DNA of 64,000 bases, from the NCBI GenBank assembly GCA_905178155.1, contig CAJINV010000002.1, forward strand, positions 2,440,162 through 2,504,161. The letters are read 5' to 3'. The stretch's first letter is position 1; every line of letters starts with the position of its first letter. Both the position numbers and the translations under genes were made by a program. Of the stretch, positions 1-64,000 are shown piece after piece. This stretch comes from Amoebophrya sp. A120. Taxonomy: Eukaryota; Protista; Dinoflagellata. The notes beneath the pieces were generated by a model. The model was given only the letters and a program-made list of their open reading frames with translations, made no database searches and had not been told where the DNA came from.

Positions 1-349
1 GAACAGCCACCAGCTCGCGGGCAGCTGGGGGGGGGCCAGTTCCTCTTGGTTTCCCACCCCCTGCCGGCTAGGGCGGGACTCGGATGCCCCAGAGCCTTTT
101 CCTCGGTCACAATTTTACGCAGTAGCTTCATGAGCCTCTGTTCATGTGGAACGCGGCATTTACTTGGCCCAAAACAACGATTAGAACACAGATAGTCTAG
201 GTCTCCTGCGCACTGCTGCTGCATGCGTACAGGCGTTTGCCGCACACTTTTCAAAGCACTTACATGCGTTATTTGCTGTCGCTTTCTACTTTCAGCATAC
301 TTTTCGTTTTGGAGCTAGATTCTCTTTTCCGATGAATCAACAAACCCCA

Positions 350-3300
350 CTAATCCATCGCATTCACATCTTCGTAAGAACTCAACGGAATTTTTTCATG
401 ACTACTCGCCTTCCCTCCCCCACCACCAGTACCTCCTACGACGGAAGCCTGCTTCACAAGCTTCTCCTTCTCTTTCACGACCGGAGGTGCGGCTCTAGTA
501 TTACAACTTGTTCCGGTCGTGTCTTCTTCACTTTTAGAAGTTGACATTTGTACTCCCTTAGCGGTTGAATCCGAACCATCACCAACCTTCGCGTTCTCCA
601 CGTCGTCCATATCGATTCCCCGTTCCTTCGCAACCTCTTTGATCCACTCGTCCATGGATTTTTTGTCGTCGCCAAACTGTTCGTATGCATTGCAAACATG
701 TCGGCGTCTGGAAATATTGCGAGATTTGTCGTGCTAGTCTGGCATTTGACTCTGAGCTCTGTATTGCGTGGCCACAAAGTAGAGTTCCACTGGTCTAATA
801 TTTATCATGCATCAACGCAGTTTCTCATGCGGACTACACAACACAGAGACACGAAAAAATCTGTCATGCTTGGCGGTGAATTAGTACAGTGTGCTTACCA
901 AATATAGCCGCCGGGGCGGAGGTAGTGAGGTTGTGGGCGTTTTCTTGCCGGCCATCGCCTTGGCCGCGGCCTTGCTTTTTTTGGGCTCGCCATGCCGCCG
1001 TGAGTAACGTTAGGCCGCACGGTATGGCGGCCGCTCGATAAACGTCGCAGCCTTTGGCAAATCTCCGAAATTCCTTTCCGAAAGCTAGCCCCCATGCTAT
1101 GGAGCCGATCCGGGCGCCACGGGGGGCGCCCAAAAAGCGAAGGAAAATCGGGCCCATAGCATGCGGATTGGCTTTGCGCGTCCGGGGCGCTTTTTCTTTT
1201 TCGCGTTTCTATATTTCCCTCCGGCGCTTTTTGCAAAGCTTCCCAGGCTCTGAAACCGGCGAAAAGGCGGCCGCTTTCGCGGCCGCCCAAAATGCTCCAA
1301 AATCGCGGCCGTGCCATGCTGTTTCGCTGTTCTGACTTTGGGCGAGTTTTTTGCGCGCCCCTTTTTGGGCGGCCCAAACCGCCAGAAACCAAGGCGGTGG
1401 GCGCCGCAGAAGGGCGCCCCTTTTGCCGGCTCCCCTGCGTCGTTTTATCAAGTGCGAATCGATAGTTTTCGACCGGGCTTGTTTGACTTCAAAGCCCCGG
1501 CCGCTTAATAATTGGAAATCTTTTATGTCAAAGAACGCTTCCGGCCGCTTGAAAACTGCCGGTCGTTTTTCAGGGTATATGTCAAAAAAACTCCCCGGTT
1601 AGAACCGTTCGGTGACCTCACTACATACTATTCGCTGACCTGCATTACAAGTTTCCAGGCGCCGACCACATATTTGCAATGCATATTTCGTTTTTCAACA
1701 AATGCTCGTTTTCCGGATCCTCCTCCAACCGCGGGATGGCGATCATGTCCTGCAGTCTCTGCATCTCCTCCTTCGTTTCCTTGGTGAAAATCGTCTCCAT
1801 CTGCTGTGTATGCATTACAAAAGCATCGCACTAGCACTACGTAGAAATCGCATGACAAATTCTGTGAAGAACAAAAGTGGGATTTGTAATGCTGAATTAG
1901 GTACAGAAACTAGATTTGTCATGCGCGGCTGCAATTTATACGTAGTACAATACTTCTGCAATGCATACTGCGTCGCGATCTGCTTCCACTGGCCCTTGTA
2001 GGTCTGTAGCAGCGCCTCCCGAATCTCGGCCACCAGTTCCACGAAAAAGGCAGAGGAAATTTGGTCGGTGTTGTCTGTGTACGTGAAGTTGGAATGCAAT
2101 CAACATACGCATGAGAAATAACCGCATCTGTCATGCACTGTAACGGCGCTATAGTACAAGTACCTGAAGAAAAAAACACAAAACCCTAGTACCTCTCTGC
2201 TGTCCGGGCAGCGTGGGTTGCGTCATCTGCGTGTAGTGCCCGGTGATGGACAGCTCTTCCAACGTCCGGAGTAACTCTACCAGCGGTGGTATTTGGTCAA
2301 ACACGATTTCGTTCAGGAACCGTCGTAATTTCAACAAATTATCCTTCCGGTGCGAGCGCATATCGTACCGCTGTCGGCACTATCACATGCAAATATGTCT
2401 GGGTCTGGAAAAGTGCAAGTTTGTGATGCTTGTCTGGCATGACTCTTAAATCTGTGATGCATGAGCAGGAAAAGGGCCTCTTGCCTGTGATGCAAAAACG
2501 CAGTTTGTCATGCGAAAAACGAAACACACTGCAGCGCAAAAACTTGTCATGCTGGGCTGCATATGGCAGTGCGCCCACAATTCGCAGATTTGCGTCACAA
2601 GTTTCATCCAGACCCAGACATATTTGCAATGCATAGGCACTGCGGGTCCATCACCAGGTTGTAAATCGTCAGCCACAGTTGGGAGGACAGCTTGGGAAGC
2701 GTGCACAGATCGTCCTCGTGGATCTGATACAGTAAAAATGTACGGAGCATTTGTCATGCTTAACAGACTGCGCTACTGAGCCCGGGGGGGTGCGGGGTCC
2801 GAGGGGTGCGCATTGCACAGCCCGGAACACCCGAACATGCCCCGCGACTGGCACAGGACCAGCAACGCAACTATTATCGTCGATCTCAGTTTGTCGATCA
2901 CAACGTAGCTGCGAAGCCGTCCATTCGAAATGCATACAGAAGCAAAGTATACGGAATGCATCCACTCTCGGAGCATGCGTCCATTCGAAATGCATCCACT
3001 CTCGGAGCATTTGTCATGCATACAGAAGCAAAGTATACGCTCCTCTGTGATGCAGCACGCTCATGCTGAATGACACAGAAACATTTCGGTAAACAAGAAC
3101 ATCAACCGCATAAACATCCTATACCACTTTCCACTCGTTTTTGTCGAACTTTTCGAATTCCCCTCGTCTCTTCCGCACCCAGGGCGCTTTTTCCATCAAA
3201 GGGACTAAGGTCAGCAGTACGTCGTGGTTGTCCAATAATCTCGTCGTCAACGTGATCGGCAAATGCTGTCGGTGGTCGGTCAAGTAGCGGCACACGTTCA

Positions 3301-4429
3301 ACGCGCTCATGCAGATTTGGAATTCGATGTCCTTGTACTGTTCGTCCAAGCACTCCACCTCCGATTTCGCCATGGCCTCCTTCGCGGAGCTCGTATGGGA
3401 GTGTCGGGATCGAAACCGTCAGAGTTGAAATAGTTTGTGATGCATAAAACGGATACTAGTTGGCGCCTAGTTTTCAAGTGGCGCATGACAAATTTGGGTG
3501 GAACTGATGAAATCCAGTTCGTAATGCTGTTTGGGTAAGGAAGACGCCTTTTGTCGTGCTACTTTAGCAGCTCAATTTCTACACCTAAACACGCTTGCAA
3601 TCTGCATCCCTTGCGTCCTCTGCAATAGGGGCAATTTTTGCGTTGCATTTTATGCATCACAAACTATTTCAACTTTGACGATTTCGGTTCTGACGCTTCC
3701 ATAGCTCGGCGGCCAGGAATAGAGGTCCTTGTTGGGCACTTGGACTAGGTAGGTCAGTTTGCGGTACACGTAATCCACCAGGTCGACCTGATAAAGTTTG
3801 ATAATCATAGATGAAAACTTGTCATGTAGAGGATCGAGGCAAAACACTATCCTAGACTGAACTTTATGCATGACAAACATCAGCACCTTCTTATGTAAGT
3901 AAATCTATACCAATGAATCCCCCGCCGTGTCGCAGGACTGGCTGTGGTAGAGACACATCTCCAGCAAGGAAATCAGGCTCGCTTCCGCGTACACCGGAAC
4001 GTAGGAGCGCAGGGAAGAGAGCCCGGCGATGTGTTCCTTGAAGAAGCTGCAGTCTTCGTTTGCAGATTTTTTCTTCGAGGAGGAGGAAGAACTCGAAGTA
4101 GATGACGCGCTAGAACTTGTCCCGGTCTTTGTCTTGTCCCCGTTGAAGAGGACAAATTCCTTCCAGGTCTCGATGGTGACCAAATTGTGGATCAACACCG
4201 GGATTTTCTCGTGCGTGTTGATCAAATCCACGATAAACTCATCCGTTTTGTCCTCCGCCTGGTAATGTGCCTGCGCGGAAAGCTTGTCGATCTTCTCGTG
4301 CTGGTTCAAAAAGTCCTTGTCCCCGATCTGTTCTAAATCGATCGGCTCGATCCCGTGCTCAATCCAGTGCTCGGCCTCAAACGGCGTCAGATCGACCGCC
4401 ACCGTCATCTCATCGATGTTGGAGGCCAT
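350..4429 (-). CDS. ZMYND10: ZMYND10-like dynein-arm assembly factor (about 563 aa, 8 exons), no MYND finger found
   Basis: Exons 4429-3911, 3787-3704, 3388-3125, 2723-2636, 2375-2193, 2074-1968, 1803-1686, 678-350 total 1692 nt and read as one open frame. GT-AG introns at 3788-3910, 2724-3124, 2075-2192 plus four introners. Recognisable segments: HEKIPVLIHNLVTIETWKE, DLVDYVYRKL, RLLDNHDVLLTLVPLMEKAPW, QLWLTIYNL, LLKLRRFLNE..DQIPPL. Confidence 0.8.
684..1685. mobile_element. Introner family B carrying a nested insertion (1002 bp)
   Basis: TIR tatgcattgcaaa(c/t)atgt; flanks gttcg/tttcg; removal gives KNE|QFGDDKK in frame. Confidence 0.85.
922..1624. mobile_element. GC-rich nested element with 10-bp TIR
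   Basis: gtagtgaggt (922-931) and acctcactac (1615-1624) are exact inverted repeats; abrupt GC shift; no TSD seen. Confidence 0.45.
1809..1967. mobile_element. Introner family G (159 bp)
   Basis: TIR tatgcatt(a/g)ca(a/g)aag; flanks ctgtg/ctgcg; restores IATQ|QMETIF. Confidence 0.8.
2381..2635. mobile_element. Introner family B (255 bp)
   Basis: TIR tat....tgcaaatatgtctgggtctgga; TSD ggcac; restores DPQC|RQRYD. Confidence 0.92.
2918..3040. repeat. Mosaic short repeats inside a canonical intron
   Basis: ccattcgaaatgcat x2, aatgcatccactctcggagcat x2, atgcatacagaagcaaagtatacg x2. Confidence 0.8.
3394..3703. mobile_element. Introner family A (310 bp)
   Basis: About 56-bp imperfect TIR tatgg.ag.gtc...gatgcataaaa; TSD gctcg; restores WPPS|SAKEAM. 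Confidence 0.93.
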
Positions 4430-4862
4430 GGTGTCGTGTGGATCAGGGTTACTGCAGCTGTTTGATGCGCTTTATCTTACGAGTCAATATGAAATATCTT
4501 CTGTGGTCTCGCGGCCAGAGTGTGACGCTTTTTCTAGATTGAAACGAAACCTCAAATGGGAGCTTTTTCTTGCTCTCGTAAGTTTTAGATCAATCTTCGA
4601 CGCAACATTGCCCTTGGAGGTTGATGATTTACTCCAGGATACCACGACACTCGACAGCTCTTCTGTAACTTTTAGTTCCACCGCGCAACAACACATCCAT
4701 CTCTCGAAGGCCTTCTGGGTCGTAGGGGTAAGAAGTGACCGGAGCGCAGCGGTTAATCGTCTTACCACCGCTACGACTACAGTCGAAATTTACTTACTCA
4801 CGAGAAAATCTCGCGAGACTACGCAGAACGCAACACATTCGCAGTGGGGGGCGACAACCTGC

Positions 4863-6201
4863 GTAGGGTGAGTATTGGATAGTCCGGCGCGGGGGCGGCT
4901 CGTGGCCTCTTTTCATCTTTCGCGGCGCTCGCTGGCTGCGCGTGATAGATACATGCCACACCAAGGAGGAGGATAGAAGACGCGCACGGCAGCGGCGGAA
5001 GACACAACGCACGCGCCCCGAAGCCGGCGCGCGGCCGGCGCCTACCTCGGGCGCACCGCCCCTGTGTGCGTCCGCTACTGCTGCCCGGGGGCGCAATCTG
5101 GCTGGCGCATGTGGAGACGGGGCCGGCGCCCCTCCGGCAAGGCGCACAGAGCGCCGGCGCCCGCGCGGGCCGGCGCCTCCCTGCCGGGCGCCGCCCTGGC
5201 GAGTTTCCCGCACGAGCGTGCCAGCTCCGCGCCCGCTGGCAATGCCCGGCCGCACACAATGCAGAGCGGGCCGCCGACCTCATCCAGCATCGGAGCATCA
5301 TCCAGCATATGGGCCTGCGCCACGAAGTCCAGTGTCCGACGCTCGGGCTGCCTGCAATTCGGGGAGCAGAAGGGGCCCCAACGACGTAGAGCGCTTCCAA
5401 AGTGGAAGGGCCCGCACCAACACGAAACGCGCCCGCCCCCACTTCCTGTCCCGGGCTTGCTAGGCCGCGAAAAAGGCGAGGCCGAACACGGCCGCCAGCA
5501 TCATGCAAGACGAATGCTTGCATGATGCTGGCGGCGCTAGCCCCCCGCACACAACGCCGGCGACTCATCAAACCGCGCCCGTCCGTCGTGGTCTTGTCGC
5601 CTCGCACTTCATCCCGGATCTTTTTGAAACGAACCGGGCCGCCCCCCCCTGTGACCCACTCCACCGCCACGAAAAAGTAGCGGCGACTGCCCACGCTTGG
5701 CATTTTCTTCAGATCAAGGGCCCGCCATGACTGTGCGGCCGCCGCGTCTACGCTGGTGCCGCCGCCACTTTCTCCGCCGCGCCTCGGCGTTTTTGTACGC
5801 GTCGGGGCCCACTGGGTCGCGCACGGCCGCGAGCTCGCCCGTGAGTTCTTCTCCGCGCTGGGTGGCTCTACCCACGAAGGCGCGCGCGCTGCGCTAAAGC
5901 TCGCAGCTTTTGCGCCATCCTGGCGCGGCTCTGCTCCGGCCAAGGCGGCAGCCTTTTGCGCGGCCGCCCGCCATGGGGTCGCCCGGCTCCCGCGTGCGCG
6001 CTGGCAGAGCCGCCAACCGCTCGCGGCGGGATGCGTCAGCAACAACGGGAGACCCTCGCCGCCCATCCGGCGCCACCTCCGAAAGCGGCCGCGCCCCTGT
6101 TGCGGGCGGCAATGGCGGAGCTTCAGCAGCCCGGGAGCAAAAGCGGCAAACCCCCGAAAGCCAAGGCCCCCAGTTCGACCGGGCCAGTCCCCGAATTGCT
6201 A
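4863..6201. repeat. GC-rich intergenic island, probable decayed mobile element
   Basis: Sharp switch to very high GC; TAG...CTA ends; overlapping ORFs are R/P/G/A-rich with no recognisable domain. Confidence 0.35.
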
Positions 6202-7184
6202 AAAGCAAGGCGGGCGCACACTGAGCAAATGAATTTGGCCGGTTGCCAACTGGATCAAAACGTCAGCAGCACACACAAAGACTCGACATGTAGTACGTAG
6301 GACCTCCAAAGAGAATCCTTGTTGCACGACGACGAACACCAGTCCAGACAGATTAGTAGAACCTGTGTGGCAGGTTCTCACTACAACTCCGCATGCTCGC
6401 TGCCATATCTGCAGCTGCAAGTGCACCAGTAATCGTCGCATGATTTTCTACAATGACAATCGAGATAAGCCACGCGTCAAGATTGATTTTCAAAAGAAAC
6501 CTCCCGTCACATTCGGAAACTGCTTCACGTCGCTTTGCAAAATTTGCCCAGTGAGGCCGCCACATTCTTGTGGCGACGTTTTTCCGTCGGGCACAGAGAA
6601 AAATAGTTCGCGGAACAAGTACAATAACTTCAGACAGTTACTAGACTGAAGAAGTAGAAAATAGCAGATGTAGAAAGAAGTAGTTGCAGCTATCGAGGCG
6701 ATAGCGCACATGTCCATCCAGTGCAACTGAACAAAAACGAAGTGCAATGTCGTCCAAAACTGTTGTAATGTCGTGAAAGTGCATATCAGTAATAAAAGAT
6801 GTCGCTAGGTGTAGGTACATACTCAGCATGTGTAAAATTAAAAAATGTCTTCAGGAGCACTGCTCATTGTGATCAAATACTGTTGTGTGAATATGTTACA
6901 GACTGGCTGTAGTATCAGAAGTGCCCTCCGTGCACATCCCTCCCACTTCTGTACAGATGAACTTCTGACGTCATCTAACTGTTTACTTACTGGAAAAGGA
7001 GAAAATCGAGTGGCACAAAACGCACTTCTTGTGAGAATGTCGCAATTGTTATTGTTCAACATCGAATGAGAATTATAACGGTATTGCCCGTAGTAAGTAT
7101 CAGACACAGCATGAAAAAAAAAGTAAGACCCAAAAACCATCTCAAGAAAAAACCTCCCCCGGTTGCAGTTCAAGTGAAATCCTC

Positions 7185-10100
7185 CTACACGCAATTTCGA
7201 AACATGCCGCAGACCCTTCCGCTCTCCGTGCCCTCGCCTTCATCGTCGCAGCAGCTGCTTTCGTGCAACTCCGGAGCCGGGGAATTGTGCAGAATGTAAT
7301 CTTGAATGTGCGCCACGAAGTTGAGTCGCATCTTGTACTTATCCTCCTGCGACACATCGTCCACGTTTGTAACGGGAGGCGTATTAGCGGGAGCAGCCTG
7401 GGCTGCACTATCTCCGGGCGGCGGGTTGACATAGCCCCGGTCGCGCACCTCCTTCAGCCAGGCGCGGTAGCCTTTGTCTTGGGACAAGGGGAAGACCAAA
7501 TCCTGCCACAGCGACCCCCCCGTCTTGATATCGGCAATGTTTTGCAAAACGTAGTCGCGGGGGCCGCGGGTGAGTTTGGTCAGGTGGACCAACCGGGAAT
7601 AGTACCAGCTGTATTCAAAGTACGCGTAGCCCAAAATGTCCGGCCACCGAATCAGCACGAACATGGGCCCGAAAAACTCAATCAAACCCGTCATGAAACT
7701 GAAGAAAAACTCCCGGCCCACGAGGATGTAGCGGCCGGTTGAGTCCGGGTCGATGACAGTGACCCAGTTGTAGCGGTGCTTTATCTATCATCTGCAAAAG
7801 TATCGCACTCGTAGTACCATCACAGATTTTCTTCTCAAGATCTCAAATCTGAATTACAAATTCCATTTCTCATGCTGAGGAAATTTGTCATGCGATTTGT
7901 ACTTACTAGTACGATATGACTTTTGCAGTGCGTATTATCCGCTGGTCCTTCTTGTAGTAAAACTGGAAGAAGTAGCATCGCAGGAAAAAAGTGTTACAGT
8001 ATACACATTGTGTTGCAGGAGGAGCAAGACAAGCAACCTTTGTCATGCAAGAAATGCTTGCGAACTTCATAACGTACGTGTTTTCTCTTAGGATATCTGC
8101 ATTGCAAGTTTTCTCTGCCACACAGAGAAAATTTGTGTTGCTGAATTCACTACAAATGTGTAATTGTATGTAACACTTTTTTCGTGGGATAAGTAGTCGT
8201 CGTAATTGTTTCGCACCCCGTTCATTTGCGACACAAACTGGGAGCTCTTGTAGGCGGTCAGATACATCTCCAAATCCGCATCCGGCCGGCCGCCCGACTG
8301 GTACGCGGCCGCGCCGAAGTAGTTTGCGTCACAGTTGTACTGCTCTAGCCTTGCCTTGTACTTCTCAAACTGCTCCCGATCGGTGAGTTCTCCCTTGTAC
8401 TGCAGCCACGCGACCCACAGCTCGGAGTTCCACATGGAAAAGTACAGATTTTCCGGCGGGGAGGCCAAAAACCAGTTGTCTTGCAAAACCGTATAGGGGA
8501 GATACAGCCGCATGCTCTGATCCGGTTGGTACAGCATGGCGGATCGAGAAGTTCCGATCAACTCCTCGCTAAAATTGTTGTCGTCAAAATCCGTCCTGTT
8601 GTTGGTCGTTTGCGCGATCAAATTTGCTGAAAATCCCTGTTGCGCCGCCGGGTCTTTTTTTGCTACTTGCTCGTTGTGGCTGGCGACTTTCTTCAAAAAA
8701 TAGTCTTCCAAAGCGGAATCCAAGTCCACTGGCGCGACGTTGCCGATCAGCTTCTCAAACGGGTCGGAGAGAATGAGGGTGGCGTCGGTATACAGCCCGC
8801 CGTATTTCTTCACCAAAGCGAGCCGGATCCGGTCCGCGCGGTGGGCGGACGCGACCGACCGTTTGTTAAAGCCGACAAATTGTGGATTCTCCGGCGGCCA
8901 GTAATCCACCGCCACTTCGTCCGCGACCGTGGGGCCCGGGTTGTTTGGGTCTTCGGTTGTGTCGGTTTCGTACAAGGGGAAGTTCTGCGCCTCCATCCAT
9001 TTCCCGTCCACCCGGTTGATTTTCCACCCGTCCGGGTTCAATCTTTCAAAGTTCTGCGCACACGCCTCGATGATCCAGGCGGGTTGAGTTAAATTTCCGA
9101 CCATGGTGACGTTGGTCGGCCACCCGCCCTGCCAGTACAGGAAAACCTTCCGCGGCACCCAGTTGTTGACCCGGTGGACAAAGCGCAGATAGTCGATGGT
9201 GTACTTGTGGTACATGGGGTGCGCCGTCGTGTCCCAGGGTTCGTCGTCCCTCCGCAGTTTCCGCGGCACCATCACGGTTTGGTTGTTCGGAAGGGTCAAA
9301 GGTTCGTATTTATCGGGAACAGCAGTCGGGTCCTCGGCACCAGCAGCTCCGGCTTGTGAGAAATCCTTCATGGTGACCTTCTGGATCACATCGAAGCGCC
9401 CGTCCGTCCCCGGCTTTTGCACCGTGGTCACCTCGAAATACTCGCGGGGGAAGGTCCGGCCGTCCGCAAGCACGATGTTTTGCTCCTGGTACTTTTGGCC
9501 GATGGGGGTTTCGTCGAAAAGCTGCAGCAAAGTGCTACTCCGGTCCGGCATCCGCGTCACCCAGAGTAAACCGATGATCGGGCCCAGGATGGTAACGACG
9601 ACCAAGATAAGCACGTAGCAGAAGAAAATGTTCTTCGGTAAGTAGATCAAAAAATCGCGAACGCCGCACACCGAGCAACATACCTTGCAGCAGCCGCACC
9701 GGTCTCGGGCGAGAATGTCCTGCTTGTTCACATGCTTGTTCGCTTCCCCGAAACACAGACACGGCGGAACACCATCCTCATCCGGGCAGAAACACTCATC
9801 TAAGCAGCACCGTTTTTTGTTCGGACACATCTTTGACGGACAGCAACAGTTTTGTCTGGAGGAGCCACTGGAGGTGCTCATCGCGCTCCCAAACAGCCCT
9901 AGGTTTTTACCATTGCCACTTGTAGTTGTTTTCGCCGTAGTTCCTTTACTCAGCGCGCTCTTTGGTTCTGTGTAGTGGCTTGATGTTCCCGGATTAACAT
10001 TCCGACTGTTCGGGAACATCGCGGAATCTGGCACGATGAACTCCTTTGTCCGAAGCGTTTCCAATCGCCGGATTGCATTCGTGGCCCCTTCACCCGTGTG

Positions 10101-11637
10101 ATACGCCGTGTTTTCTTTCGGATGTGCGCCAGAATAACGGTTGGTACTGGAGAACCGCTTGCTGCCGATCATCAGTCCCTGCAGCTCATCCGGATCCTCG
10201 TTGTTGTAATCATCGAGACCTCCACTGCCGAAGCTGTCGACTTCGATAGCTGGGTTCACGACCGTGCGGTTCGCGTTGCTCATCCATTTTGGTCCGGTAC
10301 TCAAAGACCCCACCGGGCGGCAGCTACAGCAGCCGCACACTCCGGACCGTATCAGAATGAAAAATCCCCCCTCCCCATATCAAAACGACGTTTCTGATGC
10401 TGGATGTGCGTACACAGATCAGATTTGTCTTGCTGGTGAGGACTGCAGGCCCATACTAAGCCTGAGTCGACAGGTTTCGGCCTAGGCGCTTAGCATGACA
10501 GACGTCTGCGCTGTAGCTAAAACAGCATGACAAACCGCCTGTAGAATGCGGCGGGGCTTGTGGCGTTGCCTTCATGCAACACAGAGACGATTTGCGACCT
10601 CAAATCAGCAACACAAATTTTCGGCAACATACGTTTTCAATATGGGGAGAGGGGATTTTTCCTTTTGATAGACCGGACCCGGTATTCCTGCAGTTCCGCG
10701 TAGCCCGCCACGGTATGGAAGTGTCAGAACCGAAATTGACAAAATCGAAAAATTTGTGATGCACAAAATCGATGTCAGTTGGCGCCTGAGTTCCCAAGTG
10801 GCGCATGACAAATTTCGGGAGCACCCAAATCCAGTCTGCCATGCTGTTTGGGCAAAGAAGACTCCTCCTGTCGTGCTACTCTGGCAGCACATTGCATACC
10901 CCTAAACAGACTTGCAATCGGTCTCATTTGCCTGCTCCCCAGTACAGGCCTTCAGTGCCCTACATTTTATGCATCACAAATTTTTCGATTTTGTCGATTT
11001 CGATCCTGACACATCCATACACGGAAAAGATGTCGTAGCCCCGCCTGGCCAGGTCGTAGTCGCTGTACCCCCGAATGGGTCGTTCGACGACCAAGAGGAT
11101 TAGGAATCCAAAGGGGTACATGAGCCACCCCTTGCCCATGATACAGTCGGACCAAATCCAAAATTGGTACTCGTACAAAACGGACTTGCCCCCACCGTAC
11201 GTCCCGTACTGAATGTAGAGCCCAAGGAGGAAGAAAAGGATCATGATCGGCCACCACCACCACCGGATTTTTATGTTGTAAATGAAGTACTGCCACGAGT
11301 ACTTGATCTCGTGCGGTGGGAAGATGTTCTCCAGTTCCCTCAACAGCTGCTCATCCTTCTCCTTCTCAAACTGCTTTTGTTTTTCGTAGGTCATGATCGA
11401 GGAAAGCAGTTTTTCCTCGTCACTCGCCAGGTCGTCGATGTTGTAGGCGAGGGCGGCATCTTCATCGCCGGGTTGTATTTCTTCGTCGTCGTCCACTTGA
11501 ATTTGGTTTTCGCTCGCGAACTGCTCCTCGGGGAAGTAGTTGTAACCGCTGTTGGTGGGCGGGAGGTTCTTGTTGGTGTTGTTAGTTTTGTTTCCGCTAC
11601 TTCTCCCGGAAGTGGAGCGCCGCTGCAGGGTCGACAT
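7185..11637 (-). CDS. Membrane-anchored DxD glycosyltransferase (GT32/Caps_synth-like), about 1146 aa, 5 exons
   Basis: Exons 11637-11020, 10708-10671, 10344-8192, 7970-7935, 7780-7185 total 3441 nt in frame after removing four introners. Motifs VPRKVFLYWQGG, HRADRIRLALVKKYGGLYTDAT, NWFLAS; hydrophobic TM segments. Confidence 0.82.
7786..7934. mobile_element. Introner family G (149 bp)
   Basis: TIR ta....ctgcaaaagt; TSD ttatc; restores DQRI|KHRYNW. Confidence 0.85.
7976..8191. mobile_element. Introner family D (216 bp)
   Basis: TIR (t/c)atc.ca.gaaaaaagtgttaca; TSD agtag; restores YDDY|FFQFYY. Confidence 0.88.
10350..10670. mobile_element. Introner family F (321 bp)
   Basis: TIR tatca.aa.gaaaaatcccc.ctccccatat; TSD gaccg; restores YRVR|SGVCGC. 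Confidence 0.92.
10714..11019. mobile_element. Introner family A (306 bp)
   Basis: Long TIR tatgga.gtgtcag; TSD cacgg; restores DIFSV|AGYAEL. Confidence 0.93.
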
Positions 11638-12371
11638 GGTGAAGTGATGAAATGCAAATCAATGTGCACTAGAAGTTATACTTGTCAAAATTCCGAAGTA
11701 TTCTACGCGACAATTTAAAAACTATTCACGCCAGAGACTACTGCAAGTCTAACATGGCCGTGCTGTGTGGTATCTGGTCATAGCGTAGTTTGTGTTACAG
11801 TTAGGTTACGTAAAGTCCAAAAAGAAATTGTTACTCATACTTGATACTCAGAAAGATAACTTGGGAGTAGAGAGGTATAGGTATTGGTATAAAATTATAC
11901 ACCTCGCTGTTGTGAAATATTTTGCGATTCGAAGTTGGAAGTTCGAACAACATGTACAACTTATGTAGTACAGTATGCTACAACTCATCATAGCTGTAAT
12001 TAAAGGAGCCAGTATTCAGTACTGCAGCGCAGCCTGGTGGATCTTGCCACAACCGAACGTCTAGTGCACCGACATTCTCCATGGGTCTTGCAACTACAAC
12101 CGAAAAAATGTCTGCTTCAGCAGATAATTTGCAACAGAAGAAGCCACTTTGCGCAACCGATGGAACGAGCATGCTGAGACACCGAGGTGAGCAGGAAGAA
12201 GAAAACATTTACCGAAGGTCTTTTTTACGCCTGGCCGATGAAAATATTTGGCTGTTGTTCAATTTTTTTTTTCATGATAGAACCGATGAAAAAGAGAACG
12301 CCAATAGCGGGCTCCTTTTGCTTTACAACTTTGAGATCGCGGCATGGAAGAAAAGGAGCGCGCTTTTCTAC

Positions 12372-14850
12372 CACACGCGCTCGCAGCTGCATCAAATGCA
12401 TTAATTCATAATAAATGCGCACTGCTGACACACAGGGCACGCCAGCCTTCCGCCAGCAGACAAAGCTACAAATACGCCGATCGGCTGCGAGGCTGCGCCC
12501 TGCTGCCTCATGTCGCGTCGGCCGCGGCACCAAACGGTCCGCCGCGATGCACCTTGGCAACGGCCACAGCAGCACTGAGTGCGCGACGCCGGCCAGCGCC
12601 TGGAATGGGCTTAGACATCAAGCTGAACGGCGCCCCCGATCGCGCACAGCGGGTAGATGCATCAGCCGCCGCGGGCTACCGGGGGCCCTGGGCCCGGAGT
12701 GCGAGGGAGCTCAAGCCGGGCTGCGGGGCACGAGCGCGCGGTCGGAGGGGGGCGGCGGCGGCCGGAGAACGAACGGCACCACCGCAATCCCGCCCTACCC
12801 GTTTGCGCTGGCGCTTCCCCCCATCGACGGCCGCGCCGGCGTCTTGCAGCGCCTGCAGGGCCCGCGGGCCGTCGGCGCGGCGGGCTATCCAATTCCGCCG
12901 GGGCTGCCTCTTTGTGGCGCTTCTCCCTGCCATCTGTCCGCCTCTTTGCGGCACTTCTCCGCGGAGGGCGCAACCGGCGGAGACGCCATGAACCCGCACC
13001 CGTCCGCCCGCGGTTGCGGCAAACGCCGTCGCCGCCTCGCTCCGGAGCCGAAACCCCGACGCGGGTGGCAGCGAAATGCCACAGGGCCCAGGGCGGCGGC
13101 GGCCGAGAGTGCTGCGTCCCCCCCCCCTTGCTTTCCACCGACCCCGGGCCCCCGCCGGCAGAGGCGACGGCCATCGGTGGCCATAAGGGGTGGCTCGGAG
13201 CTATGCTTTAGAAATTCACCCGGGGAAAGCGAAATTCATAGCGCAAATGCATCAGCACAGACCATGACCCTCACCGTCCACGGACCACTCCATCTTGCAG
13301 TCACTCTCCCACGCGGCGTCTCACACTTCAACACGTTTCAACTAATTTTCTCCACAGTACGTCCTTCTCCCTCGTCTCAGACTCAGTCTTCTGCGCACAA
13401 CAATCGTTCTTGTCCAAATTATCCTCTGACCCTCTGGCACTAGCCCGCAACTACTTTCGTGCAAACGACAAACCATAAGGTGACCACCGCGCACTTTGGC
13501 AAAGAACAATGCTGCTTTTGCCGACGTAGGCAGAACAAGCTCGAGCGCCAATTAATCGGCAGCCAATAGGTCTTACTTATATTCTCACGACCACCCGTTG
13601 GAGGCGCACTGCCACGCTTGCAGCAACGACGCCAATTCATACGCATTGGTGACACACATCCATGACACGCCAGCCTTCCAGCAGACAAAGCTACAAATAC
13701 GCCAATCAGCTGCAAGGCTGCGTTCTGCTGCTTCACGTCGCGTCGGCCGCGAAACCAAGCGGTCTGCCGCGATGCATTCTAGCAACCGCCACAGCACGCA
13801 GCACTGAATGCCAGGCGCCGACCGCCCAACGCCTGGGAATAGCCACCAAGCTGCACGGCGCGCCCGGTCGCGCACAGCGGGCGGCGGCCAGCGATTGGGC
13901 CACGGTGGCGCCCAGCGGGCGCACGGTGGCCCGGAGTGGCCCTCGGCCCGGAGTGGGCCACGGTGGCGCCCTCGGCCCGGAGTGGGGGGGGGGGCTAGCG
14001 CCGGGCGGCTTGGCCGGCGCGGCGGGGGGGGGGCGCGGGCGGCAGGCCGAAGAAGGAACGGCAAAGCCGCCCGCCTGCCCTGCCTGCCCGCTTGCGCTGG
14101 CAGCATGCAAGGGCTGCGCGGCGCATCCGCGACGACTCAAGCACGGCGGGCCATTTTTGGACGCGCCGCGGCGCTTTGTTTTTCGCGCGGGCTGCTTCTT
14201 GCGCGTCGGTCGGAGCTCGGGCCCCGCTCCTCCCTCCCACTGTCCGCATGTAGCGCCCCCGCGCATGGGGGCGCTGGGCCACCCTCGTAGTGAAGCCCGG
14301 CGCGCGCAGCCGGGCCGCCCTCCCCGGCCCTCTGGCCGGTGGCGCGCCTCGCCCCCCCCCTCATCGGCCCCGGGCACCCACCGACCACAGCAAGAAGGGG
14401 CCGCATGGTGTGGAAAGCTTGCCCGCGCCCGGTGGTGGCCACCGATCCCGAAAAACCAAGGGGCGGCGCGCTCCGCAGCGCTCCTTTGCGCGTTCGCAGC
14501 GGACGCGACGACAACGCCGGCCCTGCGCCGTTGCTGGCAGCGCTCCCCAGGCGGCGCGCGCTTGCTTCTGGAGCGTGTTCGCCACAGGAATCCCGCGCCC
14601 AATGCCGGGACTATTCGGGGCTCCTCTGGTACGTTGATCCCCTACCAGCGCCGCTGGACTTCTCCGCGCCCGTCTGTCGGGAGCTAGGTCGGCGGCCATA
14701 TCGCTCGGCCACGGTTGACCGAATGGATGCCGCCCCGGCTACGCGCAGGCGCCGCGCTTCCGCCTGCCTTCGGCCGACGGACTGGCGCGCCTGTGCCTGC
14801 GCCTCGCGCGCGCAGCGCCTCGCGCGCGCAGCGCCTCGCCCTCAGGCAAG
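12372..14850. repeat. Two diverged, directly oriented copies of a GC-rich repeat
   Basis: About 12372-12700 aligns with about 13608-13940 (e.g. cagcagacaaagctacaaatacgcc in both); each is followed by very GC-rich DNA; short tandem gcgcctcgcgcgcgca near 14800-14840. Confidence 0.75.
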
Positions 14851-15357
14851 TTTCTGAACAGTTTCTACATCGCCCGCATATCCATCTGAAAACCGCGCAC
14901 AACAGTCGCCACTCTCTCGCAGTACGGATTTCCCTTTTCCCTTACCCTAGGCTTCTCGGCTCTCGCTCTCGCTCATACGGAAACCCGAAAACACGATCAC
15001 ATCAACGCACCTCGGGCACTCCACCTACTTACGCTATAGTAGCGCAGCGCCTTGTTTCGTTTCTACTAAAAACCGCCTTAATTTCATTTCCAGCCTTCGA
15101 CAAAACTTCTACAGTTTCGATTTAATCCTCCACCAAAATGGGTTGCAAGAGAATCAAAATGGGTATAATGTCCACCAACATTCCTAGGTTCAAAGTTCAT
15201 TGAGTTCAAAAGGTTCTTTCGTGTCAATAGGTAAAGGTTTCTTCGCATAAATTGTAAAAAGAAAAACCGGATCATTTCAAAAGTCGCACCTTTTTACTGT
15301 ACCAGGCAGCACGACGATACATCATACACACAATCAACACTCTCCCCCTACCACCGC

Positions 15358-17228
15358 CTAGTGCTGCCGTTTCGGCGGGAAGTTGACCACTTTCGGTGCG
15401 TCCTTCGGATTCCTGGTTAATATCATACAGGTTTTCAAATCGCTGACCCCGCCAGTGGATCCCGCCTTGCTCCCCTCCTCGTATTTGTTCGTTGTGTCCG
15501 TATTCCTGCTCGCCACGTAAGTCGCCTTCCCGGTTTGTCGCAGCGCGCAGTACCGATCCCACTTGTCAGTGGTAGACCCGACACCACGGATATCACAGGA
15601 AAATAAAAGTGTGACATTTACACATCTGTTGGAGTTTCTGCATCACAAAGTTGCTCGCCATGGCAAACAAAACCTGTGATGCGCAATCAACTATAAGGGA
15701 AAACACGAACGGCATGAGGTTGGCAAGCATTTCGTGCATGACAGAGGTTGTCTGTTTTGCTTGTCTCCCATCAGGAGAGTGTGTAACTGTAACACTTTTC
15801 TCTCACCATAACGGAGGAGGAGGATGTTGTTGGACAGTTGCGAGGACAAGTTCTGCATCTCCTATCCCACGAAAAAACTGTTTCACTGTAAGGGTTTTGC
15901 AAGTTCTGCATCACAAGTTTGTTACACATGAGACAGAAAATTTGCCATGCGACCTTCCCAAAGGAAAACACGCTAAAAAATCCATTGTCTTGCAGGTGTA
16001 AGTAGCATGACAAATCGTTCCGTGCTCCATTCTCTGCATCACAAGTTCACAGTGAAACAGTTTTTTCGTGGGATATCTCCACCGGTGCGATCAATGCGGC
16101 CGAACCGTTCAGCAATTTCGCCTTGTAGTTGAATTCTTGTGGTGGCAGCAGCTTCTTCTTCTGCGTGATCCTCGTGAGGATCTTCGTGGGGACGGTCTGG
16201 AAGGGGATCTGCTTCCGGGTCTCCGCGGTAATGGAACCGCCGTCGATCAGAATGAGGAGGCGACGCCGTTGGTCTGATGAGGAGTAGTTTTGTAGACTTT
16301 ATTACGAATGCAATTCAATTTTTGCAACTTCTGCATGACAGATTGTGGCGGTTTACGCATTCCTGCATCACAGATCCAAAAAAGAAAACTATACCTTTCA
16401 AAATGATATCTTGCACTTCCGAAAACGGTAGTCTCCCTTCAATATCCTTCGCGACTGGTGATATTAGCCTTTTGATCTCTTTCTCCGTATAGCAGTGCGA
16501 CACTGCCTTCGGTAAAATTTCGTCCACGACCACTTTCACGGTGTCCTTCGGTTTTGGCTCGAAGAGTTGGTATCTGATAGAAAATTTTTTTGCGATTTTT
16601 ACATCACAGAAAGATCCACTCTTACCAGGTTTCGCATGACAAACTGCGGATGTTATGTTGTTGAGGGATAGAAACATTAATCCAAAACTCTACAGTAGTG
16701 TCTCGTTCAGCGACACAATCAGCTTCTTGATTTCGTGGTCGCACACTTTGTGTCTGTTGGCGCACCCACCCCGCAGAAACCCATTATCGTCTACCGGTCC
16801 GAAATGGCCGAACACATCCAACCTCCCCGTAGACTCGGGCTGCTCCAGTGTTGGGGGGAAGAGAAATTTGAAGAACGCATCCACCGGCACGCCCCGTATC
16901 CTCAGGAAAAACGTCCCCACACCAGAGTCAAGATGGGAAGTTTGCAACACAAGTCTCCAAGTTTTGGGAGTTATGCATGACAAGTTTCGCCTCGTAGTGT
17001 AATCCTGTTTAGCTAGCTAAGAAGCATCACAGATGTAGCACATCATTCTGATTGGAGCATGACAAATTCCGAAACACGACTAGGAAATGCCTCTCATGGG
17101 GCTCCGCATAAGAAATATTTTCAGCATGCAAATTTGCATGACAACTCTGGGGTGGGGACGTTTTTACTCAGGATACCCCGCTGCGACGCCTTGTCAGCGT
17201 GAATCTCGACTGTGCGGGTGGTGGCCAT
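15358..17228 (-). CDS. Hypothetical protein (about 300 aa, 6 exons) with an EF-hand-like segment
   Basis: Exons 17228-17176, 16891-16694, 16573-16395, 16273-16076, 15857-15811, 15585-15358 total 903 nt: MATTRTVEIH...YTEKEIKRLISPVAKDIEGRLPFSEVQ...KWDRYCALR...KRQH*. Two GT-AG introns and three introners. Confidence 0.8.
15591..15810. mobile_element. Introner family D (220 bp)
   Basis: TIR tat...aaaagtgt.aca.ttacaca; TSD acgga; restores LLLR|GVGSTT. Confidence 0.88.
15863..16075. mobile_element. Introner family D (213 bp)
   Basis: TIR tatcccacgaaaaaactgtttcactgt; TSD tctcc; restores APVE|MQNLSS. Confidence 0.93.
16897..17175. mobile_element. Introner family C (279 bp)
   Basis: TIR tatcct.ag.aaaaacgtccccac.ccagagt; TSD ccccg; restores SQRG|VPVDAF. 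Confidence 0.93.
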
Positions 17229-18486
17229 GGGGTCGTGTTTGGGTTTTTAATGTAAGCTATTTCAAGCACAACTTTTTTGTTTCCAAAAAAACGCAGTTTG
17301 TCAACTTGTTCTCGGGATCGACTTTTTAGAAGGGTCATGAAGAGGATCTGAAAGTGCTTGCAAGAAAGCAAGGTCAGAGATAGATCGTGGTCGGAAGTAT
17401 GCGTATTTAATGTGTCAACGTCCGCTGCTTAGTACAATCACCCCTCCCACAGGTTTGTGACGTGCGATTTTTGAGTCTAACGATAAAGCGACGAGCTTGC
17501 TTCGACAATGATGTAGCAAGACCCCCAAAACCGACTCACTTTGCTCCAGAAAACGACGATTTTTTACGACGTCGTATTGACAACTGGCGGAAGCGAGACC
17601 AATCACTAGAATACCGAGGCAGACCGCCTTTTTCGACACGACCTATGACTATTTAGGAACACATACTCATCGAGCCACACCGCATAGGGAGCGTAGATTC
17701 CACCAGGCCGTGGCGTTTCCAAAGTTTCAACATCGCTTCTACTACTCTTCTTTGTACAGTTTGTTATACTGGGGACAAATTTCATCCAAAATACAGTTTG
17801 AGGAAATCTTATCGAGATAATTGCCAGGTAAAAACCACTCACATCTCGTCGCTGTGGCGCGTTAGTCGCTTTGCCCCTGCGTTACAGGCTAGCACTTCGA
17901 TGATATTCAGCCAAGAATACCGCGCATTATACTGTATTCTTTTTGACTGCAATTGTATTCTTAAAGGGTAGTACTACTTACAACTGAAATCTAGTAGGGT
18001 AGGCCGAAACGCGAAACCCAGGCAGGAACGGGGATCTGGGAAAATTGCGGCGAGGGAAGATGATTAAAGCGTGGCGCAATTGTTGTCTCAAGAAAGGGAA
18101 TGCATGTGCTGGTCTGTCTTACTCGGGCGCGGCGTGGATGTCATGATGATGATCCTACATCCTACTCAGATCAAGGTTGGGGTAGGCGTTGTTACAGGTT
18201 CTTGATGCGATTTATCATCGGTTGCATACTGGTATTCTCGTGGTGGTTACAATTTGATAATTTTGTTTAATATTTCCCTTGTGGTATAATCACCCTCTTC
18301 ACACGTAGTTTTCTGATGATATTGAAGCTTCAATTTGTTGTATCAATTTGCTGCAAAACTGTTGTATATGCCAATGCATCGGTTGTGCATTTATTTGCTA
18401 TTTCGAAATTTGTTCGTATTATTCGTGTGGTCAAAATTGTTCTTTCCCTCATCGAAGATGCAGTAGTACTTCTTTCACTACCCCAC

Positions 18487-26318
<7,832 letters not shown>

Positions 26319-27388
26319 GATGCTGTTGAACGAATATAATGCTCTTGTTGCGTAACAAGGATTTGTAGTCCTTCACTTATACTTAACTTTGAGAATGCAA
26401 TTCATTCGTACTGTCATCAACTAGTGGTGACAATTTGTGGTCTGCATTCAAATTTTCATGCCTATTTGCAAGACCGCCTTTCTACTAAAGTGCGCCACTT
26501 TCGAGATGCGTCAAAGATGAACATGTAATCTATCTGCCTAAAGTAGTTCGTGCGCTTATTTCACATTTCTCACTGTCGGTCGCTGTTTCGCGGGTTTATT
26601 GGAATTTTTTTTTGCACATCTCAACGCCAACAACTCAAACTTTTGTTCTTCCACACAACTACTACCCAACAGACCACTAGCACAACTACACACCTCGCTG
26701 CCTACTTTTTGTCCCACGATAAGGTTCTCGTCGTGACAAAGAAATTGCAGTACCACCGACTTTTGCTCAGATGATTTTCTCGTCAACCAATTTACGGTGC
26801 GACTTTCTCTAGTGTGGAACAACATTTTCATCACAGCATTTCAGGATCATCGCGATTTCTCACTACCACATCGTGACAAGGAGGGCACAAGCCATCAAAA
26901 AGTCAATACCGACACTACGACCGATTTACATTATTGAGTGATTTTGCTTTCAATGGCATTGCATCATTTTTTGCACCAGCTGATATTTATTTCCACTCCT
27001 GACATTGCATATCGCCAATAAGCGATTATCGACGTAAAACAGTAAAACCCGATTGGCAAACGTAAAGGTATCAAACGTAAACTCGTTTTAAGCTTTGATT
27101 GTTGTAATGTTTGAGGATGCAGCCGAGACGACCGCGTAAACTTGGTGTTAGCAAGTCTAACAACACGGTGTTGGAAGATTTTGAAAAAAATGCAAAATGA
27201 AAAAATCAGTGTCTTCAACGTATTTCAACAAAGTCTGTAGCAAGTGCAAGTAGTTCATTTGGTATTAAATACAGTTGTAGCAGCATTCCATCAGTAGTAC
27301 AGATTGATTTTTGGTGTCTTAAAAAATCATCAAACTAGGCCTCTACTGGACCACCTCTTGCTCCACGACACCTCGGCCCTGTTATTTC

Positions 27389-30224
27389 TTACTCCTGCAC
27401 CCCCACATACACCGTGTAGCCCGCGAACAGCAGAAACAAAATTCCCCCGCTCAACGCCACCTGCCGCTCCGTGATCGATTTCGCCAAAATCTTCCCCCCA
27501 ATCACCGCAAACCCCGTGCAAATGCTGTGCCCTATGATCGCACCCAGCGTTACCCCGTACGGGTTTTGCGCCGCTGCGAGCGCGATGGTCGCGATCTGCG
27601 ATCGGTCCCCCCATTCTGCGACGAAGGTGAGGATGAAGGACTGGGTCAGGATCTGCGGAGTGGTATCCTGTGTGAAAACGTCCCCGCCCCATAGTCAAGT
27701 TGGGAATCCAGCAACACAAATCTGCAAGTTTTGGGAGCTGTGCATGAGAAGTTTCCCCCTGCAGTGTAGTGCTGGTTGGCAAGGGAAGCCGCATGAGAAA
27801 GCCATTCTCTCATCCTGTTTACAGCATTACAAATTCCAAAACGCGACTGGCAATGCCTCTCATGCAGGTGCGCATTACAAATGCTCGTGTCATTGCGCAT
27901 TTGCATGACAACTCTGGGGTGGGGACGTTTTTACAAATGATAAGTGGTTTTCTGGTCTTTTGCTCGACTCCTCGGGGATGTTGCACTGGTTCCACTATTT
28001 CTCGCTCCCAAGGTACCTCCGCTGGGAGAAGCGCCGGGCTTTGAGTTCGTCAGTATCAAAGTTATGAGAGTGCATGATTTTTCCCCCGTTCCCTCCTTTG
28101 AAGTTGTGGTACACGAGCAGCAATAGAGGCAGTGTAGGTGTACTGCCTTCCGCATGACAAATCACCGCACTTGGATTGTAGTACTGCTTGGGGTTCCAAA
28201 ACTTGTCATGCTAGCAGTGCTTTCTACCTACGGGGTACGTAGATGTGGTTTGGCACCTTGCATCACAAACGAGAGAGAGTGGAATCGTGCACTTTCATAA
28301 GATCCCGCGGACTCGCAACGTCTGTGTTAGTGTCGGAACCGGAGGTGGAGACCATTTTCTCCCGATCCTCATCAACGTTGGACTCGCCGGCAGTTGTGCT
28401 CATGGAATCGACCTTTTTTCGTTGGATGGTGATTGTGTAGTGCATGCCAGACAGTAAATGCGGCTGCTGCATAGCATCACAAGTAGTTTTTGTCAACAAG
28501 AACGGCTTCTTCAAATTACTGATGCAAAAACTCCAAAGTAAAAACTGCACACCCATCAATCAATATCAAACCTCGCAAACGAGCAAGCCATAAATCACTT
28601 ACCCCCACAGCTTGGCTTTCCAAATCTAACCCGAATTCCGGATCCGTTGGCTTCCCGAGCGTGTGGCTTCCCTCCATCGACAGCGGGTCCGTCATTTCGG
28701 TCGCCAACCCCTTCTCGGCCAGCTCGTGCTCGACCTCTTCGAGCTCCTCCGACACCTCCTTGCCCTCGCCAGAAAGGTACATCTGTCTCGCGTCCAACAG
28801 CATTTTCACGCCGAAGTAAAGGAGGAGAACCACCGAAGCCCAGTGGGTGAGGACTTTAGGAAGGAGGTGCGGGACGGCGTGGCCCAAAATGGCGGAGAGA
28901 ATCTTTTAAGTGTGACGATCATTTTTTTTGCATTCCAACTTCATTACCCATCATGTTTTGCATCACAGCATGACAAAAAGAAAAAACAACAGACACTCGT
29001 CCCTGTGAATAAAACAAAACCCTCAATAACCCATACCGTCATCAGCGCCAACGCCCCGATCGCCCCGGAAAACACCACTATTCTCGGATTGCTCATCGCC
29101 ATAACCGCTGCGATGAAAAAGGTCCTATCGCCGATTTCCGTGGCAAAAATCATCCCGAGCGCGTTCAGAAACGCCGAGGAAAATCCGCCGTCTGCCTGGT
29201 TTTTTTCCAAAGTTGCTAGTTCTTCCGCGGAAACTTGCCCCAAAGCGGCCGCTGCGTAGCCGTTTTTGATCTTTGCGTCTTCGTGTACCCGTTGCTCAGT
29301 GTCTTGCTCGAGGTTTGTTTATGCGTTGCAAATATGCCTGGATCTGGGAAGTTGTCATGCTAATACATGAATGGCAAGATGACTACAGTACAACGCAGCC
29401 AAGCATGACAAATTTTTCAACAGCACTGTGCTGCGTAATACGCATGAGAAGATGCGTTTTTGCATGACACAGCACCGTCACCATTCCGCAACGCGCATTA
29501 CAGAGTTTCGGTTTCGGGGCATGCGAGGTCAGCATTAGAAATCTGGCACACTTCCAGACTCAGACATATTTGTATTTGATATTGTTTTTGCTGATGCAAT
29601 ATTTACCTGCTCGTTCTCCTCCAGTATTCTCCGCCCGGAGGGGCCGATGTTGATATTTTCGTCCTCTAGATCGTGGAAGAAAACGGAGGGGGTGCTGCTC
29701 GGATCGTCTGTTTTCCTGCTAGGTTGAACGATGCTACCTACTTCCTCGGACTCGTCTCTCTGCTTTTTCCGAACTGTTTGTTTGTGCAGGCTGGTAGAAG
29801 ATGATCCTTGGCCTTGTTCTCTCGTGCTAGTCCTTGTGCGTTTCTCATTTTGGTTTTGGTTTTCTTCTTTCAGCTTCTGTTTTGCTAGGGCGCTGGCGTC
29901 TTCGCGAAGAAGCTTCCGGTTGAAGTGAAGCTGCAGGCTGTCGCGCAAGACTTCTTTCTCTGCTGATGTTTCCGCTGCTGTCAATACACTTCTTCCGTGC
30001 TCCGCTGCAATGCTGCCTTTTGCGTGTTGAGTTTCCCCCGAAGAAGACGATGTTGCTGCTGTTGTTCCTGCTTTTATCGACTTCGCGTTGTGCATCAGAC
30101 TGTGCTCCTTGTCCTCCGATCCTTTTACCGCAACACAAACGGCGGCGCGAAACACCGCACCGCACATCAGCCAGCTCTGGCGGCGAGCGGCCATGGTTCT
30201 GTTTTTTGTTTTGCTGAGAAACAA
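27389..30224 (-). CDS. GDT1: GDT1/TMEM165 (UPF0016) Ca2+/Mn2+ transporter, about 590 aa, 6 exons
   Basis: Both family motifs present: ATEIGDRTFFIAAVMAM and FVAEWGDRSQIATIALAA. Exons 30224-29582, 29314-29037, 28902-28603, about 28466-28300, 28057-27943, 27658-27389. The start may instead be the second Met. Confidence 0.9.
27664..27942. mobile_element. Introner family C (279 bp)
   Basis: TSD agtgg; restores QKTT|PQILTQSF. Confidence 0.92.
28063..28299. mobile_element. Introner family E (237 bp), degenerate TSD
   Basis: TIR tatga.agtgca.gatt; removing the element plus 5 nt gives SPRDL|ILTNSKP in frame. Confidence 0.7.
29320..29581. mobile_element. Introner family B (262 bp)
   Basis: TSD ttgtt; restores ASAKT|NLEQDT. 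Confidence 0.9.
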
Positions 30225-30573
30225 ATGCTTTCACCCTGCTCAGTGTCCGGACTCTTTCCCTACTTGTCGGACTTGTTCAGATGTAGTAGATTCACGGTTG
30301 CCTCAGGGTAGGCAGAGATAGCACGGCTACTCTGAAACAAGAGCTGTAGAACCAACCTCAGAAAATAAGTGGTCGAAGCACTACACATCTGTTTGTTCAC
30401 CTAAATTATCGCACCTCTAGCTCACGGCAAGAAGAAGTTTTCAGAAGACGGGGGGCACACGACACGCACTTACACATATGACGAGACGAACATCATCGAA
30501 GAGCCGAACGCACAATGTCTGCGCGCGCCCACGGGTGGACGAGCAGAGACTACACCGAGTAGACTATCGATAC

Positions 30574-30993
30574 TTACGCGCACTTTCGAAGTTCATCCAT
30601 CGACAAGAACTGCAACGCGAACGTCTTGTACCGATTATACTCTTGAAAACCTTCTTTTCCTCGTTCTAGAGACTCTAATCGGTTGATCGTTTCTCTGCTC
30701 GTCAAATCATCGTATTTGTAATGCACTTGGCTTGGCGAGCTAGGCGAGTCAGCACTTACAAATGAGGAAAGTCCGCCAAAAAGACCTCTGCTTGTTGGCT
30801 CTGGCGGTTGGGTAATTTTTACTTTTAGGTCGTCGATCTTTCGCTGTAGTTCCGGAATTGCAGTTTCTTCGTAGTATTTAATTCGGATTTCTAAGACCTT
30901 CGCCTTATCCTGAAGGGCAAGAATATCTGTACCTAGATCCGTAGATTGAACATCTTCAATCGCAAGGCGGGTACGCTTTGGTGAGCGTTCCAT
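30574..30993 (-). CDS. Intronless hypothetical coiled-coil ORF (139 aa), possibly mobile-element associated
   Basis: ATG start, protein-like composition (LQDKAKVLEIRIKYYEETAIPELQRKIDDLK); its 3' end runs into a dispersed repeat. Confidence 0.45.
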   Translation of the reverse strand: MERSPKRTRLAIEDVQSTDLGTDILALQDKAKVLEIRIKYYEETAIPELQRKIDDLKVKITQPPEPTSRGLFGGLSSFVSADSPSSPSQVHYKYDDLTSRETINRLESLERGKEGFQEYNRYKTFALQFLSMDELRKCA

Positions 30994-33475
30994 ACTGAAC
31001 TTTCAAAAGAAAGAATAAAAGACAAACTTACAACGGACTTAGCGTTGAATATTACATTTTCGTACAGCGGTTAAGCTGAAAATAATTCTTACCGTAGATT
31101 TTATGAAGCTACGTCTTCCGCGTACACCCCCTATAATCTAACCCCTGTTTGTTCCTGTTCCCTCCACTGCCAGCGTTTTGCTCTAGTGGTTTTGCGTTAT
31201 CTATCCTTAGCTTAGTATAACCTACTCTCCGCTACCACTGCAGAAATAGAAAGCCATCTAATTCTGTAAAGAAGCGCTTTGTGGATAAAAGAAGTAGAAA
31301 AACGCACTATTGTGGACCCTTCTGTTCCTGTCTAGAATGGGCGGGATTCTCCATTTTTCTGGATCTTTACTTAAAGGTAAGGGGGCCACTTTCTAAAAGA
31401 AAAACAAGCTTTGTTCGTCTTCAGCTAGGACGAGGACACTCATTTTTCTGGATCTTTCAAAACACTACCTTAAAGCTTAAGGAGAACTTGGTTAAAGCAA
31501 GCCGGATCATACCGTGATAAGTAACTTGAACCTCAGCTTTAGTTGCGAAAAAGGGAAAAAAGAGAGAGAAAAAAAGGCAAGCGCATTCTGCTTGACTTTT
31601 ACTAGAGCAAGAGCTACTGCAAACCTTAACTTCGTTTTTCGTATGCATTTCCTGTTTTTCAAAAAAATTACAACTTCACTTTAAACCCTGCCCTTAACCT
31701 CCTCCGAAGCTCCAGATAAGACCACCCCCACGCCCGCCGCTCGTTAACAGTCGTATCGCAGGAGACACCGAGAGCACAGTAAGCACACCAGAAGACCTCC
31801 GATCCGTAAGAACAAGACCTGGATAAACACCATAACAGCCCGGAGTCCTTTTTTTCAAGTTTTTAACGTTTTCGACTACGAAGCCAGGTATAGATCCACG
31901 CCCCGCCAAAAGACCGAAGGAGGCATAGCTGCAGCACCGAGGCCTCGACCCGCCGCCCGAAGGCGGAGCACATCGACTCATGGTCGGAGGGCGTAGAAGA
32001 CAGCGTGATGCAAAACTGCTGGAGACAACAACTCAGCACATGACACATCGCGAAATCCATGATGCAAACGATCAGCACACGATCTTCTTCACCCAGCCCC
32101 ACGATGTCGCTGCTCCACAACCTGTTCACAGCCAGCAACTCATCGATCTCCACGCATCCCCGATTTCAAACCCCTCCGAGCAGAGACGCTAGTACTTGCG
32201 GAGGCTTTAACGGAGGACTTGATCTTGAGTACAGGAAGGGCAGAACTACAACGAGTACGACTTGATCTTGAGTACATCGACAAGAACTGCAACGCGAACG
32301 TCTTGTACCAGAAGAGCAGCTACAGCTCGTTAGGCTGCGAACTTTTTCGAGAACAGTCGAGAGGTGGGCCTGAAACTCGTCGAAGGCTAAGGACACGCCG
32401 CCCCCTTTCTTACTGCCGTCTGCCGGGGCGTAGGCACTGCATATCGCGATGTATGGAAGCCGCAGGCCGATGACGCGGGGCTGAGAATGAACACGAAAAT
32501 TCCCGCGCAAGATTTCTTTGATCCACTTGCGGTTAAACAGGACGATGGCAGCGCCGTTAATCCAAAGAACAAGCCAACGGGAATCCGGGTCGATGGACGT
32601 GGAGTAGGCGTCGGGCGGGCACTCATCGGCACCTGCCGCATCGTACGAAAACTCGCTTGCACAAATACCGTCCAACCGAGGGCCACCACGTAAATGAGCG
32701 TCACAAAAATGCTGCAGGATCATATCGCGCTGCGCAGACTGGAACTTCCCCTGGAAGTTAACGGTGACAAAATGCGCAAAGAACCCCTTTTTCCTCCTGG
32801 CCCTGGTGCGGCGCGTATGTGGTGTTACTGGAATCTTCTCCGCAGTACGGATGCCCGGGTCCCAGATTTACCATCTTCAGTACGGATGCCCTTCTACGCA
32901 GTTTTTTTGATGGAGGAAAATATCGTTTTTTTCCCCGAACTCTTGAGACGCCGCAGCAACTTGTTCGAGCAGTTCCTCCGGGATTGTGCTGTAATTGGAG
33001 AGGTTGATGCCCGTTTTCATTAACACGTAACTATCGTGTGTGCACTTCTTGTGCGGTCGGACGAACACATACCCGGCCCAGATTGGGTTGCCGTTCGCAT
33101 CCAGAAGCTTCGTCTTCTTCTCCGGATCCGACGGGTCCTTCCTCCAGCCCAGTCGTTGGACAGTCCCGAACAAACGCTCTCCCAACTTCGGTCTTGGTAT
33201 CAAATCCCCATCCTCCATCAAAGCATCACCTTCCGGCATCGTGTTCGTGTAGCAGGTGACCAGGCAACAAGTTAACGTTGTTCTGCACGTGCAGGAGACG
33301 GTGAAAGCAGAAGCACAGGGCAGACGCACACTACAGGGACGGAAACAACGACATTGTTACAACGACATTGTTACAACTTTTGTTCATCCTTAAACATTGT
33401 TACAACTTTTGTTCACCCTTAAACAAGAACTGCAACGCGAACGTCTTGTACCAGAAGAGCACTTACAGCTCGTTA
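30598..33475 (+). repeat. Three dispersed direct copies of acaagaactgcaacgcgaacgtcttgtacc
   Basis: Copies at 30598-30632, 32275-32332, 33423-33475; the last two match over 53 bp with 2 mismatches. Confidence 0.9.
32333..33422 (-). mobile_element. Decayed non-LTR retrotransposon (LINE) fragment: ORF1 remnant plus APE-type endonuclease N-half
   Basis: About 32775-32335 reads FVTVNFQG...LDGICASE...GAAIVLF...PRVIGLRL..IAICSAYAP...FDEFQAHLSTVLEKV, the motif order of the EEP endonuclease. It is cut before GDxN; no RT. Upstream ORF 32877-33329. Confidence 0.72.
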
Positions 33476-34082
33476 TCAAGTGAAGCGCTAGTCGGGATAT
33501 TGTACAAAGAAAGTCTTAGCACAAGAGCAAAAGAGATGCAGTCCGTCACGCGCAATTTGCATGACGAGCTGAGTGAATCGCACTTCATTCTTATCAAGGT
33601 GTGAAACTTTCAACAATTTTTGAAACAACTCGGGGTAGGTTCATATTTTTCGCTATCGATACGTACATTGCGGTAGCACAAGTTGTAGTTGACACTCCCT
33701 AATTATCGTCTCTGCATTTTTTTGTCTGTAACTGCATCTTGTAAACGGTAAGAACGGTTCTTACAGTGGATACGGGTTGCTGATTTAGAAATCATATTTG
33801 GCAAATTCATTTGGTAAGTGATATATTTGACATTCACAACATATTGCTTTCGCTATAAACGAAGATTTTCGATTGCAAACTGAAACTTATCTGACGAAAC
33901 CGTGCAAAAAGAGTAGTTCCTTGTGGTACCTAGAGGTCTAACTACAGATTTTGAGCCCATCTTTGTACACGACTAGTGTAAGCACATAGGTAGTAAGCAG
34001 TATTGTAGCCGAAGGGGCTACTCCTACTTATTCATTACACCGCTCAGCTACACCTCCTCCGTAGTACAAGTGGTCTACGCCC

Positions 34083-37000
34083 TCAACTTTCCCCCGCGAT
34101 CGCCATCGCCACATCGTAGTCATCCGGCGGTGGAAAGTGGTCATCGTCATACTGCTGGTGTTGTTCCCCTTGTGCTACTAGCTTTTCAGCATCACAACCA
34201 GCCACTGTAGCTCCTTTCGCTTCATCGTCCTGCTGGTTACTTGAAGAAACTATTTGTTGATCATCTGCTACTGCATGGTCTAGATTCAGTGGTGGCAACA
34301 AACCTCGGCGACCAGGAGCTTATTGAGAGGAAAAATCTCCCCTCCCCATATTGAAAAGGTATGTTTCCAAAAATTTGTGTAGCGCATTTGAGGTCACAAA
34401 TCACATCTGTCTTGCAAGAAGACAAGGGCAGAAGCTTCCGCCCCATTATGAAAGCGATTTGTCATGCTGTTGGGCCCAAAGGGGGGACGTTTGCCATGCT
34501 GAAATACTAGACCCATACGCCCCTACCTAGCCCGGGGATCTGACCGCAATGCTTTCCTGCAATACAAATCTGATTTGTGTACTCAGATCCAGCATCAGAA
34601 ATTTCGTTTTGATATGGGGAGGGGGGATTTTTCCTTTTGATAGAGCTGTTCCTCCTGTCATCGCAACTCCCGGCGTGGTGTGCGGCCTACTATTCACCTC
34701 GACATCCAAAATCTCCGCGTCCGTTGGGGAAATTGTCACCGTCATGGCGTTGTCTGGCGACCTGGTTAGCCGCGTTATTTCTGTTGCAGTTCCTCCTACA
34801 TTTTGATCCGCGGCGAATTCGGGTAGCAAGTGCGGGGGTAGCATGAACTCTTCCTCAAACCCGACCAAATCCGTCGCCTGACTCTCGGCTTGCAGTGACC
34901 GGGAATTGAGACTAAGATTTGGTTCTTTCTTCTTCCTATTCCCTCCGCCGGCACTCATCCAATTCCCCGGCGTTGTGTTCGGCCTTCTGGTGTCAAGGGA
35001 GGAGGAATAGGAATTCGTTCCATTTCGGTAACTGTCATCATGATTCATTTTCCCGCTCGCAAAGGGTGTTTTCCCGCCATTTCCGCCGTTCAATTTCTCA
35101 ATCATCGCGACCTCGTACGCCGGCCGCTGCTTCAATATGACAGTGCACAACTCCCCCTCCGCCTCGTTTGTAATGCAAAATCCGAAGTCCTATCGTTGCG
35201 ATGTCGATGCGGCACGGTTTGCATGACAAATCTTGGGAGCTCAAACAGCACGACGCTAGGCGCATCAACTTGTCATGCGCAGGCTCTATTTGAGCTGGTG
35301 GCTGTATTGCTGTTCATGCCATACAAATGAGGGGGAGGGGGACGAGTTGTGCACTCTCATATTCAACTTCAACCCGCCGCGACTAGCGAAGGCGCGGAAC
35401 CGGCGGTAGTCGGAAACGGAGATCTATGGATTGCAAAAATGTCTGGGTCTGGAAACTTGTAATGCTGCGTTGGAAATAGTGAATGCTCTGTAATGCACAG
35501 CCAAGCATGAGAAATATCTGCGCTTTTTTGTGTTGCGTTTTTCGCATGACAAACTGCTTTTTTGCATGACAGGCAAAAGGGTCTCTTCTTGGACACGCAT
35601 CACAAACTTTTTGGTCATGCCAGACAAGCACGACAAGTCTCGCAATCTTCCAGACCCAGACATTTTTGCATTTGATAAGATCTTGTTCTTTTCCAACGCG
35701 TGTTTTAGTTTGAAATCTAATGACTGAACGTTGGACTTTTTCAATTTCAAAAACGTTTTGCTGTAGCCGGCGGAATTCAGCAAAGGATTCGCGGTCAGTT
35801 TGCGGTTTGATACAACATCGGTTGTTGTATTCATCCCTGGAAGATCGTAGGAGTGAATTTGCTGGTAGTAATCCACTTGCTGCTGATGAAGATTATCCTG
35901 CAACTTATCGTAGTTGTGCTGGCCGAAGACAAATTCCGTTGTTTGCAAGAGATTCTTGTCCTTCTGCTTCTGGTTCCATTTCGACCGGGGCGGGGTTAGA
36001 TGCCGGTGCTGGGAATTACCATGGGGGTGTTGGTCCTGATTTGTTCAGGAAGAAAAATTGACTGAAGTTGCGATTATGCTGCTAATGTAAGTAGTCGAGA
36101 ACAGGCATGAAAAAAAAATGCGTGATCGTACAGATTCTGCATCACAACAAACACTAAAGACACGAAAACTATGCAGCAGTACCAGTCTCCCTCGGTGCAC
36201 GGACCCCAACATCAAACTTGGATCCGTCATGGAATTGTAGCTCCAATTGAAAGCCCCGGCACTCCCTAGATGAGCATGGTCCTTCTCGTAGTCTTCGCTG
36301 GAGATCAGGGACAAAGAGTGAAGGTGATTCTCCCCCAAATCGTAGATCAGCGACTGGGATAAGGATTCCAGCTGCGTGCTCAATTTTTTCCCGGTTGCGA
36401 CGGTTCCGTTCTTCCGCATGCGCATCCTGTTACCCTGCTCCTCGTGCTCGTCCCGAAGAAGTTGGGACCGGAGGGACGGGTTAGAAGGCGGGGAGAGGAG
36501 TTTTTGGTTTTGCTGCTGCTGCTGTTGTAGTGCTGCGGTTCCGTACAACGGTTTGATAGGGTCGAGTTTGTTGTTGTTTACAACTCCATGATACGCCTGA
36601 TTATTATACACCCGCCCCGTCACCGGATCAATCTCACCACCCCCTTCCACTCCAACCAATTCCCGTGGTGACCTCGACGCCGACCGACTCCGCCGGCTTT
36701 TCGACGTGGTTAGAGAGTTGTTCAAAGAGTCTTCCTGTCCACTACTAGACGGTCTTCCTTCCGACAGCCGCTGATAGACCGCTGATCGGTCGTTCGGATT
36801 ATGCTTCTCCCGCTCGAAGGTGGTTACTGTGGTGAGCACGCCGAAAGGGGGCTGGTGGACGTGATTGTGGGAAGAGATGGTGTTTGTCACGATTGTGGTG
36901 GTCGTCGGGGAGCCAGAAGCGGAGGCGGAGGCCGAGGCGGAACTACTATTCACACCGTCAACCGTCGTAGAAGCGGAGTTGGAACTAGAGGAGGAATTCG

Positions 37001-40000
37001 TCCGCTTCACAACTGCTCTTTTCTCCTTGAACCCCGCAAATTTCCACCCGTCTTGTTCCAGCTGCTCCCCGTGAAGCTCGACGGAAATATTGTTTGTCGA
37101 AGTTGTAGCTCCTGCGCCGTTGAAATTATCTGCGAAGAAATTATCCCTGCCTGCAACTTCATCCTGCTCGTGGTGTTCATACACGGAGATTTCGTCCTTC
37201 AACAAGTCAAAATTTGTCCCGGTGCTGCTGTGGAGGAAGCTTGTGCGGTTCGACATTCGCGGACTTGGTTGTTTCCGGTTGCTGTTGAGCATACTCCGCG
37301 GTCTCGGGCTCCGAGAGGAACTATGCCCCCGCAGGTTCAAACCACTACCCTGCTCTGCTGCTGCTTTGTCAGAAGGATTGTTCACCGGTCCTCGGTTAAC
37401 ACTGTTCCTCGTCCTATTTTTCCCCCGGCTCTGCAGCCCCGACCGACTCCCCACACCGACGAGTGGCAAAAATTGTTGCTGAGAAACTCCACGCGGCGGG
37501 GAAATAAAACTCCCGTCCTTCCGGTAGTTGCTGTTTCTCGCAATGGCGTTGGAGAACAAGCTGTGATCGGATAGCAATTTCTCCGAAATAATCTGACACT
37601 CGAGCGGCACGAGCGTTTTTTCCTGTCCGGGTTTTAGGACCTGTTGCTGCTGATATTGTGGTCCGCCTGTTGTTGATTCTGCAGCTGTTCCGAGGATGAC
37701 GGAAGTCGTGCTGTTCTTGTTTGCGTTCTCGCCTCCTCCAACCGTCCCATCGGACCCCGTGTTTGAACTGAGCGACTCATCCCGCACCATACTGGTCCCG
37801 TCCTCCCCTCCCCACCCCGGGAGTCGGCTCACCGCGTGGTACCTTTTCACGTTACTGGTCGTAACTGTTACCACTCTTGGTGGTTTCAACGACAAGTTAT
37901 TTTTCGGCTTACTGCTACTTTTCGACGCATTTTGGACGGAGTGGAGAATGCTGGAAAAATTTTCCTCGTCGTGACTGAACTCTTCCAAAGACTCGTCTAA
38001 TAGCGATCGGGTCGTGATGTGTGTGTTTTTCTGCTGGGAGAAATCATGATTTGGATTCGCATTGTTGTCCAACACATGCTCCCAATCCTGCTCGACAGAA
38101 TTTTCGAACAAATTACTATCTTGCGCCTGAATCGCGGCGATGACGTCATCGACGGTCTTCTCCAATGTGTTGGTCGCCAGGTTGGAGAGGAGAGGGTTAT
38201 GATTGTTCCCCGTCGTGGTTCTCACTCTCTGCGATGTGTTGAAACTGCTCCCCGAGTGCATGTCTTCGTTGTCATCTTCAGTGAGTAAAACCGGCTCCGT
38301 GATCATTGAGTTTTCTTCCACAATCCTTGGCTGCTCGTCCTGATCTGTTGTGATGGACAGGTGGGAAAAGTTGTGCTGGGAGAGCTTATTGTGGTCCTGG
38401 CTTTCGGTCGTTTGAAGAGGATTGTTCTCGATATTATCGTGCAGCCCGTGGTCAGGTTTTCGGTGTTGAAACTGCTGTTGCTGCAAAGATAGCGCAACTG
38501 GATCCTCCGATGGTGTACTCCTCGAGGACCCGGGGAGAAGCGGCGTGGTTGTGCCTGGTATATCGGGTGGAGTGCCATTTCCCTCTGGATTTTTGCCTGT
38601 ATTTGATCCAATCCGTGGAAGATGAGCCGCAATCTCCGTCTCGGTCTCGGTCGGGGTGGTGAAGTCCAGGCCGACGTTGGAATCACCGCCCTGCATAGGG
38701 GGTACTGCTGCTGATGAATTCTGCAACAAATCCACTTCAGGTTTCACCTCTTTCGGTTCAAACTCACGGCGCAGCACGTTTTGTTCAAAACAAATTTGTG
38801 CTCCCTCGGTTTCCGGACCAGGACCTCCTGTTCCACTAGACGAGAAGATTTCCGCGTGCTGTGCGGCTCCCTTAGATGGACCTGCAGCAGGCTGTGGAAA
38901 ATTCTCCTTCAAATCAATTGTCCTTGTCACCTTCTCCAAATCCAACCGCGGCGGCGACCCCGGGCGGGATAAAGTTTTCTTCACAGTGCCGCCTGGAGAT
39001 CTGTTCGTCGTCCCTGTGGCGTTTTGTTCCCCTCCAGGAGGAGCGGGCTGGGATTGTGGCCGTCGTGAGGGGACGTTTGCTGCTTGATCCATTGGCGGTG
39101 ACCGCGCAGGTGGCAAGGACTCGTCCAAACCTGAAGAGGAAGATGAGACTGCAAGAACCCCGGGCGCAACAAGACCTACCGGGCTGTTCGCTGCCCCAGT
39201 GTTCACACTAACCGAGTAGTTCTCCACGCCGGTGGGACTCGCATTTTGCTGGAGTAAGTGGTGCACAAATTGTTCCCGGTTGTGCGGATGCTGGGTGTAG
39301 TGGTGCGCGTTACCGCGTCCTCCGGTTCCTAACAACGACAATCCCTGTCCTACGACAAACCCTTCGATGGGGGAAATCGCAGCAGCTCCCACACTGTAAC
39401 TCGCGGAATTTTCCTCTTCTTCGTTGTGTCTTTTTTCCGCCTCGGTGGAGTGAAGGTGTGGTTGCTGCGGTAAGACATGGGAATCCTCCTCCAGCTTCAC
39501 GATCTGCCTCTGGACCTGTCTGCTGGCCGGACGGGAAACAACTCGGCACATGGAAGAGAGGACTTCTTTCGTGTCATCAGACGCAAGGGAAATGACAGTT
39601 TGGGGGATGATGGACTTACTTTTAGAAGTGGTCGTTTTTGCCGCTGATGTATTTCCTCCCGCAGCTGAAGAGGAAGAAGATGCTCCTGCGACTTTATTCA
39701 ACCCCCCGCCTCCGCCAGGCGTGGTTCTTGGTCGGCGGAGGCTGTTTACCGTTCCTGCTGCCGTCCCACCACTTTTCGCCGCCGTTCCACCAGTCGCAGC
39801 TTTGGACGAGGAAGAGGCTGCTGCTCCTCCTGCAGAAGTTCCGTGATTGTTCCTCACTCGTGAAATGTTGATTTTCCAGTTGTCAATCCACTCATCCTTG
39901 CCGAAGTTGTTCTGCCGGCTTTTCGTACCCCGCTGCCGAGCAGGTACTGCACCACCGGTCTTTTTCCCGGTAGGGACAGTGCCTGCATCCTCTTCTTGCG

Positions 40001-41243
40001 CACCGCTGGTTGTGTTGTGCACTTTCTTGTTTCCCATCGTCAAGGGGAACTGGAAATCCGGTAAGGTTTCCACCTCCAACGTCGGGAGAGGAACATAATC
40101 CCTCGGCTGATTCGCGGTTTTGTTCACGCCAAACGGGTCCGCCAACGTCCCCCGCGGAACCAAGTTCCCACTCACGGTACCGCGGACCAGGCTGGCGTTG
40201 GGGTTGAAGATAGGTGGGTTATTTGTCATGCTTCCTGGTATTGTGGTGTTCTGGTTGTTCTCTTTCTCCAACACCTGCTGCTTCAAGTTTTCCGTGATGT
40301 TTTGCACATCCTGCGTGAGCTGTTGTGCCTGCGCGGAAAGCTGCTGCGCTGTTCCCGTTCTTGCCGTGGAGGACTGATCGTTTGCGGCGTTGAACAAGTT
40401 CGCTCCAACCGTAGAAGCAGCTTTGTCCCTTGTTCCGTCCGCAGCTTCTGCGTCCCCACCCTCGAGCTGCTGGCCCTGCAATTCATTCTCCTGCGTGCTC
40501 GGACAACCAATTGACGCTACAGAAGACGGAGCAACTATCGGCGAGACCGGCGCTAAAGACGTCGGTGGGCTCTGGAACAGATGAGCGGTCGCCGGGTTGG
40601 CGGTCCACACTAAAGGCAAGTTTGGATTACTACCAGGATCCACTCCATCCACGACGGAAAGTCCGCCGTTCGGGTTCTGTTGCTGCATCGGCGTTGTTGT
40701 AACTCCTCCTAACAGACCGAACGTCGGCGACAACAACGGAGCGTTCTGGGTCAAGATCACGTGCTGTTCCCGGCTTTCATTCCCGATACCAACTTTGTTC
40801 AGTTTCTGCCGGTCCTTCGGGAACCGCGTGACAACAACGTCTTGGTGGTCTGAAGAAGCGGAGGATTTTTTCGCCATTTGGTCCCGGAAGTCCAGCATCT
40901 CCACGTTACTAGGGTGACTTGTCGTGAAATGGAACTCGTACTCGTCTGGGGCGGGCGGTTGCGCCGCGGTTGGAGGACCGTGGATGATTTTGTTGCTGTT
41001 GTTTAACCCGTAGTTTGTCATGCTGAACGCCGCATGGTTTTGATGTTGACCACCGCTAAGGGGTGAAGTCCCACCAGCACCCGGAAGCGGTGCAAAATGA
41101 TTCGTTACCCCGAGAGACTTGCTGACACCGAGGGAGGAGCGACGGGTTAAGTGCTGGTTATTTCCGGCGGGCGCAGGAGTTGACGTGGTTGAACTACAAC
41201 TACTTCCTATTGCAGGCGCCGTGCTCGGCTTGGTCACGCTCAC
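34083..41243 (-). CDS. Giant low-complexity, probably disordered protein (more than 2000 aa); 5' end unresolved, possibly up to an ATG at 42048
   Basis: 5.2-kb ORF joined in frame through GT-AG intron 36036-36182 and three introners to the stop at 34083. Confidence 0.8.
34321..34642. mobile_element. Introner family F (322 bp), inverted relative to 10350-10670
   Basis: TSD gagct; restores GGTA|PGRRGL. Confidence 0.92.
35136..35361. mobile_element. Introner family E (226 bp)
   Basis: TIR tatga.agtgcacaactc; TSD ttcaa; restores GLKL|KQRPAY. Confidence 0.92.
35425..35677. mobile_element. Introner family B (253 bp)
   Basis: TSD agatc; restores KNKI|SVSDYR. Confidence 0.93.
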
Positions 41244-42818
41244 GTTGATGCCGGACGGTATGAAACGAAAAAAGAGTGTGAGTGGAAGGACAAATGAATG
41301 TACTGCTCTTCATTGCGATGCGTAAGTTTGTTAAGAGGACAGCATTAAAAATGCAAGGTGATGAATCCTAGCTACTCACAGCCAGTTTCCTTCTCTCGTA
41401 GCGATCGACCGCATCTCCTCGGACAGTTCCTCGAATCGGATGTTGACGGAGGTTTGTATCGCACAGAAAATTGCTTGGGTGTTTAGCTCGTTTAGAAAGT
41501 ATCCAACAAATCTGTTTTGCATGCTTTGGAACCCTTATCATGAAATACCGCCCTTGTGCGGATTGTATTCTCGGCATGACAAACATTGTAAACAAACAAT
41601 TTTCCTGTACGATACTCGAACTAGAAGACGAACTCGAACTGCTTGGGATGTTGGCGACCGAAGGAAGTTTTTCATGCGTGAACGCAAGGTTGGCATCCCC
41701 AACACGAGGGGAGCCGAGTGCGCGACCATTGACTTTCGGCGAGGCCAACGCGGTCACGTGGAACGGAACTTCGACAAGCTGCTGGGGTTGGTCGTGTATG
41801 CAGTGGGAAAAACCTTTTTCATCGCCTGGAGTTTGTATTGCAGATTTGAGTTCCACTTTGTATTCATAATTGCATGCAAGTTTGCGAATTGTCTCGACGG
41901 TTGCATGCTGGTCCATCTATGCAATACAAGTTCGCACACGACCAATGTGAAGTTCACGAACGATACGCTGGCTCGAGGCTTTGTTTACCGTGATGCCCGT
42001 CTTGATGCCTCTGCCGGAGGCGGAGGAAACGGGACGGGGAGAGGACATTGCTGCTTCTTTTTGCTTGAACCTCTTGCCTAGATTTCAATCGTTCTCACGC
42101 ATAAGGGGGCTAGAATACGGTTTCCGACCGCTAGCTCTAGCTCTCCTGAAATGGGTTGGCGTTGATCGTTGGATATTATTGAGATGCCAGAAATTGAAAC
42201 GATTTCTCTCACGACAAATGCGCTTTCGCCAAGTATACGACATGCACCCACAGGTCCAACGACCTTTACACCGGAAGGAGTTCACGATGACACGCACAAT
42301 ACGGAGTCGACCACGGCTGTCACGATCACGAATCCACAATACATGGACATTCCTGTCTCTGATGCAGACCAAATAAACTACGAATTCGCACAACGTGAAC
42401 ACGGGTTGCAAGAAAGATCAATTTCCAGTAACGAAGACTGACTTGTGAATACCAGAACAATCAGAGGGGCGGTGCGACAAAAACATAAAGCTACAATTAT
42501 CAGCAAAGAAAACTAGTGGAGTTTCTTCTAGTGGGGGGGGGGGGGTTGCAAGGTTCTTGCAAATGAACTTGGAATTCTTACTTAGGCATTATTGAAACAA
42601 AAAGAAAAAAGTAAAAGACGTAGATCAACCTCATCGAAAAACAAAAAAGTCAAAAAAAAAACTCGCTGAAGAAAAAATGACTCTACTTCTAGATTTACTC
42701 CTGGTTACCTCGTTTCAGAGAGCTAATCAAAATCAAAGCTATGAAAAAGAAAAAAACAACCGGCCCTGGTAGCCGCCTGTTACTGCTCCGATGGTGGCAG
42801 CTGCTGGAGCGTTTACTC

Positions 42819-45800
42819 CTAGGCCGGCGATTGCGGCTGTTGCTGCTGCGTTGGTTGCTGCGGAAGTTGTGGCTGCATTTGCTGCTGCTGCACTTGAGCT
42901 GCTTGCGCTGCTGGAGCCACTGGAGCTGCTTGTGCTGCTGGAGCCACTGGAGGTGCTTGTGCTGCAGGAGCTCCTGCAGCTGCTTGTGCTGTTGGAGATT
43001 CTGGAGCTGCTTGTGCTGTTGAAGCTCCTGAAGCTGCTTGTGCTGTTGGAGCTCCCGGAGCTGCGGAAGATGCCTGTTGCGCTGGAGCTCCTGCAGCTAC
43101 TGGAGTTACCGGAGCAACCGGAGCTCCTGGAGCTACTGGTGCTGCTGCTCCCGTTCCTTGATCTTGTTCTCCCATTGCTTCGCTAACTTTTTGTGCCGCA
43201 GCAATGCCGTTCACGAGTGGCCCCACAGGAGTAAGGCCGACCACCGCCGATAGAGCTGGATCGCTTTGTACTGCCGCTGCCGCTTTTCCTAGACCGTTCG
43301 CTGCCTCTGTGACTGTCAGTGCAGGCTTTCCACCACTTTTTTCCCCCGCCAATTCTCGTCCAAATTCCAGCACCGAGCGGGCGCCGCCCCGCTCACCGTT
43401 TCCATCTATCTTCTCTGCTCGACGCCTCCCTCCGTCACCCTCTTTTTTTCCCTCATCCGCCGCACGGACGATCTTCTCCCCTGAAATAGTTTCCATGTAA
43501 GAAGACGAAGAACTGCTCCTGGTGGAGGATACATCCTGCGAGCTGAAACCACCAGCACTCTCCTGTCCCCCAACCCGCTCCTGACCGGCCAGCCGCCGAT
43601 CGCCGGACCTCGTCTGCAATTCACTCAGCTTGCGTTCTTCCAATGTAGAAATGCTTCTCCCGTCAGCACTTCTTTTTCCGTATTCTGCGCCCGCGCTTTC
43701 TCCCGATACTCGTTCGATTGGTGTTGCCGGTCGTGCTGGTGCGGCTTCGTTGGAGGTGGGAGTCGGAGAAGAAGCAGTCGTTTGGGCGAAGGAAATGGAA
43801 GGCCCTTCTTGATTTTTGTGGGCTTTCAGATCCCGCTGAACCCTGTGCACCTGGTCTTGAAGCTTATCCACATCAGTCTGCAGCGCCTCCTGATTTAGTC
43901 CCTGCTTGTGCACTTCTGACGCCACTTGAAATTGCTTCTGCTGCATTTGCCGCATTTTCTCCGCCTGATCTGAACCTTCATTTGGTGGTGGTGGTCCCGC
44001 CGCTTGTTGCTGCGATACCCCTCGCGGCGCTACAGGTTGCTTCGGCGTCGCTGCCGATGTGGCCGGCGCACCTGCAGCCGGTGTCGGTGGCGCAGCTGCA
44101 GCCGGTGTCGGTGGCGCAGCTGCAGCCGTTGCTGGTGGCGGAACTGCAGCCGATGCCGGTGGCGCAGCTGCAGCCGGTGCCGGTGGAACCGCCGTGGCAG
44201 GCTGTGGTAGTGCTGCATGCTGCGGCATCTGTGGTGCCACTTGCGGTCCTGAGTGCGCGGCTGCTGCTGCTGCACCTTGTTGGAGCTGCTGCTGGTGCTG
44301 CGGCGCCGGCGGCTGAGAATTTGCCCGCGGCGCGGCCCCGGCCGCCCCCGGGGGCGCTGCACTTGCAATGGGGATGGGTCCGGCAGGATTCCCCTGAGGT
44401 TGCTGTTGTGCCAGCTGTTGCGCCTGCTGTGCCTCTTGCAGTTGCTTTTGCTGCAGCCACAACCCTTGACTCGCTGATGTCACCTTCTCTTTCCCAACTT
44501 CTACCATCGAACCACTGCCCCCCTCGACTTTTCCATCCTCCTCGCCAACTTGACCACCACCTCTTCCACCAGCCCCAGATTCTCCCTTTTCCGAGCCTGC
44601 CATTCTTTCCCCCGAAATCGTCTCCATGTAAGACGAACCAGCCGACGATCCACTGCTCCCAGACAATCGCGAGTCCAACCGTTGATCCTCCCTTCCCCCA
44701 TCCACCTCCCGGCCGACCGGAATCCGATCCTGCCCCGGTGGCGGCAAGGGAACTTGAGCTTCTTTCTGTCCGCCAATGTAAAAATTCTTCTCCAGGTTCT
44801 TCTTCTCCTCGTTCTGCTCTCCCGCCTGCAAAGTCGACGCGGCGGCGGCGGCGGCGGAATTGCCCGTACTGGTGGAACCGATGTTTTCAGAGGGGGGCAT
44901 TTGTTCAGGAAGCTGAGGGCTGGGAGGTTCTGAACCGCTGCGAGCTTCTTGAACAGCCGCAGCTTCTTCTTCGGTCGCGGACGGTTTGTTCTGATCGACT
45001 TTCAATGCGGTTTTCTCCTCCTTTTCCTCCGCCTTTATTTTCGTGGAGGTTTCACTTGCTTCGTGAACCTCCTTCTTGGTCTCAGTTCTTCCAAGTTGCA
45101 CACTACTGCTCTTGCTTTCCTCCACTGACAGTTGTGCATTTCCAGTTTTTCCGTTTTCCAATCCCGGGTTTTGCACAACATCCTCCTGCGCGCCATCAGA
45201 CTTCACCTTTCGCCGCTCGGCTTCCAATTTTTCGAGCATGCTGGCGCTCAACGTCGATTCGGTATCACGATGGAAAATGGATTCCCTTCCGCAGGTGTCC
45301 TCGTCATTTTTGGTCATGCGTCAGTCGTGATACAACAGGAGGACCCGAAGTTGAAAAAGCATCACTTCAGTTTCAGACCCAGAAAGATGTGATAGATCTT
45401 CACAACTTCATCTCGTCATGCATACCACTGCTACCTAGGACATACAGCATCAGAAACAGCAACAGGTTTTGAATTTCCGCATGACAAACGATGACAACTT
45501 CAAAAGGGAATATGGAAATTAAATTCTACATTCCATACTCTTCCTCATCGACCGCGAAGTTGGGACCACTTGCCGAATCACTCGCCCTCCCAACTGCACC
45601 AACCGCTCCCGAACGAGAAGAAGCACCAGCGGTAGCGGAAAAATCAGAGCCATTTTCCATCGCAGAACCCCCGATTCCGCCCAACCCCGTACTCGTTCCG
45701 GCCGCCGGGGCACCATTTTCAACAGTTGTAACGCCAGTTCGACGCGATTTCGACTTTTCCCCCTTCTCAAACTCTTCCGGGGCGAGAAAATCGGTGTTTT

Positions 45801-48132
45801 TGTCGTGGGAATGATGTTCTTGCAGCTCCTTCGCCCGATGAGCGTGTGACTGTGAGATGGCTCCACGACCTTTGTCCAACGCTTTCCCGATCTCCATCAC
45901 AGTTGAAGGATCGTCGTTTTCCTGCTTTCGACTTCCGCTACCGAGCTCAGTAGAAGTCTTCAGCGGTTCTCTCTCCTGCACAAAATCGTACTCTGGTTCG
46001 ATGCTGCTGTCGGGGTGTTGCGGAGAGCTGGTTTTCAAAGCCGCAGGCTCAACATTCGCTTGTGGAGCGGCGGGAGGAGGAGGAACAGCAGGAGTGCCAG
46101 CAGTTGCCGAACCGTTTTCCTCCTCTCCCATGTCCGGTAAGATTTCCGGCCGACCTCGCCCATGTCCGTGTCCTGGCCGTTCGTGCAGCTCTTTCTCCGA
46201 AAACGACGACCCACCGATCTGAGTTACCGACAAATCTCCTTCGGGGTTGTTTCCCGTCTTCTGCTTCACCGCGGGACTATGATGTTGTTCTTGCAACATC
46301 GAGGCTCTGTCCCCACTTCCATCATTCGTGAGTCTTCGTCCGCCAAACGTGTCGTCATTCCCCGCGATGGTTGGCGGAGGGGGCGCGGTCACAGGGAAGC
46401 CGGCGTCTTGCAGCTGCTCGTCACTTGTTTTCGAAGATTCTTGCCCAGCAGCTTCTTCCACTGGTACTTTCCCGCCAGAACGGCTTTCCCCGACCGTTTC
46501 CTGCGCCCCAGAATTCTTCTTGTTCTTCTTCTGGTAATTCCGCTTCCGGCGCTGCTGCCGCTGCACACGGGCCGTTTTGCGCTCCTTGGTCTGCAACACG
46601 GATTGATCCCCGCTTTTCGAAAGAGCGGGTTGAGAACCATCATCTGAACCAGCTGCTGTTCCCGTCTTTTTCTTCTTTTTCTTTTTGTTCTTGCCCGGCT
46701 TGGCGGCGGTTTTTCCACCTTCCGTGACCTCAGCAGCAGCTGCGGGGGCAGTGGCAGCTCCACCAGTAGTTTTTCCAGCCGCTTCGGAACTGGTCGCTGC
46801 TGTTGCCCCATCAACACCGGCGTTGCTAGTACTTCCAGCTGCAGAACCCTTCTTCTTCTTCCCCTTTTTCGCGGTCCCCTTCGAATTTTCCTTCTCCTTC
46901 GCCAGCCACTTCTGCGGGAACAGTTCTCGGTCCAGCGCCTCCTCGTCCCCGAAATAGGTCCCGTAGTTGTCCCGTGTGGACCCGAAGTTTTCGAACGACT
47001 CCCGGATGATCCCGTGGTCCATTAAAAAGTTCCGGAATTTGTGGCGCAGCGGTCCCATGATCTTCACCTTCCACAATCTCGACTGCGACGCACCCGCCAG
47101 AAGCACCAACGCCACGATGAAAGAGCTGAAGACGAGGCCGCACCCACGGAAAATGGCGAGAAAAGCGTGGCAGCACCGCTGGTGTCGCTTGGCATTGTTC
47201 GCTTTGTTCTCCTTACTCAGCATTGGGGTGTGCGGGGTCGGGATTTGCGCAAATTGCTTCATCCGGGTGGGGGGGCGATCGGAGGGGTGAGGACCAGGAC
47301 CGGCTCTAGCCATAGTGTCTTCGTGGAAATTGTTCACGTCGTTCCCGTCCCGCATACCACGTTCATGTCCATGTGCGACGCCGCGTTTCGGCGGCGGGGG
47401 TGGGAGTGGTGGGGAGAGTACTCCTTGACCAGCGGCAGGAGGACGACTTGTTCCAGCACCAGCAAGTGAAGATGAAAAGCCATGAGTTGTTCCGTCGCCT
47501 ACAATTCCACCACGACCTTGCTGCTGGTTCAACACCATCCTCTCGTCGTCGTCATCATACCCGTAGTTGTACTGCTGCCCCGCCCGCGGCCCGGGCGACG
47601 TCGTTGACGCCTGATGGTTCTTCGTCCCCCTCTCCCCAACCGACACCCGGCGGTAGATCTGACTGCTCGCTGGTGGGGGCGGAGGCATGGGAGAAGAGGA
47701 AGACGCGGTGTTGCTGGGTACCGATTGTTGTTGCGCACCGGGAAACTCGGACGAAGGCCCTGAAGTTGAACAATGCACCACACGCAGCATGGGGTTGCGA
47801 CCGGAACGTCCTGCAGGCAGTTTCCCGAGCATGTCTTGAGGATGGTTGTTCATGTGTGCATGTTGCTCTACATCCTCGTCGTAGCCGGGTATGGTAGTTT
47901 CATCCGCAACTTCAACGTCGTCGTAGGGAAAATGCTGATCCGCGTCTTGCTCGTCGGAAAGGTGGTGCAAATCGCCATAGTTGTAATCCTCCACCGACTT
48001 CGACGCCATGTTCTCCAATGGCATGTCACCGGACCGATCCCCCTCCTCCGCCGGTTTATTCCCCCTACCACTTCTGCTTCCTTCGCCGCGCATGGCGTCG
48101 CGCACCGTGTCGAAATGCGAAGATGAGTTCAT
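42819..48132 (-). CDS. Large single-TM low-complexity protein (TM-AGASQS family); ORFs 45526-48132 and 42819-45317 probably joined
   Basis: Two long same-strand ORFs of like composition separated by about 200 bp rich in intron motifs with a GTATGG donor at 45538; acceptor uncertain. TM segment FSSFIVALVLLAGASQS. Confidence 0.72.
42885..43150. repeat. Coding tandem repeat (27-bp/9-bp units, APAAQAAPV-like)
   Basis: Repeated gctgcttgtgctgctggagccactgga-like units. Confidence 0.8.
44062..44190. repeat. Coding tandem repeat (24-bp, PPTPAAAA)
   Basis: Repeated gcagctgcagccggtgtcggtggc units. Confidence 0.8.
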
Positions 48133-51100
48133 AACTTCTTGGGCGAGATGAGCCGTGTTTTACACTCAGGTCGGCGCCAACTCCGTGGAGGAAAACAAGT
48201 AGTCGGCAAAAATCAGTGGCGGCTTGTTGGATGAAGAGAAGTTGTAGCTGCTCTTTGGTTTGGCTTGGGTGGGTGCAAACCGAAAGAAACTTCTACACGA
48301 ACTTTATTTCTGAATTGAAATTTTTTCTCAAAGTGGGGACTTGATGATGATTTTTTCTAAACTGACATCTTTACACAGGGGGAAAAATACTGCTTTTTGC
48401 TTAGTACAGGAGGAAATGCAGCTGTCGAAAAAGAGTTTTGATGTTTCTAGCGTTAAGCATAATCATAATGTACAGGGACGTGGTCGAAATAAAATTTACT
48501 AACTTGCTAGAACCCAACTACTTACACCACACGCGAGGGGCGCCTAAACTTCTCGTCGGAAAGGCTTCTCGCCAGGGTTGGAGCAGTGGTTTTAGTTTCA
48601 CATTGAGAATTAGCATTAGGGGCTTTTATCTTACACGACACTTTTTTCATGGAGAATACGGGAGTTTCTGAGGCTGAGAGCCCGAGCAAAAACACCTGTT
48701 GAAAGAGAGAGGGTTGTGTAAGTAGTAAAGAAAAGGGAAAACCATGCAACTGATCACACCCTCTTGCAAATCACGACAAGATGGCGGCAAAAAGAACCGA
48801 CAAGAGCACGACTACGTCAAAGAACGCATCGCGTACGAGCAAGTAGTGTGCTAGTTGTACGAGACGTGGTTTTAATTCAGGACGCGTACGAAAGAAGATT
48901 TTCCGATAGTTCGTTTCATTCGTCTTCCGAAAAGATTTTGTGCGGGCAATATCCTCTGAGCTGCTGGACGAACGACTGTTCCGTGTACGAGGCAAAACCG
49001 ATTTTCACTTTTCACGGTTCGTTTCACTTGACCAGTACAACGCCAGAACGAAAGCAGGGAAAGGCACGACCGAAGGTGCGGAGTACAGGTGCTGCTCGTA
49101 CTACTAGTAGAGACCTAGCAATGAATACAATCATCAAGACCGAAACCATGCGAGCACAGAGTATGCCTTGGTCTCATAATTTACCGAGAATGGAAACAAG
49201 AGAATCTTTTGCGCAGGAAAAGATGGACGTGCTATCACAACAAAATCTACGTTCTGGCCCGAAATTAGAAGGGCGTCCGCAAGATGGAAAACCAGTGAAG
49301 AAGCCAGCTCCAAACTCAACAGCACTGCTGGTCCCGGACGGATTCGGCCGAGCAAGAGGTGAGGCTTGGTACTGCCACCATGCAGTAGCTTCGATGCTGA
49401 AGGCAAAAAAGTTGCCCCGCAACCCCCACTCGGCGCTCGGCTCTGTTCTTTGGTTTTTTTTTTTTAACTTTTTCCTTTTTTTTGGTGCAATTTATAATTC
49501 TCGGCTTTTGTTTTTCAAGTGCAGTGCCTCTCCCTTATCCGTGTTCCACTGTTGAGCTCCGAAAGAATGTGCGAAAAGAAGAACGGATGTACTGCTACTG
49601 AGCTGCTGGCTGTGAAAATTTGCGAAAGGAAATTAGGTGTGTGAAGATACTTCTTCGTGGACGCACAGCACAGTGACAATACAGATCTACTCTGAGTTTC
49701 GGTTTTCAAAAAAAAAGGAAAGCACTGCACATGTAGTGTAAATGCTGATAGTTTTAGTGCGTAATTAATTGTAGAAGTACAAAGTTTTTAATTATATGTG
49801 ATCACCCTCCTCGTACTACAATGATTTTCTTTGCGACAGTACAAATTTCAAACACGTACGTCAAGGATACTAGCTCGCCGATTCATCTTCGTATTTCCCA
49901 TGCTTGGTTGTACCGCTACAGCCCCACTGCCGAGAGCTACGTGTGTATGCGCCGCCTTAGCAATAGAACTACTCATAGTGGAAGAAGTGGGCCAAACATT
50001 ATTGATGCTCGGAAGACCTCTGGCAGCTAGCTTCCAGGCTGGTGTACTATCGTGGTTCTTCTTGCACGAAATTTTCGAGGAGTGTGACCACAGTAGTGAG
50101 ACAAAATAGGGGTGAGACTGATAACAACTACGGGAAAAGTACGCTTCATCTTTACAGAGAGAACAGGGGTCGCGAAAAGATAAGCCTGGCGTCAACAGTG
50201 AGGATGCAGAATCAATTGTAAAACTGTAATTGGGGTCTTCAAAATGAAATTGCGAAAAAATGGCACGTCAACAATGCCAAAATGCAAGGGGCCGAAAATG
50301 CGTACAACTCAACCTCAACGATAATCTGGAGAAAGAGTAAAACAATTTGACAGATAGTATGAATATGCGTAGCTGTAAAAAAGTAAAAGAAAACAAAGAA
50401 ACACAAAATTGCGATACAAGAAAGTGGTTCTACTATAAATTTTGATTTTGTACGACTACAACCCGATCAAGAAGGAAGATTGCCGATAGCACTCGACAGT
50501 CATTGTAGAAATCACTGTGAATGTAGCTGTTGGAAAGTGTTCTGCAGGCGCCGAAAGAACTTGACGAGCCCTTCGGGCGCCCACACTTGAAAGCGACTCA
50601 GCTAAGTAAACTCCTACGGAAACGAAATTCTGAATGTGTGTGAGGCGAAACGACACAAACAAAAAATGAACAAATGCGAAATCCGCATTCATACTTCTTC
50701 CGTTTGTGAGAAAATCAGACAACGACATCTTTTTGTCGAAGTACGGTAAGCAAAGCCACTCGCCGCAGCGTGAGACTTCATCCTCGAAAGGAGAGAGCAG
50801 CAACAGATAGTAAACGAAGTAGAAGCATGTTCAGAATGGTAGATACATAAAACCTCGGAAAGAGGGTTTTCTCCCATGGCAGCTGGAGAAAACCTTTGAA
50901 AGAATGGGCGACGACCCACATCTCTGTGGCGCGTACATGCCTCCCTACAAACATGCAGAGTGGACGGACGGCCAGCAGTGAAGGCAGGAGCTGTCGCTAG
51001 ACAGTTCGGGCCATACGGCTTTGTGCAAATCGTGGTGAAAACGTCGATTTTTTCTCTTTTGGTGACATGGCTTCCGCACGCGCGTCTACAGCCTGGATCG

Positions 51101-51650
51101 TCTGCGTTGTCGCTTGGGTGGAGGGAGGTCGCCCGGCGCCCGCTTCTCGATCTTGGGCTTCGCCTTACGCGGAGCGGCATCTGTAAATATTTGTCAGAAA
51201 CAACACTGCTGCATCTGGTACTTATCAGAGTAGAGCGAAAAGCGCTCATTAAGACAGCCACCACATCAGCAACGGCGTTCAGACCAGGTCAGCAGCGTGC
51301 CGCCTGGTCAGCCTGCTCCGACTAGCATTCGAGAAGCAACTCAGCGCAAGCTCTCTCGAACTCGGGCGGAAACGCAAGACCCTAGGTTCCGGGTATCGAG
51401 AGAAGCTACGATGAATTCGAAGCCCGGTAGCCCAGACGCAACTGAACTTCCGGGAAAACCGAAATTTTGTCCAGGTTGCCCAACCACCTTTTCCCTAGAC
51501 CCTCAAAGCAACCCGGAAACCCGTTTGCCGATTTCTACGGTGCCTTTCCTTTGCCAAACCCAAACCCGCAACGCACAGTCCTTCTGCAGTCGACCACTGC
51601 ACGAACCGCGACGCCTTTTCGCGGCAGCGGGCTAAGCCGCTGAGCAGCCT

Positions 51651-54600
51651 TCAGCCGTGAAACTTCGAAGGGATCGGGCCATCACGAAACTCCTCCCTCG
51701 TTGTTTTGGGAACACATTTTCCTGAATCGGCACAACGGGCCAGCGCAGGGCGACACAAGCAGCGCTGAAGATAACAAAAAGACCTCTCTATACCGAACTT
51801 CTCCTTCGCAGCCTTCGCGGCATGCTCCACATCTCCCCCCGCGTTCTCCGCGGCGTCGACCTCTTCCCGGACAAACCGCTTTCTTTCAGCTGCAAGTTTT
51901 CGAGCCTCGACCTCTTTCTCGATAGCGGCCGGGTCCACTTCCTTCTTGGCGGGATCTTGCCTTTGTATTTCTACTGCAATGTCTGCAGCGAGTCCCTTCA
52001 CCTCAAAGTCCTCCAGGTCGGCAAGCCCTCTGCCGTCGTCTTTTTGCCCCGCTTTTTTGGCCGCTTCGTCAATACCCTTCGCAGCTCGTTCTTCCTTCCG
52101 AGCCCGCTTCGCAGCTCGCTGGGCCTGTTCTTCTGGGGTGACGGGGCCGTCAACATCCGCTGCTTCATCACTGTCCTCGTCATCACCGTCGAAGGCATCC
52201 AAAATGTGGTCCGTGAGCTTTGGGACGAGATGTTCTGCAGCTGCACCAACGAGAGCGGGCCCGACAACTGCACCAATGGCCGCAAGTGCTGGAAATGGCT
52301 CATATGACCCCTAAAACATTCCGCTCTGAGCCTGTGCCCTATTCGGTCTTTCTCTTTGCGTGGTTGTATTATGATATCACATTGAAAAACAAAGCTCTGA
52401 CGTCGGGCTCGGGTCAATGCAAACGAAGAAATCACGTGATATAACAGCTGGAGCCGCCGCGAACAGCTGCGTCCATCGAGGCCAAATTAAAAATGGACCA
52501 AGCTCTACTGTACTTGACAAAAAACACTCCAGGTCTAGCCACCGTCGTTGGATGCAGAAGACAAACTTTGTATAAGCTACTTTCCTGCAGAGTCTTCGTC
52601 TTTTCACGCACAGACATTTTTCCTAACTTCACGAGTCGACAAATTGCTTTCGCAAAAGTACGAATCCAGCAGCACCGACGAATCGCCAATGCGAAAGTAG
52701 AATGTGAGGTTGTTTTTCTTGTTTTTATTTTCTCTATGCTCCTATTACCACTGCACAAGCTGAGAGGGAGGACGAGTAGTGCTTTCTTCCAGTAACTTCA
52801 TCTTCTCTTCCAAAAACGCGTTGTCCTTGGCCGTGGCCGCCGCTCCCGTGGTCGTCGCAACCAGCTATGGAACCAAAACCATTTCCCTGGCACTGCAGCT
52901 TTCCACAAAAAACACGATTGACATGTAAATTTGAAAGGGTGAGGGACACCAGTTGCCAATGTCATGATCCTGACAAGCACATCGAATCGTAGGACACACC
53001 ATGCATCTGCGAGAAATTTTCCTTGATTTGATGGCATCAGCAGGTTTTATCCAACTGCGCCTGCGGCTGATACAAATACGCCGCATCATCGAGGACCAAT
53101 TATACACCGCCTTGCCCGCCCGGCAACACTAGGCTCAACGATTTTACATGTAAAACCGGCGTTCCGGTAGTCCAAGGGACCACGAAGTCGGCTTTTCTAC
53201 ATCGCAGAATCTAAAATTGGAAAGAGCAGGAAATCCGGTGAAAAGGTTTCAATCCTCGTAACTCGCCGTCAGCGGATTTGTCGGTCACGTCGTCCAGAGG
53301 TATCAAGAGGAAAAAACCGCACAAATGCCGCCAGGAGTCCATTGATTTCCGTTCGTGCTGTCGTTGGCTTTTTGAGGTGTGCGCGATAAAATTGAAAAAC
53401 CGAACAACACATGAAAAATTAATACACACATACTGCACTATCTCTATCTTCATGCAAAGACTCGGTCTTGATCACGACAGCAAAAGATCCTTTCCTGCGT
53501 TGTTGCCTTGCCTTCTACATCCGACCACCGCGGAGGTGACACGAGAACAACAATACCTACGACGTGTACGTCGTTCACCCGCTCTCGACCTGAAGCTCGC
53601 ATAAAAATCGTTTCTGTTTCAAGCCGGGATCGGCGAAAACACCGAAGATGCAACGACTTCCACGAGGACCAGTCAATGGGGGCGGGCATAAGTTTTAGCA
53701 CTACAGCTGTAGTCTTTCCCATATCAACCGCGGCGGGTTCTTGCTCGTGAGCAGCAGCAAGGGGCGCGGCCGTCTTGGTCGTGGAGGGGACGGTTTCGGT
53801 GAAGGAGGACACTTTCTTGTTCTTGTTGGCGTGGTAATCGCTCGCAGCTGTATATTTTTTTTCTTGAAACATAGAGGTCACGACTTGATGAAAGCAGTGA
53901 TTTCCTTCCCTGGCGAAGGCACATCGCTATGATAGGCACATAAGTACTTTGCCGGGCTCTCAGTCCGGAATATTCCTCTCGGGCAGAAGCAAAGCCTAAC
54001 GGTATGCGAGGAATTGTCTTCACGTACACTGTATCGAAGACGGCGCTAGACCTAGAAACGTAAGAAAAGCAAGATATGTACCTTGCGCACCCACTGCCCC
54101 CATGAGGGCCGCGTTCGGATTGTTCGCGGCCCATTGGTCGGCCTTTTTCTGAGCCACTTGGCGAAGCACTTCCCCCCCAATTTGTTGACCGGTCTTCAAG
54201 GCCCCCTGCAGTGCAGGAATGATCGAACGAAACACTTCCTTACTTGCTCGCATGCGTTGATGATATTGACACTTTTCCTTCAACAAGGAACTTTTCATCT
54301 ACTTGCCCTACATCTAAAAGAACTGGCGCGCAGCAAAGCTGTGCCTTTTTAACTTACACCGGCGCAACATAAATTCGACGCACCTCTTTAATTTAACTAC
54401 ATCGCTCTGTCGGCAATTTTCAACAGGCATAAACAATGCGTCCCAGCATGCGAAGCAGAGCAAAGAGTTCCTCATCATAACCATCGCCCCGTTGTTACCT
54501 CCACCTTGTTGTGGCGCTTCGCTTTGTTGGGCGGCGGAGGCTTTGCCGCTTTCCTTGCCCTTGCCGACGGCGTTCGCTTCGGCTTCTTTTTTGTCCGCTT

Positions 54601-54718
54601 CCCCCTCCGCAGTTTCCAGAAACCCGTCCGCGGCGTTCACCGGGAAGTATGCAGTGGAAAGACCGGCCACAGAAATCATTCCCCCATCTTTTCCTCTTTG
54701 TACCCATCGATTTGTCAT
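51651..54718 (-). CDS. Exons of a multi-exon hypothetical protein (boundaries unresolved)
   Basis: Protein-like segments at about 54490-54630, 54080-54300, 53720-53880 and 51794-52305 (EPFPALAAIGAVVGPALV...KAAKEKF followed by a GTATAG donor). May be the 3' part of the gene starting at 57813. Confidence 0.5.
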
Positions 54719-56869
54719 GCTAAACAGGAGTACGACACGCCTTGTGTCATGCTGTTCACGGTGACTACATGACAGACATCAACAACGTTGTAAATCCGCC
54801 TCTATGCCTCTCTGTCGTAGGAGGCTCGGAGGACAAGCCACGCATTCCAACACGTGAAGCTGGCGTATCAGAATCACAACTGTTCATAGCAATGTTCACA
54901 AAAGAGGAAGAAGGAACCCACGACGTACAGCTTTTCCAAATTCATATCTTCCCCGGCACCGCACCCGCGCCGTCGTTTGCAGCCGGCTGGCGTATAGAAC
55001 TGGAAAATTTTCATCTCGCAGTAACAACTCAAAATGTACCCGACGGAGCAAACTTCAGATCCGGAACACTACCAGGCTGCTTTCATCTCAATGCAATGAA
55101 TCACTTATTGCACAATTTCAATGCAAGGAGAAGGAGCCACGCATGCCAAATTCGAGTATAGATGAAGAAAAATTTTCCACATTCCGTAAGTTCCACCGCA
55201 TTGTCGGTCGGAGCGCTTATATCGAGTTGAAAACTGCCTTGACTATACAGCATCAGATTTTTTTCCTTCTAGTTTGCCATGCATTCTCCACCGGGAAAGA
55301 AGCACAGACGCGTCGCCTTGCTCATGCGACGTGCCGCGCCTGCACATAGGGCTACATCATCATTTTCTGCAGAATGAATGAGGTCATTCCACGGCTTATC
55401 TTCAGGAGAGATATTTCTGGTATTGGCATGAGTAACTCCATTATCGATGCAGAAGAAGTCTCAACAACTGTCGTGTGTTGTAAGTCCGGAGCAATTTTTT
55501 CAACCTGATAACTCTCGCCGGCAGTCTGCGCGGTTTGGGCAGCGGAGTCGTCGATAATGTATGGAGAGGAAAATTTTGTCTGTTTTTTTTGTTTTTCTTA
55601 TATACGCTTTCGCTTTTCCTCTTGTTCCCGCAACACCTCCACCACGGATGGAGCAGGTTCATCTTGTTGTACTTTACACAGCTATAGAAATTTCCGGTAC
55701 TTAGGTAAGATTCAGGGATGTTACACATGTGTTGTCAATGCCACATAAGGAACCAGTGAAACATCAAAATCTTTCCCGCCATATCGGACCGGCGGCAGCC
55801 GCAACAGCTCCTTGTTCAACCGGCGGAGTATGGTGTGGAAAAATTTGACGCAAAAAAACGGTTGGATTTTTTCTTCCTTTTGTACCAGCTAGAAGCAGCT
55901 TCTACGCTGCAGCTAGACAAATGATACTGTAATTGTTCTGTCATTTTTCGGAGATTTCTATCACCCATAATTTTCCTGACCAGGGCCAGTAAGTTCAAGA
56001 CCCAGTTGTAGGGGGCTCATCCACCATTATCTTGAAAAAATTTGCATCTATTTGCATTCCAGCGCTATTTCCAGCATGACAAATCCAACAGCTTATTTTG
56101 ACCCAAATTCTTCCCTACCGTACTGCGTGGTCGCCGCCGTCAAGTCCGTCGCCGGTGCGGACGCAGCCTTGCCGCCCTTCTATCAAGCTGAAAAAAGCCG
56201 CTCTTCTGATGCATTTTTTGTCTTGCATGTAGGACCATGCTGGTATTTCTGCATACGGAGCTGCTACAGTAGTAGACAATGAATAAGTAGTACTCTGATC
56301 AGTCTGCATTGTGGCCAACGAGCTGTGTCCGCATGACAGATTAGTAGTGATGTCAGCATGATTGTGCACCAATGCTGAACATCGCATGACAAATCACGTG
56401 GCAAAACAGAAGGTGGTTTTTCAGTTCCATATGTCCTCGAAATCGTACATGGCCTTAGGTTCCAGAAATTCCGGCATTTTCGTGGCGTATCGAGTGCAAA
56501 CACAGAGTGGCATAGGTGGACTAGTATGTACTTATCTAGATCTACCACTGTGGTAGTGGTGTTACTCCCTCCACCTCCGGTGACAAAAAAAATCACTTTC
56601 TCACGCAGGCATCTTCCTCAGGCTTGCTAGGTTACACATTCACGCCTTTCAACATAGTTTGAATTTGTCATTGACGAGGCGCGCGTGTCCGAAGAGCACA
56701 TGCACAACGGGCCCGCATGAAAAATTGGCTCAAGATTTCAGCCGCGCGTATTCCTCTTCTAGCAGCACTTTTTACCCATTTCTTTATGCAGAGAACAGCA
56801 AGAGAAAAGACTTCCGTCACGCTGACATTCCTACTCTATGCCCTCACAAAGTTTTTTGCGATTTCATAC

Positions 56870-57813
56870 GATCCGAGCGGTCCCCGGATTGGTGCGGTCG
56901 ATCAGGGATTCCCCGAGCTGTTTTGATTTTTTTTTTTTGCGTAAAAACTAGGTACTGCCACTTCTGCATCACAAATCCTTTCTCCAATGCAGTGATTCGC
57001 ATGACAAATCAGAGAAAAACAAATACTACCATGCGGCGTATCAAGGAAGACTGGGAAGCACCCGCGAGGACCACGCAAATCACGTATCAAATGCAAATAT
57101 GTCTGGTAGTGGGTGGAGGATGAGTGCAAAAACATGATTTACCTTGCCGAGTCTTGCATGACAGAGCAGTGTCTTGCACGACAGACACGCATCACAAACT
57201 ACTCGCGTGTTGTTCTTGCGAGCTGTTGCTATTCTGCCGTGCTTTGCATGACAAACTCTCGCCGGTCCCACCGCGAAAGAGAATAAAGCGGTTGCGGTCG
57301 TAGTCGTTCCTATTCATGCATCACAGATGTTGTTCCTCTTCACCTCTTGCATCACAAACCCAGACCCAGACGTATTTGCGTTGCATATCACGACGCACAG
57401 GCCGACGACGACGATGCCGTAGCGGTTGCACCGCGCCTATCCTGTGTAAAAACATCCCCACCCCAGAGTTGTCATGCAGATCTGCAAGCACAAGAGCGTT
57501 TGTAATGCGCATCCCGATGAGAGGCATTTCCCGTTGTATTTTGGAACTTGTAATGCTGTAAACAGGATATGGAGATGGATTTGTTATGCGGCTTTGTTTG
57601 CTAAACTGCACTACACTACAGCCTACAATTTGTCATGCGTGCTTCCCAAAACTTCAAGGTTTGTGTTGCAAAGTCCCCAACTTGACTCTGGTATGGGGAC
57701 GTTTTTACACAGGATAGCGCCTGCGACTCCTGCTGGAACTTGAAGCCACTGGTGCTTCCCGCGGGCATGGGGTTCTCCGCGTCCTTCTCTTTGATGTCAA
57801 TGACCTTCGCCAT
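56870..57813 (-). CDS. 5' part of a TM-AGASQS family gene
   Basis: MAKVIDIKE...ESQA|RCNRYGIVVVGLCVV|ICVVLAGASQSSLIRRM|LGESLIDR, through two introners and GT-AG intron 56918-57029. Downstream exons not resolved. Confidence 0.72.
57085..57387. mobile_element. Introner family B (303 bp)
   Basis: TSD tcacg; splits a TM helix LCVV|ICVVL. Confidence 0.9.
57438..57716. mobile_element. Introner family C (279 bp), inverted relative to 16897 and 27664
   Basis: TIR tatcctgtgtaaaaac.tcccca; TSD gcgcc. Confidence 0.94.
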
Positions 57814-59617
57814 TTTCGTCGTACTTCTTTACCCCGTTGTCCAAAACAAACGGTTTCCAACAACGGCTTAAGAAGTCGTTCAGAAGGCTGTGATTTTCTC
57901 CTCCGGCTTTCGAGTCTTCGCAGCGGGTTCTTAGCTTTCCTGTCCTTTTTCGTAAAAAACCCGTGACAAACAAAATTTCGGTTTCTTCGGCGTAGATAGA
58001 GGTTTTTGACGTGATAGTTAGCTGTGTTCTTGTTCTCCTTCGTTGTTCTTGCTCGTAAATAACGGGTGGTGATGTTTGTGATTTTGGAAACAAAATTTCG
58101 AATTCTTCGTCTCAAAACTGATCGTGTTCGGTGTTGTAGTAGTGCGACTAGAAGTTGTGTGGTAAAAAATACAATTCTTCGTAGTAGATGATGTGCAAAA
58201 CTTGGTAGTACTTATACTTAATCGGAAAAATGTAAATGATGAGTCGAGTTCGTGGAATAATTTAGAAAACTAAGTGTGAGTATGGGGGCTTACACTGTTT
58301 GTTTTTTTTCCAGCAGAGGTGGGAGTATTAGGAAATGAAGGGTTCGATTTTGTACCAGGTTATCCGCAGACCGACGCAGAAACTTCAACTTTTTGAAGCC
58401 GTGTGTGCACGAAAGAGATAGTCAAGCACGATTCAGGATTGAATGGGCGTCCAACTCCGACAGACGTTTTCATCGTAACGCTTCGTCCGACAGAACGTGA
58501 AGTGATGCTGTACGAGAAGTAAAAACAATTTTTTTTCTCCGTACGATTAAGGTAGTGACATTTTTGTACAAAAACGCCAGCCAGCAGCACGATAAAGACC
58601 GAGACGAAACTATTGTTGCACGACAGAAAAATCCGATATGGGCAGATAGTACTATACCGAGAAAAAAAGAACTAAGTACAGAGAATTTCCTACACTCGAG
58701 CAAAACCGAGGAAAAGGTGAGACGAGGTCGTCGTCTTGGTAACTAATTGAGCAACAGAAATCGCACGACGGCACCGAAGATGAGAAATAAGAAAATAATC
58801 TTCCTTCTTCCGCAACCGACGACGAAAATAGGTCGGTTCTCTGGTCGGCGCTTCGAGGCACGGCGGAGCGGCGATTGCCGCTTTTGCTTTCATCTAGAGC
58901 AGCACTCATTTAGCAATCTTTCAGAACTTCTACGCGAGAGGAGGAAAATTATTCATCTGTCTGCAAAACAAGCAAGTACAAGAAAGTCAACGAGTTCTAT
59001 AAGTTGTGGTCGTAGCTTACGATTCTTTCCCTGCGGCTACTATACTTCGAAGAAAACCCTGCTGGAGCAGCGGCCCGCGGTCTCCTTCTTGTCCGATTCT
59101 TTTTTTCCCCCCTTTTCCTTGCTCTGGTCCTCCCGGGGTCGGTTTCACTTTTCGGGAATACAGCTGGGACAGCTTCTATGGAGGAGGTGTATTGGAATAA
59201 GTACTGGTCAAAAAACAGGAAGGTCCGGTCGCCGAATAGAAAAAATATTTGGAGTTTTATCCTCACATCAACGCAGGAAAACAAGACATGTCCTCTAGGA
59301 AGGAGTTACAACTTCGTACTTTTTCAAGGAGAACCACAGGGAAATAAAGAAATTCAAAGACACAACTACATTTAGTATACTTGGGAACTACAAACAATGC
59401 TTTTAGGAGTTTTTGTGAAAAAAGTGAACGTCGTCGTGAAGAAATTATAGCCGTTATTGTAAAAAGGTTCTTGAAGTTTTCTCAAAGACATTGAGTTTGT
59501 TTGTTCCCTGTGCTTAAAAAACAGATGGAGGATTACCACTTAGAATTTGTGTGTAAGACCAGTAAAAGCGAAATTAGTGAGAAGCGAAATTGGACAAGAT
59601 TCGTCGTGCAGTTGCGT

Positions 59618-62600
59618 TTAACGGCCGCAGCATTGTGTTTGTTGCCGTGCCACCGCATTTGCGGATTGCTGCTGCGCCATCAACGTAGCCCCGGCGATCG
59701 TGTGCATTGCAAGCATTGGGTCTGGGGGGGTGGAAGGTGGCAAGGCTTGTTGTGCTTGTCTGGTAATATCGTGACTCTACTGCGCCGCCCTTTGAATAAA
59801 ACGTGTGGGTTTTTTTACGCCTCAACCCATATAATTTGTCATTCACTTTAATACGACCACTGCTCCTACTTGATGCGTGGGCACGAAAAGCAATGTCATG
59901 CAAATAAAACGCAGTCGGAACAAATGCGGTACTATCGATCCGCAAGAAACAAACGTAGCAGCAGCACAACTTGTCCTACTGATCTGTGCAGGAGTGAACC
60001 CCCCACAAGAGAAATACAAACTATAGCACGGCAAGCTTGGTGTTCCAGACCCAGATCTTCGATATTTGATGCATACACCGCCAGGCCTCCCACGCCTCCC
60101 ATCCCGCCAGCCATCCCGCCAGTGAGTCCGAGCGACTCGAAAAAGCCTTTCGACTCCTCGTGCTGAGTTGTTTCCAACTTCTTGACCCGTTCTTCGCCGT
60201 GCAGCTCCTTCCGCGGCGGGTCTCCGCCGAGTTTTTGGCGTTCCTTATACGAGTGCACAACTCGTCGTTCCCCTCCTGTTCCTTTGAAGTGGGCTTGCAG
60301 GAGTAGAAAACAACTCAAAAAGAAGTCGTTGCATGACAAATCTGTGCCGTCCTCCTGAGTCCTGTACTAGTAGTTCAGTCTGGGTTTCTTGTTCCAGAGC
60401 TTGCCATACAAACACGGCCAAAAAGCCGAGACTGGGTTTTGCATTTTCCGTGAAATAAAACGAGGCGGATAAGGAGGTGGAGTTGTTGCGCACTCTGATA
60501 CTCCTTCTCAATCTTGTACTCGATCAGAGCTGGGTCGTTCCCGGCCGCCGCCTCCTCCTTCTGCGGGTTGGCCACGAACTGCTTGTTCGCTGCAGATGCC
60601 TTGCAAATATGCCCCCTGGGTGGTCTGGAACTATAATATTGGGAGACTTGTACTAGAGCTCGGCTATGCAAGTACTTATGTGGATTCTGTCATACCTGTT
60701 GCGCGAAAGCCAGGCTTCTTTGTCATGCAAGGTAGCGACTTGTGATGCGGAGTCAATAAATACACAGGGGCGTATCGAAAATTTATCAGACCGTGGCGGT
60801 GGGGTTAGAGTGATGAACGAATGTGCGTGTCAATGTCGCCCTCGTCCTGTCCATCACTGATAGCATGAAAACGTCTTTCCAGACCGGGACATGTTATTTG
60901 CAGTTGATATTGCAATCCAATTGGCAATTTCCTGCGCGCTAGCGTTGTCCAGGTTGTCAGGCTCCACGCCGTTGTTCGGGTCACCGAACATATCGCAAGA
61001 AAAAACTGCTTCTTAATAATGCAGAAAGTCGTGCATCGCAGACGTGTTTGTCTTGCTACGCATGCAAGATAATGCATTTGCAGACGTGCTTTCCCCTTAG
61101 GAAGCTCGCATGGCGAACTTCCTTTATCATGTAGAACAGACTCCTTGCGCTGCAAAACTTGCAAAATCATCAGAGTGATAGCAGTTTTTTCGTGGGATAA
61201 AACAGAGCATCGATGGCTCGGTCAATCAGGATGCCGCCCACATTTGCAGCCTTTGCTCGAAGCTGCTCATTTGCGAGCAGTTGCTGGGCAAAGTTCTATG
61301 CAGTGTATAAAGCATCGCACCAGCATCCATTGCATTTCAAAAAGATTTCATGCCAGGTTTATCACAAGGTGCAGTTATTATTTGGAGTGCAGCTGGCCAT
61401 AGGGGTTATGTATTTTTTCCTTTGTGTGAGCTCGGCCGAGCGGGCCTCGGCGATGTGCATTCGAGCGACTTCTACCGGCGGCACGAGTCGTTTCCCAAAC
61501 AAACGTAAATTCGGTACTTAAGTAAGCTAAGTGATAGGAAAATGAGGCGCAGTCCGACAACAGGGAACGATGCTTTTGCAGGGGGTAAATTCTCAAGGAA
61601 TTTGATTGCAGCCTGGCCGACCTCCGGCGAGCCCACTTGCACCTTTTTGCCGACGTCCAGAAACGAACCCTGCCCCCCCGTGGCAGCGCCGGCGGCCGCG
61701 ACCTCGGGCAGCGCGGTGCCGCGGGGCGCCAACTGGTCGGGGTTTCTATGGAAGCGTCAGGTTTGATATCGACAAAGTTGAAATGATTTGTCATGCATAA
61801 AATGGATACCAGTTGGAAGACCAATTTTCAAGCGGCGCATGACAAATTTTCGGAGCACCGAAATCCAATTTGTCATGCTGTTTGGGCACAGAAGAGCCCT
61901 TTTGTCATGCTCCTTTAGCAGCTCTATCCCAAACCCTAAATAGGCTCACAATCTGCCTCACTTGCCATCCCGGCAAGACAGGCACTTCATGCCTTGCATT
62001 TTCTGCATGACAAACCATCTCAACTTTGACGATTTCAAAAATCCTGACAGATTCATAGTTCCCAGCCGCCTCGTCGTCCGCGGAGTCGTCCCCGTCGTCG
62101 TCGTATGGAATGCAAGTATGTCTGGACGTCGGGAAATCTGTGCTGCTGATACCTGCATTGCAGCGTTGCCGCTTGTTCGGCATAACAGCATGGGAAGTTA
62201 TTTTCCTTAACTTCTTGCGCCGGATTCTTTATTACTCTTTAGCATTACAAACTGCAGTACCCAGCACGACAAAAGAGTGTGCCACGATACTAGCATCCAT
62301 GCATCACAGATCTTGCTGTCCTTCAATGCTCGCATCAGAAATAATGATCCAGACCCAGATATATCATTTGCAATGCATACATCGCTACTGTCCTTGCAGC
62401 CGGCGCATCGGTTCTCCGTCTGCACGCCAGATTCCTTCCACACACCCACTTCGGGCACGCCGCGGGGCTCCGCCTCTTCATCTAACGGAGAATCGTCCGC
62501 TGTGTCACGCTATGCGTTGCAAACATGTCTGGAGGGTCTGACAGGTTGCAGCTTCTATCTCATGCAAATTTTACATGACATACGACGTCTGTGATGTATT

Positions 62601-63978
62601 CCCTGGCATCACGGATCTTTTCGGTGCTTCTTGATGCCTATCCCGCATTATGAAAAATGCGAATGCCCCGTCCTCCGCGTATACAAAAAGTATCCTTCTC
62701 GTGCTGCTCAGGCAAGACAGATTTTTTTGCAATCCAAAAACATCATCACAAGTTCCAGCTCTCCAGAACGACCAGACAGTTTTGCATTGGATACATCACG
62801 CTGCGCCAAAAAATTCGCGTGATTCGTCTTCTTGGTCGAGCGTGGCCAAGCGTACAACTTCATCAAATCAGCCAGCGGCGGGAACTGGGTTTATTTTTTG
62901 AAGTTAGTTACTAATTCTATTTATTTCTGTTTCGTCCAACAGAAGATATTGACATAAGAATTGCACCCCACTAGGCCAAGCGGGGGCCATCGGATATTGT
63001 ATATGTAAAGCTAAATCACAGGATCCACAAGAAGTAAATCAAAAACTAGGGATAAAAACCGGCCTATGGTACCAGCTTCTGCAACGCCGTCGACTGTGAG
63101 ACGCCGGCGAAAATGATCAAGAACACGACCAGCGTGCCGAAAAGCATCCAGACGCAGGCCTTCCCCACGACCCCGGTGGGGGCGGTGGTACTCCCGCCGC
63201 CGCCCAGTTTTTTGTTGGGCGGCAGCAACGGCGGAGCGACGAGGGGAACCATCCCCATTCCGTGCGTATCAAGTGCAAATATCTCTGGGTCTGGGAGATT
63301 GCGATATTTGCCATGCTAGTCTGGTATGACCCGGAAATAAACCTGTATTGCGTGGCCACGAAGAGCTCTTCTCGCCTGTCCTGCAAAAATGCAGTTTCTC
63401 ATGCGGAGTACGCAACTCAGAACCACGGAAAAACTTGTCATGCTGGGCACCGCATTTTTACAGAGTGGTCGCTCGATCCTTTCTTGCGTCACAAGTTTGT
63501 TCCAGACCCAGACATATTTGCAATGCATAGTTCGTGCCGTTCCGCAGTAAATCGGCGGCGGCCTTGGCGGTGCCGTCGTCGATATCCTGCAGCTATCAAG
63601 TGCAAAAACGTCTGGGTCTGGAGGGTTGGAGCTTGTGATGCTAACTCTGGACTCTAGAAAAATCTGTATTGCATGACCAGCAAGAGGAGTCTGCTTTGTG
63701 CTACGCGGAGAGGGCATTTCTCATGCGGTAGAGGCATCACAAAATCCTCTAAAAATCTGTGATGCTTGGGCATGCATCACAAACATCATGGGTCATTCAA
63801 AATATGCATGACAAACTTGACAATCTTCCAGACCCAGACAGTTTTGCAGTTGATAGCAGCAGCCGGGCGGTGGGATTTTTCGCGCTCGCGGTGTCTTCCC
63901 CGCTTTCCTCCGAGGTGTGCGTGTTGTCATGTACGGCGACGAACTCCGCCGTGCCATGCCGACTTTCACGAAGCATAA
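59618..63978 (-). CDS. TM-AG[V]SQS family gene, heavily interrupted by introners; 5' end beyond the window
   Basis: In-frame joins: ARLL|QDIDD, NGTN|GMGMVP, FAGVSQSTALQKL|FPPLAD (GT-AG 62885-63072), SSD|DDG, AAGN|PDQL, DALF|GDPN, WIA|ANKQ, IEKE|RQKL, GGLAV|AGATL...QCCGR*. The 61295-61580 segment is unresolved. Confidence 0.75.
59701..60075. mobile_element. Degenerate introner family B (375 bp)
   Basis: Eroded TIR (tgtgcattgcaag..gggtctgg / ccagacccaga...atgcata); flanks gatcg/caccg; frame restored. Confidence 0.65.
60246..60500. mobile_element. Introner family E (255 bp)
   Basis: TIR tat..gagtgc.caac; flanks ttcct/ctcct. Confidence 0.85.
60595..60909. mobile_element. Degenerate introner family B (315 bp)
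   Basis: Flanks ctgca/ttgca; eroded TIR; frame restored. Confidence 0.7.
60991..61199. mobile_element. Introner family D (209 bp)
   Basis: TIR tatc.ca.gaaaaaactgct; flanks gaaca/aaaca. Confidence 0.85.
61747..62057. mobile_element. Introner family A (311 bp)
   Basis: Long TIR; flanks gtttc/gttcc. Confidence 0.9.
62104..62379. mobile_element. Introner family B (276 bp)
   Basis: Flanks cgtcg/catcg; frame restored. Confidence 0.82.
62511..62793. mobile_element. Introner family B (283 bp), GT-AG compatible
   Basis: TIR present, TSD diverged; sense flanks GAT|GTATCC...GCATAG|CGT. Confidence 0.82.
63267..63529. mobile_element. Introner family B (263 bp)
   Basis: Flanks gtgcg/gttcg; interior similar to 2381-2635. 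Confidence 0.9.
63594..63855. mobile_element. Introner family B (262 bp)
   Basis: TSD gcagc; interior similar to 18622-18889. Confidence 0.93.
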
Positions 63979-64000
63979 TATCCTGAGGAAAAACGTCCCC
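63979..64000. mobile_element. Start of a family C introner (cut by the window edge)
   Basis: tatcctgaggaaaaacgtcccc matches the family C TIR. Confidence 0.8.

What the first reader, a model, noticed from the sequence alone, without database searches (positions are those of the whole stretch)
2075..57029. One motif, GCAT(G/C)ACAA, marks all introner families and also the canonical introns
Seen: GCATGACAA/GCATCACAA and close variants (GCATGAGAA, GCATTACAA) occur repeatedly on both strands inside every family (about 8 variants in 35425-35677). They also occur in GT-AG introns with no TIR: 2075-2192, 2724-3124, 3788-3910, 16274-16394, 16574-16693, 19385-19548, 25388-25508, 28903-29036, 36036-36182, 56918-57029. 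They are sparse in exons (exceptions near 40225 and 41015). Inference: either the canonical introns, many 112-135 nt, are eroded introners, or the motif is a maintained strand-symmetric intron mark bound by a protein on DNA or paired RNA.
Basis: partly seen in the sequence, partly recalled or inferred. Interest (0 to 1): 0.78.

Follow-up and report, generated by a model that had tools for sequence, protein, structure and literature searches.

The report
Introner motif survives in ordinary introns
In the marine parasite Amoebophrya A120, a nine-base motif carried by nearly all transposon-made introns examined also sits intact, often as a pair about 33 bases apart and facing either way, in a subset of short ordinary GT-AG introns, which are likely older transposon-made introns that kept a DNA-binding site after their other transposon features decayed.

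Summary
The window is Amoebophrya sp. A120, whose introners are published. The motif is real: 84 exact hits against 1.4 expected. It is in 26 of 30 TIR introners and 10 of 13 GT-AG introns, with 0 hits in 20 kb of intergenic DNA.

It does not mark all canonical introns. In a second assembly only 13 of 56 predicted GT-AG introns carry it exactly, 25 with one mismatch. Carriers are short, often start GTATA, lie in introner-dense regions and show same-direction pairs 30-35 bp apart, like introners. They keep no TIR, target duplication or homology, yet their motif is as intact as in young elements, which neutral erosion does not explain.

Both orientations occur, and some spliced introns lack the motif, so a branch point, a paired-RNA mark or an essential splice signal is unlikely. 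Best reading: a double-stranded DNA binding site inherited from an older introner wave and kept in place.

The scan already noted the motif inside introners on other A120 DNA.

The parts
2075..2192 (-). GT-AG intron, 118 nt; two one-mismatch motif copies in opposite orientation; no exact copy
   Evidence: my spliced model equals deposited protein P0001, 563 of 563
2724..3124 (-). GT-AG intron, 401 nt, donor GTATAG; all three motif copies read GCAUSACAA in the RNA; a 17-bp direct repeat (2743 and 3003) ending at the motif brackets a 260-bp interval, likely a later insertion
3788..3910 (-). GT-AG intron, 123 nt, donor GTATAG; exact motif at 3868 plus an inverted variant 49 nt away
16274..16394 (-). 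GT-AG intron, 121 nt, donor GTATAG; same-direction pair of one-mismatch copies 32 nt apart
   Evidence: reading-frame support only
16574..16693 (-). GT-AG intron, 120 nt; exact motif at 16634
   Evidence: reading-frame support only
19385..19548 (-). GT-AG intron, 164 nt, in an ABC transporter gene; three same-direction copies (39 and 31 nt apart), exact at 19430
   Evidence: (transcript piece boundary and length arithmetic)
22045..22158 (-).
   Evidence: (adjacent transcript pieces 22044/22159)
25388..25508 (-). GT-AG intron, 121 nt; two exact copies at 25432 and 25451
28413..28602 (-).
28903..29036 (-). GT-AG intron, 134 nt; exact motif at 28968
36036..36182 (-). GT-AG intron, 147 nt; same-direction pair 34 nt apart, exact at 36139
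   Evidence: reading-frame support only
56918..57029 (-). GT-AG intron, 112 nt; two exact copies 33 nt apart (56966, 56999)
   Evidence: (RNA joint)
62885..63072 (-). GT-AG intron, 188 nt, with NO motif even at one mismatch: counter-example
   Evidence: (RNA joint)
35425..35677 (.). Typical TAT...ATA TIR introner with 5-bp target duplication; 8 motif variants on both strands (one of 30 such elements curated in the window)
57434..57717 (-). Spliced TIR introner whose six motif copies are all antisense to the usual canonical-intron orientation
54644..56869 (-). Run of seven old non-canonical introns: target duplication randomised (10 of 35 bases match), end hairpin partly kept, no family homology; exact motif in 3 of 7, one-mismatch copy in 6 of 7; 55556-55784 has none

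Best explanation
GCAT(G/C)ACAA is likely a double-stranded DNA protein-binding site that belongs to the A120 introner system, and the short GT-AG introns that carry it are likely an older generation of introner-derived introns in which the paired site has been kept in place after the TIR, target duplication and the rest of the sequence decayed. SHOWN: the enrichment; conservation across unrelated families; both orientations; same-direction pairs about three helical turns apart; the same extended context in both intron classes; restriction to a subclass of canonical introns (short, donor GTATA, introner-dense neighbourhood); no TIR, target-duplication or homology relic; a motif more intact than neutral decay allows. 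INFERRED: descent from introners; binding on DNA; selection after insertion; and that the bound protein gives the host some benefit, most likely helping the intron be recognised during transcription. That help would not be essential.
For: Canonical 6.3 exact hits per kb against 0 intergenic and 0.11 exonic; second assembly 1.70 against 0.19 and 0.05 per kb. Same-direction spacing of 30-35 bp in 13 of 23 pairs, null mean 1.85, 0 of 5000 randomisations reach it; one centroid per TIR family peaks at 31-33 bp, 39 of 183, with 10.5-bp periodicity p=4e-6. Flanking T at -10, -4/-3, -1 and A then T after the motif are shared by both classes. Exact-to-near-match ratio is 19 of 36 in short canonical introns against 0.40 in young elements; simulated decay gives 0.21 at 15% and 0.07 at 30% divergence (p=3e-5 against 0.21). 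Carriers lie among 1.13 TIR elements per kb against 0.47 for non-carriers (16 and 31 introns, p=7e-4). Old non-canonical introns with randomised target duplications still hold exact copies at the family-typical position 41-42. Canonical-intron bins sit at single-copy DNA depth of 43-71 against 20,000-314,000 for TIR bins, so they are not young copies. Farhat et al. (PMC7789003, section 12) report that 24.8% of strain-specific intron positions in A120 are canonical, so derived canonical introns exist.
Against: No direct relic proves descent: target-duplication match is 1.96 of 5 against 2.25 for non-carriers, and end complementarity in register is 6.68 against 6.54 for cross-intron controls. 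The two direct tests for selection after insertion were inconclusive: the target-duplication clock did not track age, and coding against intergenic copies gave p=0.12 with n=20. Spliced introns without the motif exist (62885-63072, 55556-55784). Pooled canonical introns show a mild strand skew, 41:23, p=0.03, and the motif is slightly more base-paired than in-place shuffles, 0.69 against 0.62, p=0.004; a pure DNA site predicts neither. Canonical spacing peaks at 32-34, TIR spacing at 31-32, and 10.5-bp periodicity in canonical introns alone is not significant (p=0.18, n=20). The 56 introns of the second set are predictions without RNA. The element library covers well under 1% of the genome, so extinct or unsampled parent families are possible.
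Confidence: 0.45

Rival explanations
1. The motif-bearing short GT-AG introns are a separate, TIR-less mobile class (GTATAG...CAG, about 110-150 nt) moved by the same motif-binding machinery. The motif is kept only by selection for mobility and has no host role.
For: Distinct donor GTATA in 13 of 28 carriers against 1 of 32 non-carriers (p=1e-4; second assembly alone 9 of 16 against 1 of 31). Narrow size. Spacing mode differs from that of TIR families. No target duplication. TIR-less, duplication-less introner families exist elsewhere (PMC9860276, passages).
Against: To keep the motif this intact under neutral decay the copies would need to be within about 10% of their source (inference). Yet there is no extra DNA depth at 90% identity, no family among 378 pairs, and no conserved columns beyond GTA and the motif.
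Confidence: 0.2
2. The motif is a host intron mark gained independently by ancient introns. Introners spread because they captured it.
For: No transposon relic in carriers. Motif intact. U1 snRNA was not detected in A120 (PMC7789003, section 10), so extra intron-definition signals are plausible.
Against: 31 of 56 canonical introns lack it entirely. Carriers cluster where introners are dense and copy introner spacing, including the inverted 49-bp pair.
Confidence: 0.15
3. The motif acts on RNA, as a branch point, a single-stranded protein site or a paired stem.
For: The variable base falls at the N of a U-N-A-Y branch-point-like core (consensus recalled, from no call). Window skew 11:2, pooled 41:23. 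Slightly raised predicted pairing.
Against: Skew not replicated (9:6 and 22:18; 39:39 in the unfiltered set). Distance to the 3' splice site ranges from 22 to 170 nt. A spliced introner has only antisense copies. Both orientations are present in only 6 of 37 carriers, and same-direction copies do not pair with each other.
Confidence: 0.1
4. Neutral erosion: these introns are dead introners and the motif is a leftover with no current role.
For: Motif density falls from intact elements (7.2 per kb) to eroded non-canonical introns (2.5 per kb). Fungal introner-like elements decay into regular introns (PMC3609843, abstract).
Against: At the divergence where BLAST detection starts to fail (30-40%), simulation leaves 0.06-0.19 exact hits per kb; short canonical introns have 5.3.
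Confidence: 0.08

Closest known systems
Introner elements / non-canonical introns of Amoebophrya sp. A120 (Farhat et al. 2021, PMC7789003; Gozashti et al. 2025, PMC12130899)
   Same: Same organism. TIR elements start TAT + about 7 nt + AAA, are about 250 nt, carry short direct repeats and lack fixed splice dinucleotides.
   Different: No internal cross-family motif appears in the sections, passages or supplement text that I searched. The paper's 15% of canonical introns with inverted and direct repeats are a different class: the carriers here have neither.
Fungal introner-like elements that degenerate into regular spliceosomal introns (Collemare et al. 2013, PMC3609843, abstract read)
   Same: Proposed path from mobile intron to ordinary intron by loss of length and sequence identity.
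   Different: There the decayed copies become indistinguishable from regular introns. Here a paired 9-mer survives and tags the likely derived class.
Subterminal repeated motifs of MITEs bound cooperatively by transposase (Lemi1/Emigrant, PMC1636448, abstract read)
   Same: Short repeated internal sites, as conserved as the TIR (8.6% against 9.2% mismatch), in non-autonomous TIR elements.
   Different: Here the sites are spread through the element, shared across 96 of 98 families, and persist in TIR-less single-copy introns. No binding protein is known.

Membership tests
A120 introner elements (TIR elements of the window) | Inverted repeat starting TAT, about 7 variable bases, then AAA | tested here: met
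   (profile of 334 elements in exons)
A120 introner elements (TIR elements of the window) | Short direct repeat at the boundaries | tested here: met
   exact 5-bp repeat in 286 of 351 well-paired elements; the finder required at least 3 of 5 matches
A120 introner elements (TIR elements of the window) | Repeated in the genome and removed from RNA | tested here: met
   DNA depth of 20,000 or more; 13 non-canonical joints
A120 introner elements (applied to motif-bearing GT-AG introns) | Terminal inverted repeat | tested here: not met
   6.68 of 20 against 6.54 for cross-intron controls; duplex -8.2 against -8.4 kcal/mol
A120 introner elements (applied to motif-bearing GT-AG introns) | Target-site duplication | tested here: not met
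   1.96 of 5 against 2.25 in motif-free introns
A120 introner elements (applied to motif-bearing GT-AG introns) | Homologous copies elsewhere | tested here: not met
   single-copy depth; no family or motif-specific library similarity; library is a small sample of the genome
Decayed introner-derived spliceosomal introns | Lineage-specific (gained) intron position | not testable with these tools
   no A25 or other Amoebophrya genomic DNA held; only orthologous proteins
Transposase-bound subterminal repeats | Conserved like the TIR within families | tested here: met
Transposase-bound subterminal repeats | Bound by the cognate transposase | not testable with these tools
   needs a binding assay
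Spliceosomal branch point | Sense strand only, at a narrow distance from the 3' splice site | tested here: not met
   both strands; 22-170 nt from the 3' end

The most novel reading that the evidence does not exclude
A120 marks its gained introns on the DNA. A protein bound to a helically spaced motif pair, first a transposon docking site, has been domesticated to flag introns for co-transcriptional splicing in a lineage where U1 snRNA was not found. The mark outlives the transposon and tags both hairpin and GT-AG introns.
Probability: 0.22. Interest if true: 0.88.

Novelty: new variant of a known kind. Interest (0 to 1): 0.56.

Why it matters
How introners turn into ordinary introns, and what share of ordinary introns came from them, is hard to test because decayed copies lose all trace. 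Here a 9-mer pair would act as a lasting tag: it sorts A120's canonical introns into two classes that can be checked directly against the published A25/A120 intron-position map. The motif is also a concrete bait for finding the unknown protein behind mobilisation or splicing of these introns. If the site is kept for splicing, it would be an intron signal read on DNA and not on RNA.

Tried and rejected
1. Sense-strand RNA element or branch point: suggested by the window's 11:2 skew, not replicated, and position variable.
2. Target-duplication decay as an age clock in young families: flank divergence did not rise with duplication mismatch, so it was uninformative.
3. Faster motif decay in intergenic copies: 8.8% against 6.8%, p=0.12, n=20 against 318. 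Inconclusive.
4. Regional concordance of motif orientation: p=0.054 in the second set, 0.01 with the window, 0.27 in a broader set, 0.77 for TIR elements. Unresolved.
5. 'TA' at -6/-5 as a TIR relic: 5 of 12 in the window, 0 of 16 in the second set. Rejected.
6. Hidden homology among carriers: top pair z-scores of 4.6-6.6 rested on low raw scores (27-36) and were not inspected one by one; motif-free introns exceeded shuffles against the library as much as carriers did.
7. End complementarity at 3' offsets 6 and 9 (z 2.8 and 2.1 among 12 offsets, with one at -2.8) was treated as noise.
8. No whole genome was held, and loci could not be extended by handle.
9. No hits in viral contigs.
10. Raw-read runs X9 and X10 laid almost nothing on the window, so there is no lariat or strand information. 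No listed holder is on record as RNA; X1-X4 are treated as RNA because they skip introns.
11. No earlier scan note on A25 motifs.
Full report
IDENTITY. The first exon of the gene at 420-4429 matches a deposited Amoebophrya sp. A120 protein at 100%, with an A25 orthologue at 58%. My spliced model of that gene translates identically to the deposited protein, 563 of 563 residues. The element ends (TAT, about seven variable bases, AAA) match section 11 of Farhat et al. 2021 (PMC7789003). The introners themselves are therefore known.

ANNOTATION, BUILT WITHOUT THE MOTIF. A finder based on ends and flanking repeats gave 28 candidate elements. Transcript-like contigs gave 15 listed joints in 54401-64000, with 6 more not shown (X2-X4 are one sample), and spliced pieces over 17.7-30.1 kb. 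Reading frames gave the rest. The curated set is 13 GT-AG introns, 30 TIR introners and 12 eroded non-canonical introns. Six ambiguous stretches (2,641 nt, 1 exact hit) were set aside. Support for the 13: listed joints for 56918 and 62885; adjacent pieces for 22045; piece boundaries plus length arithmetic for 19385, 25388, 28413 and 28903; the deposited protein for 2075, 2724 and 3788; frame only for 16274, 16574 and 36036. All 13 non-canonical joints fit one register, 1 nt + TAY...ATA + 4 nt; one of them ends ATC instead of ATA.

OBSERVATION. There are 84 exact hits against 1.40 expected. By class: exons 3 in 27,340 nt; canonical introns 13 in 2,053; TIR elements 58 in 8,018; eroded introns 9 in 3,535; intergenic 0 in 20,413. 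Introns with an exact copy: 10 of 13 canonical, 26 of 30 TIR, 6 of 12 eroded. With one mismatch: 12, 29 and 10. The RNA-supported GT-AG intron 62885-63072 has none. In the window's canonical introns the motif read UUGU(C/G)AUGC in 11 of 13 exact cases (p=0.02).

INDEPENDENT SET. A pattern scan returned 162 loci, all from one public assembly with the same introner families. They hold 578 kb after merging and none is orthologous to the window. I ran a gene finder with motif positions set to neutral on the 59 merged loci of 2 kb or more (516 kb). After retraining on those loci it recovered 12 of the 13 window introns exactly (its starting model came from the window). A filter tuned on the window passes 13 window calls: 12 curated introns and one call in an ambiguous stretch. 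Of 229 GT-AG predictions in the loci, 58 passed and 2 introner-like ones were dropped. Of the remaining 56, 13 have the exact motif and 25 a one-mismatch copy; shuffles give 0.16 and 4.75. Strand counts were 9:6 and 22:18, so the window's skew is not replicated; pooled counts are 20:8 and 41:23, p about 0.03. Other filters for introns up to 200 nt gave 14-22% exact; introns of 200-400 nt gave 3 of 33. These loci were picked for holding an introner, so the genome-wide share may be lower.

THE CARRIERS FORM A CLASS. Introns up to 150 nt carry the exact motif in 15 of 29 cases, longer ones in 8 of 40 (p=0.009; loci alone 8 of 20 against 5 of 36, p=0.046). The donor is GTATA in 13 of 28 carriers and 1 of 32 non-carriers (p=1e-4; loci alone 9 of 16 against 1 of 31; nine introns with a single one-mismatch hit were left out). 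Same-direction copies lie 30-35 bp apart in 13 of 23 pairs (null mean 1.85). TIR family centroids peak at 31-33 bp and show 10.5-bp periodicity, while canonical introns alone are too few to show it (p=0.18). The extended context is the same in both classes. Carriers sit among 1.13 TIR elements per kb, non-carriers among 0.47 (p=7e-4). Presence clusters by locus (p=0.023, loci only).

NO TRANSPOSON RELIC, BUT AN INTACT MOTIF. Carriers show no target duplication, no end complementarity beyond composition and no family or motif-specific library similarity. Eroded non-canonical introns do keep their end hairpin (-18.5 against -11.2 kcal/mol). Bins holding only canonical introns lie at single-copy depth in a DNA-like run. 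Within 14 TIR families of six or more members, motif positions differ from consensus at 8.6%, flanks at 20.7% and the terminal 30 nt at 9.2% (14 of 14, p=1e-4; terminal conservation is inflated for the families used as bait). Random decay of 250 elements leaves 1.4 exact hits per kb at 15% divergence and 0.19 at 30%. Short canonical introns have 5.3, with an exact-to-near ratio of 0.53 against 0.40 in young elements. BLAST finds 50 of 60 pieces mutated by 30% and 9 of 60 at 40%, but with the source in the library, so this is best-case power. Seven old spliced introns with randomised duplications (10 of 35 bases match) keep an exact copy in 3 cases, two of them at the family-typical position.

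LEVEL OF ACTION. Both orientations occur. One spliced element has only antisense copies. The distance to the 3' site spans 22-170 nt, and 6 of 37 carriers hold both orientations. Same-direction copies are predicted not to pair (1 of 20 reach 3 bp). Together with the roughly three-turn spacing this points to double-stranded DNA (inference). Against it stand the mild pooled strand skew and a small excess of predicted pairing. The motif is not required for splicing, since at least two introns with listed joints lack it (62885-63072 and 55556-55784).

MECHANISM. Most likely (0.45) an older wave of short introners left introns that switched to GT-AG ends and lost hairpin and duplication, while a DNA-binding protein kept the paired site under selection. 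The benefit to the host is unknown; help with co-transcriptional intron recognition is my best guess. Rivals: a TIR-less mobile class (0.20), a host mark gained by ancient introns (0.15), an RNA element (0.10), neutral leftovers (0.08). The two direct tests for selection after insertion were inconclusive, and intron age could not be tested.

LITERATURE. PMC7789003: abstract, sections 10, 11, 12 and 16, 12 of 40 passage hits, and supplement text searched ('GCAT' 0 hits); its figures (splice logos in Fig. 3, Figs S14-S25) could not be seen and may bear on donor classes. PMC12130899: passages, and 12 of 14 supplement files searched with 0 motif hits. PMC9860276, PMC11282704 and PMC12005148: passages. 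PMC1636448 and PMC3609843: abstracts. Library searches showed no report of the motif in this organism. Roy et al. 2023 (Curr Biol) was seen only in reference lists. Earlier scan notes on other A120 DNA already describe the motif, its 32-bp pairs and helical phasing inside introners. None of those shown covers canonical introns.

VERDICT. What is new is a subclass of short canonical introns tagged by an intact introner motif. New variant of a known kind, interest 0.56.

Noticed in passing
window 2743-3019: A 17-bp direct repeat ending exactly at the motif brackets 260 bp inside the canonical intron 2724-3124, with further local duplications. This looks like an insertion that landed on the motif. 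L032 6764/7607 shows a 46-bp repeat ending one base past the motif.
   Followed up: partly
window 684-1690: A TIR introner swollen to about 1 kb by a GC-rich insert, still removed in the deposited protein model.
   Followed up: partly
window 54644-62794: All 13 non-canonical RNA joints fit one cut register, 1 nt + TAY...ATA + 4 nt (one ends ATC), including introns whose target duplication is gone.
   Followed up: yes
canonical introns, window and loci: Both classes have U-rich 5' ends and A/C-rich 3' ends with no polypyrimidine tract, the reverse of the composition at TIR ends; donors are mostly GTAY.
   Followed up: partly
window; L018; L034; L036: Motif orientation in canonical introns tends to agree within a locus (p=0.054 loci only, 0.01 with the window) but not in TIR elements or a broader set.
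   Followed up: partly
window 54219-57717: One short gene carries at least 11 introns, with exons of 25-50 nt between most of them; most are old non-canonical introns.
   Followed up: partly
window 30598, 32276, 33425: A roughly 30-nt sequence repeated three times in an intergenic stretch, seen by eye; possibly a retroelement remnant.
   Followed up: no
window 12420-12620 and 13660-13860: A GC-rich intergenic duplication, seen by eye; no exact motif in the region.
   Followed up: no
window 45286-45538 and 41797-41931: The reading frame requires introns here, but the boundaries are ambiguous between GT-AG and eroded-TIR readings; excluded from counts.
   Followed up: partly
window genes: All modelled genes lie on the minus strand. 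Pfam: ABC transporter (18.5-26.3 kb), GDT1 (27.4-30.2 kb), weak DXD glycosyltransferase hit (7.2-11.6 kb).
   Followed up: yes
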